Source of the DNA: Lepidodermella squamata
Taxonomy: Eukaryota; Animalia; Gastrotricha
Direction: 5' to 3'
Assembly (NCBI GenBank): GCA_047495785.1
Contig: JBLDXI010000036.1
Span: 434,001-498,000 of the forward strand
DNA length: 64,000 nucleotides
In this document: one piece after another, positions 1 to 64,000 of the stretch
Layout of the letters: the number at the start of each line of letters is the position of its first letter
Position numbering within the stretch: the stretch's first letter is position 1
Made by a program: the position numbers and the translations under genes
The notes under the pieces: generated by a model
Database searches by the model: none
What the model saw: the letters and a program-made list of their open reading frames with translations, nothing else
Told to the model about the DNA's origin: nothing

Positions 1-989
1 GGAAAACGTCAGATTCGAGCTCCTAAATAACAAGTGATCTACACGGACTCCTTTTTATTCTGATCATGAATATTGGGTTACGAATATATCAAAACTTCAA
101 AAGCAGGTTTTAAGTTGAACATTGATATCTTTAGGCATAGAGCCGCTTCTGGAACAGAGTCCTCATTTTCGACGAAGCTATGAGCTTGAGTAACCGTAAG
201 TTATCGTTTTAACATTAGGCAGGGTCGTATCTTGAATTAGTATGAATTCAGGGTGAAGAATGTAATTTTTCGACCAAGAAGCGATAAAGAAAGCTCTAAT
301 CGCAGGCTTTTTGTTGCAGGACCGATTTTGATTAAGCGCCCCTTAGATCACGGCTTTGCTATTAGCTGCATTTTTCAAGAGCGGGATGCGGGAACTGGTT
401 CAAAATGAGTGTATCAACGGCTTGGCAGTGTTCCAAACAGGTGTCCCAAGAAGGTAAACCGAGTCAAAATACTGCAGCCAGAGAAGCCGGGAATGGTTCA
501 TCTTTTATCTGGTATGCGCGGCGTTGTTCCTGGCACCGTTCCAAGTCAGCTCCCTAGCGAAAGGCCCCGCTAGTAATAGAGCGATACTAGCTCCAAGTTA
601 TCCTGGTTTTTTCTGAAGTTAGTGCAGTCGGTTGCGCTGTGTGATTTAGAGAAAGCAGTTATATTGCTCTCCCGGTAGAACTGTCCCTTCACGGTCCGGC
701 CCATCTTCCACAGCTCACAAGTTCGGAGTGGATCCGAAGTACCCTACCTGTTGCCAACAGAGCCTATGAGTCTCCTATGGGCTATCAGGGTTCACTCCGC
801 AAGTGTATACTTTTTCTTGACATGACTCTTCCCTTTGACATGCGAAAATGGGACTAATTTGGTTACTACCTTGTCACAAAACGTGGGTTCAAAGTAGGGT
901 AAGTTCGCCTGGAGCTCTCAACCTACTTGAACACTACACCAGTAATTACAAAACTGAATTCACTAGATGACGAATTGGGTAAGGTTTTG

Positions 990-1662
990 TAATTACTGCG
1001 ACACAGTCATTGGCGAAGCCTGCAAAACTTCAAGAGATCGAATGCAAAGCCTTCAGGACAGAGCCGTTCGTATCATCATGAACGCGCCGTACAATGCCGA
1101 CGCAGCTCCTTTACGGAAAGAGCTTGGTTGGCTGGACTTGTCTGGAAAACGCAACGTCCACTTAGCTACGTTAATGTTTCGATGCGTAATTGGCGAAGCC
1201 CCTGACGCCATTATTAACTTATTTACAGTCAGCAAGCCAAGTCGCCTTCGCAGCTCGCGCTTAACCTTCCAGGTACCGAAGATGCGGCTCGATTTCGGAA
1301 TGGCCAGCCTGAGCTATCGAGGCCCGAAATTTTTCAACACCCTGCCAGTCAATTTCCATTGCTCACAACATCGAGCAATCGATATTGGCGATTACGACGG
1401 CACTCTACCAACGTGCTACTGCGGTCTCAAAGCTTGCGCGAGCGCAAAAGACTGCCGACAAATAGTCTACGAACACTTCTTAAATTGTTGATTATTTTTA
1501 CTACATTTGTTGTATTGTTGTGTACTGATTGTTGCGACTTATGAAACGGCCTGATTAGACACCGTATCTCTGCCTAATTGTTTTTTCACTCGCCCCTTTT
1601 CACACTTCGAGCTCTCAACAATGGGATTTATGCTCAATAAATAAATAAATAAATAAATAATA
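990..1662 (+). mobile_element. 5'-truncated CR1/L2-clade LINE 3' end (ORF2 C-terminal tail plus (AATA)n tail)
   Basis: ORF 967-1491 has the typical post-RT motif YCDTV...LQDRAVRII...L..LGWL...R..H...MFR...AP...LR...SYRGPK.FN.LP. It is followed by an (AATA)n tail at ~1637-1662. Confidence 0.8.
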
Positions 1663-3846
1663 AGGTAAATTTTACGATCTTTGACCTTTTTCGTTATGCT
1701 ACCAAAAGGAACTAGAATTCTCGGGTGTGACTTTTTTTATCCGACAAATGTCTTAACTCATCCGAAATTCTAATCATAAAATCATATGAAAAATTCAATT
1801 TTCTAGATTTTCCCATAGGTAAATACCCCCATTTTGCACTCTTTGGCCCCGAGTAGGAAGAATTGTATGGCAAAAGATTTATGGCGATCAGAGTAGTCTC
1901 TTTTTTACTGTAATTTTTCGAAAATATGAAAAAGCAAGTCGGATGATTCTAGTCCTATTTTTGCATTTCGGATGAAATAAGACACGAGTTGGCAATATAA
2001 GGATGAATTCAGATATATTTTGAAAATCGGTGAATTATGATTCTCACAGGGCCCTAATTGAGGGGACTTCACAAGCTCGAATCCCATACCCCAATTAGGT
2101 GTTAGGTGTATAAAAGGTATAAAAGGTGTTACAAACTCAATGGGTAACGGGAAACATTCGAAACGCCCATCGGTTAACTTTTAGCTGTTAGGTTAGCTAA
2201 GGGCACAAGGCTTCATTTATAATTAGACTACAGCATGATGTCATTTCTAGGATTGCTATTCGTAAACAGTGTACACGTGATTTTGCTGATGGTGGTGGAG
2301 TTTGACGATCTATGATATCTAATTATGATATCTAATCTGACATCATAAAATCAGCAAGATGAGACCTATTCCAGGCTTAGTGCCTAGCAAGAAGTGACGA
2401 TTTTCGCAATGTTCAATTCTTCAAAATACCAGCATCCGCTATCCGTTCAAATTTAAACCATATATCGTGGGAATTCGAAGTATAATATACAGAATGATGG
2501 GGACTCGTTCGGGATCAAATTTGTCCAGTTCTGAGAAGACTAAGCTGCAAACCTGGGAAATAAGTTTTGTGTGGCGATTGAGGTTGACCTCGTTGACTAG
2601 ACCTGCCCTATTCAATGGTCAAATTTTTTAAATATTTCTCAATTTTCGAACCTATGCAACGGTCCTAGAACTAAATTCATAGTGTGTCCCACACACCTGG
2701 CCTGTTCCGAAGAAATCATTGACAGAGAGTTTCGACTGGCGAAGAGAGAATTCCAGCCAGCGCGTGCGATGCGGCCGATGCATGGATCCTAGTTTAGTTT
2801 CGAGTTTAGCAGGGTTTCAGATGACAGATTTTACTGTTTATGTTTAGAATGCTATGCTATAACTCGGAAGCACATGATTAGACACGGCTTTCTGGGCTAT
2901 CTATCAGGTCACAGGGACGGAAAAACGAGATACTTTGATTTTTATGATTTTGTTGATTAATAAAGCTGCAAAATTTAAAAATTCTCGCATTTTTATCATA
3001 ATTGGAAAATAGAATTTGAAAGCGCTCCAGTAAACAGTAAGACCTTATTGTCAGAAGAGAAATTTGATGCAATTTTAATGTAACAGATCTAAACAGGCCA
3101 TCAATCGAACCTTCCAGTGAGATAATTGCAACATATTAGGTGAACAAGAGAATATCTGACGAGCGACTAATGGCTTCACATTGAGAAGTTGCATTTATAC
3201 CGAATGTAGTGCCCTTTAGTTGACTAATTCTATCTCTGCTTCGTTACAAATTACCGGTAATGCCAGCAAAAATTAACGGTATTTCGTAACGTCAAAAGTG
3301 TCGGTACAAAATAACGAAACTTAGTGTCGATACGAAACACCGATACTTAGTTACGACCGCAACGGTACTTTTGCCGTAATTTGGGCAGTTAAATTGTTAA
3401 AAATAAATCGCGAGAGAAGCAATTTAGGATGCCACTTTTTAATGGGATTAAAAAATTTCGGAGAAATTTAGTCTAAACTAAAAATGACCAGACCAAACGG
3501 AAAGGTTACCATCGGAATTCCCTGATTTTCTCCGGTAAATTTTGATTTTTTTCGGGTAAGGTCACGGATAAATAAATTGAAAAATTCTGAGAAAAATGAA
3601 ACCAATTTTAAGGAGCAATCTTTCATACACTGTTTTGAATACTTTCGAACTGGAATACTTACTGGAATAATAGTTGTAAATTTTTCCGCAAGAAAATGAA
3701 AGTGCAAGGGCTCAATAATCGAAATTCGTAAAAAACCCGAAACCCCAGTCTAAACTTAGCCTTGAACCCTAACCGAACCCTGACACCTAACCTATTAACC
3801 TCTCGGAACCTATTTAATTTATTGGCGACACAGAAATGCTTCAAAA

Positions 3847-5489
3847 CTAGCTCGAGCAAAAATCCGGAAAATTCGGATACTCACCACTTTCGGATTGCAA
3901 CACGCGCTTCAGGTCCTTCTCCGAGTCAATGGTGGGTACAACGTCGAACGGGATGCCTTGTACAGAGAAAAGGCCGCGGCACGGTGGAAGTCCGAAAAGC
4001 GCCTCGTACGGAGTTGTACCGATTCCGACGTGCCAAGTGGTGTTGACAGCGAGTTGAATAGCGGGAAGTTTCGCCACCCAACGATAGGAGCCATTGTCCA
4101 GCTGAGTAGCCGCAACAGCATCGTTGATCTTTTCGTTTAGCCGCTCCACGCTATTAAATGAAAGTAATTTATTAAAAATTAAAAAAATATTCAAAAGATT
4201 AAAATTTTGATGTTAGAATTCTAAAATAACCCGAATTAAAATCAAAGAGCCCACGACGAATTAAAAATACCCACCATCCTTGAGATTGACTGTGTCGAGG
4301 TCGACCATGGACAATTCTACCAACAGGGTTCAACTCGTTTACGCGTTTCACCAGCTGCGCATTTGTGAATTCTTTGCCGTTGTCACACTAGAGAAAAAAA
4401 ATTGGATTAAAATTTAATCAATTTTATATAAAAAAATTAGCAAAATTGTAAATAAGCGCGAGAAGGGTAATACTCACGTGCAAAATTGTTGGACAGCCGA
4501 TTATGCTGAAAATATCGACAAGAACACCCGCTACAACTTCCTTGGATTTCGCAATCAAAGGACGCAGGAAGCAAAATTTTGTCAACAGATCGATAAAACA
4601 CAAAATATAGACATAAGGAGATCCGGGGTTTGCGTTAGAATCATCTGGTTTCCGAGTCATGTCTGCAAAAAATATTAAAAAGTTAGAACACACGTCTTAA
4701 TTTATGAAAAAGCTGATAAAAAAAACGAAAAATAAAAATAAACTCACCGATAAGGTCAGCCTGACCTCGCTCGAGAAACCGCTTCGGTCTCGACGGTCGT
4801 ACCACAACCTTGGTCGTTTTCGGCTTTCGACGGCGATCGCATGTTTCGCAGGTTTCGACGTACAGCTCGCAAGCCTGCCGCGTAATGTTGGCGCATTTGT
4901 CCTTCAATTGCTCGTAGGTTCTTCTATAGCCCCGATGGTTTTCACCATGAGCCATATCAATGATCTGCATATTAAAAATAATATGAAAAAATTGAGAAAA
5001 TTTTTTTGTAAAAAAACCTGCGTGTCCCATAAGTAACGCAAGCATAGGAAATACACGGAAAGGGTAAAAAAATTGAATAAATCACGAGAATAGCTATCAA
5101 ATATGTCTCTTGTGAATAGATAAAAAATGCCGATAAATTAGATCTAACCATGTAAAAAACCGAAAACTACCAAACCAACTACCAAACCTGATTTTTGAAC
5201 TTACATCGTAGAAGTCTTCGATGGGATAGTAGAATAACACCCGCTGCTCGCTTTCGTAAGCCTTTCGATCAACAAGTCGTTCAGTACCATCGACGACGTG
5301 GACCAGGTAGCGATGGTCGCGGCGGCGGTCGAGAGAAGTCTCGCGCTTGTTGTGGGCGTTTTTCGTTTCTTCGATTTTCGACGCTAGTTGTTGACGGTTG
5401 AATAGCGCGTGATTATCGCCCGCTTTCTCACGAATCTTCTCCAACTGTTCATTGAACAGCTGACGATGTTCGTCAACGATGATGCTCAT
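3847..5489 (-). CDS. Intron-containing KRBA2/SCAND3/Ginger-like DDE integrase (H2C2 zinc finger + rve), 5 exons
   Basis: Spliced reading: AHGENHRG...CETC (H2C2), QADLI|DM, YILCFIDLLTKF, ILH|CDNGKEF, HGRPRHSQSQG|CVERLN, TPYEALFG. GT-AG introns restore the frame and the D,D,E triad is intact. Confidence 0.85.
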
Positions 5490-5782
5490 AATTATTTATA
5501 AAACCTAAACAACAAACAACAGGAAAATTAGTAGTTGGGGTTATTTTGAAGGGTTATTTTATTAAGGTTGTAACGCTTGATCAACGGAATATTGATTCAT
5601 AGAATAATGAAGTCAGATAATCAGTACAGTTGTAGACAAAATCACCGGCTGCAGAGCCGACCAGCTTGGCATGTGGACCTGAAAGATAAACGAACATTAG
5701 ACGAACATTAGACGAAGGTCAATTTGGCGAAAAAATGGGGGAGAAATTCGCTAAAAAAACGCTGGAAAAAATAACTAACCTT

Positions 5783-6220
5783 TCAATTTTCCAACATTGG
5801 AAGGTCATCATCATCAGAGGGTTGACCTTGTGCTTGTTGAACGGCTGCTTCTTGAGCGGCTGCTTGTTGCGCGGCTAGTCGACGGCGGCGCTGCATTTCA
5901 GCGATCGACTCGGCGATGTCCGGCAATACCGGGTCGATCGGGAGATCGTCGACTTCCTCCGTCTCGGAGCCGGAGTCACTGACTTCCGACCCCAAGGTCG
6001 AGTCTTCGAGGTGATGCTCGATCTCCTCCACGTCGATGAGCACGTGGCCGGCAGCGTTGACGTAGTAGCCTACGCGATTTTCGTCAGGCCGCCAATTGTT
6101 GCCGTTGCCCTGCCTGTTATTGTTGCCGCTGCCGGAGCCGCCGTTGCCGGAGCCGCCGTTGCCGGAGCCGCCGTTGCCGAAGCCGCCGTTGCCGAAGCCG
6201 CCGTTGCCGCTGCACGCCAT
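5783..6220 (-). CDS. Gly/Asn-repeat, acidic low-complexity protein of unknown function, upstream of the integrase
   Basis: ATG at 6220 gives MACSGNGGFGNGGFGNGGSG..., with a 15-bp tandem repeat at ~6120-6210 and GC-rich codon-like composition against AT-rich flanks. Confidence 0.5.
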   Translation of the reverse strand: MACSGNGGFGNGGFGNGGSGNGGSGNGGSGSGNNNRQGNGNNWRPDENRVGYYVNAAGHVLIDVEEIEHHLEDSTLGSEVSDSGSETEEVDDLPIDPVLPDIAESIAEMQRRRRLAAQQAAAQEAAVQQAQGQPSDDDDLPMLEN

Positions 6221-7426
6221 TGAACAGTAGTGAGTAGATAGTAGTGAGTTGGGAGTATTGAGTTTAGTTAGTTGAGTTGTTATCAAAAATTGAAACTTCT
6301 CAAATGATGGTTACAAATTGAGCTTTCAGTTATCGGCTGTCAGTGGGTGGAGCTTAGTGTTACACGTGCGTGATATTGACAGGTATACCCGGGTGCCATT
6401 CAGCGCGCGTCTTGTCGTGCCGCGTGTAATCTAAATAAATCACGCATACCATCAGATGCGCGTTACAGCGGCGATGTCAAACAGCGGCGTCTCTATGATC
6501 TTCTAAGATTGATTCATCAGTAACCTCATCATTAAACAACACGTGTCGAGCTTCATTCAATTGCGGCGACTTTTATTGTCAAACGAGAAGCCAAAAAAAT
6601 GAAAAATGATAATGATAGAAAATAACATAGATTGGAAAAGAGACTCCATCATTTTTATTCCGTTTTAAGTGTAATAACAGTCGTTAAGGTACAACGGGTT
6701 CCATGCTGGTTGTAGAACGGGCGCGCCCAGGCAATAAACTTATGTCGTAAGACGGCGCTAGTCAGGCGGCCGAAGTCCAGCGGCCCGAGCCCGGCAGCCC
6801 GAGTGCGGCGCTGAACAATAGCGCTGGTTCCCATTGTTCTCCGCCGTGCTCGGGCCAACACCTCGGCCGGCCCGTGTGCAGTGAAGCGGATTTCGTTGAA
6901 ATTCGTTAAATTTACAGTAAACGTCGCATACGGGTAAATTTTAAACCGGCCCGAGCGCGGAGTGGTAAAATGCTGTTACCCGGCCGCGTACGGGCTGACC
7001 CGAACGCGGCCGGGCCGAATTCGGACTCGGGCCCCAACATTGCGAAGTAGGATCCTCGAGCCTCGAGACAGGTTGATATTTTGGGGTAATTTTGGTGACT
7101 TCTTGCTCGAAACCTTCGTGAGGGGGATGCGGTGACTCCCTTGCACCCCATTCACTTCCCGCCTACTCTAATATCTTCCTGCATCCTCATGAACATTACC
7201 CACTGCTCTCCAGTACTTATCCATACAGCAATACTGTCGAGAAGAATGAAAAATACGATTCATAATGAAACTTAGATTTAAAATCTCGCTATTCATGGTT
7301 TAGGTAATACTAAGGTAATACTAAGGCGATGCGCTCAAAGGAATTATTCAACCGAAAAGTGCACTAGCCCCAATAGCCAAAACAAATAAATACTCACGTT
7401 GTGAAAAGCTCACAGTCACTTATTTC

Positions 7427-8541
7427 ATGATCTTAAATAGAAACCTCAATGTAATTATTACTACTACCGCTCTTATTATCATTCTCATAGTTTCTTTTCT
7501 TCACACTAATCGAACTAAAGATTGCGAACGTGTGGGGCTAAATGTCAATCGATCAATCAGCGGCATCGAATGGCTCGAAAGAATCTACCGAAAAAGCCCG
7601 GTTGATTCCTTGAAACTTTTCTACCCAGAAAACGTCTCGAAAAATATTCGTGAATCTAGTCCGAAATGCGACTTAGTCACTGGGAATCGCGTTGTAGTCA
7701 CCTTTGGATCAAATGGCACCCATCTGAAGCAGGCCGAGAGGCATTGTGCCATAGCTGTGTCTATTCAAGGCATCGCTGCTTGCGTTGTTGCAAATTCAAA
7801 CATTTACGACGCCGCGTTTTACGCCAGAAATTTCGAGAGAATTCTATCGAGGCCTCGTGGTGCTGGATACTGGCTATGGAAACCTTATTTAATTATGAAA
7901 TCGCTGGTCGAAATGCCTGAGAATGATGTTTTACTGTATTTGGATGGTGATAAGTATCTTGTCAATAATTTGGAGGAATTCGCCTGCTTACAGGTATTTT
8001 TATAAAAATTGCAAAAATGTAATTCAATTCACCCAACTTTCAGGCTCGACTCAATCAAGACGTAGTTGTCTTCAACCATGAAAAGCCGTATCTCGAGCAT
8101 AATTGGACAAAAAGCGACGTTTTCTTACTAATGAATGTCGAAAACCCGCAACCGAAATTAAGCGAAACAATGCAAATTTACGGGGCCTATTTGCTGTTGA
8201 GAAAATCTTTCGAATCTATGCGCTTCCTCTCAGAATGGCTGACCTATGCCCAGGACGAGCGAATTATCGATGATAACCCAAGTTTTATTCGGAAAAACTT
8301 GCCTGGTTTCAAGCAGAACCGCCACGATCAGTCGATTTTGAGTGTTCTGGCTAAAAAATGGAACTTCAAATCGTGGCCAAATCCTGAACTGGCGGATTTT
8401 TCGAAAAATAGCTACCCACGTTTCAAAAGTGGCGAATTCGCACCTTGTTATAATTGTTTAGATTTCGATAAATTGGCTATTGAAAATGTGAAATTGCCGA
8501 CTCGTAAGTTGGTGAGACAAGGCCTTATTGTAAAAAGCTGA
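7427..8541 (+). CDS. Type II membrane glycosyltransferase-like protein, 2 exons
   Basis: N-terminal TM anchor and motifs RGAGYWLWKP, LLYLDGD (DxD-like), WTKSD, RHDQSILS. Intron 7994-8043 (GT..CAG) joins ORFs 7427 and 8131. Confidence 0.75.
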
Positions 8542-9272
8542 TTGTTTGCTCAATAAAATTTCCTCTGTAAGTTTCAAGTTTATCTTTGTAGTTAAATGAA
8601 TCATCATTTCGAAAGGCTGAATCCTGGTTTTTTCGCCTTTTTTCGTAAGTTCAATTTTTTCTTCTAAAAGAATGGAGGGAATTCCTAAATTTGTGACCTT
8701 TTATCCAATTAATATTACAAGAGTAAATCACTGAAGTTCAATGTTTTGGCAACGATTAGTCATGCTTTATTGAAGCGCCGTTTTCCAAAGCCAAGGATGA
8801 CTCATGAAAGTCGGCCGTAACCGCTAGATACCCCTTAGTCATCAACCTATTGAATACTAACTAAAACTGCCTTTAACGGCAGACATAAATCATATTTTTT
8901 TCGGCCACGCGTGACTGAACACGCAGGGGCGTTTGTAAAAAAATAAGAGAGAATTATCAAAAGCCATCATTGAGCAGAGATTATTTCTATACATAAAACT
9001 CAAGTTTAAGAGGCGAAAAAAGTTGAATGAAAGCACGCGCGTGGTGGCATGGTTACGGCTGAAGCAACACCTACCCCCTCCATAGTAATATAGCAAAGTT
9101 TTTTATCAACAGCCGTAGCATCATCACGTAGATATTATTTTCGTTCAATGACAGCGCGAGATAATCTCTTCCTCGTCATCATTAGCAACTTTTTCCACTC
9201 GAGAGCGAGAGAGATATTACACATTTTTTCGGCTGATTTAAACTTGAATACTTGACTTTTGATTTTTGAACG

Positions 9273-10248
9273 ATGAATTTATCAGTTTTTGCCACATGCT
9301 TCGCTCTGGTCGTGTTAACTGCTGTGCTGTTACCAGTTAATTCGCGGCCTCTATCGCGAGCGAAACGATCTCAAGTCGATGATGCAAAAAGTAATTTGAA
9401 TTTTTCCAATTTTCTCGCACGAAAACAAAAATACTTATGTTTTAAAAAAATTCCAATCAAGAGAAAAGAGTTCTCGAAGAGAGAAAAAAGTAAAAAAAGA
9501 ATTAGTTAATATTAAAAAATCAATCAGTTTGAAATTCTCTGCATTTGTGGAATAATCCCGCAATTTTTCCGGGATTTTCTCAAATTTTAATATAATTTTG
9601 ATTTTCTTTTCAGACCCGTTTCATATTTTTTCTCGAATTTCTAGTAAATTACAAAATAATTCTTAAATTCATAAATTTGAATGTTGAGTTTGAAGCGAAA
9701 AATTCACATTCGCAGTACTCATAGGTATTTTTAAATAATAAAAATAAATTAAATAATAACCATTTCACCTAAATCTTCAATGATACCAAAATTATCAATA
9801 TATGCATGATCGTATTTTTTTCAAAATTTTCCGCTCAATTTGGTCTTTTTTACAGAATATTAGTCGGTTGCGCTCATGATTAGGTTAACATAATTCACTC
9901 TTAAATCATTTTTGCCTGATTTATATGCCCAATAATTTCTTTTACGCCGATGTAAATTCAAGCCCGCTTCATTCTAAATTTGTTACGATTTTTTCTACAA
10001 ATTTCGTATTTTTTCCAGGTTCTCCCGTAGAGGTGACCGACGTAGAACAATACATCACAGACTTGATCGAAAAGCGCGACTACGACACGCTTATCTCCCT
10101 TCTCCGGTTCATCCGGCAAAAGGAGAAGGCTCAAATTCAAGCCGACTGCATGGCCATCTTCAGATCTCGGGCTATCTGCAACGGCTCGGCAGCGTTCAAC
10201 ATATGGCAAAAAACGATTGCCGAACGGCTAAAGCCACATAAAGATTAA
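9273..10248 (+). CDS. Secreted prepropeptide (neuropeptide/hormone-like precursor), 2 exons
   Basis: Signal peptide MNLSVFATCFALVVLTAVLLPVNS, RAKR and EKR dibasic sites, and a Cys pair CMAIFRSRAIC. Intron 9391-10018 is in frame. Confidence 0.65.
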
Positions 10249-10369
10249 TTAATCGATGTATATGATTCATCAATAGGCCCTGAATATATTGCCAATATGC
10301 ATGAAATACTCTAATCATTTGAAATACAACAAGTTCGATGTTTATTTTTTCCGTTGTAAATGTTAAAAT

Positions 10370-11875
10370 TTAGTCGAAACGATCGCAGGAGAAGGTGGTG
10401 AAGCCAGCTGCAGTTTGGAAGGCCTGCTTAGCCGCTTCTTTAACGTCGCTACCATCGAGTGACATGCCGGCTTCGACAACTGCAGCGACAGTTTGGGTTG
10501 TAGCCACTGAAACCTTCTTGATAAAGTCCTTGCAACCCTGTTTGTCCTTGCAGCAGATAGCGCCGAAGTCGTACGGGCGCGAGCTCGGGCAGTTAGCCCA
10601 GCAGACGGGCCCAACGCCAGAGTACTTGTCCGGGCAGTACGGGTAGCACAGACCAGCATCGTACTCCTTATCCGGGCCGCATCCCATCGGGTAGCCAGCT
10701 CCACGGCCGTAGCTGTGCTTCGTGTAGGTGTGGACGTCAACGCGGCACGTACAACCGTCGTTTTTGTATTTCGGTTCGTGATCTGGGCAGAACGAGCAGC
10801 CCTTCGAGAAGGTCAGGCCGCATTTGTCGTACCACGGGCACGCCTTGTTGTTGGACGAGATGATCTTAGCTGGACGGGTGCAGAAGGCTCCGGTATCGGT
10901 GTATCCGGACTTGCAGGTCTCCCAGCACTGGAAGGCAAGTAATAAGGGAATACTCTATGGCTAGCCATGGAGAAATAAAATTTCCCCCCGATCTGGAACC
11001 CCGAGTGAGTTTGGCGCAGCCAAACGAATCGAGGGGTTCCAGAGAGGGGGGAAATTGGATTTCTCCATGGAAAGCCATAGAGTAATGCTATTCCTACAGG
11101 CGCACTATCTGGAGCCACTTTTTGGGGTGTTAAAGGGTCATACCCCTATGAAAATAGCGTAAAAAATTGAAATAAAAAGTCCGCCTTAAAAAATTTAATT
11201 CAGCCATAGAGAAATCAAATTTCCCAATGGCAAAATTTTACCATGCGTATGTAGGAATCAAAAGAATTGAGGAGGATTTTTGAGTAAAAAGACCCGGAAA
11301 AACCCGATTTCGGTAAATTCCGGCGAAAATCCCGTAAACCTCCAATTTCACTAATTTTTAGTAAAAAAACCCGAAAAAACCCGATTTCGGTACACTTCGG
11401 TATTTTTGAGCTCGTCAAATCGGGTTTTTAGCTTTACTTAATTTTTGATTGCTTTCTAATCCCTTCCAGAGATTCTGATACTATATTTGTGAAGAGCCTC
11501 AAGACTTACAACTGGGCCAACTCCCTTGTAGCCGTCGCGGCAATAGGGGTAGCACAAGAGTCCGTCCTTTTGGAGGCCCTCAGCGCAGGTGTTGACCGGC
11601 TTTCCGACGCCACGGCCCTGTGAACTCTTCCAGCACAGACCGAGCTTTTCCTTCATGATAACGACGACATTTGTGAAGTTGACATTAGCCAGGATGTTGC
11701 TGATCAGATTTCCAATCGGGTTGAACTCTTCGTCCTCATCAACCCAGCCAGACAAGCTTTTACGAGCGTCGACTAAAAAGAAAGGAAAGTCTGAAAAAAC
11801 TGAAGCTAGATTAGGCGGGGTTTTACCTTGAGACGCTACGGCAACTAGCAGAAGAGCGGCAACAAAAAATCGCAT
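10370..11875 (-). CDS. Secreted Cys-rich protein with two GRGxG..C..DxGLCY..C..GVGPVCW repeats, 3 exons
   Basis: Signal peptide MRFFVAALLLVAVAS. Intron ~10928-11509 joins GVGPV|CWETC, and the last exon 10370-10927 is an open frame of 186 codons. Confidence 0.8.
10953..11082. mobile_element. 130-bp hairpin MITE with TA TSD, nested in another repeat within an intron
   Basis: CTCTATGGCTAGCCATGGAGAAAT...ATTTCTCCATGGAAAGCCATAGAG flanked by TA/TA. The host repeat without this insertion occurs inverted at ~59800-59925. Confidence 0.75.
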
Positions 11876-14841
11876 GTTTTATCGCGTGTAGAAATTAAGG
11901 TTATACCGTTTTTTATGAACCTTGACTCTTTTTATACGCTTAGCTGGTTGCGTGCGGGATGGGCCCATTTATCGCGAATTTCGTCGGGCGAACGTTTTTT
12001 CCGGTTCCTATGCAAACACCGTGTGAGAGCATTTTATCATTTTGGCTCAGGTAGCGCCCGCTTTATCGCTCAGTTGTTATCGCGTCGCTCGCTAAAAGCA
12101 TCGGGAAAGGACTAGTTTCTACTGACATGTCTGCGAGTGGTGTGTAAAAGAATGTTCTAGTGGAATTATCTGACGGCGAAAGGTCATTAAGAGCACAGGA
12201 GCTAGAGATTATTAAGGTAGCATAATTGAGTTCACAAATTACAGCTCGAATCTGAATGCAGCACGTCATGATATATCTTGAAAATGCTCTCAAAATCACC
12301 AAGGGTTTCTTGATGCATTTGGGCGGGACATAGGCGCTTCTACAGGAGCTTCTACAAAAGATAAAGCCCGCGTCTTGGTAATTTGACATAGGGACGCCAA
12401 ATATGTGTCTCGAGATAATGTCTTACAAGTAAACAGTCTCCGAAAATAGGAAAAATGTCGTTCTGCGATGATTAGATAGTTTGTAAATGAGTGCAGTAAG
12501 CAAAGAATTACAAACTTCTCGAGAGCTAAACGTGATTTTTTACGCGAACCCGGATAACGGGAGCTTCCAAGCCGCTGCGTCCTGGTACGTCTCATGCTCA
12601 ATCGAGCTAATTTTAAGGTATTTCTCCACAAGCCAGACTCACTCCAGACTGGATAAAACCATGCATTCAGTCTTTTGTGAAAATGACTGCGCATTGCGCA
12701 ACAGCGAAAGTGATCAAGCCTAGATTAAATGCAACGATTGCTTTCTATGTCCAAAAGCAAATGTTGTTGTTCGCTGACAAAGAAATGACCTTGCTATCCA
12801 AGCCCATTTTATTCTACTGTTAGTTTGTGGCACCAGCTCTCAACTCTTAACGCATCATCAATATAAAGAAAATTCCCAACCGCCATTTGAAAAGCTCACA
12901 GCAACCCCAATGTCTCAAATCACTCATTCGACATAGGTTTCGCATGCTGTGAATGATACAGTGTTGTCGCAATCAATTAAATACATCAAAAAATCATAAA
13001 TCAAGCCGCAATTGTTATTATTCAACGAGTTACCAAACTGAGTTTGATTGAATGTGAAAGCGGTACCATCCGACCATTTGAGAACGCCTGCTTCTGGAGC
13101 AAGACCCAGCCATGCATAGCCGGTGGGTACAAGGCTGCCAACCTGGGCAAGGTCGGAAGCCGTTTTAACAGTTGCCAAAATGGCACCCTGTTTCGAACAC
13201 TTTGTGGCTGCCTTTGAGTGGGCATAAGAACCCGTATCAAGGTAAAACACTTTCTTTCGAGCGTTTTGGCACTGCGATTCACCGCTGAACGTGACATTTG
13301 CAGGAAATCGCCTCTCAGTGATGGCGTCACAGCCGATTGAGCTCGGTCGGCAGGTTACTGTACCGTCAGCAGTTCGCAGGCATCGATGCTGAGGGATCTA
13401 TAGATAAATTTCGTATTTCATGAAATACCAAGGAATGCTCCAGGGTTTTTCTGAGGTTGGACAAATTTGGACAAAGTCACGGCTTAATACCACGGAAATT
13501 AGGAAACCCGGATATCTTAAAAGAAAGTAACTCACAGGAGGCGATATGTCCGTAATGCATTTGCCGTGGTTGCGTTGAAAGGACTGCAAGCCAGAGAACA
13601 ACTTAACCTACGATAGGAAAACAGCTGATAACGGAGAAAAAACTGTGCTTCTAAGCTTTACCTGAGATTGATCTAGCGGGCATGCAGCGTAGCAAGACAG
13701 TCGGTCGGACGAATCCTTGCACGAGACAGCATTCTGCAGAACAAGAGTTACCGCAATAATAATTGCCAAACCAGAAAGGATAACATACTCCGAGCATGCA
13801 GGCTGCACGGTTGATGTAAACTCTCGTTGAGTATTGCTGAGTTTCGTTGCTAGCCATACAGCCGGAGCTTTGCGGTCGGCAGTCATTGAACTTTTTGTTC
13901 GTAGAATCAAAGCACCGAATGTGTGGTTTTTCGCTGACCGGAACTGTGACTGTAATGACAATAGGTCCGTAGTTTCCCCCCAAGTTTCCGCCTCAATTTG
14001 CGATCAATTTTATTCCGGGAAAATTGTTCAAAATTCAAACTGGTTAAGATAAGGAAATCGACCTAAGAGTTCCCCCTTTAGTCTTAGACTGAGTTCACCG
14101 TACGGGCCGATGAGCTGGTAGGGATGATCCCTAGCGGTAAATCACGAACCTGTTCCATTGGTACAAGGCGCAAGAGTCGTAAACAGAGTTGTTCCAGTTA
14201 ACTAGGAAAACAAGACTCATCGTCACTCACCAATCCTCAAATTTTTCAAATCGTTCACCCAGTTGTTGGGGCAGAAGTAAGGGTCCGGAACACAGGTCAT
14301 GGTGACGTTGTTCGAAGTACAGCGCCTGAATTTTAGAGTCTTGAATGATACATATATTAAGCCTTAATCCGTATGGCCAAGTTTCCTGAATTCTCACCTC
14401 GAATGCAGCTTTCTTTTTCTCGCATTCACCGAGGTTGAATTTCAAGCTCAACGTCGCATTCTGATTGTCGAACCAGAACGTCTGAGGCATAAATTATATT
14501 ATAGCCATTGGAAATTACTGGTTAATTGAATAAGGCTTACATTCATATCACCAGGATTGTTACAGCCAATGTTTCCAGGTACGCAAAACGGGGTGAGCGC
14601 CTCGTATTTGTAGCACATCCTGGCATTCTATAGATAAAACAGACAAAAATTGCAAATCGATATAGCAGAAAGGTTATAGCAACCCCGGTGTTGCAGACCC
14701 CCGTTGTTCGGAAGATTGAGCCGAGCTATATAGATTGAGAGTTATTCCAATTGTTTAGCATTTTAAACAGTTTCCATCAGAATTCAGTAAAACCTGATAA
14801 TTGGCGAGTGGGTCACAGCCATCGGCAGCTGGTATGCAGCT

Positions 14842-17638
14842 GGCCTAAAACGCGAATATGTCGCACCAAACAGCGTTTTGAAAAAGTCATATGATCGGAA
14901 AAACCGATATAGATTCTGAAAGCCCTGGTTTCGGGCTACATTAGGATCTTACAATTTTTGACTTTCTCAGATGACGTAACACTTATTACGTCATGTCAAA
15001 ATACTACCTAACAGGCGTGCCAAAAAAGTGTTTTAGAGCAAATTTTGCCACTTGATTGCGAGCAAAGTGTAACAGCTGGGCTTTTATCGTTTTGCAAGTG
15101 TGTGAAGGTTATGTCAACAGAGATTTCCTGAAAATTTCGGCATCTTTTGACAAACAGATGTTGCGTAATTGTCAAATATCAAAACGCTGTCAAATGCCAT
15201 CTGTCGGTGACAAAATTGATCTTCGTTGTAGCCAGCTCTTAGAATCCGTGAGTTATAGGCTCCAAATATTTTTCTGAAATCCCCAGTGACCATATCTATT
15301 TAATTTGACACTTAAAAGCTATGTGGGAGTTCTCCGTATACTAGTAATCAGCGTCACCGAGGGAGAAAGATTCTGTCGGTGACGCTATTTTTTTCCTGTC
15401 ACCGACAGATAAATTAACTATTTTTATGCTGTTTATTCATTATTTCGGCATTTTATTGAATATTGAGTATGCCAGCAAAAAGCGGAGCTGAAAGGACTGC
15501 AAAATGGCGTTCTAATCTCAGTCAAAAACAAAAGGCGGACATTCGAGAACATGATCGACTGTACCACACCGAAACACGGGCAGCAGAATCGTCTGCTGAG
15601 ACGGAAAAGCGACGCAAGAAGGACAGGGAGAGTAAAAAAGCTACCTATGATATGAAAAAGGCAGCTAAAACCGAAGTTGTCGATACACCAGTGGTGGAAG
15701 AGCCTGATGAAAGCCATGAAGAAAACAACGACTCGGCTTATTCGAGTCGGCAGCGATTAGGTCGCGATTATGCAAAACTCTGGAGAGCACTGCCGACAGA
15801 TCCTTCGAAGCAGCAAGTTCTGGCCATGAAGCTAGCTAAGGACCAAGGTCTCGGCAAGCAATTACCTAAGAGGCAATACAAGGGGCGACCGATTACCGAG
15901 CAATTGAAGGTATTAATTCAGGAAATATATGAAGAACATTCCCGAGTATCGCCAAATCAACGTGACGTTCACAAAAATGGTAAATCGAAAATGTTTATGG
16001 ACATACCAATTAACGAATTATTTGGTATATTCTGCCGCCGCCACGGCGAAAATTTGATTGGCAAAACGAAGTTTCAAAAGCTCAGGCCGGAACATGTTAT
16101 CACGAATGACAAAATACCGGCTAACGTCTGCGTTTGCGTCGTTCACGAAAACGTCAGGCTTGTCCTGGAAGAGCTTCATCGCGTTGAAAAAGAGTTCCCG
16201 ATTTCAACTCATGATCTAGTTGCCCAGGTAGAAATGCTTTATCATTACCTATTGGATTCGTAACACTAATAATTATTTCGATTTAGATTACCTGTGGATC
16301 CGAACTCGAGGAAAATTGTGCAAATGGGCTTTGTGAGAACTGCGGAATGGGTCGTTTGCTGGACTTGGAAGCACGGCTCTTTCCGGATATCAACGCGAGA
16401 ATGGCTACTATTGTAAATTTCAGAGAATGGAAGGCTGGATCGGAAACATACATTAATTCAAATTAATTCAAAAAGAAGTGAAACAAATTCCCGCCACTCA
16501 AAAGCAACATTGCTTTCAAGTCATTTCACCTTATGTGATTAGCTACACTTCAATTTCGGACTCAAACGACTCTAAAACTCACGAGTTTCACGAAGAATCA
16601 AGTTTGCGACGAAGGCGATTCTCCACGGTCTCGATTGAGAATGATGATGATGAAATGGACGTGAGCTTTTCCAATGCTCTCTCCAGCACAATTGTGGATC
16701 GGCCAAAAAGCGCATTCAAACGCCCGGCTCCTATTTCGCGAGCTGGTTCAGTGAAAAGACCGGCAACTGCTGCAGCTAAAAGACCGGCAACTGCTGCAGC
16801 TAAAAGACCGGCAACTACTGCATCTAAAAAACCAGCAACTGCTTCAGCGAAAAGATCAGCAACTGCATCGAAAGTCGACGATTCATTCGACGATTCATCA
16901 TCTGACGAATCTGACCAAGAACCGCTGACCTATCTGAAAAGTAAATGTGCCAGGTGCGACATAAGCTGGTCGGAATGGAAAAAACAATCGAAGGAAGGTC
17001 AGGAATGGGGCCTTTGCAGCTGGTGCTTCGAATGGTTCTGCTTTATCTGCTCTCGAAAGGCCAACTCAAAGTTCATCTGCTCGGAATGTCAGGACTAACA
17101 ATTATTTTGCTGTCACTGCTTTTTTCCCCTCCTTATACTCCTATGTATTGATTCTCGAGTTGTTATGTGGTCATTACTAGTAAATATGGCGAAAAAAATC
17201 AATTTGAAAATGTCTTTTTAAAACCTCTATCGGTGACATTTTGCCTCCTCCGTCGGTGACGCAGTTTTTGTACCTCCCTGGCCTAATTTGAAATAAACTC
17301 GTCACTTTGTTTATGTTTTTTTATTCCTTGAACCTGTGCGGAAGTTTTAAAATTCATAAATAATCTTTTAAACCCAAATCTGATTAGGAAATTTAGTTGG
17401 AAAAAAATGCGAAAAACAGCAAAAACATTTTTTCTCCGTCGGTGACGGCCCTATTTTCGACCCACCCTGCAATGACCTTGAACTCGGTTGAGTCGCGGAT
17501 AGGCTTAAAACATAGCCCCAAGTGGCATACACACGTTATTAGAAGCGCTCAAGAAAATACATCGCCGTTGCCTGTGAAAACTGCCTGATGTGTCGAAAAA
17601 AAGTTAATCTTCTCTGTCGGTAACTCGTGTTTTAGGCC
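14842..17638 (+). mobile_element. Internally deleted TIR DNA transposon (tentatively Sola2-like), TIR GGCCTAAAAC, 4-bp TSD AGCT
   Basis: Ends GGCCTAAAAC...GTTTTAGGCC, with AGCT at 14838-14841 and 17639-17642 and repeated subterminal TCGGTGAC motifs. Confidence 0.8.
15463..17098 (+). pseudogene. Transposase remnant (N-terminal part, C-terminal tail and PHD-like finger; catalytic core missing)
   Basis: SR.SP..RD, IGKTKFQKLRP..V, VCVCVVHEN motifs are followed by a jump near 16450-16470 (ATTAATTCAA duplicated) to IPATQKQHCF. KRPATAAA repeats and a C-terminal CxxC...WxxCxxCxxW...C..FxCxxC follow. Confidence 0.6.
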
Positions 17639-19640
17639 AGCTGGTAAATCGGTTGCTGAACTGCGAGAAGCACCGAACCATGTTCAACGGGTCCTTGCCC
17701 CATGCCACGTCGCTCGATGCGAGCATAAGAAGTCCAAGAAGAACAAAATAATAACCGGCCATTTTATTTGGCTTATTTTACTTGAAAAGCTCGGAAAAAT
17801 GTTTTCAACTTGAATGAAATTCAGGACTACTACGTGTTTCGACTTGAAAACTGGAGACTCAAAAATACTCGTCCTAATTCCAACTTGGACAATAATATTG
17901 TCTCCATCGCCCATTTGTCCAATAGGCATTTCCGGAATAATCGTGTGATTCTCAATCAAGCGCATTTCATGAAATAATTGGCAAAAATTGTCTTGTCCTA
18001 ATTCTTTCTATTTAACAAATGCACTTTCAATTGGTGACCTAATTTGAGCCATTAATTGTCTTCCACTTTTTTATTCCATTGTATTTTGCAATTTAAATTC
18101 ATCGCGAAAACGCCTCATGATCATGCATTCAGCTCGTCTCGACGAATTGACATTGGAAATATTATCTCGATCGAAGCAATTGAAGGATCACGGCGATGAT
18201 AGGTACCGTGGGACATTTGTCTCTTCATCAATATAGTTTTTTCCTCTGTGCCAAATCGAAATTGTGGTAAGCTCGAACGCTAAAATGATGGAACTAGCTT
18301 GAAGTTCTTGAGAATTTGGGACATATCATTAATGTGAAATGGGAAAATAGATAAAATTTGGACAAATGCAAGCAGTCTCAGTTTGATAAACCTCGAAGCA
18401 TGCCTCGGGTGGCTGAGATTTGAATGGACATTGCCAGCAAAATTATCTACTTTGAAATTCATCACCAGCGCCTATGCGTTGCTAGTGAGCATGCATTATC
18501 CCTGAGAGATGTTTTCGATTCATTCAAACGCCCGTATCAGCTGGGGGTAATGTATAAATTAAAGACTTCAAAATAGGGTCTGACCGTAAATTTGTCATTT
18601 CATGCAAGCAAAATAAAGCTTGTAACTTGTGCTGAATGTGGTACCGTTTTCTTGAACATTTTAACGTTGACATTGTAGGCGCAAGACAGCCTTGATGATT
18701 GCGCCAACCAACCCGATAGGGTTCTCCTAGCGGCGGAGCCGCAGCCTGAACCGGAGGTCCAGCGCCTCTCTCTCATCTTCGCCGGTCGAGGCGACTATGG
18801 TAGAGGCGATTTTCGCTGGACAAAAAACAGCAATTGCTGCTCAGTCTTGATCTCATCAAAATAAATGAAACCATAGTGAAAAAGAGGTTTTCGTATCGTA
18901 ACGGTTGGGTTGCCTACCTCAAATCTTATACCACTTGATAGAGCATGCAAAATTTGATGAATAACGGAGATATCCGTTTTCAGAAATTCAACTTGTAATA
19001 AAAATTGAGATTCTGAAATTTTAGCTTGAATGCTTACTCCGGCCATTTTTCTTCTCTATTCATCGCCAACCATCCATTACCAACTTTGGAAAAAGACTCT
19101 TTATAAGGCAAGTCTCACATGAATGACAATGGAAGTCACGATATCAATTGATTTTCCAACGATCACGACCCTTTACCAGCCCTAAGTCAGACACAAATAC
19201 TAACAACTTTAAGAATCCATCGGCGAATCCAAATTTTGTTAAAAAACGGGATGACATCGATAAAGAGGACGGAGAACAAACTAATTTTATTGTCTAAACA
19301 ACGAGCAATTCGCCCGATTACTCACTGGAAAGATTGCCTCGCGCTCAGATGATTTCTACATTCATTAATCTTGCCAGTGCTTAAGAAATTATTCTATTTG
19401 TTCAATTAGCCGCTCTACCGCCGTCACCGCTATCACATGACTATATCAACCTGTTATGCGCAACTCATCGTCGATCCAGCCGGCTTTCATAATAGCCTGT
19501 TATCATAAACAACGAACTTCATTGCTTACGTAGGTACCGAATGACAGGCAAATTGATCATCGAGAAGCTCATCAGTTCATTATTCAAGTTTCTACCTTCA
19601 AAAAAGAGTCGAATTGTTTCCCTCAAGTTAAAAAAAACTC

Positions 19641-19997
19641 ATGGCATCTAAAATTTCATTGGCGATCGTCGTTTTGGTGAGGAGGATCATCGTTATTTAG
19701 TCTGTCGTAAATGATCTGTATCGTTATAATTTCACATAGGCTGTTGTTACTCTCATGGCATCGGCACAAGAAAAACAACACAAGGAAGGAGATGCGTGCA
19801 CATTTAAGGGTTTTCTCCCGGGCAAATGGACGAAACGCGCATCAACGGGCCAAGTGATTTGCATCACGACAGTTGGAAAGCGTGAGGACGCACGGGCAGA
19901 GGAGACGGCATGAAATAAGGAAGAATGCCCCAGCAAGAACGGCAAGCCTGGCGTTGTTAAGCAGTACAATGGCATAAGGGTCTGCAGTTGGATTTAG
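19641..19997 (+). CDS. Secreted Cys-rich double-peptide precursor, copy 1 (in-frame TGA before the second peptide)
   Basis: MASKISLAIVVL|AVVTLMASAQEKQHKEGDACTFKGFLPGKWTKRASTGQVICITTVGKREDARAEETA*NKEECPSKNGKPGVVKQYNGIRVCSWI; intron 19677-19739. Confidence 0.75.
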
Positions 19998-21363
19998 GTT
20001 CCCATGCGATTGCTGGGTACGATGGGGAGAAAGCACCAAGATTGGAAATATTTTATCTCCGAATTTTATTCCGGTGTGATTCAAAGTTCGACAATAAAAA
20101 CTGATAGCTACGACAGAGGAAAATTGTTAACCTCGGAAATCTGCAACAGCTGCAAAAGCATCGTTTTGGTTCGCAGGTTCTGTCTTGCATATCCCGATTG
20201 AACAAATGGAAATAGGGGCGAAAGAAGGAGCGACCCCGCAAGAAATCTGAAATTAACCGTAATCTGTTCATTCTGTACATTCCCAGCAAAATTCGACGTA
20301 TCCGAATAGCCACAATTTTCTCAAACATTTGTTGCTTCGCTCGCTGATTCACGTTCAAATTTTGTTATATTTTGAGGTTAGAAAGGTTTTGGGGTCGTGG
20401 GGTCGCGAGAAACACTCAAAGCCCACTTTTAGATTTTTCAAAACCTTTCAGAGAGAATTATGAAAAAATATCGTCAGCTAAATCTCGATTTGCTCCCAAA
20501 GGTTAATTAATGCACTGGTTGGAGTTTGGAGGGCAAATATTAATAGGCTAAAAATTTACATGCAATTTCTTTCACTTTTCGATTTTTTGAGAGTGGCGAG
20601 TGGCGACTTCAGTTGGATGACAAATCAGGAGACGCGTAACAATTCATTCAAGAACCCTCAAAACCCCAACCAACCAATAACCAATCCGCTCAAAAGCGCA
20701 CTCGAAAACTTCAATTCTCGATTATCTCGATATCATTACAAGTGGCCGGTTGAGAGTTCAAGAGGCAATGCGGCCGGAAAGGTCGACAGCCGGCCGCCAT
20801 TTTGACCGGGAGCGAAAATAAATCGAGAACCACTGTTTTAAGTGAAACGTTTTCGCTTATTGTATACTATCGCATTGGGGCGGCACTTTGTAGGTTTGAG
20901 GGGCGCATTGAAGGATTAATGGACGATTTCACTTTGAGTGACTGTCTACAATTCGATTGACGAAATATATTACGGCGATAATTAACTAATTTATTGTCTA
21001 AACAACGAGAAATTCACCCGATTACTCACTATTACTCACTGGGAAGATTGTCTCGCGCTCAGATGATTTCTACATTCATTAATCTTGCCAGTGCTTAAGA
21101 AATTATTCTATTTGTTGAATCAGTCGCTCTATACCGCCTTCACCGCTATCACATGACTATATCAACTTGTTATGCGCAACTCATCGTCGATCCAGCCGGC
21201 TTTATTAATAGCCTGTTTTCATAAACAACGGACTTCATTGCTGACGTAGGTACTGAATGACTGGCAAAGTGCTCATGGAGAAGCTCATCTGTGATCAGGT
21301 CATTGTTCAATTTTCTACCTTAAAGATAAAGTCAAATTATTTCCTTTCAACTGTTTACTACTC

Positions 21364-21698
21364 ATGGCAACTAAGCTAACATTGGTGATCGTCGTTTTGG
21401 TAAGAATTCTCCTGTGGTATTTTTTAGTCTACCATTTTTATTATACCAGGCCGCTGTTACTCTCACGGCGTTCGCACACAAGGACGGAGATTCTTGCAGT
21501 TATATCGGAGGTATGCCTGGTACATGGAAGAAAAGCTTGAAAACGGGTCTGCTTGTTTGCACCATGTCATGGGGAAAGCGTGAAGCGCAGCCGGAGGAAG
21601 CGGCACGGGAAGCCTGTAAACTTCCAAACGGGAAGCCTGGCAAGTATCGGCATGCTGGTGCTGCCGGTTTCAAATACTGTGCGCCTATCCATGCGTGA
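21364..21698 (+). CDS. Secreted Cys-rich double-peptide precursor, copy 2
   Basis: MATKLTLVIVVL|AAVTLTAFAHKDGDSCSYIGGMPGTWKKSLKTGLLVCTMSWGKREAQPEEAAREACKLPNGKPGKYRHAGAAGFKYCAPIHA; intron 21400-21449. Confidence 0.8.
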
Positions 21699-24032
21699 CG
21701 ATAAACTGGATTGAATAGCGCTGATGCGTGTGATGAGGAGGTAACAGCTAGCTTTCAAACATTATATCTTCCCACTTCTAGCGAGATTGCATGAATGAAG
21801 AATGTCAAGACATGTGAAAGAAGACACATGTTGTTCCATCATGATAAACAAAAGATAACTATCTAGAACTTGCGTGTCTGTTTTGTTCGATTTTCCATAA
21901 TTCATTCCTTTAGATTAATTTATCTAACCCGAAAGAATCACATGGGATCGTTTGGTTCGAAGGTTCCTCCGGGGCCCGAACGAAAATGCTAGAAAGCGGT
22001 TTAGAGTTTTTTCGAATATTTACGCAGTTTTCACGGATTTATTGGATATAGATTTTGAAATGGAGCCTAACAAACCCGAAGGTACTCACCAAGTTTTACA
22101 GTGAATATTACCTCCTTGGAATTTTTAGATGGCAAATGAGCTGGTCGAAAAAACCCCACCTAAAAAGTTCACATATTTTAGAGTTTTTTGAGCATATTGT
22201 CACATTTTTTAGCCAACGTCACGTTTAGTATTTCTAGATGGTCAAACTATTTGAGTATCCTGCGGGTTATTTCGGATTTTTTTAAAGAATACGCACAGTC
22301 GAAATATTCCTAGGATACTCACTTTCTAAATTTTATTTATTTTTAGGGTTATTTCGGACTGAATTCTACCTTAATGACTCGCCCCACGTGAGTGGGGTTA
22401 ATGCCTGGCAACATTATTGTACTGCGGTATATCAATTTCTTGCAACAAATGTTTTGTGGGGTTATTTCGAGTTTAACATCAAGGCGGCCAGTAACGGCCA
22501 GATTTGAAATTTAGCGGCCAGACACATTCATGGTGGTGGTACACGCTACTAAGGCGGGGCAATAAAAAATTTACGCGCGCACACGAGCCACGTCGATTAT
22601 TACTTGCTTATTTTTCAGTACATTAAGCCACAGTAGTAATCATCGTCATTCATAATTAGTTAGCATTCACTATTCAGATGCCTGTTGTTCTGGTTTTTGT
22701 TCATTCTAATGCTTTTCGAAGCTGGTTTCTGAAAATTCTCCTGCATTCTATGATTGATGTGACTAATTTTTTTTAGAAATCAAGCAATTTAAAATTGTCG
22801 TTCAGCTTCAACGGATGTTACTATTATGAGGCTCAGCTATGACCTGGTAATTAGTCTCGCTGAAGGGTACTAGTGTATTCTAGTGATATTTATTTTAAAT
22901 CAGGTAACTTGGTTGTGCTGATCTGAATAGCGATTGAGCCAGCCGTCTCAACAAGAATGACTTCCGTATTTACCGAGGGTAAGCAGAAACCTAATGTCTC
23001 ATTTGTATGTATCTGTAGTTTCCTCTCAGCAGATAGAATGCTGGCATGTGGATGGTAACCTAGATTGCTAGCTGGCTCCTATGCTTTGTCGCATCAACTA
23101 AGCAACTTTGGTCTCGCCTGACTGCTCCAGCCCCGGTTCTGTGATCTCTGACTCGAATGCTGCCTAGAATTCGACAATGAAATCGATAATTTGCTGTCGA
23201 CTGGTGCTATGATGGCAATCTGAAAAGGCTGAATTCTGTTCGCAATATCAGACATTTTCTTTCCGATTTGGAACTTCTCTACTTTTTAGCCTTTTCTTGA
23301 ACTCATAATTTCACTTCTTTGTATCGTTCCATGAATTCGGTTCTGATGTATGATGTCTGATGTATTGGCAGAGAGCGAAGTACCGCTAGGGATGGTAGGG
23401 ATCATCCCTACCAGTTCCATCGGTCCGTAAGGTGAGCTCATTCAAAGACCAAAGGGGGGACCCTTACGTCGAATTTTCTGGTCCCTACCAGTTCCGCGGT
23501 CCTACTTCGCTCTATGTGTATTGGTATGAAATCCATGTGCTAATTTTTTGATGTGCTATTCCAATTTTGGTATGAAATTTGTGAAATTTGTGTCAACTTA
23601 CGTCGGTGGTGTTTTACGACTTGGTGCTTTCCTCTATTACTCGCGGGTAACGCGTATTACCTGCCAGTAGTAGAGAAATAGCGCTAAGTCGTGAAATACC
23701 ACCGAAAGATTCTGATATTTGGTTCAATAAAATAGGGTTATTACGACGTTCGGCGTTTCATTATTTTGGAGGTTATTAGGGTTACTGGGTGCAGTGGGCG
23801 AACAATATTTTGGGGTTATTATGCCCCTACGTTTACACTATATTTCGGGTTTTTTAGCCAATTCCAAAAAAATGGTTAAATAACCCGAGATAATAAAAGC
23901 TGAAAATATGTCGAAATAACCCAATAAATTTTCGTTCGGGGGTTACTGCTTCGTACGATCACAGACTCACAAAGGGTTGAGTACAGAGTGGTTCAGCATC
24001 AACAAGTGGTCGGGGTTGTTTGCTAGTGCTAT

Positions 24033-25750
24033 TGTAGCGGCTGAATGATTGTGAATGATATTATTATTGATGATGATAACTGGATGATTCAGCGCGCTAG
24101 ATAATTGGGTTTTCACTTGTTATTGTTACCTTAACACTCAGTGCGATCAAGTGTGGTTTTCCTTATATGGATGAAACGATAATCGATGTTGCTGATCCAT
24201 AGACTTTCCTTGTATGGTCAAATAGATACAATTCATGCTGTATAAATACCACGGATCGATAGGATCAAAGTGGTCTTGTTAACTCAGGTTTAGATGTACC
24301 TTTGTTACACCGCTAGTAGTTCATGTAGTCTGTAGCATTGCTAGAGTCAAGTTCTAATAATTGCTGTAATTACTGATAATAAAGTGTAGAGTTGAATACT
24401 AGAGTTGACTTGTTGGATAAAGAACCCAGTGGTTACATTGGTGGCAGCGGTGGGGTACAGTCAACTCAATAGGCAAGATCGACTCAACGGCCTCGATCAA
24501 CTCGATAGCGCGAATCGACTCGAAGCCAAGAACCGATTCAACAGCCTCAATCGACTCAACGGCCTCGAGCGACTCAACAACATTTCAACTACGTTCTAAT
24601 CGGAGCTAACAGACCCCCGCCAAACCAACGCATCTACTGCCGCAAGCAGCATCAAAAGCAACTCGGTACCCGTAGGATTCGAAGCAAGAAATGGCAATCG
24701 AAAGGCAATCGACAATTGGCGACCTATGGGAGCCAAGCAAACACCTTAGCGATCAAGCCATCCAAGTCGGTCAAGCGACGCAATGGTCGAAAAGTAGCAG
24801 AATGCTGAAGCTAGGCAGCAAAAGTAACGGTAAGTGCGAAAGCGTCGAATATGGATTTGCTAGGTTGGTCAAGCGAAATCGAATCAAGCCCTACCAGGAA
24901 AAATCGTGGGAAATAGGTGCCGCATCGCTAACGGTGGAGGGCAGAACAATGACCCCGGAGCTCGCACGGCTTGGCGAATCGTGGGAAAGCAGAGTGGCGC
25001 AAGTGATTGCACACGGCATGAAGAGTGACCTGGTCATCAGCAGGACGGCCGGTCCAGCGATTGGCGGAATGGGCGGGACGGTGGATCATTATCCTTCACG
25101 TAGGCAAGTCGTGCCAAGATGGACCTGCCTGGTATCGAACGGCTGGTATCGAACAATAATCCCGTCACAATGAAAATTACGATGAATTTGCATGACAATG
25201 ATATAATTTAGTTTATCTGTGCGGAAGGCTCTGCAAAAGAAATAGAGTGATTGATTGTCCTCGTGTTAATCATGTTTTGTGAAGTTCGAATGTTTAGTTT
25301 TACCTCAGAGCAATAACGGAGTATTGCTTCATCTAAGGGGAAAGCTGTAGCGGCTGAATGATTGTGAATGATATTATTATTGATGATGATAACTGGATGA
25401 TTCAGCGCGCTAGATAATTGGGTTTTCACTTGTTATTGTTACCTTAACACTCAGTGCGATCAAGTGTGGTTTTCCTTATATGGATGAAACGATAATCGAT
25501 GTTGCTGATCCATAGACTTTCCTTGTATGGTCAAATAGATACAATTCATGCTGTATAAATACCACGGATCGATAGGATCAAAGTGGTCTTGTTAACTCAG
25601 GTTTAGATGTACCTTTGTTACACCGCTAGTAGTTCATGTAGTCTGTAGCATTGCTAGAGTCAAGTTCTAATAATTGCTGTAATTACTGATAATAAAGTGT
25701 AGAGTTGAATACTAGAGTTGACTTGTTGGATAAAGAACCCAGTGGTTACA
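24033..25750 (+). mobile_element. Small non-autonomous LTR retroelement (TRIM-like) with 405-bp LTRs
   Basis: LTRs 24033-24437 and 25346-25750 (TG...CA, no differences seen), TSD CTAT, PBS TGGTGGCAGCGGTGGG (tRNA-Leu-like), PPT AAGGGGAAAG. The 908-bp interior has no pol. Confidence 0.92.
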
Positions 25751-26448
25751 CTATTAACGCCGGTTTAGGCTGTTTATGATTCCAGTCATGATTTCTCCTA
25801 GAAACAGGAAATTCCACAAATGATTTTCTGAATCCGTTTGTCTCTATCTAACTAGGATCAGCATTTGATGGAACCCCTCACCTCGGATCCCCGAGGGGGT
25901 GAGAGCAATAAAGCTCGGCGACTGAATTTATGCAGATTTAACTGATTCGAATAATCATGAGAAGTTCAAGATTCAAACATTGATACGTCGGGATGAATTA
26001 TTGTAACAACTCGGGGATCTCAATCTGAAGGCTTTTGTCCCTTCCCCCTGAAAGTCGCACACCGAGTTCCGTAATATTTCCCCAAATACAAATAATTTCC
26101 CCCAGTTTTTACAAAGGTTTCCTGAAATTGTATGACGACGAAATGGACCGACGAGATGACGAAGCACCGAAGAAAAGTATCACCGGTTCAAAAACTAGCT
26201 ATTTGCACATGCGCTACGATCCGGCCAATGCGATAACAACTCGAAAACAATATTGTTATGAATCCGCTTATTGAATCAGTCGCTCTCCTACCACTCAGCG
26301 CTACGGCTAAGACTGCTCTATTATCAATTATGGTTTATGCTAACCATGCCAATGACTGACAAAAGGATCTTCGAGTTGACCGAACGAGCTCAGTTCATTA
26401 ATTTTTCATTAATTTATTTTCATCTTTTTAATCATCTTTCATAAAGTC

Positions 26449-26799
26449 ATGGCGAATCTTGCTTCTGTCACCGCTTTTCTGGTAAAATCAATTATCCCTC
26501 TCATTCACATTGAAGGTATTGAATTGCTTCATCGAACAGGTTGTACTCAGCATCGTCTTGGCATCCGCTAATGCTTATATAAAGAATGGAGATGGATGCA
26601 TCTTCCGTGGGCACAAACTTGGCTACTACGAGCTGAATACAAGGACCAACGAGTGGGAGTGCATCATGAAAATGCAAGGACGCAAAGCTGCGCGGTGGGG
26701 AAAGCAAGCAGAGGAGACTTCTTCTACTGCCTAACCGATGAATTGGGATCAAGCCATTGGATAATACGGCAGCACAAATCAATATGCGTCAAGAACTGA
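26449..26799 (+). CDS. Secreted Cys-rich peptide precursor, copy 3 (second peptide apparently frameshifted)
   Basis: MANLASVTAFL|VVLSIVLASANAYIKNGDGCIFRGHKLGYYELNTRTNEWECIM..., stop at 26734. A second Cys pair (YCLTDELGSSHWIIRQHKSICVKN) lies in another frame. Confidence 0.65.
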
Positions 26800-27914
26800 A
26801 TCACGAAGCTTCCAGCTTCTACCGACTAAGAGATGAATATGACTTAAAAGTGTGAAGTTGCACGTATCTCCAATCTACGGCAGTTAATTGAATAAATTAT
26901 ACGGCATCTTGTCCTGCTGTCTTTCCTTACTATTAAAATCTTACATCAAGGCTTGTATCCTGCATCCAAGGCTAGGACCTACGGCGCCGAAGCTTGATAT
27001 GATAGAATATTTTCCTAAGCACTGGCCATAGATAAATAAGTGAGAAAACATAGGAAACTCCTGCCTGAGAATGTTCCGCAGTTCGGCGAAATCGTTGAAC
27101 GCTCGTCCATTTACGTTGAATCGAAATTTTGGCATTTTTTCAAGGGGTCTTCCTGTTACCGGAACCAAATTTACAGTGAGCGGAACCAAATTTGCTGTAT
27201 CGGAACCAAATATGCTGTTAGCGGAACCAAATTTTAGAATTTTCTAGTGGCCTGAAATCGCTTTTCGGATATTTATTGCATGTCAAAATTGGCCGCAATA
27301 AGTCTAGAAAATTCACCAGTGAATTCAGCGCAACATTCTATATAAGACGCAGTGTTCAATTCAGAATTCATGCTTAGTCATGCTTAGCGGCGCTTCTTCC
27401 TTTTAAAGAACTGTCAGCCTACCGAGCTTGGATCGGCGCAATATATGTTTGTTAGAGTCAATGGTATGGTAGCCGAAAGATGATGCCGAGTCAATGCGCC
27501 GAGCAACTTATTTTAGACTCGTTCGAATTCTGCAAAATGGAGGGAAACCGCGTGAACCGCGGGCAACCCGAAAGGGCCCAAGTTTAATTCTCGGAAATGA
27601 TTTTCCTGCCTGTGCTCAGCTTCAGTTCGCATGTTAGTTTCTCGTCAGTGCTTAAGAAACCCTTCAATTTGTTGAATCAGTCTCTCAACCGCCGTTAATT
27701 TGCTGGTTGATAGCTTTGTTATGCTCACTTGATCATTGCCACTTGTCTAGTCATAATAGGCTGTCTAGGCAAACATTCGAACCGATTGTTGACGTAGACA
27801 TCGAATATCGAATGACTGGCTGAGTGCTTATAAAGCGGCACAACTCTGCTCAGTTCATTATTCAAATTTCTTTCTTTAAGATAAAGTCGAAATATTCTAT
27901 TCAATTTATTACTC

Positions 27915-28257
27915 ATGGCAACTCTCGCATTGGCTATCGTCGTTTTGGTAAGAAGTCACTTTTATTAAGTGAATCATAGCCTTTTTATGTTTTATATCCT
28001 TACAGGCCGCTGTTAATCTCACGGCATTCGCTATGCAAAAGCAAGGAGATCCATGTTTCTTTCACGGCGGTATTCCTGGCATGTGGATGCCAAACTCTGA
28101 GGGCTCTCTGACTTGCAAAATATCTGGCTTGGGCCGTGCGGAGGCTGAGACGAAAAAAGTTATTGTCAAGTGCACTACTGCAAGCGGCAATCCTGGTACG
28201 ATCAAGCGCATTGGTAACTTGGGAATTAAACAATGTGTTGCATTGAAAAAACATTAA
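27915..28257 (+). CDS. Secreted Cys-rich double-peptide precursor, copy 4
   Basis: MATLALAIVVL|AAVNLTAFAMQKQGDPCFFHGGIPGMWMPNSEGSLTCKISGLGRAEAETKKVIVKCTTASGNPGTIKRIGNLGIKQCVALKKH; same intron position as the other copies. Confidence 0.8.
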
Positions 28258-30712
28258 GCTGATGGAGGACACAGTATGGAGAAATGCTGCTGGGGGGAGA
28301 GCAGGACACAAGAGAATAATAATGTTCACTGTTGCGATGAAATGATATAATAAAATTACATGATGCGGCACATAAAAGTTAATCCACAGTAAATCACCAA
28401 GTTTTCAAATCAGAATTTCTGATGAGTTCAGGCATTAATTAGTGCCTGGAGATGTATCCAGGCGATTGTTTCGTTGAGCAGCAAGTGTCCAGACGGAAAT
28501 AATCGGGTGCTCAAGAGGTCGCGTAATGGTCTAGGGTCGAACTCCTACGTTCTATCCCAGTTGCTAATTTTTACGTCTAGCTGGGTCAGGGTCAACGTCT
28601 GGCTGGATCCTGTGGAATTTAAACAAATGCAACACAATTTAGCTGCAATTCTCTGACAACCCAGCCCCCTCTCGCCGAGCGTTTACTATCCTGGTGTGCG
28701 AATTACCGGGTTACATGTACTGTACCTAGATCGGAGATGGACCAACGACCAGGGTGCGAAGTACAGAAGTGCGGGATTAGCATCAGGATTCCAAGTAGAG
28801 TAATGGTAAAGAAACCACAGGGGAGACCCTTTCTATTCTTTGGCCAGGTGCTGGAAAACCTATTAGTTCCAGGATCCTAACTAATTAAAACTCCACGGGC
28901 CGGGTTTTGGCGGGTACGGGTCTGGTTTTCAAAACCCGTATTTTGCGTTGGTGAGGCATACAATAAAGTTTTAACGACGGCGAGAGCGAGAAGTCAAGTA
29001 GATTCCGTTCCCTGCGACCTGAAACCTGAAACTTGCGACCTGGAAGCTACTCCTACTTCAGGCAAATTATCTTGTGAGTTTGGGTCTATTTCATCTGCTC
29101 TCAAAAAATGATTTTTCATTGTGAAATTCCATTTTATTTTCGGTCAGGTTCGGTTTTGTCAGGTTCGGTCCAAAGACCGCAAAATAAAGTAGCAATCTCA
29201 GTTTTGGAAGCTAATTCTACTTCAGGCAAATTATCTTGTGAGATTTGCATCCGAAAAGAGCAGAATTAACAAATTATGAATGTTTATACAAAGTGGAGGT
29301 TTCATAAAAAATAACCTATTAATGACGAACCCAGCAATGCCTTGCGCCCTCACGCCGCCCTCACGCCTCCACGTGACGGCGGCGTATTAGCGAATTAGCA
29401 CATTTTTTCTTTTTTTTCATCTCTCTCGGCGACTCGGCTCAGACAGTGTTAATTATTATGAACGCATTGCATGCAGACGCGTAACGTTAACCCAGGCCAA
29501 CTTTCACAGAATAATAGGTTTATCTTTACGCTTTACATAGAACTTGTGTGCGATAACAAAATTCGGTTTTACTTCTGCCATTGAAAATCCACCTTTTTAC
29601 GTTAACGGTTGGCAAAGCTGCAATACAGGTTAACAAGTGAAAAATAGGGTTTGGCGAAACCTTGACATCATGATATTTTCAAAATCAAAATCAATGAGTG
29701 AGGAGTCGAAAGATAAGTAGTAGAGGTCGAACGTCACCTTAATTTATTGGATTTCAGGGAGTGGTGGCGTTGCAGAGCAGTGGCACAGCCAAGTCGTAGG
29801 AGGATGCAGACACGCTGTGCAAAGGTGCCTCGAAGAGGCTGCCGATTGCCGCCGATTCCGCATCAATGCTGAGCCTTGCCACGCAGTTCCCAAATACTGG
29901 CAACATATTTCTTAACGCGAGAACTTCATACACCCCTATACACATTCACCCTTGGCGAACAGGCGATGCAGTCTGGTGGCTGGAATCAACAAACCAGTGT
30001 GCGAAGTAGGATCCGGGAGCTGAGCTTGTTTTCTAGGACACAGCCAAAGAGACCAAAGGGTCACATACTTCTGCACTCTCGGGAATTCTGAATATATTCG
30101 GATATTTACCTTTGATGTCATGTTCTTAGGTGTCGAAAAGCGGCCAGATGACTTCTACTATGCGGACTGCAACTGTTATCATGTGCTACAGAATGCCTGG
30201 CATCAAAGCCATCTGAGCAAGAACAAGACGCAACGATAGACTTCCCAGTTTCACTACAAACTAGTCATAATTTTCCCTTGCAAAGCAGAAATAGCGTTTC
30301 AATCGGAACTTGAAACTGTTCTTCATTCACGTACTACGTAAAGGAGAATAAACTCTTGCATTTGCCTGATGCTAAGCTGTAAATTGCCTCTGTGAAACGA
30401 CATGTGGTTGCAAATTGTCAATTTTAATTTCACGAATATTATTTTTATAGGCTAATATTGCGAATATTTCGTAGCTGGTAGCTTCAGTTTTCGGTATTAG
30501 TGCTAACTACTAGCGCCCACGTATGGATGAACCTAGGCATATACATGGATGACTCCAATATTTGCCTTTTGTCTACGGGGCTCAGTTCTAAGTTGCATGT
30601 GAAAAACTCCCTCTATACGCAACACTTTGCAGCCAACATCTATAGAGCTCGATCGGATCATCAAAAAAGTAAAATGTTAGCGGGCAAGGCACTTATTGTA
30701 TTAGCCGCACTC

Positions 30713-30743
<31 letters not shown>

Positions 30744-30859
30744 TGGGCGCCAGCCGAGCCAATGACAGGAAAAGTGCTCATCGAGTAGACCGAACAAGCT
30801 CAGGTCATTAATTAATTTCCATTCTCTAAAAACACTTCCCACATATCATCCTCAAAGTA

Positions 30860-31174
30860 ATGGCTAAGCTGCTTTTAATCATCGTTATTCTGGTAAAATC
30901 GCCTTTTCAAATCCTAAATTCACATTGAAGGTGTTTTACACTTTTCTAACAGGCTGTGTTCAGCACTGTCTTGGTATCGGCATGGATATCATGGGGCGAC
31001 AGCTGCTATTTGGGCAGGAAAAGAGGAAACGGCCACTACGAAAAAAATGCAAGTGGCGACCGATGGGTGTGCATCCCGGGTCCGAAGCCGATTACCACAA
31101 CAGCGGCAAAGCCGACTTCGACAAAGGCTCCCGCGCGGCGTGCACCATCCGCCACAACGAGAAGGTCCGGTTGA
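30860..31174 (+). CDS. Secreted Cys-rich peptide precursor, copy 5 (one Cys loop plus Thr/Pro/Ala tail)
   Basis: MAKLLLIIVIL|AVFSTVLVSAWISWGDSCYLGRKRGNGHYEKNASGDRWVCIPGPKPITTTAAKPTSTKAP... Confidence 0.7.
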
Positions 31175-32293
31175 ACGTTGGTGGTGATAACAGCAATCTA
31201 AATCAGATGACCTAGGATGAGAAGATGAGGATACATGAGACGAGGTCCTGGAAAGCCCGAGGTTCAATTTTAATATCACAGATCGCCTGTATAGTGTTTG
31301 ATGAGTCAGCTTGAATAAAGAATAGGTTTTGTCTTGCTATGATGCTTGACTCGTCTTCGCCAATTCAGTGTCATCCTAAGCTAGCGTGGTGACGTTCCAC
31401 CTCTATTACCTATCTTTCGACTCCTCATTCATTGATTTTGATCAAAATATCATGATGTCGAACCCCATTTTTCACTTGTAACCTGTATTGCAGCCTTGCC
31501 AACTGTTAAATAACGTAAAAAGGTGGATTTTCGATGGCAGAAGTAAAACCGGATTTTGTTATCGCACACAGGTTCTATTTAAAGCTATAATTTATTTTTT
31601 ATTGAGCCTCCACTTCGCATATACATTCATAATTTGTTCATTTTGCTTTTTTCGGATGCAAATCTCACTAGATAATTTGCCTGAAGTAGACTTGCGCAAC
31701 CGAGAACGACCGACGATTTAGTGGCAGCGAAGACGGCGGCCGTTGGTATACCAAGCTTTATCGGACTCACTGCCAAATTTCGCCTCATCTTCGACAACTC
31801 GATAATGACCGCGCTACCCGCGTTTCCCAACCTGCGATATGCTGGGATGGAGGTGCCGGAAGGCTCAGGCGATTGTAAGTGGCTATAGCATAAGTGATGT
31901 GACATAAGTTTTTCTTTCTAGGTGCTTATTTTGACGGCTCGCCTTACCCCTCCGCCCCATCATTGCGATTCCGAGCGTGTACTGACGTAATCAGCCACGT
32001 TATCTGCCAGGACGCGGCCACGGTTAGTTGGAGTCTATAAACACAAGAAACAAAAAACACAAGAAGAACCCTTTATCGGAAAACATCAGGCCGGAAAATT
32101 CTTAGTGGCTCAGACCTGGCCAACGTAGTGCTAGAGATCGCTGATCGGCCTGACCAGTGGATCGAAATCAATTCTTCAAGCTGGTCAGGATCATAGCCAA
32201 ACAATGCCAATGCACAAATTCACATCCTTTTAACTCACAAATCTTTCTACACAACATTGAGGTCTGGCGATGTATGGGAAATATTTCTTAGCT

Positions 32294-33580
32294 TCATTCT
32301 AGCATCTTGCGGCCATAATATAAGATGATCGCCGAAACTGTGAGAAACGCACTCGTCGCCACTAGAACATCGATGATTCTCAGCAGTCTAAAACCTTTCG
32401 AACCGTCCCTTCTCCATAGACGAGTTTTACCGAATTTATGCTCGCTGAGAGTAAGAGTGACCAAGGCGTAGATAGTGATTAGGCCACAGATAACGTTAGC
32501 GCTTATCAAGATGTTGATCAGATAAATTTCATCGGCGGTCCGTGGGATGAGGGAGTCGACCAGCGCTAATAGGACTGAAGTCGCCAGGTTGACTGTAATG
32601 CAGAAGTTTGGCCTATCAGGGTGTCGCGGGTCCATGATCAGAGCTGAAATTTGCAAGATGAACAGGGTCGAAGAAGGGACGAGAACATTGCCAACGTAGT
32701 ACTCATGCTTCCGCTTCAGCATCAAGTTGATCGTTGCATGTGGATATGTCTTCGCATTTGAAAGCGATCCGTTGAACTCGATAAACTGCCAAATTTCGTT
32801 GTTGCGCAGAGGCGAATAAAGAACATCATAGTGTATCAACTCGATTTTCAAGTCAACTTCATTCGCAAAGTTTTCATTCTCAAACTCAAAAGTGCAAGTT
32901 GCGGTATCGAATGGGAATTTCGTATACTTGAAAAAGAAACAGCTGGTTGTGAACGGACGCACTGTGTAGATGAGAAACCTTGGTTTAGGACCAACAAATG
33001 GTTGAACTTTGATTAATCTCTCGCTGGAAGTGCTGCGATAAAAGCAGTTTTTCAGCAATATATAAACGCTTACTATCTTAACGGCCGAGATTCGCCAACT
33101 GCGTTCAAGTGCTGCATGTCAGGCCACCAAACTTGATCGACTGGAACTTCGAATTGAACTCGAGATAATTGAGTAATGTTGAGTTTTTTGTAACCAGGCC
33201 ACAACTCGCTTCTGATATCACGATCGCACGGAATCTCCCAAAATATGCGAAGCGACATCGTTGCCGTTAAACTAGACAAATTGGTTGTGAAGCACAAATT
33301 CCCATAATTTTTCATAATTTGTTGCATACCTCATATCGAGATCGCTAACATCCTTAATGTAAGCAAGACTCAAGTGGAGGTAGCTGTTTATCGGCTGTGA
33401 GAAATTATCCGTCTGCTGGTGATATTCCGCGGGTAAATTTCCAGCTAGGGCGATGGGGCACAGCTCGAAAAAGCGCTTTTTCATAGCGTCGGGTTCGTAC
33501 TTTTTACTAGACACTGAATGCATGAGCGCCCAAAAAATGAGTGCATTGGAAATCTGCATCAGAATTCGCACACTTGACAA
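32294..33580 (-). CDS. Divergent Cys-loop ligand-gated ion channel-like subunit, 3 exons
   Basis: Signal peptide, VWWPD (loop A WxPD), Cys-loop CFFFKYTKFPFDTATC, LKR..YY..N.LVP into M1, four TM segments with a short M3-M4 loop. Introns ~33272-33329 and ~33033-33073. Confidence 0.8.
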
Positions 33581-33754
33581 ACTTCTTCAATGTTGATGAA
33601 AAATTCGACCTGTTGCTAGTCAAGTGAGGAGGGCTGAAAGTCGATCAAAATGCTTCCATACACGTGGGGCGAATATCCACCGGAAATTGACTATGCCGCC
33701 GAACCTTCGACCCGCACTTTTTTCGATTTTAGTTGCAATTTATTACCGAATGCA

Positions 33755-34164
33755 AGTAGTTAGGAGGGGGAGGGGTGATTCCCCCTGGACCATGACCAAA
33801 GTGACGGTTAGGGTTAGGGTTAGGGTTAGGGGGAAGAATTGCCCCTCCGGGGATAGAAGTCAAATTTGAATTAACCCCCACGGTGTCTGGAGGGGTGGAA
33901 ATGTCCCGAAGGTGTCTGGAGGGATTGAATCGTCCCCACGGTGTCTAGCGGGATGAAAATGTTCCCGATGCGTCTAGCGGGGTTGATTTGCCCCAACTAT
34001 GTCTAGAGGGGCGGAAATGTCCTCACGGTGTCTGGTGGGGTTGAATCGCCCCAACAACGTCTGGAGGGTTCGGATCGCCCCACAAAATCTAGCGGGGTAA
34101 AATAAGTGTCATTGACCTGTAAAACAATACATTCCAAACCGTTTTATTTTACACCAAAACAAAA
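33755..34164. repeat. Maverick left terminal inverted repeat, containing (TTAGGG)4 and 8 x 29-bp subrepeats
   Basis: Reverse complement of 51572-51981 with only a few mismatches. Confidence 0.95.
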
Positions 34165-34203
34165 CAGGTTGAAACAGGTTGATAGATCATAAAACGATTT
34201 ATT

Positions 34204-35443
34204 TTAGGATTCAAAAAGTATGCGCAAGCTGTATACATATGGCGCGTAATTAGTAGTAGTAGAGTGATGACGATAAATCGAACGGTGCGTGCGCAATTTT
34301 CGGAAAAGAATTTTACGTGTGGAGGGATTGCAGCGTTCGAGTAGCAGTGAGATCAGTTGGGAGTTTTTACTAAACATCACAACATTGAAAATACTGCTGT
34401 GGTGTAGATCCACTGTTGCTGACCAGTAATCACGATACGCTAGATGTGGTCGCATGACCAAAAAACTCCGGAAACGTTGAATATCGTCAGGTGATATTGA
34501 CGCAGTATTCAGCATTTTGATGAGAGACGTAGCCTGTGATATGATAAAACGATAAGATGAAAACCCACTCAACAAGGTAAAACATACTGCAGCCATGTTA
34601 CGTTGGTAATGCGGCGTAATGATACGCAGATCCTTTGCGTCGGAGCCTTCGAAGAAAGTTTTCGGGAATCTTTCCTCGGGATACACACGAGTAATATCCC
34701 ACGGCATGACATAACATCCACCACGGGGGTAGTCGACTAAGCAGTTCCAATCAGTGTGATATTTCTGGAACATCATAAAATAATAGCAAATCAAAGCGAG
34801 TTGAAACATACCTCGACCGATTTGTAGTCATTATACCATTTGACTGGGGGTGGAATCAGGTAATTAAAATTCGAGTCCAATAGTGTTGAAGGCGGCCAGG
34901 TCTTACGGATTGGAGGTTTCAAAACGTCGAGCATCTGAAATATGAAAGGAAAAATGAAAACAACCGAGAGATATGAGTAAATCAACTTACTTCAGGACAA
35001 GAACTGCTAATGATGCGAACAATCCACCAAGGTCCACAAGTTATCAGATCATAGTCTTCGTAATTTTCAAGGCTGGTAACTTTTTTGATGAATTCCTCAC
35101 GCGTCATCTTTCCGACATCACGCACGTCGCCATGGTAAAAATGATATGCAGTCGATGCAACGAAATTCTCGCGGAAAAGTGGTTCAGACTTGAATGCCAA
35201 GGCGAAACGATGGATGGATGATCGATCTACTCGGCATCGAATTAATTCATAGCCTTTCGCTTCACCGAATTGTGCTTTGACCATTTCCTCCCAGCAAAAG
35301 CTGCTCGAGATAATTGTATGCCATTGATGGCACACCAACGTGCAGACTTTGAAAACTTCCTCAGTGTCTAGGTAGCTCAAAATTTGAGCCGCAAGTTCTG
35401 CGGTAAGCTCAAAATGTAAGAAATTCATAAACAATTTAGACAT
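34204..35443 (-). CDS. Maverick cargo: F-box protein, 3 exons
   Basis: N-terminal LTAELAAQILSYLDTEEVFKVCTLVCHQWHTII (F-box). Introns GAA|GTAAGT..TTTCAG and GAG|GTATGT..TTCCAG join ORFs 34982, 34791 and 34204. Confidence 0.75.
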
Positions 35444-35768
35444 TGTAACTTGGAATTGCTAGATCACTGAGCAAGGCTAAAGTAATACGGCTACTGCTCC
35501 TACCAAAATAAGTTTCCGGATACTCGGGACATGTGCCAACGCCCGCTGATCGCACTTTCTCATTAGTGAGCGGTGCGCTGTACTCATTAAGGGCTCATTA
35601 TTGTACCCGGTAGAAGGTGCTGGTTTACTCATACTCATTAACTGCGAACCAAGTTGATCCAAATAAACCAGTGTGATTTAATATTTATTTGAAACCAAAG
35701 CAAACGAGTGGTGCCACCACCACCACCGCCGCCAACACAGGTTAACAGAAATGTCTATGCGATGGTAA

Positions 35769-36806
35769 TTATTCATATATGATATTATCCCAGTCAAGGG
35801 CTGTTTCTACAACATTAGCAGGCGTTGTTAAAAATCCGAAAATTGGTCGTTCCGTTTCAGGCGCTTGCATATTCGCAGACTCGCCAACAGCGGTTAATGT
35901 GGGAGTAGCTGTCGACAAGTGTTCCTGTTGATTAGCTAATGCTTTACCAAACTTGGTTCGCTGTAGACCTGCAATAATTGGAAAAGATCCTTTTGCTACC
36001 ATGTCCAGAATGGGCTGGTACAGCATTTTAGCGCTCCGTGAGTAAGAACTCGGAGCAGTTGAGACAACTTCAACTAGAGTTTCAATAGGTATAGGAACCG
36101 CGGGTCTATCAGGAGCTCCCTGAAAGCTGATCGATTTACCGTCAGGATTGAGATTGTAAATTGAAGTTGACGGTTTTTCTCGTAAATGGTTAAGCAGGCC
36201 AGCAACTCTTGGTTTGACGTGACTGGGTAGGCGCGATAATTGCGATTTGAAGAACTTTTCCGCCGCCGTCGCTTGCCCAGATGGGTCAACTGAAGCTGTA
36301 CTGGGCTCAGTGGGACCTGAAGGTGCAGAAGCAGTTTCATGTCCTTGATAAGCGTCCCACTGCGGTTGAGCTTGCGCTGGTTGAGGACGGTTCGCAAACC
36401 TCATATAATTGTGTTTCAACTGCTCCAATTCAGTGAAAAATTCATTATACAATCGAACAGTTTGTGTGTTTGTCACAGGCTGCTCAAGCGTAGATGATAG
36501 CTTTGACTCCAGCTCCTCCAATTTATCGAAAAATGGGCCATCGTGAAACTTTTGCTTAGTCAAAGCTCGGCGCTGTAGCAAGTCACTCGCGGTCAAAGAA
36601 TCGTCGCAATGGCGTGAATTAGAAGCAGGAGGAGGAGGAGGAGGGTGCTGATTAAAACCAGAGTCCATCGACGAAGTTGAAGGTGAAGAAGAATCCTGCA
36701 TTAAGAGTAGTTTACGGCAATGTTTTGCAGGTTTAGCCGGGGTAATTGCTGAGGGAGACGTTGCTGGCGTTGAATACATTACTCGTAGATCAATGATCAC
36801 CACCAC
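35769..36806 (-). CDS. Maverick uncharacterised protein (345 aa)
   Basis: Long ORF directly downstream of the PW-like gene, with helical segments KLEELESKLSSTL..LYNEFF and LP..VKPRVAGLLNHL. Confidence 0.65.
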   Translation of the reverse strand: MVVIIDLRVMYSTPATSPSAITPAKPAKHCRKLLLMQDSSSPSTSSMDSGFNQHPPPPPPASNSRHCDDSLTASDLLQRRALTKQKFHDGPFFDKLEELESKLSSTLEQPVTNTQTVRLYNEFFTELEQLKHNYMRFANRPQPAQAQPQWDAYQGHETASAPSGPTEPSTASVDPSGQATAAEKFFKSQLSRLPSHVKPRVAGLLNHLREKPSTSIYNLNPDGKSISFQGAPDRPAVPIPIETLVEVVSTAPSSYSRSAKMLYQPILDMVAKGSFPIIAGLQRTKFGKALANQQEHLSTATPTLTAVGESANMQAPETERPIFGFLTTPANVVETALDWDNIIYE

Positions 36807-37194
36807 GAAGAGATAAAAGTCGCTCTACTATTGTAGGTAAAACACTTGCAGCGGCTGAAATTAGAAGAGGAATGAATGGACCAGAACCTTTTTGGATTAG
36901 ATAATTCCGGTTGGAATCAAGTGATTTGCTGCGAGAAAGTTTCGTTATGTCGCCTTTATATGCTCTGAGTCTACGTATGGTTTTTGGCTCGCCTGCCAAT
37001 TTCTTACGGAGCAGATTCAAGCAGATTTCCGACAGTAGAGCTACAACGCTAACTGGGGCTACCGCCAAAAGACGACGCCTCTGGCTCGGTGGTGATTGAG
37101 ATAGCAGCTTGAAATAGTCGATCGTTCGACTTTGTTTAGCCAATCGAATGTTAGCTAGACGTTTGTCAGGTTGAACCTTTTTATTTTTGACCAT
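36790..37194 (-). CDS. Maverick PW-like basic protein
   Basis: LSEICLNLL...LR.YK...LIQKGSGPFIPLL pattern, including a QxGxG adenain-type cleavage motif. Confidence 0.7.
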   Translation of the reverse strand: MVKNKKVQPDKRLANIRLAKQSRTIDYFKLLSQSPPSQRRRLLAVAPVSVVALLSEICLNLLRKKLAGEPKTIRRLRAYKGDITKLSRSKSLDSNRNYLIQKGSGPFIPLLISAAASVLPTIVERLLSLRGGDH

Positions 37195-37267
37195 TTAAGC
37201 AACAGAAAGCAAAATCAAGTAGTAGTAGCGCTAATACTAAGATTGTGCCAATGTTAATGTTTATGCC

Positions 37268-38141
37268 TTATATACTTATCGGTAGGTTAAGCGTAGGTAC
37301 ATCCTCAACTTTCACGAAAACGTGGCCGTTACGATTTCCAATGAAATCCCTGAAGCGTAAAAAAGGTGGGCACTCGGTTGTGTTGTCAATCACTAGATAT
37401 CCGTAAGGCCTGCTTGTTGCAATCTCGAAACTTTCTATAAAATATCATATGATAAATCATACGTTAATAAGTTCAAATGGTCTTTGATTTACCTTGGAGA
37501 AAACGCCAGTCCTTAGCCATCATTTGTCTAGCTAGATGGCTGAACTGTGTCATATCGCATGGAGATCGAAATACCACAATATATCGAGCATTTAGCGCCA
37601 AATCTCGCGAGAATTTACCTCTAAGGAATTAATGAAATAATTAGAAGATCATAATTTGGAATCAAGATTTGGGAAGCAACTTGGGAAAAAGGTTGTTCTG
37701 CGTCATAATTACTGAAATTCGACTGTGATGAGACCCTCGATAGAACAGTTCGGCAACCGCTTTCAGATCTCGAGCATCGGCATAATTGTCATCGAAAATT
37801 ATCAGTGTATGGTTGAATCGATGTCCTAGCATGTAATCAGCTTCATGAAATGAAGCGATGTCACCTCGAAACTCGATTGGAATTCCCCGAACAGCTAGCA
37901 ATTGCCTACTCAAATCCTGATGGCTTGGCTGAGCAATTCCGCGATACCATACACAACGATCAATAGGTTTATCGAAAGATTCAGGATAAAGCAGGATGTC
38001 AGTCAGTAATGTTGACTTGCCTGCGTGGCTCGGTCCTGTACTTGGAAATGAATTGAAACAAAAATGTTGTCTAATGATGTCTTTAAAACCTGAAACAATA
38101 ATTGTGCAAGGTGACTTGAAAGCCGTCGAAAAGCATACCAT
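37268..38141 (-). CDS. Maverick genome-packaging ATPase (A32/FtsK-like), 4 exons
   Basis: Spliced: TIIVSG|PSHAGKST (Walker A), LIIFDD (Walker B), SHHSRISVIMTQNNLFPK|GKFSRDLALNARYIVVF...LARQ...FLQ|ESFEIATSRPYGYLVID. Confidence 0.93.
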
Positions 38142-38218
38142 TTCAGAAATTTTAGGCTAATCGGTTAATTTATGAGCTCAACGAAGTTATTTACATATTA
38201 CTATTTTATTATTGCTAC

Positions 38219-38728
38219 CTATCTCTTGACTCTTGAAGTTTCGAAGCATTGTAATACAAAGCGATCTACGAAGTTATCGTTATCTTCCCTTGTATTGCGC
38301 CCAAAATTGGTGACAAGCGACACTATTCTTGGAATCGAATAACTTCGAGCAGATAAATATAGAAAAACCAGGCTGTATTTGCCGCAAACATCGCTGTCCA
38401 TCGACTGCAGTGCTGTGTAGTTGAATGATTGAAACTTGCGGCCGCAGTTAACCATATTTTCCAGAAAATGATCAATGTGAACAGAATAGTTTGCCGGCTG
38501 CATGCCATAAGAATCCATGAATTTAACGTAGTCGGAATTGGCGTGAAGGGCTATCCAATGCGTTCCTGGCGATGAGCTGGGTGAGGCGTTAGCTATCAGA
38601 TACAACGGCCTCTCACTAACATCCCAGTTTTCGTAAAGTGGTAAATGATTGCATGGAATCGTCGCATACGTACCGAGAGATATTACCGGATCGGAACCGA
38701 GAAGCGAATTCAACTCCAAAGTGTTCAT
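38219..38728 (-). CDS. Adenain-like cysteine maturation protease
   Basis: PGTHWIA (His), FMDSYG (Asp), LQSMDSDVCGKY (Gln/Cys). Confidence 0.93.
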   Translation of the reverse strand: MNTLELNSLLGSDPVISLGTYATIPCNHLPLYENWDVSERPLYLIANASPSSSPGTHWIALHANSDYVKFMDSYGMQPANYSVHIDHFLENMVNCGRKFQSFNYTALQSMDSDVCGKYSLVFLYLSARSYSIPRIVSLVTNFGRNTREDNDNFVDRFVLQCFETSRVKR

Positions 38729-38738
38729 GAATAGTAAT

Positions 38739-40089
38739 TTAGAAGAAATTGTGAATTATCGTTCGGTTCGATTGAATTTCCAAAACTTTGTTTTTATACT
38801 CCATCAAGCAAATCAGCGTTGATGCTTCGGGTATTTTCTCGCTGAAGACAAGATTCATCTGCATTTGACCTGTCTGAATCAGCTTTCCGTTCGGGTCGCT
38901 GTCCAAACTCGTATCGAACCCAAGGATTGTTCCGCCATCACTAATGAACTGCTCTCGACTGATTTTAACACATTTCGAATTAGAGTGGGGAAAGATTGTA
39001 TCTTGCATCAACTGATAGATTCTGGAAACGTCGTTCGTTTTGAAGTTCATTGCCATTGGAGTGGACGAAATCGGCTTCCCATCAACCGTTATTGTAATTG
39101 AGCTCAAATTGTGATGCATGAAATTGAAGGGGTTCTTCTTTCCAACCCCCTGCAAAGTGTCGTCCGCAATTATGCCTGTAAGATTAAGAAAGAAAACGAA
39201 TGTACGATTCCAGTCAACTGCTTAAGAACCTACACATGATCAGTTTTGAGGGTAAAACTCCCAGAACGAGATTGTTCAGATGGATCGAAGTTACATTCAT
39301 AGGCAGGTTGAATGGTTTCGCCACAATATGATTGAAGGAATATTTAGCCGGAGCGACTTGCAATGCCCGCTCAAGGCCGATTACAACCTCGGGAGCTACT
39401 TCGACACGTCTCACGAGTAGAACACATTCAAGAATTGTGAAGTCGTATTTTGCGACATCATCACTCATGAGAAAGAATTCCTTCTTGTTTTGAGTTAATT
39501 TCAAACGAATAGGCACGTTTGGGATCAACCATTTTTCCTGGTTGAAAAAGTCAGTCTGAAGACGGCCGCATAGACTAATGACAGGGTTTTTGCTTGCGGT
39601 CTTCACCAGGTTTAGACGCTTTTTGAACCCTTCATTAGCAGTCAAGCTGTTCATTTGCCCGAAAGTATCCAAATACCAACCCGAGTTGGTCAACTTCGAG
39701 CTTTGAACATCTTCACTAGCCGATAGTAAGGTTTGAAGATAGCTCGAATAGGCATGAAGACTGGTGTTTTGAGTTATCAGAGTTTCTGAAACCCAGATAT
39801 GCACGTCCTGCCAAAGACTATTCAGCAAATTGTTGACAGGGGCGCAGTTGAAAAGGACATCGGTGACATTCTCGTCATCTGTCGTAATGCTAGCTCTAAT
39901 AGACAGGTAGCAGCGACTGAGATCGGTGTAGTGCTCACTTGGTGGAACTTGAAAAGTGATCTGCTGCCCCGATGTGATAGCCGATGTTGGGAAAACCTCA
40001 GTGAAATGGGTTCCGAGAACTTCTCGAGTGATCGGAGGTAACGCGAAGCTGGCTAGCTCTGCACGAATAGCATGAGTTTCTTCACTCAT
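38739..40089 (-). CDS. Major capsid protein (PY, double jelly-roll), 2 exons
   Basis: [45 protein letters not shown] motifs; intron 39176-39233. Confidence 0.92.
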
Positions 40090-40096
40090 CTCTGTA

Positions 40097-40181
40097 CTGG
40101 TTGGTTGGTTGGTTGGTTGGTGGGTGGGTTGGTTGGTTGGTTGGTTGGTGGGTGGGTTGGTTGGTTGGTTGGTTGGTTGGT
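40097..40181. repeat. (TGGT)n microsatellite immediately upstream of the MCP start codon
   Basis: About 21 tandem TGGT units with two TGGG interruptions. Confidence 0.9.
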
Positions 40182-40278
40182 AAGTGAGAACTAGAAACTA
40201 CGATTTTCCAAAGTTTTATTATTATAGTCTGATTTTCTAATCTTTACATAGTAGAAGTAGTAGTAGTAGTAGACTAAT

Positions 40279-40740
40279 TTAGAACAAGATGCGAGCATCA
40301 TTTCCAGTCTTCACTCGCTTTGATGGCATTATCATCGACAAAGTTCGTTTCGAATTTTTAGCTTTGTTCCGACGACGCTTTCGCGAACCCTGACCGTACT
40401 GATTGGCAATGTGACTGACCGCCTGTTTCCCAATACTAGATAGTCCTTCACTACCTCGGTTTTTAATGATTTCTCCAAGCTTGAGCTCGTTGCCTGATTG
40501 TTGGCGATCAGCAACATCTGAGGCAATGTTAGCAGTAGTAACAGCAGCAGTTCGTAATAGATTAGGTAAAAAAGGTAGAAGAGTCGAGCGAAAGAATGAA
40601 CGCAAAAACGAGCCCAGCCCATTCCCGCGCATGACCACAACAGATGGTCCAGTGAAGGGTTGGATTGATGAAGATCCGCCTCGACCGGTTTGCGAGAGAA
40701 ACCATGAATAATACTCATCACTTGAGATTGGAACACGCAT
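40279..40740 (-). CDS. Maverick PM-like / core protein with protease sites and an amphipathic helix
   Basis: QTGRG, MRGNGLGSFLRSFFRS..LP, QYGQG, followed by a basic RKRRR tail. Confidence 0.75.
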   Translation of the reverse strand: MRVPISSDEYYSWFLSQTGRGGSSSIQPFTGPSVVVMRGNGLGSFLRSFFRSTLLPFLPNLLRTAAVTTANIASDVADRQQSGNELKLGEIIKNRGSEGLSSIGKQAVSHIANQYGQGSRKRRRNKAKNSKRTLSMIMPSKRVKTGNDARILF

Positions 40741-40757
40741 ACTCTTGATGGTTTATT

Positions 40758-41906
40758 TTAACCCTGACGGATAGGTCTTACATGTAGAATAGCCAAAGAT
40801 TTGTTCGAGCCTGTGAATTTCACTTTAGACCCATCATCTTTACATAGTAAAATTGTAATGCAATCGAGAATCTGACTACGAATAGTATGGTAGTAAGGCA
40901 TCGATTGAGCAAAGTTCGTCACAGAAAACTGCTTCCGCGCATTGTCTCCAGTGCCAATAGGGAAAACCCTCAGTAATTCAACAGATTTGTCTCCTACGAT
41001 CGTCGGCTCAATTATATCGGTGTATGCGTAAATCAGAGGTGTGTGAAACCAAAGTTGGTGCGGAAAATCCGCCAGCAGTGGGTCTTTAACAGCTCTGTAT
41101 TGAATATCCGCAACCATCTTAGCGCTTCCATCTGAAGCTTTTTGGTACAGCGTCAGCGTTAAAATTCCACTCTCATCCTCGCTAAAGGTCCGTTTCGGAC
41201 CATGCATCGTCGTTATTCGCTTACCAGAGTCCTTCCCAGCCAAGATGAATTTTAAGACATGCGAAAACAAGGATAATTGTTCACGCTCATGCTTGACGCG
41301 TATCTCTTCTGCCTCTTCCGGTGTTTCCACAGCTGTAACATCCTCATGAGGTGGGACGTTGATTAAAAGCGTACCCTTTTCAAAGCCGAGAATTTGAGCC
41401 AAGAATTTTGGCAAGTAGATGCCATAGCCAACTTGTGGACAAAGTTCGATGCGGCTTTTCCGTTCGATAGGATACATAGTTATCATGAAGCCATCGGGTA
41501 TCGCGCTGTTCATGTCATCAATGAGCTCAGCAATTGAAGTGTAAACGCGATTGCCAACTACACACTCCCTGAATACATCAGGCTTGTCGAAAGGGGGTGT
41601 AATTAATCCATCCTCAGCCAAGTAGCTCGTTTTAAACACGTAAAATGATGTCTTCTCGACAGTAATCATCTCAGCAGGGTGAGTTATTTCTACCAGGGCG
41701 ACTTCATGCGAATTCATGAATCCTAAATCTGATTACCATGAAGATTATAACAGAAACTTTTCAGAATTTATTTGAAATTTACCTATTGGATGTGGCAGCT
41801 TGATTTTGAACTCGGCCGCATTATTGTTGGGATACAGAGATTCGCAAGCATGGCTCGGGAGATGGATAAAGAATTCGCGTCTGAAATAGCTACTGTGATG
41901 ACTCAT
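40758..41906 (-). CDS. Minor capsid protein (penton, PX), 2 exons
   Basis: Exon 1 FFIHLPS...YPNNNAAEFKIKLPHPI, intron 41729-41782, then EVALVEI ... IYAYTDIIEPTIVGD..LLRVFP ... LHVRP. Confidence 0.88.
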
Positions 41907-42294
41907 TGAAAACAGGATCAAAGCTGATGTCTGTTGACTTCAGGTGGCAAAAGGGCAAGTTTTCAGTCGACGCTGCAGCTACTGCTGTTGTTGTTAATTT
42001 CGGTGATTGTGTCCACAGAAGCGGCAGGTATACTAACACCGAGGATAACAAGAGCAAAATCAAGCTAAGGACCAGTACAGTAATTTTCTTTGAGCGGTCT
42101 GAAAGCTGTGAAAAAACGGCACTAGGACTGGGCGAAACCTGCGGTGCTCGTAGATTGTTCGTAAAGTATTGACGAATTTGTTGAAATGTTAATTGGTGTG
42201 ATTCATTCGAACGTGACGAAGCGTTACGTCGTAGATTGCCCGAAATTTCAGGGTTGGAACTTGACTGCATTATTGAAGTAGCCTTTATATGCAA
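41890..42294 (-). CDS. Small single-pass membrane protein of unknown function
   Basis: Hydrophobic stretch ITVLVLSLILLLLSSVLVYLPLLW; lies between the integrase and penton genes. Confidence 0.5.
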   Translation of the reverse strand: MHIKATSIMQSSSNPEISGNLRRNASSRSNESHQLTFQQIRQYFTNNLRAPQVSPSPSAVFSQLSDRSKKITVLVLSLILLLLSSVLVYLPLLWTQSPKLTTTAVAAASTENLPFCHLKSTDISFDPVFNESSQ

Positions 42295-42345
42295 CAGTGT
42301 CGGTAGATTTCAAGGTGGCAGCAAGGCATCTCCCTTTACATAGTT

Positions 42346-43464
42346 TCAAACGTGTTGCAGCTCATAATCGTAGAGGACACGTTTTAATTCCTTGGCTCTC
42401 GTATTCAGCTCAGGTGAGACACGGTAAGCCACAGTGGAGTGATCGTTCGCCGGTAGGACATTGGTCACGAAATAATAATCCTCACTAAACGTAGGATCTT
42501 TGACTCGATTTCGAAATGTTTTTCGCACCTCCTTGATACGAACTCGATCACCAACTCTGAAGTTGACTCGAACTTTACGCAGTTTCTTATTGACTTTGAA
42601 CACGTTTCGAAAGGCTGAGTAGTTATCCACATGCTCCTCGTAGACATTCATGACTCCTGGTTGACTGAGATCTTCATTTATCACTGGATCATGCCTCCAC
42701 AGTTGGCTTGGAGACATTCCAGTCGTTTTGTTCACGCAGTGGTTAATTGAATCGACAAAGTCCTGCAACTTGTCAACGAACCGTTTTGTGTCGTTTGCCA
42801 TCATGTACCTCACGATCCGAGACCTCAAATTGAAAATAAAGGTCTCAATACTTCCGACCTTCTTCGTGGACTCGGAAAGATAAATGCTGGATCCAATCTG
42901 CTTCAAATAAGCCTTAACTTTAAAGTCCTTGAATTCAGATCCTGCGAATTAATTATCCAATGGTCTTAACAGTAGCTATATAATCACAAATGAGTCACCT
43001 TTATCGGTCAGCACCTGTGACGGAACTATGCCTGCATCAGTGACAATCTCTTTGAGAGCCTCCAATACTACCGCTCCGGTCTTGTTTTTGCATGCACGTG
43101 CCCATGAGTAGCGCGTAAACAAGTCCTTTATCACAAGCACATACTTTTTCTTGAAATTGTGCCACTGAAAAGGTTTCGTCAGCTCCAACAAGTCGGCGGC
43201 AAAACACGATCCTTTGGCAAAGATCGCTACTCTGCGATAAAGCTTCCTGTTGCGAGTTGACGCTTGTCGAAACCTAGAATATGCCGGTTGTTGGCTGAGC
43301 CAATGTTTAACCGATTTAAGCGTGATTAGTTTGTTGCCTAGGGCCCGCTTTTTCGCAGCAGCGTACACTGCTTGCACACCTCGGAAACTACTAGATAAAC
43401 TAGGACTGTAATATAACGGATGAAGTATGTCATCGAGATCGGTGAATTCAACTTCATTTAGCAT
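42346..43464 (-). CDS. Maverick retroviral-like (rve) integrase, 2 exons
   Basis: YY.P, V..WL..Q.AY, AADL (D), KYVLVIKDLFTRY.W, TDKG|SEF (D), IETF (E), FRVGDRVRI, YDYELQ; intron 42942-42998. Confidence 0.93.
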
Positions 43465-43566
43465 GATTGAAAAGTTTTATTCGAAAGCAATGTCAGAAGT
43501 TTCTATTTATGCATTTTAGAATCAGAATTATCATGTCCCCAAGCAAAAGAAAATCATTAAAGAAGT

Positions 43567-46500
43567 TCAGTAGCCAAAAGGTTTCGTTTTGTAACTTTCA
43601 GTGTCTGTTATAACTCGTTTGTGATATTTGAATGATAGGTTTTTCATAACCTCCATTATCATCACTCGGGCGTAATCGGTGTGGTATCGACGCCACAGAG
43701 TTTGCTGCAGTTGAATTGAATCACCTTCATTCGCAACCTTCATAAGATTGAGCAGCTTATCGAAGTCAACCTTATTCTTGACAGCCTGGTTCTGGGTGAA
43801 ACCTTTCAGTTTCATGCTCAAGTTACCCTTATTAGTAACATACGAGTACGTCTTCGGGGCAAGCGCTAAAAATCTTGTAGACCACAATGTGCAAACGGTT
43901 GATTAAAACATTTGTTTGCAAATAGAAATCTACCTTTCAATGTGTTCTCCTTCCGATAGTTCATTCGACCAACTACCTAGATAGCTGCCTCGGTTCAATG
44001 GTTCAGGCCCATCTGGTTTCGAAATGTAGATGCAGCTGTCGGTGTCGCAATACAATGCAACACCTTGTAGATGCCGTAGCTGCTCAAAGAGAATCAATCG
44101 AGCTTCAGCGGTAATCATTGCAGCTGTGACGATATTTGCACATGGAATTGTGGGTTGGAACTCAAGCTTCTTCGCATGACCAATGCGCATTTTTTCACCA
44201 GTTGGGCACCCATCATATTCGTCAGCTAGCTCAGGCTTCAACCCATCAGAGTCATCCTCACGGTGAAAAACAGTCAGATCTTGAACGATGCAACCAGGTT
44301 GATTGAGGATTTTGACTAGTTCCATGGGTGAGTCAACGTAGGTGTAGTCGACGGAGTCGGATCGAAGTCCCAACTTGCCATAAGCTATAGTTACGTATCA
44401 GTCAAATCTAATCCATCACTACACTCCAAGCTAAAACTTACCACTGTTGAGAATCAGTTTTCCGATTTGTCTCATTGCAGCATTCGGTCGACTCAGCTTG
44501 ACCCGATTAAGCTCAATGCCATAGAGCTTACGACAGTTGTTGACATAGTCCTCAACTTCTGATTCATTGCAACCGCTGGCCTCCAGTTTGATCTTTTGAG
44601 ATAAAGATAAAAGATGAAATTTCATGAACGGCAAAATGCTAACGTATTTACTTTTAGCATTGCATAAATGAATGATCGGAAGAGGTTCGACGTTTTGCTG
44701 TTGTAGTGATATGACTCTAACATACCGTCAACAATTAGAAGACGAATATCGCACATGTCTCAAGAAATTTACCGTAAAACCTGAGAACTTGATACATTTC
44801 CAACTCAAGTCCACGTCGTAGTTCTGAAGTTGAGACAAACACATTGAATGCCCGCTCTTCGTCAGCATGCTGACATTGCTCCTGGCATTCTTCCTCGGCA
44901 CATGTACGGCATAGCGTAAACAAAAGGCGACCCTTGGCTGTTCGGTATGGAATGCATGGTAGGTAGAATCCTGCAAGTTGATTGAACGATTGATTATATA
45001 TTTTGCAAATTTGGAGAATTTGAACCTCGATTGGGCAGTAGTAGAACATGCACCATTCCAAAGGTCGGATTTTCAGCATTGAAAAAGTGATGCCGGAGTT
45101 TCAAGTCATCGTTGCGCCAGTCCAATACCTTGTGATCGACTGGGCCAACAGGGAAGAAGATTTCTTTGAAGCCATTTGAATCTGAACCTAATACGACAGG
45201 ATTTGACATATTTGCTCAAGTAGTTCTAATCCTACCAATCCTTCCACTGAGCACTGATGGGTATAGGGATACAACATCGATGTATTTGATGGTTTCACCT
45301 GGCTGAGCTTGGTGATGCAGTTGGAACACCTACGCAAACTAGAACACTTAACTTTTTTGTTTTCGAGGAGGTCGAGTATCACCTCTGTCCGGCCACCAAA
45401 GTATCCCATTCGAGGATTCACAGCGCTGACAACATTGACACACCTTTCGATGTACTCCACAATTCGCACATCGGCTTCTTCGAGCATCTTCTTCGCCTGA
45501 CATCCCCAGATGGAAATTACCTTGTAGCCGGAGTTGATGATGGCCTGCTCACGCTTGATAGTTTCATCGTACAGTTTGTGGAACGGTAGGCGCCTTGTTG
45601 GTTGTATTTGCTTCGGATCGTAGCAAGTTGGGCAGCCATGGATGTAGTCACCATAATATTCCCAGAGAGTAATCACACCGGTGGTTTCATCAACAGACCA
45701 ACCATCAGGTCTCGCAAATCGTAACCCATTACCATTTTCAAGGTAGAAAGTTTTTTCGCCATTCGAGTTTCCCGCATGCTTGATGTCGATGCCAAGGGTA
45801 GTGGCCATGTAATCCAACCAGATAACAGATTCTCGTGAGCACCTCGCACTGGTATTAGGTTTCATTAGCCAATTTCTTAAATTCTAACAACCTGACCAAA
45901 ACTCACTTTGACCCATAGCCCATAGGAGGAACCAGATGCATGGGTGTTGACGGGTCCAAGTATAGAAAGCGTAATATCAAACTTGCAAGAGCAGCCAATG
46001 TGCGACATTCTGAACACTCAGATCAGGGTAAATGAAGATATTCACAAGTTTCAGGACTCACCCAACAGAGGATCGATTCCAAGTGGGGCTTTGACAGGAT
46101 CGATTGTGATCTCCTTGATCGTTTCCCGGAATTTCAGAATTCCGAATCGGAGAACATCAACATCAGCGATGCAGTAACTAGTCGCTGTGGCTTTTAGATT
46201 GAAAACTGCATCATGGTTAGCAGCGATATGCTCCTTCAATTTTTCGAGTTTGACCGGCGACATATTGCTCGTGTCGTAGCTTTCGATAGTTGGCCACGCG
46301 GTGTCAGTAGAATTCTCCCAGTTTTCAGGTGTAAGAAGTAGATAGGGAAAAAATTCTTTCACGATGCCCTGGGGAAGATCAAAACACTGTGGCAACTTTT
46401 CCAGCGATGTGTAAGTGAACAGGTATAAATCTCGGAACAGAATAGCCGAATTTTCAACGTTCAACTCCATCAGAGAACTACCGTGCTGAATTTGGGTGAA

Positions 46501-48734
46501 ATTCAAGTCACTAGTTTGCAGGAATCTGTTTAAATTGTTCAATTTCAAATTTTATGATAAAGGCTGCTGTTGTTCAAGACTAGTTACCGTAGAATGAAGA
46601 AATGATCGAATCTGTAAATTATCATTTTATCACTATCATCGTTTTACTCGGCGGATTAAATCTGATCTCACCTTGCACCGTTTTGACTGATCAAGATTAT
46701 TCCAGGGTGTATTCGTAGAACATAGCGTACAAACGTCCCAATAGCGGTTGAATCGGCCGATTGTGACGCGAACACAAGCTGTCTCCGAGCACCACATTTG
46801 GCTGGACATGGAACATTCATTGGCGACTCGCAGCAAGAGTCACAGAAGACTTGCAGTACCACGAGTACGGGAATCAGCTCACCGTTGGACGAGCGGCGCA
46901 CAGATTCAACGTCCCATGCGCCAAACTTGACGGTTTTACCAGGCTTTACCACTTTCAACTTGGGGATTTGTAGTTTGCAATCGTGCTCGTTTTTCTCACC
47001 GTAGGGTGGAAGCTCTTCGCTACACGTTGGGCATGTTCTTGGTTTACCTAGGTATATCCGCTATACAAGGGTTGGGTTTTGCTTTCAACTTACAATTATG
47101 CTTTGGTTTGTAACTTTGAGTTATCACCCGAGCACACCGGTTACAAAAGTAACGCGTCTGGCAAATCGACCGTCGTTGGTTGTCTCTTACGTTCGGTTTA
47201 AGATGCTGTTCGAAGCATTCTCGATTGTAATACGAGTTGTTGCAGGGGCCAGTGCAAAGGATCGGCTTTTCACGTCTCTCCTTGCAGTTCATTGTTGCAG
47301 AGTGGCATCTGTCGCATCGATTCACACACTTGTGTCGGATCAAATCCTTCGTCATGAACCAGCATGATCCGCAAATACTCTTCCTACCAGATATTTCACC
47401 TGTGCAACCTAGGTTTCGGACTGGATGACGATGTATCGATAGAGTGAGACGGTTACTTACTTTTCAAAGCGTGGTAGTGCGACAAGCTTGTGGCTGCAGG
47501 CCCACGGTTTTGATGAAGTCTGTTGTTTGCGTAGCCAATGTATATTCGCTTCTCACCATCGACTTGGGGACCTTCAGGGTAGACGGTTGTGATCCGACGA
47601 GTTGCGAAATTGTATATTATTCCTAAGTTTAAAAGATGTGCACTTTTCCTTCATTCAGCCACTCACTCCTTCGCTCACCTCTATACCCATGTCCAAATGA
47701 GTCAATCAATTGTTTGAAATGTGAAACTCCGTAGGCAGGAAGGTTAAGCGGGATTCCTGCTATGTTCATCTGCTCAACAGCCAGATCTCCCAAATTACTG
47801 TAGCAACGACTAGCCGGTTGGTTGATAGCCCACAATTGTTGCTTGAGCCTTCCAAACTCTCGTTTCGCTTGAGCCCTCTCATCAGCATCGGAAATGTTTC
47901 TGCATGCTATTGAAGCCAATTTTGAATCGCGGTAAGCCTTCGATAGCATGGTTGCCCTTATTAAGCAGTAGTTGTCTGTAGTATTAACAATTCGCATGAC
48001 TTCGTTGCAACTAGTAATGGAATCGAACGCAGTCATTTCCAAACGCAGACGTTTGAACTCAGGTTTCGGTCCACCACCTTCACATTCAGCTTCAGCTTCG
48101 ATTTCTGTAACTTTCACTCGAAAGATGTTGAAAAACCATCCTATTTTAAAATTAAAATCACGCCAATATTTGATGTTTGGCACTAGGTAAGATGTACCCA
48201 TATTCATAGATGGAGATATTTTCGATTGTAGAACACGTTCTGCCGTTTTCATGATGAACATTCCGGTGAGTTCAGCCACACGCACGTACGGGGTCAAGAT
48301 GGGCGTTACCAGGTCGTCGTGGATACACTCCACTCTGACTACATCTCTATAGGTTTTGATAGGTTCAATGAAGAGACTATTAGAAATTATAACACAATTT
48401 ACCGTGCAGGAAATTGTCGCTTTACTGTTTGCGCAATTGACTCGAAGAAAAGATGAATCGAAACCAGTAGCGTCAGAATGTCATCGGTCGTAACCCAGTT
48501 GAATCCCAAATCTTCCGTGTTGGGACTGAGCTCTCCAGCACCTAGTTGCATTAGAGGCAATGTTGCGCCTTGTGCATATTTATGGACATCCATGCGGTAC
48601 AAAGGGCTGTACTCATGAAAGCCTAGATGTATTAAACTCGATAACTCTTGAGACATTATTTGAAAAATGTGATAAATCCCCATCTTTTTGCACAGCTTAA
48701 ATACAACACTTTTAATTGGATCGTGAGAACTCAT
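43567..48734 (-). CDS. pPolB: Protein-primed family B DNA polymerase with terminal-protein region, OTU-like and Vsr-like domains; more than 12 exons
   Basis: Spliced motifs: ERVLQS (TP region), DNYCLIRA...HYH (OTU Cys/His), Cys-rich fingers, WDVES (ExoI), NGAR|FD (ExoII), YCIADVDVL (ExoIII), PDGW..WEYYG..HGC (Vsr-like), GGRTE, DVVSLYP, KLILNS|AYGK, YCDTDS, PKTY, KGF, PFGY. Exact start codon uncertain (48656 or 48734). Confidence 0.93.
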
Positions 48735-48852
48735 TATTTTATTTCAGACGCCTGGCACATCATGTCTGCCCCGCTAGACAAAAACTTTCAGACAAAACAA
48801 AAACACATGCAATTATTCTGCATGAGAGTTGATCGAATTCAATTAGTAAGAT

Positions 48853-49335
48853 CTACGGGGATGTTGGGTTGTAAATTGGGCTTGCAGATCCTGCAGCTAC
48901 AACCTCGCCATTTGTTTGTTCTCCAGATGGTAGCGACGATGGCGGCGGCGGCGGCGGTGATGTAGGTGCGTATGTAGGGGATGGTGGCATCGCATCGCGC
49001 TCGGCTTCTTCTTCTTCTTCTTCATCATCATCGTCATCATTAGCAGTGTCTTCTTGCCAATTGATGGCCGCCGTTATTTCGTCGGCGAGCTCCGACTCGT
49101 CTTCGGATGATCCTAAGCTGATCACTTCATCCGATAGCCGGCGCCTAGCAGTAATTCGAGGTAACAGCCAGTTCGACTCAACTCGCTTGGCGATCGACTC
49201 AGATGTCTGAGTACCAATTGAACAGGACTTGATGAAGAGATGGTCAGCTGGGCGCGAAATTGTTGATGATCTTCGATGAGTGATGACATGGCTTTCGTCC
49301 TCCGATTTTTCAATAGTAATCATTGCACGCTTCAT
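48853..49335 (-). CDS. Acidic low-complexity protein with a SIM-like motif and two Pol II CTD-like heptads
   Basis: EVISLGSSEDES, a poly-D/E tract, SPT-YAPTSPP and SPI-YNPTSP at the C-terminus. Confidence 0.6.
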   Translation of the reverse strand: MKRAMITIEKSEDESHVITHRRSSTISRPADHLFIKSCSIGTQTSESIAKRVESNWLLPRITARRRLSDEVISLGSSEDESELADEITAAINWQEDTANDDDDDEEEEEEAERDAMPPSPTYAPTSPPPPPPSSLPSGEQTNGEVVAAGSASPIYNPTSP

Positions 49336-49387
49336 GATAGCTGGTCGACTTTTGTGCTAATAATAATATAGCTGCTGATAAAACTGT

Positions 49388-49981
49388 TCAGACTACTAGG
49401 CAGTAATTTGCAATGGCAGTCAAAAAGTCTTGAATGTGAGTCGTTAGGTTGCTCATATCTTCGCCACCACCGCAGCCAGTCAAGCATATTCGCCCTGTAT
49501 GAAACAGGTTTACACATATTCTAGTACCGAACACATGTTTGCACCGCATCGCAGGAAACCTTGTCAGATCTAATTTCACTTGTTCGCAGATTGTGGTAAT
49601 TTCCGACGCGAGACAGGGCCCTAATTGGGGTTTAAAAGGCAATTTACCAGTAAGCGCGCGATTAACCACTCGGTAGTTCGTGAAAGTAATTCGTGCGTCT
49701 AGTTTTCGCTGCATTCGTCTTGCCAGTTGCCTTGCTACGGTTTTAGATTCCGTAAATTTGACATTCTCTCCAGGCGGTCTCGTCATTAGTAAGACGGTTT
49801 TTCCATTGCCAAAAACCAGTGCGGTATATTTCACTGGTTTAAATTGTTTGATAATAACAGCGTTCGGGAACGATTTCTTGATTTCACAAAATTTGAACTG
49901 CTTCATTACTTTACGGAGAGGTAAACGAACATTCAAGTTAAAAACTGAGACAATATTTCTGATATATAATTCAACTTCCAT
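49388..49981 (-). CDS. TBP-like: Divergent TATA-binding protein (TBP)-like protein, intronless, encoded by the Maverick
   Basis: Two TBP repeats: RNIVSVFNL..L.L...KSFPNAVII...P..TALVFGNGKTV...ARQLARRMQ...F.NYRVVN...F...TRFPAM...RICVNLFHTGRICLTG, aligning with TBP QNIV..KRFAAVI..TALIFSSGKMV..ELFPGL..LLIFVSGKVVLTG. Confidence 0.85.
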   Translation of the reverse strand: MEVELYIRNIVSVFNLNVRLPLRKVMKQFKFCEIKKSFPNAVIIKQFKPVKYTALVFGNGKTVLLMTRPPGENVKFTESKTVARQLARRMQRKLDARITFTNYRVVNRALTGKLPFKPQLGPCLASEITTICEQVKLDLTRFPAMRCKHVFGTRICVNLFHTGRICLTGCGGGEDMSNLTTHIQDFLTAIANYCLVV

Positions 49982-50185
49982 TTAAAAAAAAAACTGAGCA
50001 ACTGACACATTTCAACGTTTCACCATTTATTTAATTATTTCGCAAAAAAAATCCAAAAGCATTCTAATTTCTGCTGAAGCCTATGCATGCATGCATGCTT
50101 GGTTTTTCCCTATAAGTAAAGTAATGTGATTTTCATTGTGTAAGTCTCTCGCTGTTTTCTTGCGATTCATTTCAGTTTGCTGCAT

Positions 50186-50920
50186 CTACTTCGACTCCAG
50201 GGCTTGTTGAACCGGGTTTGCCAGAATACTGTATATCATAGCTTGCAGCTCCAGGAACACACCCTCTGGAATACAGAAGCCATCTGGGGTGAATTCAGCT
50301 TTCTCTTCCGATCTTTTGTTAAGAATTCGTACATCAACGTACGCACGCGGCGATCCGTCTGGGCGAAACACACGAGCATGTAATAGTCCGATAATTACGT
50401 ACCTCGGTCCGTTACGAGCTCCGTTACGAGTCTTGAGGTCGCGCTTGACTTTATCGACCCAGCCGTGAGATCCTTCAACTTGCATAGTTTCATAGAGCAT
50501 TCGTAGCTCCTTAGCCGATAGCCAGAGACCCTTGCGGAGGTAGTAAAGTTTGTTTGCTTCAATGGCATGCCCGATGTAGAATTCAAGATCGGGTAGGTAC
50601 TCGTTCAACTGCCGGCGCAGAATAACAAACGAGTGATCTTTGTGACTCGTAACCGTCTGCAGTGAAACAACATACTGAGCTCGGTGGAATCTACAGATTT
50701 CATCGAAAGGTGAAGACCCATCGCCCCAGACTCGATCAACGTATCCTTGAGGTGGTAGCAATGGCCCGTCGGTATGTACCATTTCACTTGCTGCTTTCAT
50801 CAATATCTCATCAGATAGTTCGAACGCAACAGCTTTCAGCAAGTTTGCATCATTCGATGGTGACGACGGGGGCGCAACATGGTCGGCTTCCTGTACTGCT
50901 TGACTGCTAGAGCTTGCCAT
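50186..50920 (-). CDS. Putative tandem PC4-like ssDNA-binding / coactivator protein
   Basis: FVILRR...LRKGLWLSAKELRML and AYVDVRIL...FTPDGFCIPEGVFLEL both resemble the PC4 motif YVDIR...PxKKGISLxxEQWxxL. Confidence 0.55.
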   Translation of the reverse strand: MASSSSQAVQEADHVAPPSSPSNDANLLKAVAFELSDEILMKAASEMVHTDGPLLPPQGYVDRVWGDGSSPFDEICRFHRAQYVVSLQTVTSHKDHSFVILRRQLNEYLPDLEFYIGHAIEANKLYYLRKGLWLSAKELRMLYETMQVEGSHGWVDKVKRDLKTRNGARNGPRYVIIGLLHARVFRPDGSPRAYVDVRILNKRSEEKAEFTPDGFCIPEGVFLELQAMIYSILANPVQQALESK

Positions 50921-51571
50921 TGTAACTAGATTGATCCTGATAGCTGCGAGTATAAAAACAAAACTTTTTAGTATCTATAAGCCGAACTTAGGCGCTTATA
51001 TACACGTCCAATTTGATGATCCAGGCATCGTCGCCGCCGCCGCCGCCGCCATTTTGCTAGTTCCCACCGTCTACCCCGATGTCTGCAATGTGTTCTTGAG
51101 ACATGATCGGTAGGCTTGATAGACATATATCTCGTAACCAACCTAATTGGCGCTGAATAAATAGGTAGACAAAATCAAAGTCAGAGCACAATTACTTTTT
51201 ATTTTTCAAAGCTTATTTGCTTTCCAACTCGATCTGTTTACTTTTCAACACTAAAAATGAATAAGGAAGACCTTACCGCCATGTGAGTGCTTTTGTGATA
51301 GAGCCCAGGTAGTCAGTTTGACCATACATACTTTATTTTCTACTACAGTGAAAGCAGGTTAAATGAACTGAGTTTTCGGTTACATTTCATCAAACATTTG
51401 ATACCTCAACTATCATCGCATACAGCACGATTCCTTGAAGACGCCGAGGAGGTCATCTTCCGACTACGTTTCGGATTGCTGTTGGCGTCAGAGCAGATAG
51501 CTAACCCGTCACCCCTCAATACGAAGCCCTGGGCTCAATTCTTTAAATGAACTACTTAATATTAACTTTGA

Positions 51572-51981
51572 TTTTGCTTTGGTGTGAAATAAAACGGTTT
51601 GGAATGTATCGTTATACAGGTCAATGACACTTATTTTACCCCGCTAGATTTTGTGGGGCGATCCGAACCCTCCAGACGTTGTTGGGGCGATTCAACCCCA
51701 CCAGACACCGTGAGGACATTTCCGCCCCTCTAGACATAGTTGGGGCAAATCAACCCCGCTAGACGCATCGGGAACATTTTCATCCCGCTAGACACCGTGG
51801 GGACGATTCAATCCCAACAGACACCTTCGGGACATTTCCACCCCTCCAGACACCGTGGGGGTTAATTCAAATTTGACTTCTATCCCCGGAGGGGCAATTC
51901 TTCCCCCTAACCCTAACCCTAACCCTAACCGTCACTTTGGTCATGGTCCAGGGGGAATCACCCCTCCCCCTCCTAACTACT
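51572..51981. repeat. Maverick right terminal inverted repeat
   Basis: Inverted copy of 33755-34164, ending ACTACT and followed by the TSD AATGCA. Confidence 0.95.
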
Positions 51982-52596
51982 AATGCACATGCCTTCCTTC
52001 ATCAAGTCGAATCCGAAAACAACAGATATATGGAAATAAATGCAATATCTACCAGTTGCAACCATAAAATTTACACTTTGAACAGACAGCAGCTAGAGAA
52101 CTCAGCATTACGAGATGTTATTCTTTCATTTCGAGCAGGCATGGAAACACTTTTGTGATCGGCCAAACTGGACAGAAAATTTTGAGTCCGCTGTTTCGTC
52201 AATATTATAAGGGTTTGGGTCGCATTTCAGTGAGAAATAATCAAAATATGCGTTCGCTTCGCACACATTTACCGGCCCACATAAATCCCAACCAAGATAA
52301 AAATTTAAAACTTGCGGGTTTGCCGCGATTATTTCACCTCTATTTTTCAATTTATTATTTAAATTTGTTTTTTCTTGAAATTATAATATATATCCGAAAT
52401 TAATTTTTAAAATTAAGCACGTGTTTTCAAGTTGTTTGAAGTTTTCTAGTTTTTGTGGTATCTCGGGTGCGCGGCGTGCAGGGTTTATGTAAGTTCACAA
52501 AGGAAGCCACTGGCTTCCTTTGTGAACCAGGCAATGAACCAGGCCGCACACCAGGGCCAATGAGACTTTCGGGACATCAACCAATGTCATTTCCTC

Positions 52597-52898
52597 ATAA
52601 GAGTGAAAGAAATTTTTGAAAAATATGAGAAAATGACGCTTCTCTGCATTTTTGGTTAATTGTGCTGATCTGTTGATCTTTTGCAACTTGGCATCTCGCA
52701 TCTCCCTTGAACTGAATTGTTTGAAATCGAAACATGCGAAGTGAGATTAACAACGTCGGCTGATTTTTGCCGGATGAACAATGAACATTCATAGATCTTG
52801 CGTTTTGCAGTTAACCGTATGTATGCAGGCAATAGTTAACCAAAAATGCACAGAAGCGTCATTTTCTCATCTTTTTCAAAAATTTCTTTCACTCTTAT
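52597..52898. mobile_element. Foldback MITE with ~65-bp TIRs
   Basis: ATAAGAGTGAAAGAAATTTTTGAAAAA...GCATTTTTGGTTAA is inverted at ~52836-52898. Confidence 0.75.
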
Positions 52899-54291
52899 TT
52901 TTATGATTTATTTTGATTTATAAGCCTGAAAATTTCCTCGCTTCGCTGGTATTGTTGGTATAAAAGTTACATGTAATTTTTACCAATGCGGGACAACAAT
53001 TTACCCTTTGAGATAGGTAACTACCGTAAATCGTTCGTAACAACCAATCGTTTGCTTAAAAAAGACCCCGCTTTTACCCTTGCGGGTAAAGGGGACCGTG
53101 GACGACGAGGGATCAGCAGCCTGCTTTTATTCCCAAATTCATAATTCTCAATTCTTAAATACGCGGTTAATTTTTTCAGTTACTAATTCGAATTAAATTT
53201 TTGAATTCAGGAAAAGAGGTCCTTGAAGGCTTCATAGTCTGCATTTCCACCACACTTCAAAAAAAAATTGGATAAGAGGGCGGAGACGTTGATTTAACTT
53301 GATTCAGACAATTTTGATGTTTATTTTATTTGCAAATGATTCAGCCCCTTGATTTACCTTGGAGCATGGAGTAATGAAGGAGCCGCAAAATCGACCGAAA
53401 AAATTATCCTTTGCATTCGCCGATGCCTCAACTTGGGCGCGAAACCTGTCGCATCAACAACGATCCGGTAGAACAGTTTTTTCGGTTGTAGTCGCCGCCT
53501 GTCGATGTTGCGGGTGTACCAACAAACCGCGCGGCTTCGATTTGTTGGAAGCAGTTTTTCGCTCTCCAGGGGCGTCAACATCAAGGACCAGTCTTTCCTT
53601 TCCCTGCCTATGACTGAAATGCGTCGGGAATTGAAAGAAGTCGCAAGCCGACTGGCGAAAAATGATGTGACTCTACAACAGCCTCTTCCCTACTTCCCTA
53701 CAGGCTGATCGTCGACGAAGAGTCAAATCGGAACATCGCCGGCTACATCACGGTTAAAATAAACGCGAAAGGAGTCGCTGGTAAGAAACTAGCTCAAGAT
53801 CTCACCCAGCCAACACCCTCAAACAGCCGAGGCGGATTGGCAAGGCACAACCGGGGTGTGCTGTCTATCGTCAATCATGCCACTTATGATTAGATGTTAG
53901 CAATAATGACTAGAATTGAACTGAAGAGAGCAAATTAAACGATAAATAGTGAAAAATAGGAATCCCATGTTAGGAATGGGGAATGGTGGCAGCTTTCTTT
54001 CATCAGCTGCTAGCTGAATTTATGAAAAATTGCACTCAGCTTCACTCGGTTACCTCTCACAGTTTTTAGCCGTTATTTATGCCAAATGATGCTTGATGGC
54101 TATTTAAGGATTAAATTATCTACTCTTTGTTGAATCAGTAGCTCTACCGCCCTCAATGGCTAAGTGCTCACTTAACGATCGATTCTAATGTTCACAGAAA
54201 AAGTCGTTGTCGAGAATCCACCGAGCAAATTTAATTCATTCTTCCATTTTATTCGTTCATTTGAAGTTAATTTTCTCTCCAATTTTTTATT

Positions 54292-54607
54292 ATGCCTAAG
54301 CTCTGTCTTGTAATCATTGTTTCGGTAAGAATTTCTGTCAGAGATGAATGAATTCTCGATGAAAGTGAAGGTTTTTCAGGCTGCAATTGTAATTGTATCG
54401 GCCATCAAGCCAGGCGACAAATGTGAAAATCAAGGCGCACAGGGCCGTTACGAGCGCGATGAAACAGGTTCTGCTTGGATTTGCGCAGTGGAAGAGGGAC
54501 GTGAAGGTGGGCGGATAGGCAGGGAGTGTACGACAAGTAATGGCAAGCCTGGCAGAATTACGTTAGGCGACGGTGGTTGGTATTGCCGAGCAACTCATCA
54601 AGGATGA
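54292..54607 (+). CDS. Secreted Cys-rich double-peptide precursor, copy 6
   Basis: MPKLCLVIIVS|AAIVIVSAIKPGDKCENQGAQGRYERDETGSAWICAVEEGREGGRIGRECTTSNGKPGRITLGDGGWYCRATHQG. Confidence 0.78.
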
Positions 54608-55712
54608 ATGTAACGCTGCTGCTGCTGCTGGATACGATGAGGAGGAGCAGCAAGATGAGTAATTGGAATATCCGTGACGAGTTGTTTCAAATCGCCAAAA
54701 CGCCTAATCTTGAAGAGGCCCGTTTGTTCAATAAAATAAGGCATGAGACTTTTCTCAGCGAAATGCCAGGCTTTGTCCATAGCATGTCGTAGTTTTATTT
54801 ATATAGGCCCTCCGCCGGCCGGCGCTATAGGCACAAATGAATGACATCGGAGTATGAAAATATATTGCCCCCATGCTATCTAGGGCTCGTAGCATTTATA
54901 GATTGAACATTATCATAATTTCGAGTTTTATGTTATTGTTTTATTTTTGTATTTTAGTTTTTGTCGATTTTTGTTGGCTTATTGTGCGTTTTTGTAGAAA
55001 GGTAGAAAAGTCGATCGAGGGTTCGGGCTCGTTGCGCAAATTGAGTAGGCTGAAAATTATCAAAGGTGGTTAACGGCAATAATTAAGGGCTTACAGGCAG
55101 GGCTATTCCAGCTCATCCGACTCATCCGGCTCAGGTTCCGAAAGGCTCAAGGCTCAAGGTCAGGCTCATGACGACTCAGGCTCAGTCTCAGGGCTCTGTA
55201 AGGCAAGGCAGAGATCAATTCATTAAACGGTAAGCTTACATATTAATCGGGCTGGCTCGAGAGGGGCTCAGAAGGACGAGGATCGCAAGGGCACCTAAAG
55301 GAATACAGGAAACCACAGGCTCACATTAGTTTTAGGGAAAATGTCGGTGATGAGGCGGCAGGGCTTAGCCGGGGCACTAATGCAGTCACGCAAGTGCCAA
55401 GCTGGACAGTCCTTACATATTTAATTTTTTTGTAATATTTTTGTGAAGTTGCTTTCTGCGATTGTCATACTGTGTGGAAATCAGGCAGATACCAGACGGA
55501 ACATTTTACAGTACGCACAACAAATAAGGCCCCCCGCTGGTTAAGGTCATCGGAAAACGCAAAAATTCGAGCCGCAATTTTCACCCGTATTATTTTTGTA
55601 ATATTTATATTTCTTATAATTAAATGAAAAATATTTATTACATTAAAATATTGCTGAACTCTTCAGCTATTACTCAAATTCACATTGAAGGTATTGTATA
55701 CTTTTCTAACAG

Positions 55713-55946
55713 GCTGTGTTCAGCACTGTCTTGGTATCGGCATGGATATCATGGGGTGACAGCTGCTATTTGGGCAGGAGAAAAGGAAACGGCCACTACG
55801 AGAAAAATGCAAGTGGCGACCGATGGGTGTGCATCCCGGCGACTCGACGATCAGCCGACTTCGACAAAGGCTCCTGCACGGAAAGCACCATCCATCACGA
55901 TGAAACGGTCCGGTTGATAATCGCAATCTTCGACCGACTCAGATGA
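55713..55946 (+). pseudogene. Peptide family copy 7: duplicate of copy 5 exon 2, no exon 1 visible, frame-changing deletion in the tail
   Basis: 55675-56125 is nearly identical to 30915-31380; upstream sequence is unrelated repeat DNA. Confidence 0.7.
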
Positions 55947-56906
55947 GCTAGGATGAGCTAGGATGAGACACGAGGCGAGGTCTTGAAAAGCTCGAGGTTC
56001 AATCTAGATATCATAGATCGCCTGTATAGCAGGCGGGCAGTGTTTGACGAGTCGGTTTGAATAAAGAATAGGATTTTGTCTTGCTAGGATTCTTAACTCG
56101 TCTTCAGTGTCATCATAAGCTAGCAAAATAAAATAAATATCCTATGCCTAACTTAAAAAACATAGCTATGCCTAGTAGCCATTATTAGAATACGTAAATG
56201 GTAAATGTTAAGCTGGATGTTACCTGGTCTAAAATCTATCATCTTACTTCTGCGCAGGATCTGTTCCCACGTTGCTGTAGTTTGGCTGAATGTTGAAAAC
56301 TGGTTATTCCCTTCCATTTCATCGCTCGGCTAAGCGGCGTAATCATCATCGATGGAAATGCAGGAGTATCAAACAATGTTGTAATGCTCCTGCCCACCGG
56401 AAATTGGAGAACAAAGTTTCTTCCGATATTTTCTGACCTGTGCGTATAAGGATCCTCGAACAGAGTACAGTTCTCCCCCGATATAAGCAAAGAGGCGGGG
56501 TCCAAGCGATTGTTCGAAGGTTGCTCTTATAGAGGGCTCCGACTTGATCCTTTTTTAAAGGACAGATCCGTTTCCTATAGACACATGTTCGTAGTGACAT
56601 GTGAGCTAGTATAGAGAATTTTTTTTGCTTAACCCTCCAGCGCCTACGACGTGTATGCACGCGATTTTCACTTTAAAATGCCCGAAAAATTCAGATTTTA
56701 TCGATCAGCCTTTTCTTTCCACCTGATCATTTATTATTGATTCGATGATTTCGATAAAAAATTTCGACCTCGACAAACGTTTGCTGAAGTTGGCAAGTGC
56801 CTAAACGCTGGTTTACACGCTCATGGTGCGTCTTAACTGCGTGTTGAACCGCCACAATTGCCACACGCAGCTAGTTTGAGTTGCGTCATAAGACGCCAAA
56901 GACATT

Positions 56907-59692
56907 TGAAGGGTTGATATCCCTGACCTGGTTCGGGGGTAGAGTAGCAATTAGACTGAATGTGCTGATACAAAAGGCAGTTTAGTAAATCAGATCAACT
57001 CGAATGATTTATTATTATTATTTGATTGCTTTTATAGCCATTAAGGCGCGAAATAAATAATTAATTAGTTACATAACAGAAAGGCGACACGTGCTATTGC
57101 TGGCACGAGCGCTGAGCTGAAAATTAATGATGAAACGGGCAGAGAGCACCTAACGACCCTCTCATATGCCCCTTTCCTCACAAGAAAACGTCTTACGTTT
57201 TTATCAAAAAGATAGATCACGGAGAAAATAGATTGTAATATTCATAAACAGTTAAGAATTATATGAGATATCAGCGGAGATCAGCTTCAGCTGAGGTAGC
57301 TATCGATTAGTTAGTCAGACCACCGTCGTATGCAACTGTTCGAGTTCCTTGCCGAGTTTGATCGAGGCTTGTCGTCAGCTTCAACGGGAACGGGAACGGC
57401 GAACGGCTTGACGGGTGGGTTGACGGTGACGTAGCAGCAATGGGAAGCTATCCAAGACTTTTAGCTTTCAAACAAGATTGTTGACCTTTGCGCGATGCAA
57501 TATCGAATTCACACACCACACAGGCTGGCGTCGCATGCAGACATCATTTCTGTATCAACCATGCACGTTCTTAACTGCGATACCACAACAGATTCACTCT
57601 GTTAGCAGCCATCGCCACATCCTTAACACCTATGATGACAGAGCTACTGCCCCAACAGATTCCTTTCTGTCAGCTGTCATCAGACTTTCTCACTTCAACA
57701 AGTGAGACGATTTCATTTCTTCCACTTTCCTGGGCCAATGACACGAGAGCATTTTGGTAGTTACGAAGATCTAGCCTTGTTACTCCGTTGCCATCCAGAG
57801 AAGGAGTTGAACCATGAAATATCTAAAGCCTTAACTCGCCTAACTAAGAGCTCACATAGCCCAAACACACTTCACTTTTCAAATTCACTTTTCACATTTC
57901 ACATTTCACATTTCATTGCAAACCTCAGTCTCAGCGAGACATATCTGAAATTTCTGATAGGTACGAAGCTCTATGCAGTTTCAGCTGTCGTAGCCAAGTC
58001 TAGGCTCATATTCGGCTCCCTGGTACCAAAGGGTTGGCCGAATATCTAGGTCAAACAATCCTTTACAACGCTCATATCATAGCTTTCATCTCTTTCAAAT
58101 TCTTCACACTCTTTTTCACACACTATCGTATCGCATCTGTCATGAGCTGTTAGCTTCATGAGTGAGTTCATATGACAGTTTTCGACCGTATTGCCATTAA
58201 TGTTAAAGTTCTTGAGCATTGGCCGTGTTGAAGTTATGAGCCATGTTCATCCACCGATGATTCTAAGAGTCAAATCGCGTCAAAAAATTACAGTCATCGG
58301 ACTTCGCAATATTTTCCTTTAAGCGAAATTGATTTTTACCTCCAAGGTTATTTTTTTCGTTTATTCACGATAAAAAACTAGATTTTCGAGTTCAATAAAA
58401 AGAAAATTCGATTAAAGAAAATAGTTTAACAATATTATGAATGAATTTACGACGCGTGCCAAATGAAAATTGCACTGCCATTGACGGCGAAAGATTGAAT
58501 ATTTACACTAGTTTTTTTACGAGAATGGTTTTATTTACATCGTCGATTCGAAGCGCTAATACGCTTCCGCCTCGGAGCCCACTGATTTCTTTTGATAACG
58601 GCAGAAAATGTCATCATTTGTCACTCTGATGACTTTCAGTATTTCCATTTGCGAGATGAATTCATCAATAGGGTCAGTTGCTTTTACCAGCTCTTTTATG
58701 GAGACTTGAACAACGTGTGGGTTTATGTGAACAGCGTTTGGTTTTACTTCCGGGTTAGCCATTTTCTCACCATCGGAATCAATATTGTCCCGGTTCATCG
58801 ACCGAGACTTTTCATAGCTGGTCAAGTCAACTTCATTCATTTCAAGTCAACCGAAGTGCTTTCACAGATAATCCAGAGGATTTACAGAAGATGGTTATCA
58901 CGACTTTTGAGCCTTCTGAAATAGACTTTTCTTTTTCGAGAAAGCTTGTTAAAATTATTTGCATGTCGAGTGATAGTTTCTACCAAAATTGCTTCGGAGG
59001 CTAGCTGCTCTATATGGCACCAGACTCAACAATTTTGAAACTAGCTGAGAGAAGAGTTAACTTCTTTTTAAATTTGGTGACATAATTTATGAGCGAAAAG
59101 CAACAAAAAGGCGGAAAGTCAGTGAAACAGACAGCCTTTAGTTTATAGGCACATAAAATCGAGGGGCTGGAATTTCCTTCAGTCCTAGAGCTTTAAATTT
59201 GGCTGGATTGGCCTCTATTGAAAGAGAATAGTAAAATGGGCTGAAATTTCCTTCAGACTTGAAATATCTGCTGGAATGACCTTCAGCTTTACAAAACTTA
59301 TGACTGGAATGGCCTTCAGTCTCTATTATTTATCGGCTGGAATTTCCTTCAGTCGCTAACAGCTTACCACTGTTAGAAAAACGTACCTGGTGATGATGGG
59401 GTCGATCGTTGATCGAGCGGGGTCTCGGCGCCACTGAAGGGTTGATATCCCTGACCTGGTTCGGGGGTAGAGTAGCAATTAGACTGAATGTGCTGATACA
59501 AAAGGCAGTTTAGTAAATCAGATCAACTCGAATGATTTATTATTATTATTTGATTGCTTTTATAGCCATTAAGGCGCGAAATAAATAATTAATTAGTTAC
59601 ATAACAGAAAGGCGACACGTGCTATTGCTGGCACGAGCGCTGAGCTGGAAATTAATGATGAAACGGGCAGAGAGCACCTAACGACCCTCTCA
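56907..59692 (-). mobile_element. Non-autonomous LTR retroelement with 258-bp LTRs
   Basis: LTRs 56907-57164 and 59435-59692 (TG...CA, one difference seen), 5-bp TSD ACATT, minus-strand PBS TGGCGCCGAGACC, PPT GAGGAAAGGGGC. Interior is degenerate with no RT. Confidence 0.9.
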
Positions 59693-61418
59693 ACATTAAT
59701 TAGAGCAAACTTTTTTTTCAATTTTTTTTAAATTTAAATTTTTTAATTTTCAAGCTGAATGATTGATTCATGCTAAAATTGAATGCATGCTAATGCGCTG
59801 AATAAATTTTTAACGCGGACTTTTTATTTCAATTTTTACGCTATTTTCACAAGGGTATGACCCTTTAGCACCCCAAAACGTTGTTTCAGATAGAGCGCAT
59901 GTATGAATAGCAGTATTCCCTTAATTATTGTTGATTTTAGCGAAGATCCTGCCGAATCACCTTTCCGAATAATAAAGGTGAAAATCACGAATAAAATTAG
60001 CATTGGGCGTGTTAAGACCCCTCAATTTTTGCGTATCCAGACCTCTCATTAGCGTTTCGAAACGTCTTAGTCATTTTTTTCGCAACTTGCGGGTATAGAC
60101 GTTGAGATTCTGAAGATTGAATACCGCATTTGTGTTAACAGCAGTGTGCGAAGTAGGATTTTCGAGCTGGTGTGTTCCTAATATTGAGCAACACAAAAAT
60201 TGCACTCGCTCGCTTCGCTCGCTCGCAAAATCAGTAAGATTTACTCAGCATGGGGGACAATTAGCTATGATTTTAACCCATGAAACGAGCGAAGCGAGAA
60301 ATTTTTTCCATTTTTTCGGTAAAAAGGGGTTCCAAACCCTCCTAGCATGTGTTAGTTTTATTTTGTGTCAAACCCTCCTAAAATTGACTATTTACAGTCG
60401 TCCGTTTTCTTCCCATTGTCACATTGTTATTTGGCTCAAATAAGGGCTCTTTACTTACGCCACGTCTCAAATTCTCGAAACTAAGAAAAAAAATATAAAA
60501 TTTGCAGTTTTTGGAAACATAATCGAAAAGCTGGCTAGCGGATGGTCGACCTGCACTGCCCAGCCTAGCACCTACGCCGCAATGTCGCCCCTCACAGGCG
60601 CAAAACAAGAGAATCACAGATTTCTTGTTCCAGAGCCTGAGCCTGAGCCTGAGCCTGGCATCCAACACCGGATTCTTGAGCCTGAGCCCTGAGCCTTTGA
60701 GCCTTTAGCGATATGAAGAGCGTGGTGTGATATGGGTGATTATGCATCATAAGCCGTTTTCATATGAGTTAATCCCTGCCTTCGATCTTTTCAGAAAATC
60801 CGCCTTGAGCCCTAGCCACAATAGCCCTGAAATGAGCCTTTCATCATGCCCGTCACAGCCGCGAAGGTCGACCAACGAATCAACAATTTTCTACTTTTCT
60901 ATTCAAACCAAAATTGAAAAAAACCGGCAAACAAAAAAAATTATATACATAAACAATAATAACTATACAAACTCATATAATCGTGATTCATGCGTGTTCG
61001 ACTAGAGCCCTGATTAGCATGGGGGCGAGTTATTTCTGTAATCTCTCTAACACATGTGCCAATTGCGTCGAAAGGCGGAGGGCCTATAATAATAAAACTA
61101 CAACATGCTAAATAAACACGTTCTGTCGTTTTTATCATTCTGTTTAGACACTTTCGTAAGAAGTTTCCAAAATGATAAGAAATATTTTTATACTTTTCCG
61201 TCATTTTATTCATAATCTCACAATCAGGTGCATTTTGTTATATCATTCATCACTAAAAATTAAAAAAAAAACAACTTGGGGTACTACGTTGAATGCAAGA
61301 TAAGTAACTCCTTGCAAGAAGATAAAAATAGTTAATACACCATTTCCTCCTGTTCTTGATTCCATTACTAGTTACTGTGAATATTTCACCTAACCTTTTC
61401 AATACTTTCTGTAAAGTA

Positions 61419-62857
61419 ATGGTTTGGTGGTTTACATTGTTCTTTTCAGTCGTTTTGTGTTTCGATTCGGCGTATGGTGGAAACGACGGAACGTTACAGA
61501 ACGTCACAAGCGTTACAGAAACGTTACAAACACTGCTTATAAGGGAGTGGGAGTCGCCGGAAACTATCATAAGCGATTTTGCTCTTAACTTGGTCGTAGA
61601 CGATGTCATACATTTCGATGTCAAGGAAAGTAATTTCGGTTCACTAGAGATTGTCGCGCATCTTACTGCAACTTGGTCTAATAGCACACTGGGATTTGGG
61701 GAACATTCTGAAAATTATACCTTCCTTACATATGCAAACCTCAGTGGCGCATTTGATGTCTATCTGGTGACCAACTACGAATATCCGGACAGCGCACACC
61801 CATTAATCTATCGTTTTTCTAACCACTACAGAAATACAAGTGGAGATGTACCTTATGTTACTCCAGATAACAAATTGAAAATCCTGTGCAGAATGAATTT
61901 TGCCAACTTTCCTTTTGACGAACAGGTAACAATACAATAGTGAAAGAAAGGATTTTCAGCTCAATTATATTTTAGGAGTGCCGTATTATGCTCATCTCAA
62001 GTTACCAGAAAAGGAGCTTTTCCAAACCTAAATGTGATGTTCTAACTCACGATGACTACGATATGTGGCAGCTGGATAACACCTGCAGAAGCGAACAGTG
62101 TCCTAGTGAACTGGGAAAACAATTCACTCCCTCCTGTTTTCTTTTTACATTAAAATTCAAACGGGATTCCAAATGGTATAAATGGCATTTTACATCGGGA
62201 CCATTATATTTCTTAATAATTCTATATTTGATTACATACCTTTATCGTTATAATGGAGACGATAATAGAATATGGAACAGCACTGCTCTCCACCTGGCGA
62301 CTCTTCTTTTATTTGTGAATTATTATTCTAATTCTATTAATGAATTTGGAAAGCTATTTCAAGTATTGACTCCTATGCAAACATACTTAGATGCTCTCAT
62401 ACTAATAGGGGCAGCCCCGCTGTTCTTAGACTTCGCGATGTTAACACTCCTTCAAAAAGAAGACGCAAAAGGTGCAATAGGGATGCTGCAAAATATTTGC
62501 CTTCTAATTTACGGTATTTGTTTCACCATGGTAGTGGTGCCATTTCAATTTGATAACCCTGACGTTTCCGCAATTTTATTTGGAAAATACTGGTGCTTGT
62601 TCTTCAATTTCTTCTTGTTAATCTACGGGTTGATATTTGTCTACATCCCTTCTACACGTTACATCATCGGAATCATTCTAGTTAGTGTTATTAGTTTAAT
62701 AATAACCTGTTTCGTACATTGCTTTACTTTGGATGATCAATACGGTACCATACAGGCAATGCTGATTTTATACGTCACTTTCTTCTTAATCTATCCTATC
62801 GCAGCAGTGATAATATCTTATGTCATTGAAGCTTGCGCTATTGGGTGCCAATCGTGA
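61419..62857 (+). CDS. Highly divergent Cys-loop receptor-like protein with extra C-terminal TM helices, 2 exons
   Basis: Signal peptide, LTATW, Cys-loop CRMNFANFPFDEQ|EC (C-x13-C across intron 61926-61975), F.LKFKR..KWY into M1, and about seven hydrophobic segments. Confidence 0.75.
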
Positions 62858-63090
62858 TTTGATTGTCTATGTAATTTGTGAGGCACTATTATGTTTTAAT
62901 CACGTTGTGTCAGCTGCTAATAACTATTCAAGCAACAGTAGAATTCATTAATTCATAATAATTTAACTGATAGAAGGCAATTCGTTTTTCCCCACATTCA
63001 ATATAGTGTTTCAATTGAAAGAATATATAAATGAAAATAAAATAATAATAATAAATTAAAATTAATACTACACCGGCCCCTTTGATTTAC

Positions 63091-63547
63091 CTGTGCTTGC
63101 ACAAACGATTTTGCACAAAAGCATTTGCACAAATGCAGTTGCACAAACGATTTTGCACAAACTCCATTTTCATAGCGGATTTCATCATTCAATGGCTAGA
63201 AAAGCTGTATAATGAAAGGGCAGCGCAGTCTTGAGTGATAGTAATAGAAAAATGGACATGGCATCGCTGATTGATTGATTTCAGCTTCATTTCTTCAATT
63301 CATCATTGCCCTAGGTCCGAACGTGAAACTCGCCACCGCTTGTAATTTAAACTCGAATCGGACGCATTAAAATATCTCAGCAGGGCCCGAAATCAGTCTT
63401 TGATGCCCATGGGCTTTGTCTTCAATTTGGTATATTCGATTTTCTTATTAAACTTGATTCCGCTTGAAAAATGGAGTTTGTGCGAAATATTTTGTGCAAC
63501 TGCATTTGTGCAAATGCTTTTGTGCAAGATCGTTTGTGCAAGTACAG
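63091..63547. mobile_element. MITE with ~80-bp TIRs built from TTGCACAA subrepeats
   Basis: 63091-63170 is inverted at ~63468-63547; CCCCTTT occurs near both ends. Confidence 0.7.
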
Positions 63548-63558
63548 ACATCCCCCTT

Positions 63559-64000
63559 TTAGTTTCCCCATTCCTGCTCCGTCGGTTTGCTAAGATCGGG
63601 TTCGCTTTTAGCTGGGCGACGGCAATTCTGTTTGATGTTTCTCTTCTTACCGCAATTAAAAAAAATTGAGGGGTCGACGCCTTGGAGCGTCCGGGCGTCG
63701 AAATCCACCACTTTGAAACGGTCGATTAAAACGGCAAAAAGGGCGTTCTTGGCTGTTGTTGGGGTCCCCAATGCGGAGTTTTTCAACTGTCTCAGCCGAT
63801 TTATCCACCTTTTCATCTTTCTTCTTTTGTAGCTGTGTCAGAAGACCGATTAGAAGTGGCGTGGTTGTGTCTGTCACGTTGCCGATTACTGCCGATGTGC
63901 CGATTGCTCCGAGTTACAGAGCTCTTTCTTCTCGTTCTGCCAGTTCTATTGCTCCATTCAAGTTGGTTGGATCTCCACTGGCTTTGAACACGGCAATTCG
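63559..64000 (-). pseudogene. Degenerate retrotransposon gag fragment
   Basis: Decayed zinc knuckle FFNCGKKRNIKQNC, preceded by an Arg/Pro-rich linker in another frame. Confidence 0.4.

Follow-up and report, generated by a model that had tools for sequence, protein, structure and literature searches.

Candidate host-defence peptides in a gastrotrich: a tandem family of predicted secreted precursors with putative single-disulfide modules

Within a 64-kb stretch of DNA from the gastrotrich Lepidodermella squamata (the window), we find seven paralogous gene copies, all on the + strand between positions 19641 and 55946. We consider it somewhat better than an even bet that this tandem family encodes secreted host-defence precursors, most likely antifungal or antibacterial, and that each precursor gives rise by cleavage to one or two three-stranded peptides of ~30 residues with a single disulfide; splicing, cleavage, amidation and antimicrobial activity are all predictions. 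The seven positions agree with those of a first-pass annotation of the same DNA, with start codons at exactly 19641, 21364, 26449, 27915, 30860 and 54292, while at the seventh position, 55713, an orphan exon 2 begins. The short first exon and phase-0 intron within the signal peptide described in that annotation recur in all six complete gene models: exon 1 is 12 codons long in the first two copies and 11 in the other four, and the introns, GT-AG throughout, measure 63, 50, 58, 58, 60 and 55 nt in copies 1-6, respectively. The predicted precursors span 75-97 codons, and AATAAA lies 92-157 nt past the stop in six of the seven copies. The features, by position in the window, are:

19540..19581, +, copy 1 upstream motifs (AATGAC[AT]G at 19540, TCAG[GT]TCATT at 19572)
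19641..19913, +, copy 1 (exon 1 19641-19676, intron 19677-19739, exon 2 from 19740)
19797 and 19860, +, Cys codons of copy 1 module 1, with GKR at 19875-19883
19911-19913, +, in-frame TGA of copy 1, closing the acidic linker
19914..19997, +, copy 1 module 2, in frame beyond the stop (Cys codons 19926 and 19983)
21116, 21256 and 21295, +, copy 2 upstream motifs
21364..21698, +, copy 2 (exon 1 21364-21399, exon 2 21450-21698), 94 aa, two modules, intact
21573-21581 and 21594-21608, +, putative copy 2 processing motifs GKR and EEAAR
26272, 26351 and 26390, +, copy 3 upstream motifs
26449..26734, +, copy 3 (exon 1 26449-26481, exon 2 26540-26734), 75 aa, one module, GRK at 26678-26686
27673, 27811 and 27850, +, copy 4 upstream motifs
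27915..28257, +, copy 4 (exon 1 27915-27947, exon 2 28006-28257), 94 aa, two modules, intact, GR-AE at 28132-28143
30761 and 30800, +, copy 5 upstream motifs
30860..31174, +, copy 5 (exon 1 30860-30892, exon 2 30953-31174), 84 aa, one module
33755..51981, unstranded, Polinton/adintovirus-type element interrupting the array between copies 5 and 6
54131, +, copy 6 upstream motif
54292..54607, +, copy 6 (exon 1 54292-54324, exon 2 54380-54607), 86 aa, two modules, intact, EEGR at 54491-54502
55676..55946, +, copy 7, pseudogene, an exon-2 duplicate of copy 5 beginning inside the intron

Damage to some copies, also remarked on at first pass, is evident in copy 7, which is frameshifted, and in copy 1, which carries the in-frame TGA in the assembly. 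Copy 7 matches copy 5 over 164 nt at 96%, is without exon 1 or promoter, and has its frameshift past the module. At the copy 1 stop, both contigs of run X1 that cover position 19911 show a sense codon. Other run X1 contigs align with stretches of the genes and differ from them at many sites; in one of these contigs, 89 other letters replace 86 in the module-1/linker region of copy 2. Since these contigs differ from the assembly copies, further alleles or paralogues exist.

A profile HMM, as the first-pass annotation had proposed, was built from the 11 modules. It scores its own 11 training modules at 38-52 bits, and the best other score among 2104 window ORFs and 121 stored proteins is 6.5 bits, placing the module matches far above chance within the window; nhmmer run on the window recovered exactly the seven copies. 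Module 1 (G-D-x-C...G-x-[WY]...C) is present in all seven. The Cys/Gly/[WY] motif reported earlier is upheld, except that the Gly pair is usually 3 rather than 2 apart. The second loop said to occur in most copies is indeed homologous to the first (28 aligned columns between module profiles, E 2.8e-4) and is found in four of the seven (copies 1, 2, 4 and 6), but it is in frame in only three, that of copy 1 being behind the TGA. Two Cys are invariant in 11/11 modules, with a spacing of 19-21 in module 1 and 18-20 in module 2, and precursors hold two or four. In copy 5 a Pro/Thr/Lys/Ala/Arg-rich tail follows the module. Behind copy 3, a different frame contains a C-x18-C stretch, which was considered as a second module and rejected, as it had no module-profile score; there are 103 such stretches in the six frames, so this case falls within chance.

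All six leaders reach a hydropathy of 3.1-3.8 over 11 residues and carry an A-x-A or V-S-A pattern at -3/-1. Predicted signal peptides are 19-23 residues long, and the mature chains begin 6-10 residues ahead of the first Cys. A Gly-basic site lies 2-6 residues past module 1 in five of the six complete copies, and these sites, together with the acidic linkers, suggest from their sequence processing into amidated peptides. The GKR signal proposed at first pass is confined to copies 1 and 2; copy 3 has GRK, copies 4 and 6 have GR, and copies 5 and 7 have no such site after the module. The C-terminal Gly of copy 6 is a possible amidation signal. As for the Glu-rich linker previously taken as a processing site, copy 2 fits the spider linker definition given in the available text of PMC7889660 (an opening Arg and Glu, a closing Glu..Arg) and copies 1 and 6 do so partly, but copies 3, 4, 5 and 7 do not. 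Predicted peptide-1 charges are +3, +2, +1, 0 and -3, copies 4 and 6 not being cationic, and the Cys-to-Cys charge runs from -2 to +5. As charges range from -3 to +5 overall, a uniform membrane-lytic role does not account for them.

Mean amino-acid identity across pairs of copies 1-6 is 51% (151/299) in the signal peptide, 37% (133/359) in module 1 and 43% (52/122) in module 2. Leaders are therefore the better conserved part, as had been claimed, but the hypervariability ascribed to the mature regions is tempered by dN lying below dS in each of the 12 listed segment comparisons (five copy pairs), which indicates purifying selection. For the copy 1-5 modules, in which codons are few and dS is near saturation, the ratio is about 0.4-0.75, and by this measure the suggested dN/dS check gave no sign of positive selection. 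The birth-and-death pattern seen at first pass is recognisable in the tandem arrangement, with conserved 5' regions, mature regions that diverge and some members damaged.

Upstream, the inferred initiator-like motif TCAG[GT]TCATT precedes five of the six genes and has no match elsewhere on the + strand of the window, AATGAC[AT]G lies upstream of five and TGAATCAG of four, all three motifs having been chosen from the very regions in which they are counted. Copy 4 has a TATA-like box 86 nt 5' of its ATG. The upstream motifs have been retained although the introns have decayed to 44-65% identity (random, 42-43%). No strict NF-kappaB site occurs within 600 nt upstream of any of the six genes.

The window is dense in transposons. 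The 18-kb Polinton-type element has 410-bp terminal inverted repeats (98.5%), ends AGTAGT...ACTACT and a 6-bp target duplication, AATGCA; once it is subtracted, the distance from copy 5 to copy 6 is 5.2 kb, similar to the other spacings of 1.4-5.1 kb. At the peptide genes we found neither terminal repeats nor target duplications, and none of the genes overlaps an element ORF or an inverted repeat; this speaks against the origin from a TE-derived repeat that the first-pass annotation had kept in view.

Nor did the genes match a well-known family, the other outcome raised there: Pfam returned nothing above cut-off for eight exon-2 queries (one chance row, E 0.076) and nothing for the 11 modules. 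None of 274 candidates from a homologue search and none of 96 pattern matches from a metagenome scan with copy 2 was confirmed. A profile of 58 positions, covering the leader and module 1 only, was run against 1.84 billion representatives and matched just one, a 683-aa repeat protein that is unrelated. A control, the neighbouring ligand-gated-channel-like gene, likewise had 0 of 762 candidates confirmed; since it too is without homologues, the blank searches reflect poor sampling rather than novelty. A Cys-rich neighbouring gene has matches among protist and bacterial records. Searching the PDB by sequence gave nothing below E 0.01, and Foldseek, run on PDB and viral libraries, gave nothing at E 0.001; its 220 chains, when re-examined, yielded Tudor-type rows only (Z up to 2.5). 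A trypsin-family SWG..C..KPGVY segment found with the 11-module profile (E 0.02) was gone with module 1 or module 2 alone and was treated as chance. Clip domains have six Cys in three bridges and are joined to a serine protease; this candidate was rejected, as each module has two Cys and no protease adjoins, the fold row concerned (2xxl, Z 2.1) being weak.

The AlphaFold model of a single module is a three-stranded sheet (pLDDT 89.8; strands 6-9, 13-19 and 26-30). Both invariant Cys lie on predicted strands one and three, from which we infer one disulfide per module. The top structural match among 48,161 chains was NFAP2 (8rp9; Z 2.9, rmsd 1.3, 29 aligned, 38% identity), the other 23 rows having 3-22% identity, and with the copy-2 model NFAP2 ranks second. 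The match is weak, with Tudor-type rows within 1 of its Z, and viral proteins fit the small sheet equally well (TM up to 0.77, E > 0.1). The ends of the matching range (model 1-31, chain 17-52) set both Cys onto Cys23 and Cys49 of NFAP2, described in the available text of PMC10273333 as one native bridge.

For comparison by profile, fungal NFAP2-like genes were collected by their N-terminal motif alone, a motif missing from the gastrotrich peptides; of 23 loci, 7 were without a six-Cys model and 16 gave models, 4 of them duplicates, leaving 12 distinct. G-D-S-C stands at the equivalent place in 7 of these 12. The fungal C-half profile matched module 1 with 88% probability over 29 columns, its score of 24.8 beating 388/388 column shuffles in which the Cys or the Cys+Gly columns were kept in place (maximum 18.7). 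The pairwise E of 3.2e-6 becomes about 0.15 when multiplied by the 48,161 chains, so the match is not significant after library-size correction. Against the fungal profile, module 2 gave no match (E 0.18).

Modules and NFAP2-like proteins have in common H-K-x-G-[DS]-x-C-x-[FY]...G...G-x-L-x-C, a small secreted product and a precursor below 129 aa with a predicted signal peptide, and may share a three-stranded sheet, predicted for the modules, with a bridge equivalent to Cys23-Cys49; the Cys-Cys span is 19-21 in module 1 versus 21-22 in short-loop fungal members. Unlike NFAP2, the gastrotrich precursors have a tandem second module, a putative Gly-basic amidation site, an acidic linker and an intron in the signal peptide; the fungal intron, phase 1 and ahead of the fifth Cys in 16/16 models, is positioned differently. 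NFAP2 has six Cys and an N-terminal CxCPNNC, which the two-Cys modules lack. The gamma-core G-x-C-x(3,9)-C is also absent, with G-x-[WY] there in 7/7 copies of module 1 and no intramodule Cys pair closer than 18; the Trp/Tyr occupies the gamma-core Cys position, and the hairpin register is shifted by 2-3 residues. The family is defined in the available text of PMC13525654 by at least six Cys in the mature protein, against two per module and two or four per precursor here. The gastrotrich peptides, having two Cys, no gamma-core and no CPNNC, are not NFAP2 family members. NFAP2 residues 10-20, with CPNNC, are reported in part of PMC11351017 to enter membranes in simulations, and this segment is mostly missing from the gastrotrich peptides; the gamma-core fragment is inactive by itself according to the text available from PMC5845869. 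The same family is called exclusively fungal in the portion of PMC13525654 that is available, and searches of open-access paper listings showed no animal NFAP2-like proteins. On model and profile evidence, the C-terminal half of fungal NFAP2 is nonetheless a lead for the scaffold that the first-pass annotation did not recognise, and module 1 may act like, and may descend from, this half. A tentative and rather doubtful scenario is that an animal acquired a fungal NFAP2-type gene, lost the CxCPNNC part and partner Cys while keeping the remaining bridge, and, through intragenic module duplication and gain of animal amidation and linker signals, arrived at a tandem antifungal family.

Other peptide systems resemble the family in part. 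Spider complex precursors (cupiennins, latarcins) likewise hold several peptides split by short Arg-bounded acidic linkers with Glu nearby, but their peptides are linear, cationic and essentially Cys-free and follow a long acidic propeptide, whereas the gastrotrich precursors have two-Cys beta modules and no propeptide. Arenicin-1/2, thanatin and lactoferricin also have one disulfide closing a large ring, by the partial account available in PMC4410394, and several gastrotrich modules are cationic. Such hairpin peptides are two-stranded and strongly cationic; the modules have three predicted strands and charges of -2 to +5, come two to a precursor and show no sequence match. Arenicin precursors have a BRICHOS prodomain, and the gastrotrich precursors have none. 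The drosomycin-type scaffold, for which the available text of PMC9751787 proposes horizontal entry into animals and then multigene expansion with disulfide loss, serves as precedent only: its CS-alpha-beta fold has 3-4 bridges and a proposed plant donor, and matches the modules in neither sequence nor fold.

These likenesses bear on other readings of the family. Venom or prey-capture gland peptides, with modules that target the membranes or ion channels of predators or prey, would fit the copy 2 linker, which opens Arg-Glu and closes Glu-Ala-Ala-Arg as in spider complex precursors, as well as the conserved leaders, divergent mature parts and amidation signals; we think this unlikely, given the single disulfide, the lack of a Pfam toxin family or PDB sequence match, and the linear peptides that spider precursors of such design carry. 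Antimicrobial and hormone precursors have acidic linkers of this sort too, and Gly-Lys-Arg amidation sites are typical of the latter. The presence of such sites, charges varying from acidic to basic, the absence of a strict NF-kappaB site and common promoter motifs suggestive of one cell type would suit signalling, pheromone or reproductive (seminal, egg-coat) peptides for receptors of the same species. That reading is about as improbable as venom, as the modules are only 37-43% identical, the C-termini by the amide are unconserved, unlike those of receptor ligands, and gene damage is frequent.

Still less probable is that the precursors stay uncut and serve, with one module or two, as lectin-like, adhesion, cuticle or mucus binding proteins in which the basic sites are incidental. 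A three-stranded sheet is a common binding module, and in copy 5 the tail is mucin-like and the module is not followed by a processing site; the Gly-basic site so close to module 1 in nearly all complete copies argues the other way. That the array consists mostly of dead duplicates or is a repeat-derived artefact seems very improbable: the copy 7 pseudogene, the copy 1 stop in the assembly and the transposon-dense window point in this direction, but the copies have retained open frames, splice sites, the Cys/Gly pattern and promoter motifs while their introns are near random identity, dN is below dS, and overlap with element ORFs or inverted repeats is absent.

Under the host-defence reading that we prefer, signal peptidase would take off 19-23 residues, each module would be closed by one disulfide, and a convertase would cleave behind KR, RK or R. 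Conversion of the exposed Gly would leave peptide 1 (31-36 residues) amidated at its C-terminus, and removal of the acidic linker at its last Arg would free peptide 2. Cationic members (copies 1, 2 and 5 and most second modules) might then bind anionic microbial surfaces, and inter-copy divergence would widen the target range.

The family has not been described before, and its predicted ~30-residue single-disulfide peptides are directly open to synthesis. If the NFAP2 link is true, a family reported as exclusively fungal would gain an animal branch, through fungus-to-animal transfer of a defence peptide, and this would be the first NFAP2-derived family outside fungi, a natural minimal scaffold and a natural test of which NFAP2 half carries activity. 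If the likeness is convergence, it would still be a new animal defence- or venom-type design in which one precursor holds two homologous beta modules, and it would come from a lineage that has been little sampled.

Inspection of the positions at which the first-pass annotation had placed seven small secreted two-peptide precursors (window 19641, 21364, 26449, 27915, 30860, 54292 and 55713; copies 1–7) bore out its layout, with six start codons and one orphan exon found there, all on the plus strand. Splice-pair enumeration gave one natural model for each of the six genes with a start codon: an exon 1 of 11–12 codons, a phase-0 GT-AG intron of 50–63 nt, and an exon 2 that completes the leader and encodes the mature region. 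The leaders are hydrophobic, 19–23 residues long, and all six have A-x-A or V-S-A at their C-terminal end. All seven copies encode a two-cysteine unit, module 1 (G-D-x-C ... G-x-[WY] ... C, 19–21 residues between cysteines), and copies 1, 2, 4 and 6 also encode module 2 (C-x4-G-x-P-G ... G ... C, 18–20 between). As profile comparison found the modules to be homologous (E = 2.8e-4, 28 columns), internal duplication is the likely origin of the two-module precursor. Within the window, neither profile nor DNA searches found further copies.

Three of the seven copies (2, 4 and 6) are intact genes with both modules. A single module is found in copy 3, together with a Gly-Arg-Lys site and a short tail, and in copy 5, whose tail is rich in Pro/Thr/Lys. 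Recent partial duplication of copy 5 gave rise to copy 7, which starts within the intron and shifts out of frame past the module. In copy 1 the reading frame meets a stop where the linker ends. A sense codon stands here in both contigs of sequencing run X1 that cover the position, and copy 1 therefore also exists in an open form; X1 may be the sample sequenced here or a relative of it, and its contigs show presence only. X1 also has contigs that match the 5' regions and coding parts while differing at many positions (15 contigs over 501 nt around copy 1), and in one the module-1/linker region of copy 2 is replaced; these divergent sequences point to further paralogues or alleles.

The array is compact once a Polinton-type element carrying pieces of a B-family polymerase and an rve integrase is discounted. 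The element's terminal repeats contain four (TTAGGG)-type units and a 29-bp tandem array (~51905–51930 and the mirror position near 33800).

Repeats and neighbouring genes in the window
33755–51981: Polinton/adintovirus-type element, 18.2 kb, between copies 5 and 6; 410-bp terminal inverted repeats, 6-bp target duplication
34985–35458, minus: F-box ORF in this element
49391–49981, minus: TBP-like ORF in this element (PF00352, E = 2.6e-13)
24033–24437 / 25346–25750: direct repeat, 405 bp, perfect
56907–57164 / 59435–59692: direct repeat, 258 bp, 99.6%
29213–29738 / 31388–31693: small repeat, inverted copies flanking copy 5
10373–11878, minus: secreted Cys-rich repeat protein; 199 relatives (protist, bacterial and unnamed metagenome proteins)
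12927–14003, minus: C-type lectin gene (PF00059)
32297–33586, minus: very divergent ligand-gated-ion-channel-like gene (weak PF02931)
61332–62857, plus: very divergent ligand-gated-ion-channel-like gene (weak PF02931)

The gene at 10373–11878 may have been acquired horizontally. A gene at 7325–8541 (plus), which we take from its resemblance to be glycosyltransferase-like, has no Pfam match. A further small secreted precursor candidate (9273 to ~10247, plus) has a hydrophobic leader followed by a RAKR furin-type site, and likely a second exon near 10020. Together with the C-type lectin, the divergent channel-like genes and the Polinton, the short introns of genes in the window suggest that the host is an invertebrate animal. 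Searches of Pfam, protein databases and metagenomes found no homologues or family for the peptides by sequence. Since the channel-like gene at 32297–33586 also yielded no homologue in a search of 5.8 billion proteins, the lineage being poorly sampled, these blank searches are weak evidence of novelty.

Three upstream motifs lie at fixed distances from the ATGs in 5, 5 and 4 of the 6 genes, with 0, 3 and 1 other plus-strand matches, respectively, in the 64 kb, whereas the intron sequences have drifted in the direction of random identity. Because the motifs were chosen from the very regions in which they are counted and were inherited in common, they are support rather than proof. AATAAA follows the stop in 6/7 copies. 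The mature regions had been described as hypervariable, in a pattern typical of venom and AMP families; they do change faster, but dN was below dS in 12/12 segment comparisons listed, and no positive selection was found. Leaders are conserved better than modules at synonymous and non-synonymous sites alike. This pattern fits purifying selection with a faster-changing mature part, and we consider it very improbable that the copies are non-functional. The family is real, apparently functional and undescribed.

We propose that the leader would be removed as in general secretory processing, one disulfide would form per module, Gly-basic sites would be cut with amidation of peptide 1, and the acidic linker would be excised at Arg in the manner of spider complex precursors (available text of PMC7889660), setting peptide 2 free. 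In its way of working, such a precursor resembles known multi-peptide defence or venom precursors. We lean slightly towards host defence, in which cationic members would bind microbial surfaces. Venom peptides and peptides for signalling or reproduction are equally improbable alternatives, and modules that bind without being processed are more improbable still. As identities for the family, a spider linear-peptide precursor, a two-stranded hairpin peptide and a clip domain were rejected, as was membership of the family of NFAP2, a fungal antifungal protein, since the six cysteines and gamma-core of the published criteria (available text of PMC13525654) are not found in the window peptides. No family was found for the scaffold.

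AlphaFold predicted a three-stranded sheet per module, with a pLDDT of 59.5 for copy 2 and 89.8 for a single-module model from 11 aligned modules. The best match among 48,161 chains was NFAP2 residues 17–52 (Z = 2.9, rmsd 1.3, 29 aligned, 38% identity), and the remaining 23 rows had 3–22% identity. The range ends place both module cysteines on Cys23 and Cys49, which form one of the three native bridges in NFAP2 (PMC10273333, in part). By eye, the identities fall in three blocks: H-K-x-G-x-x-C, G-K and G-Q-x-x-C-I-x-T.

An independent set of metagenome loci was fetched via the NFAP2 N-terminal motif, which is absent from the window's peptides. Six-Cys models were obtained at 16/23 loci (L001, L002, L005–L012 and L014–L019), 12 of them distinct, and in each of these 16 NFAP2-like genes a phase-1 intron precedes the fifth Cys; L001, L007, L012 and L015 lack the gamma-core Gly in their predicted models. 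G-D-S-C, whose Asp is invariant in module 1 and absent from NFAP2 itself, occurs in 7/12 distinct fungal models. It also appears in ~24 rows of a published list (48 occurrences over two columns), and the 15 such rows among the matches listed are all NFAP2, which has 219 rows (available part of PMC13525654). The fungal C-half profile aligned with module 1 (29 columns, probability 88%, E = 3.2e-6, or ~0.15 when corrected for the large library from which the match was chosen) and gave no alignment with module 2. No column shuffle reached the module 1 score (0/388), although shuffling also removes strand periodicity. Over 2225 sequences, a fungal-half HMM placed copy 1 at the top and copy 2 next, both weakly (E = 0.07 and 0.16), and the module-1 HMM matched L016 end to end (18 bits).

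Convergence or chance would probably account for this likeness: small three-stranded sheets are common, the match was a large-library pick, the hairpin register differs from that of NFAP2 and the intron positions from those of the fungal genes, and the NFAP2 segment implicated in membrane insertion is mostly absent from the window peptides (PMC11351017 and PMC5845869, in part). The shuffles and the Asp shared with the fungal G-D-S-C argue against it, and homology of module 1 with NFAP2 via transfer is, on sequence and model, a tentative possibility. NFAP2-like proteins are reported in fungi only, in a survey whose filters would exclude two-Cys forms (available text of PMC13525654), and the papers listed by our literature searches included no report of animal NFAP2-like proteins. 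There is a precedent: the antifungal scaffold of drosomycin-type peptides is proposed to have reached animals by transfer (PMC9751787, in part). The possible link of this peptide-precursor family to fungal antifungal proteins is testable.

Follow-up and report, generated by a model that had tools for sequence, protein, structure and literature searches.

A predicted core-only, highly divergent TATA-binding protein and a protein with CTD-like motifs in the leading arm of a gastrotrich Maverick element

The window analyzed here, a 64,000-nucleotide stretch of the genome of the gastrotrich Lepidodermella squamata, contains an element of 18,227 bp (positions 33755 to 51981) whose sense strand is the minus strand of the window. 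It is framed by two TIRs of 410 nt each (33755 to 34164 and 51572 to 51981), the right arm being 99% identical to the complement of the left. The left TIR starts with AGTAGT, the right one ends on the plus strand with ACTACT, and a perfect 6-bp target site duplication (TSD), AATGCA, lies on both flanks (33749 to 33754 and 51982 to 51987). Termini with such AGT repeats have been described for Mavericks (PMC8097293). The left TIR further contains (TTAGGG)4.3 and about 6 to 8 units of 29 nt, which are ordered and G+C rich and resemble protein-binding arrays. Pfam searches recovered a protein-primed PolB (pPolB) signal on the minus strand (approximate outer bounds 43500 to 48333; DNA_pol_B_2, PF03175, E = 4.7e-8, in an ORF near 46 kb) and an rve integrase signal on the same strand (approximate outer bounds 42346 to 43464; PF00665, E = 1e-7). 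The polymerase homology sits in ORFs much shorter than a full polymerase, and the integrase core-domain match overruns the end of its ORF. With PolB and integrase, long TIRs, a 6-bp TSD, and AGT-repeat termini all present, the element is a member of the Maverick/Polinton class, and its insertion is apparently recent, since the TIRs are 99% identical and the TSD is intact.

Beyond these two enzymes, the sole Pfam domain recognized in the element is an F-box, in a 153-aa minus-strand ORF (34982 to 35443) of the accessory arm opposite the one described below. Capsid proteins, a packaging ATPase, and an adenain-type protease gave no Pfam or PHROGs match even at relaxed thresholds, the closest signal being a weak P-loop hint. 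No RNA polymerase subunit was detected in the 18-kb element, and Rfam and tRNA scans found nothing.

The initial annotation had drawn attention to three consecutive, co-oriented ORFs, with no obvious introns, between the right TIR and pPolB, at the start of a single transcription direction. Uninterrupted minus-strand ORFs are indeed present, encoding, in the sense direction, proteins of 244 aa (ORF-A, 50186 to 50920), 197 aa (ORF-B, 49388 to 49981), and 160 aa (ORF-C, 48853 to 49335), and the single direction holds between 28 and 56 kb, where the 22 ORFs that reach 130 aa or more are without exception on that strand. The trio lies inward of the right TIR and upstream of the pPolB signal as described, but it is not immediately beside that signal because one or two small ORFs separate ORF-C from it. 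The strict strand bias of the ORFs and the existence of a relative of ORF-A (E = 3.3e-6; see below) both speak for coding reality. This region is the leading accessory arm of a Maverick and probably holds three real genes, of which only the middle one is assignable to a family. PHROGs searches with all three ORFs returned no match. In adintoviruses, regulatory "Oncoid" genes typically occupy a corresponding position upstream of PolB (Starrett et al. 2021).

The identification of ORF-B as a TBP homolog was borne out by sequence matches across both repeats of the TBP core. It matches the Pfam TBP family (PF00352) in two stretches with an E value of 2.6e-13 and a score of 50 bits (gathering cutoff, 22.9), and phmmer searches against PDB sequences aligned its residues 7 to 176 (49454 to 49963, minus strand) with approximately 30 eukaryotic TBPs at E values of 3e-7 to 4e-5 and with archaeal TBPs at 4e-3 to 3e-2. 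Like cellular TBPs, it has two tandem repeats and spans the entire core of the yeast, human, plant, fungal, and microsporidian proteins; unlike them, it belongs to a mobile virus-like element and shows an identity of only ~27% to solved cores with both repeats aligned. Cellular TBP cores are very similar to one another. As no eukaryotic TBP is appreciably closer to ORF-B than the others, a recent capture from the host was rejected, and a word-indexed search of 5.8 billion protein clusters found no close relative. The protein has a pI of 10.0, lacks an N-terminal extension, and bears insertions after the last strand of the first repeat; its second repeat is Cys rich, with a weak, subthreshold RING-like Pfam match. 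An AlphaFold model from the single sequence reached a mean pLDDT of 34, too low for the model to be of use. Judged by sequence homology, ORF-B is a genuine, though very divergent, two-repeat TBP.

Alignment with yeast TBP (1tbp_A; we use yeast numbering) allowed us to compare functional positions, among which we take the Asn and Thr residues to be minor groove contacts, the Phe residues to kink the DNA, and Glu186, Glu188, and Leu189 to contact TFIIB. The equivalents of Asn69, Asn159, Thr215, Phe116, Phe190, and Phe207 are identical, that of Phe99 is one residue off, and one Thr contact is ambiguous at an insertion, such that ORF-B retains most minor groove contacts and, of the four kinking phenylalanines, three to four. 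The TFIIB triad, in contrast, aligns with Asp/Thr/Arg in the one pairwise alignment used, beside a 4-residue gap, and hence appears to be changed. This alteration concerns the capacity to function like host TBP and not membership in the family.

ORF-C had been described as an acidic protein with CTD-like heptads. Its acidity (pI 4.4) and two CTD-like units were confirmed; a heptad array was not, as the units are isolated. The protein lacks a family assignment and ends in a low-complexity tail. Along its length are a hydrophobic core followed by a Ser/acidic stretch (residues 71 to 82; 49090 to 49125), which resembles a SUMO interaction motif by pattern only, an 11-residue Asp/Glu run (residues 100 to 110; 49006 to 49038), and the two units, at residues 119 to 127 (48955 to 48981; SP-x-Y-x-PTSP) and at the C terminus (residues 152 to 160; 48856 to 48882), all on the minus strand. 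Each unit comprises 9 residues, and the two are 24 residues apart rather than in tandem; each matches five of the seven CTD consensus positions (1, 3, 4, 5, and 6), has Ala or Asn at position 2, and is preceded by a partial Ser-Pro-x. Two Y.PTSP cores were obtained in none of 200,000 composition-preserving shuffles. The units are identical at 7 of 9 residues and differ at 10 of 27 bases, with Ser encoded by TCC in one and AGC in the other. They are apparently nonrandom, the peptide having been kept despite codon differences.

The resemblance to the RPB1 CTD is confined to two short linear motifs; the tandem array is missing, as is the Ser2 position, and a PDB search with ORF-C retrieved no RPB1 match. 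ORF-C, being small, acidic, equipped with short linear motifs, and located upstream of PolB, also recalls the adintovirus Oncoid early proteins, from which it differs in having neither LXCXE nor paired CXXC motifs and in showing no enrichment of CK2-type sites (5 found versus 6.9 expected). With LXCXE absent, its assignment as an LXCXE Oncoid was rejected.

ORF-A, proposed to contain two PC4-like motifs, does possess two short related motifs, but their tie to PC4 was absent from Pfam, PDB, and profile searches. The motifs are two copies of [KND]-G-[LF]-[WC]-[LIF], with a helix-like stretch after each. What likens them to PC4/Sub1 (PF02229) is a similarity of pattern only, namely, a strand-like Gly-hydrophobic motif before a helix-like segment, occurring twice. 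Against this, neither the whole protein nor four subranges, halves included, had a PC4 match in Pfam at E values up to 10; neither the protein nor a two-member family profile matched any PDB sequence; and PC4 was a named match nowhere. An exhaustive HMMER search of 1.84 billion representative proteins returned a single relative, P0001 (E = 3.3e-6), an unnamed singleton without a Pfam domain, in which both motifs are conserved, the conserved part being residues 89 to 232. Word-indexed searches of 5.8 billion clusters found no close relative of ORF-A, and when seeded with the family alignment they returned P0001 alone. The two halves of the protein show a marginal likeness to each other by hhalign (P of about 0.05) and no match by BLASTP, and an AlphaFold model built from the two-sequence alignment has a mean pLDDT of 35.6, again too low for use. 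By these comparisons, a PC4 identity appears unsupported; ORF-A is better viewed as a probable lineage-restricted protein, for which a role in nucleic acid binding would be a guess.

Candidate expression signals flank these genes. A TATATAAG box lies 82 nt upstream of the ORF-A ATG (50995 to 51002, minus strand) and is a candidate core promoter, although it is not statistically special by itself. AATAAA hexamers occur on the minus strand 155 nt past the ORF-A stop (50026 to 50031), as a candidate poly(A) signal, and 110 nt past the ORF-C stop (48738 to 48743), with none between ORF-B and ORF-C; such hexamers number 13 in the sense versus 4 in the antisense direction. ORF-A would accordingly have its own TATATAAG box and its own AATAAA signal, and ORF-B and ORF-C may share a transcript because no poly(A) signal separates them. 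Across the upstream regions of the element, no k-mer rose above background. The element shows no enrichment of TATA-type boxes, of TATT, or of any other private box; TATTATTA is not significant, being common across the whole window; and the two TATATAAG regions, when aligned, share only 9 bases. Nothing here points to a promoter code private to the element, and host TBP could act on a canonical TATATAAG.

According to the initial annotation, most virus-encoded TBPs on record come from large DNA viruses, which agrees with the literature on herpesvirus and giant virus TBP-type proteins. Among giant viruses, TBP-like general transcription factors occur in some phycodnavirids and Mesomimivirinae. 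These viruses have in common with the present element a virus-encoded TBP homolog, but they are far larger and many possess RNA polymerase subunits of their own, whereas here the carrier is an 18-kb integrating element. The herpesvirus TBP-type proteins are large, are only ~10% identical to TBP, and were recognized by their fold; their target is the TATT box of late promoters, they depend on five additional viral factors, and one of them, KSHV ORF24, directly engages the Pol II CTD. The likeness to the herpesvirus vPIC, drawn from descriptions in the literature, is that of a nuclear DNA virus without an RNA polymerase of its own encoding a promoter-binding TBP-type protein. ORF-B differs in being a plain, sequence-level TBP in an element with no enriched TATT box, and, whereas KSHV ORF24 binds the CTD, here a CTD-like element resides on a separate small protein, ORF-C, as an imitation of the CTD.

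Transcription factors are not discussed in the papers on vertebrate Mavericks (PMC8097293) and adintoviruses (Starrett et al. 2021). In the literature, we found a single precedent, the label "TBP" on a gene in figures showing MELD viruses from non-animal data sets (Starrett et al. 2021, Fig. 5 and 6). Those with an adintovirus-like PolB resemble the present element in being mid-size linear dsDNA virus-like genomes with PolB and host-type TBP and F-box genes, both of which have counterparts here. The parallel is one of labels: "TBP" and "Fbox" appear in the section on non-animal eukaryotes without discussion in the text or a statement of which virus carries them.

We consider the most plausible explanation, with a rough probability of 0.45, to be that the leading arm encodes a core-only divergent TBP (ORF-B), a protein with CTD-like motifs (ORF-C), and a lineage-restricted protein (ORF-A). 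The retention by ORF-B of the residues that grip the minor groove and kink the DNA suggests that it most likely binds TATA-type DNA, and the apparent change in its TFIIB-facing surface suggests that it would not simply duplicate host TBP. It might either nucleate initiation on element DNA together with a different set of partners or sit on TATA boxes while leaving the host complex incomplete. ORF-C, whose units resemble the Ser5-centered part of the Pol II CTD repeat, would most likely be a short-linear-motif hub engaging host factors that read or modify that repeat. That the three proteins act as one complex is possible, the adjacency of their genes being what points to it, and we treat the notion of a three-gene transcription kit as a lead.

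A fuller version of this notion, in which ORF-A is a PC4-type ssDNA-binding coactivator, ORF-B the TBP, and ORF-C a CTD mimic, the three assembling into a pre-initiation complex of the element's own that, much like the herpesvirus vPIC, brings in host Pol II, seems unlikely to us. The TBP homology, the adjacency and shared orientation of the genes at the head of the element, and the apparent peptide constraint on the two CTD-like units are all consistent with it; an altered TFIIB surface would suit private partners, and there is precedent for a virus that both binds promoters through a TBP-like protein and exploits the Pol II CTD directly. However, PC4 was undetected in ORF-A by Pfam, PDB, or family profile, and its two units are only marginally alike. 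Two isolated CTD-like units also contrast with the 52 tandem repeats of the mammalian CTD, and no private promoter motif was found in the upstream regions.

A comparably doubtful alternative takes the same proteins as decoys, with ORF-B holding TATA boxes without recruiting TFIIB and ORF-C soaking up CTD-binding factors, so that host Pol II is dampened or redirected and the element's own genes are not driven. This would account for the preservation of DNA contacts beside a TFIIB triad aligned with Asp/Thr/Arg and for the want of TATA enrichment upstream of the element's own genes. ORF-C, moreover, could mimic the CTD code only in part because the Ser2 position is absent. Nevertheless, the reading of the triad hangs on a single pairwise alignment beside a gap, and a resident element gains little by harming its host cell.

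It is likewise improbable that the arm consists of passenger genes, i.e., acquired or generated sequences without a role for the element, with the CTD-like units amounting to low-complexity noise. Maverick accessory regions are variable (PMC8097293), tblastn found no second copy of the trio within the window, and close relatives of ORF-A and ORF-B are lacking in very large databases, all of which counts in favor of this reading. Yet ORF-B, at ~27% identity to every cellular TBP and hence no recent capture, is intact with its contact residues, the relative of ORF-A has both motifs, the ORF-C units retain residues across synonymous differences, and plausible TATA and poly(A) signals flank the ORFs.

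At the far end of the main reading lies a private initiation system, which we regard as quite unlikely: a TBP with a rebuilt TFIIB surface, a partner presenting Ser5-type CTD-like units to the host capping or kinase machinery, and a lineage-specific cofactor could together render transcription of the element's genes independent of host TFIID. Least likely of all, by analogy with the adenovirus origin, the use of which is stimulated by host transcription factors, is that ORF-B, by bending DNA, and ORF-A, possibly by binding single strands, act at the TIRs in protein-primed replication: the trio does lie upstream of the polymerase region and the 29-nt units do look like protein-binding arrays, but the retained TBP residues suit an A/T-rich minor groove rather than these G+C-rich units, and neither an SSB nor a PC4 signal was detected in ORF-A.

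Many animal genomes harbor Mavericks, yet next to nothing is known of how these elements control their own expression. If the preferred reading of a divergent TBP beside a CTD-like motif protein is true, a sequence-level TBP in an 18-kb, Pol II-dependent element would extend the takeover of promoter recognition, already documented in giant viruses and, under a disguise, in herpesviruses, to a carrier close to the lower size limit of dsDNA viruses. A single gene and a single candidate TATA box would then offer a concrete starting point for asking when these elements are expressed, and where. ORF-B would also be of interest for the evolution of TBP itself, as a case of extreme divergence in which the DNA contacts have been kept while the TFIIB surface has apparently changed.

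The middle gene of a trio in an 18-kb Maverick/Polinton-type element (33755-51981, with minus as the sense strand) codes for a 197-aa protein, ORF-B (49388-49981, minus strand), and sequence searches bear out its initial annotation as a TBP homolog. It matches the Pfam model PF00352 in two stretches with a score of 50 bits (cutoff, 22.9), and a phmmer search of PDB sequences recovered about 30 eukaryotic TBP sequences (E values of 3e-7 to 4e-5), with alignments that span residues 7 to 176 of the query and so take in both repeats, and archaeal TBPs at 4e-3 to 3e-2. Its identity to yeast TBP, counted by hand on the phmmer alignment, is about 27%. The AlphaFold model from the single sequence had a pLDDT of 34, too low to use, and the fold assignment therefore rests on sequence. 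These matches firmly identify ORF-B as a divergent TBP, encoded within a young Maverick.

The functional residues of ORF-B were mapped on the alignment to 1tbp_A, whose chain index plus 60 we take to be the yeast TBP numbering. In yeast TBP, Asn69, Asn159, Thr215, and Thr124 contact the minor groove, Phe99, Phe116, Phe190, and Phe207 kink the DNA, and Glu186, Glu188, and Leu189 contact TFIIB. The equivalents of Asn69, Asn159, and Thr215 are identical in ORF-B, as are those of Phe116, Phe190, and Phe207; a Phe lies one residue off the position of Phe99, and the equivalent of Thr124, which falls at an insertion, is ambiguous. Asp, Thr, and Arg align with the three TFIIB-contacting positions, next to an alignment gap of 4 residues. 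ORF-B consists of the TBP core only, is basic (pI 10.0), and probably binds DNA. Its second repeat is unusually Cys rich, with six Cys and two His in about 48 residues (123 to 170), and gave a subthreshold RING/U-box-like Pfam match (E = 0.09); a metal site grafted onto a TBP repeat would be unusual, if true.

The first gene of the trio, ORF-A (50186-50920, minus strand; 244 aa), had been described as having two PC4-like motifs. The two motifs are real, in that [KND]-G-[LF]-[WC]-[LIF] occurs once per half and is conserved in P0001, the sole relative found for ORF-A, within the stretch common to both proteins (ORF-A residues 89 to 232), but nothing ties them to PC4. No Pfam match to PC4 was obtained at E values of up to 10 with the whole protein or four subranges, and neither the protein nor its family profile matched any PDB sequence. 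P0001 (174 aa; E = 3.3e-6) was recovered by an exhaustive HMMER search of 1.84 billion representatives; it is an unnamed singleton from a Logan contig of 1,956 bp, no Pfam domain was found in it, and a profile search for further relatives only recovered it again. Compared with each other, the two halves of ORF-A show no similarity by BLASTP and a marginal one by hhalign (P of ~0.05; probability of ~1%), and an AlphaFold model from the two-sequence alignment reached a pLDDT of 35.6. ORF-A is an orphan and, by these comparisons, not demonstrably PC4-like.

ORF-C (48853-49335, minus strand; 160 aa) had been proposed to mimic the C-terminal repeat domain (CTD) of RPB1 as an acidic protein with CTD-like heptads. 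It is indeed acidic (pI 4.4), with an 11-residue Asp/Glu run, and its low-complexity, Pro/Ser-rich C-terminal tail carries two CTD-like SP-x-Y-x-PTSP units (residues 119 to 127 and 152 to 160), but these form no heptad array, and RPB1 was absent from the matches of ORF-C in the PDB search. Each unit fits the CTD consensus (PMC11092357) at positions 1, 3, 4, 5, and 6, with Ala or Asn at position 2. Two copies of the Y.PTSP core arose in none of 200,000 composition-preserving shuffles of ORF-C, and the core has no other occurrence in the six frames of the window. The units retain 7 of 9 residues in common although 10 of 27 bases differ (five of these differences are synonymous), and Ser is encoded by TCC in one unit but by AGC in its counterpart; this pattern favors peptide-level constraint over a recent duplication of the DNA. 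By pattern only, a hydrophobic stretch that precedes a Ser/acidic one resembles a SUMO interaction motif; ORF-C has no LXCXE motif and no enrichment of CK2-type sites. The best reading of ORF-C is that of a putative short-linear-motif hub.

The element that carries these genes is a young Maverick with unusually clean borders. Its terminal inverted repeats (TIRs; 33755-34164 and 51572-51981) have a length of 410 nt and 99% complementarity, a perfect 6-bp target site duplication, AATGCA, borders each end, and the termini are AGTAGT...ACTACT, the terminal motif that is commonest in vertebrate Mavericks (Barreat and Katzourakis, PMC8097293). About 50 nt inside the element tip, each TIR has a perfect telomere-type (TTAGGG)4.3 run (33806-33831 and 51905-51930); it also has some six to eight G+C-rich, regularly spaced, head-to-tail 29-nt units that are 60 to 77% alike (33875-34098 and 51639-51866; alternatively, 58-nt dimers), an array that looks like a set of putative protein-binding sites. 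Pfam searches detected protein-primed PolB (pPolB) and rve integrase signals in ORFs that fall far short of full gene length, with the integrase core match extending past the end of its ORF; hence, each of these genes is interrupted at least once, by introns or damage. No capsid, ATPase, or protease gene was recognizable in the element with Pfam or PHROGs. Within the polymerase region, an ORF of 225 aa (45188-45865, minus strand) matches phrog_22677, a family of unknown function (E = 1.6e-5), and a (TGGT)21 microsatellite (40098-40181) in the element is flanked by two ORFs. About 2 kb to the left of the element, nested inverted repeats (29213-31693; arms of 107, 75, and 55 nt, 88 to 95% complementary) are probably another transposon. 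Long ORFs on both flanks and opposite strands (32294-33058, minus; 61356-61940, plus) have weak, subthreshold Pfam matches to Cys-loop ligand-gated ion channel domains, and the element may be placed inside a cluster of Cys-loop receptor genes. Such flanking receptor exons indicate an animal host, with no sign of a human contig.

The co-orientation of the trio noted initially holds, as does its place at the head of a single transcription direction, since the minus strand carries every one of the 22 ORFs of 130 aa or longer in the 28- to 56-kb interval. Within the element, AATAAA is found 13 times in sense versus 4 times in antisense; one copy lies 155 nt downstream of ORF-A and another 110 nt downstream of ORF-C, with none between ORF-B and ORF-C, a layout suggesting that ORF-A forms one transcription unit by itself and that ORF-B shares another with ORF-C. 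A TATATAAG box is located 82 nt upstream of the ORF-A ATG on the minus strand. Another, at 37267-37274 on the same sense strand, precedes the ATG of a different ORF (at 37194) by a nearly equal distance, 80 nt, and may mark a second transcription unit. The window has no significant excess of TATATAAG (4 observed versus 1.6 expected, a count reached in 11 of 100 shuffles), and the regions of these two boxes have only 9 bases in common. No k-mer common to the upstream regions of the element's ORFs rose above background, and TATTATTA, directly upstream of ORF-C, is common throughout the window.

TBP-like factors are encoded by some giant viruses (PMC7700475), the vPIC of beta- and gammaherpesviruses centers on a protein that recognizes TATT boxes and has about 10% identity to TBP (PMC4893493), and KSHV ORF24 binds the Pol II CTD directly (PMC13345323). 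Full-text searches for TBP or TATA in the Maverick, Polinton, and adintovirus literature gave only a "TBP" label, undiscussed in the text, that appears with "Fbox," "TRAF," and "UCH" in the legends to figures of MELD viruses from non-animal data sets (Starrett et al.). The legend in the preprint of that study lists "Fbox" next to "TBP," and an F-box ORF (153 aa; 34982-35443, minus strand; F-box-like E = 7e-8) likewise occurs in the accessory arm opposite the trio; it would be a candidate for hijacking the SCF ubiquitin ligases of the host.

A single complex of the three proteins is an idea based on their adjacency. A decoy or host shut-off role is unlikely, and that the members of the trio are passenger genes is equally so. 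A replication role beside the polymerase is still less probable; ORF-C is separated from the polymerase signal by one or two small ORFs. As for the TBP itself, ORF-B most likely would bind TATA-type DNA and, given its changed TFIIB face (at residues beside an alignment gap), would most likely either work with partners outside the standard set of the host or block host promoters.

Follow-up and report, generated by a model that had tools for sequence, protein, structure and literature searches.

A constrained, apparently re-tuned TBP and a candidate private late box in a Maverick element of Lepidodermella squamata

We analysed a window of 64,000 nucleotides from Lepidodermella squamata; all positions given below are those of this whole stretch. 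The sequence points to a constrained, re-tuned viral TBP in a Maverick that also carries a candidate private late box, TATGTAAA. In our main reading, which we hold at a probability of about 0.5, the Maverick's own TBP reads TATGTAAA and provides a late-gene switch that uses host RNA polymerase II. Little is known about how Maverick genes are timed, or about whether integrated copies go through a virus-like late phase.

The TBP gene lies inside a Maverick element

The element and the genes that the argument needs are as follows.

33755..51981, minus strand for all genes: Maverick/Polinton of 18.2 kb, with AGTAGT ends, inverted repeats and a 6-bp target duplication
50186..50920, minus strand: 244-aa ORF, immediate upstream neighbour of TBP, with a canonical-type TATATAAG box ahead of it
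49388..49981, minus strand: two-repeat viral TBP of 197 aa that can be read without an intron (ORF, Pfam and PDB matches, model)
48853..49335, minus strand: 160-aa ORF directly after TBP, with an acidic run and the CTD-like words SPTYAPTSP and SPIYNPTSP; candidate partner
43567..48734, minus strand: pPolB in pieces with intron-like GT-AG intervals; PF03175 on one piece (E 7e-8)
42346..43464, minus strand: retroviral-type integrase, split in two by an intron-like interval; PF00665 (E 1e-7)
35769..42270, minus strand: likely virion block (membrane-like ORF, minor capsid, core, major capsid, protease, ATPase and two further ORFs)

Mavericks/Polintons are elements of 15-20 kb whose terminal inverted repeats have AGT-type ends and which duplicate 6 bp of their target. 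All of these features were found here, and Pfam matched both pPolB (PF03175) and the retroviral-type integrase (PF00665). The inverted repeats (33755-34164 and 51572-51981) are 410 nt long and 99% alike, and the flanking target duplication reads AATGCA on the plus strand. In run X1, 33748 and 51982 are connected within one contig, which represents the empty site; this allele and the intact ends suggest that the insertion is young. Run X1 is probably the window's own source, from one study; the sister copy described below is still a distinct sequence. An earlier note on this DNA, made from the letters alone, had called the TBP virus-encoded, and its position inside an element with inverted repeats, target duplication, pPolB and integrase agrees with this.

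Several further features of the element and its surroundings were recorded. Run X1 also contains internally deleted derivatives of the Maverick, with junctions at 34485/50988 and 35574/48959, and the second of these would retain the TBP end. Within the inverted repeats there are four units of the telomere type TTAGGG and some seven tandem units of 29 nt. In the flank, nested inverted repeats at 29053-31693 are probably another DNA transposon, and one flank gene resembles a ligand-gated ion channel (Pfam, E 8.5e-5), which points to an animal host.

GT-AG intervals, mostly of 46-62 nt, bridge the pieces of pPolB, integrase, capsid and ATPase in frame (37268-48734, minus strand), so the core genes are predicted to be intron-containing rather than decayed. 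About 19 introns are predicted in this interval, some of them likely over-called; the TBP gene needs none. The labels within the virion block are presumptive and follow Maverick motifs, gene order and size, and the tools added one weak P-loop match (E 0.057). No match to the TFIIB family was found among the 22 ORF pieces at E<=0.1, several small ORFs being without any match. A 111-aa ORF (48402-48734) that by eye resembled a TFIIB cyclin fold was not accepted as one, since it seems to form the opening exon of pPolB. Near the element end lies an F-box gene (34982-35443, minus strand; PF12937, E 7e-8) that is probably spliced to a further exon.

The two neighbours of TBP were also examined. The two words in the 160-aa ORF resemble the heptad consensus of the Pol II CTD. 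Such a pair arose in 0 of 200,000 residue shuffles, and these words are the only two in the six frames of the window. When the ORF was compared with another copy in run X1, 7/7 listed differences were synonymous. A complex prediction for TBP and residues 55-160 of this ORF gave a score of 0.02. By eye, two possible PC4/Sub1-like repeats can be made out in the 244-aa ORF; family and database searches returned no significant match to it and did not confirm a PC4 identity.

The 197-aa ORF is a two-repeat TBP

The ORF at 49388-49981 is uninterrupted over its 197 aa, as the earlier note had stated, and the absence of an in-frame N-terminal extension was likewise borne out, with an in-frame TAA directly before the ATG; an upstream exon is still conceivable. 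PF00352 matched it in two stretches with 50 bits (cutoff 22.9), and 34/34 PDB sequence matches at E<=1 were TBP-containing chains (best E 3e-7). A structure model made with a 63-row TBP alignment reached a pLDDT of 94, which is partly circular as support for the fold, since a single-sequence model reached only 34. This model covered the TBP core over residues 1-196 and matched TBP cores with a TM of about 0.8, a Z of 19 and an rmsd of about 2 A; the top 38 VIA structure entries were TBP chains. By sequence and by model, the ORF is a genuine two-repeat TBP with a predicted saddle fold. No TATA-like box was found within 250 nt upstream of its start. An ATGC-repeat palindrome (50084-50098) lies about 100 nt upstream of the start.

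The viral TBP is under purifying selection

A sister TBP copy in run X1 aligned over codons 1-172 with 81% DNA identity, showing 101 differences over 533 nt and no gaps. The dN/dS of about 0.17 derives from the 34 of these 101 differences that are visible, in codons 94-137 (44 codons), with the stirrup and the F38 region outside. There, 18.5 synonymous and 15.5 replacement changes gave a dS of 1.02 and a dN of 0.18 (Fisher p 4e-5), indicating that the viral TBP is under purifying selection. N107, R108 and A109 are the same in the sister copy, R108 and A109 despite silent differences. A third, closer copy has nine listed differences and a stop at codon 166. The low ratio and the gap-free sister copy indicate that the viral TBP is not a decayed host gene, which was also the view of the earlier note.

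The DNA face is largely kept and the TFIIB face is half lost

Residues of the viral TBP were compared with canonical TBP positions, using the yeast labels of Table 1 of PMC12529657. The canonical positions matched are N9, F57, N107, F142, P143, F160 and T168. They include the central pair of repeat-initial Asn residues (N9 and N107), both noticed earlier, and the Pro after the third Phe (P143). The claim that all four intercalating Phe residues are present held for three of them: F57, F142 and F160 are exact, and the first canonical position is taken by P39, with F38 one residue off. HMMER alignments against PDB TBPs, MAFFT and a query-free profile all paired P39 with the first canonical Phe and F38 with the Arg before it; one alignment, with 17 short divergent rows, placed F38 on the first Phe by opening gaps. 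From its loop, F38 may still reach the DNA.

In the first repeat, the DNA contacts V11, L55, F57 and V63 stay as they are in TBP. There, L65 and M66 take the place of the Thr-Gly that follows strand 5 (T124/G125), and a 6-residue insertion comes next. On the DNA face of the C-terminal repeat, five positions are changed: V161 to A109, I194 to R146, V203 to C156, L205 to N158 and V213 to C166. Most DNA-face residues are of TBP type and not of TRF2 type; where TRF2 differs, the viral protein has the TBP-type L55, F57, V63, F142, P143, F160 and G169. Basic residues are present at K45, K61, K148 and R164. Judging from these residues, the viral TBP is likely competent to bind DNA.

The stirrup reads L137-D138-L139-T140-R141 in place of YEPEL. 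The acidic stirrup had been described as lost; its second acid is indeed replaced, by T140, but the first is kept as D138, so that the two TFIIB-binding Glu residues of canonical TBP correspond here to one Asp and one Thr. In the other 65 rows of the alignment (two duplicates and two partial rows excluded), both acids are present in 59, only the first in three and only the second in three. The second stirrup Glu, E146 in Arabidopsis, is described in PMC10005294 as the stronger TFIIB contact. With this more important Glu lost and one acid staying, altered partners for the viral TBP are plausible on residue comparison.

The trees are compatible with a TBP or a TRF2 origin

Database searches gave 67 matches with identities of 24-40%, none of them close. 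The best single match was a rotifer TRF2-type protein whose score is inflated by duplication, and matches in BFVD were only 7-18% identical, below those of cellular TBPs. A search for the viral context of short divergent TBPs covered 37 loci; no Maverick gene was found in those examined (12 of the 37 via listed ORFs, plus 8 matched by the query), which resembled cellular fungal, protist or archaeal TBP genes. Quick trees placed the query on a long branch among the short divergent TBPs, without a starred group. AU tests gave p values of 0.55 for the query with TRF2, 0.61 with cellular TBP and 0.51 with three animal-type TBPs, on quick trees of 30 rows that had a very long query branch and were without the host's own TBP and TRF2. 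At the 12 columns that separate TRF2 from TBP, the query is TRF2-like at three, TBP-like at two and neither at seven. Group profiles scored it at 104 (short divergent), 70 (TRF2) and 65 (TBP); this placement was dropped because 6/10 other ungrouped divergent rows also scored best with the broad profile. The trees thus appear compatible with either origin, and neither host origin is rejected; the gene could also derive from other viruses.

A candidate late box precedes genes of the likely virion block

Four copies of TATGTAAA were found in the Maverick.

42335..42342, minus strand: TATGTAAA box (ACTATGTAAAG), 72 nt before the 126-aa membrane-like ORF that overlaps the likely minor-capsid start
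40839..40846, minus strand: TATGTAAA box (ACTATGTAAAG), 106 nt upstream of the likely core-protein ORF (153 aa)
40243..40250, minus strand: TATGTAAA box (ACTATGTAAAG), 161 nt upstream of the likely major-capsid gene
38190..38197, minus strand: TATGTAAA box (TATGTAAAT), 56 nt upstream of the gene for the likely packaging ATPase

All four lie on the gene strand, with none on the opposite strand and 0.3-0.4 expected; the 45.8 kb of host flank contain one copy. ACTATGTAAAG is the sole non-microsatellite 11-mer present three times in the element core. An 11-mer common to three of the 14 upstream windows arose in 2 of 2000 shuffles, after correction for the choice of the best word. For words of 10 letters 20-35 of 2000 shuffles did as well as the observed word, and for words of 8 letters 73 and 124 did so. 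When random real windows were used, 175/2000 from the element and 476/2000 from the host did as well for the 8-mer, and 15 and 14 of 2000 for the 11-mer. The box was chosen after looking, and its corrected p is about 0.001-0.06. The start list used for the shuffles had one false start and missed the minor-capsid start; the corrected list gave the same four box matches.

TATGTAAA precedes four of eight likely virion-block starts and none of six others, TBP included (p 0.085). The likely minor-capsid and protease starts have no such box, the distance from box to ATG varies from 56 to 161 nt, and the box at 40839..40846 sits in coding sequence, at the end of the likely minor-capsid gene. All four boxes lie near the 3' end or stop codon of the preceding gene, and all contain TGTA. 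Relative to the nearest poly(A) hexamer, the box is upstream twice (89 and 30 nt) and downstream twice (46 and 13 nt), and this position on both sides weakens the view that the boxes are 3'-end signals; 8/12 gene ends have no box. Overall, the TATGTAAA signal is real-looking but moderate.

Canonical-type TATA(T/A)A occurs in 5/14 upstream windows. GTATATAAG was found at 50995-51002 (minus strand), 82 nt before the 244-aa ORF, and at 37267-37274 (minus strand), 80 nt before a 134-aa ORF; it is a candidate for a second, canonical-type promoter class. Between the likely major-capsid start and its box there is a (CCAA)n microsatellite (40091-40191), and ahead of that box comes an (ACT)n run.

A possible late-gene switch and its alternatives

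The Val161 position of TBP has a role in excluding guanine. According to PMC1636458, the TATA box's 5' half is read by the C-terminal repeat of TBP, wild-type TBP accepts G at positions 3 and 6 only, and changes at I194, V203 and L205 of yeast TBP permit binding to TGTA. All three of these positions are altered in the viral TBP (3/3), and in either register, TATG or TGTA, its C-terminal-repeat changes would thus be concentrated on the half facing the G. Other divergent TBPs commonly have polar residues at the L205 and I194 positions too, which therefore do not fit TATGTAAA in particular.

In the late switch that we favour, TBP would be produced early from a promoter without the TATGTAAA box, and would then bind and bend the non-standard box TATGTAAA(G), A109, R146, C156, N158 and C166 leaving space for the guanine not tolerated by host TBP. 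Host RNA polymerase II would be directed to the capsid and packaging genes and recruited with the TFIIB contact weakened or replaced. The displaced first Phe, the replaced T124/G125, the third copy with its stop at codon 166 and the lack of a polymerase-binding domain like that of ORF24 all count against this switch. A more specific form of it is a minimal private Pol II late system: a TBP core and nothing more, adjusted to a box with a G that host TBP cannot read, would do without the normal TFIIB contact and be assisted by the CTD-mimic and PC4-like genes next to it; we regard this as tentative and somewhat doubtful. If the late switch is true, purified viral TBP should prefer TATGTAAAG over TATAAAAG.

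Other functions would account for part of these data. The protein could be a general TBP substitute that acts on ordinary TATA boxes, such as the element's own TATATAAG and TATAAAGG sites, with host TFIIB still in use; TATGTAAA would then be a 3'-end processing signal or chance. D138 retains one stirrup acid, TATA(T/A)A is present before several genes, the 8-mer statistic is marginal, and every box contains TGTA and lies near a stop codon, all as this account would have it. It is nevertheless unlikely, for the boxes stand on both sides of poly(A) hexamers and are missing from most gene ends (8/12), the DNA face is altered where the box differs, and the stirrup Glu described as more important in PMC10005294 is lost. 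The half-lost TFIIB face, together with the largely kept DNA face and a still basic helix 2, would suit a decoy or repressor that binds TATA-like DNA or host cofactors without recruiting TFIIB and either dampens host genes or silences its own late genes while integrated. The F-box gene and the CTD-like words of the neighbouring ORF do suggest host manipulation; however, on the specificity reported in PMC1636458, a G-containing box needs no repression if host TBP cannot read it, and the herpesvirus precedent is one of activation, which leaves a decoy quite unlikely.

A role outside transcription, for instance one in which the saddle bends the terminal DNA during protein-primed replication, integration or packaging, appears very unlikely. 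The boxes precede gene starts and are not in the inverted repeats, and the known two-repeat viral TBP-fold proteins described in PMC7221094 and PMC12529657 act in transcription, whereas the location of TBP in the replication half, beside pPolB and a possible PC4-like single-strand binder, and the lack of a TFIIB-like gene among the 22 ORF pieces would fit such a role. That the gene is a decaying captured copy of host TBP or TRF2 is already largely refuted and hardly credible: dN/dS is about 0.17 with no gaps at a dS of about 1, the landmark residues are retained and a full saddle is predicted, against which stand an identity of only 20-33% to database proteins (MAFFT alignment), the stop in one copy, and trees that reject neither host origin.

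Comparison with known TBPs and viral mimics

Most large dsDNA viruses with a TBP also encode their own RNA polymerase. Viral TBPs in general keep the DNA-binding Phe and lose the TFIIB acids, and most of these viruses have their own TFIIB (Ravarani et al. 2020, PMC7221094). The combination of Phe kept and acids lost is thus the published norm for viral TBPs and is unsurprising alone. The TBPs of large dsDNA viruses described in PMC7221094 share with the Maverick protein the two-repeat fold, the conserved DNA-binding Phe and variable stirrup acids; they differ in that most of these viruses encode TFIIB, which was not seen among the 22 ORF pieces of the Maverick.

For KSHV ORF24, PMC12529657 describes four kept Phe, absent TFIIB acids, a polar DNA face and a TATTWAA late box, with experimental support. 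This herpesvirus protein and its EBV and HCMV homologues, in the account of the same paper, resemble the viral TBP in having the Phe kept, the acids lost and a polar DNA face. The likeness extends to a virus without its own RNA polymerase and to a non-standard box before structural genes, here a candidate. ORF24, however, has 752 aa, binds Pol II through its N-terminal domain and has five viral partners (PMC12529657), whereas the Maverick protein is a bare 197-aa core encoded by an 18-kb transposon, has a different box and is known here from sequence. It has neither the large size with a CTD-binding N-terminal domain nor the C-terminal extension of the ORF24 type, and because these large extra domains are absent we do not count it as a member of the herpesvirus mimics, although under the late-switch model it would act in their manner.

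Cellular TBP (PF00352; PDB 1ytb, 1cdw and 1vol) shares with it the fold, the Asn pair, three exact Phe and the equivalents of Pro191 and Thr215. It differs from cellular TBP in its identity of about 25%, the displaced first Phe, the changed second stirrup Glu, changes at Thr124, Gly125, Val161, Ile194, Val203, Leu205 and Val213, the 6-residue insertion and the missing N-terminal tail. A YRVVN-type stretch and an FxTG turn are shared with TRF2/TBPL1, but TRF2 keeps YEPE and loses DNA-face Phe, and the viral TBP shows the reverse. In place of the TRF2 pattern (a non-Phe first-repeat position, the third Phe lost, YEPE kept), F57 and F142 are present and the stirrup is changed; PMC7221094 gives Trp at the first-repeat position of TRF2.

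MELD viruses with adintovirus-like PolB, which belong to the same broad virus group, also carry a TBP label (Starrett et al. 2021, PMC8502044), but in the text of that paper it is a figure-legend label only, in a section on non-animal datasets, with no analysis and no promoter. The engineered yeast pair TBPm3/TGTAAA (PMC1636458) is similar in that the same three positions were changed and TGTAAA is part of the box; it differs in the residues substituted, and the register of the viral box could place G at position 2 or 4. A literature search that included the supplements of PMC8502044, PMC10748475 and PMC7221094, with figures, subscription papers and preprint supplements outside its scope, found no report of an animal Maverick TBP or of its promoter box.

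Implications

A single purified protein and a 9-bp site would suffice for a direct test of the late-switch model. If true, the model would show how a TBP can function with a changed TFIIB face, and the viral TBP and its box could be a natural orthogonal TBP-promoter pair, a counterpart of the engineered TBPm3/TGTAAA. For the Mavericks themselves, a TBP with a matching box would give a herpesvirus-style early-to-late switch, reached independently with one small protein.
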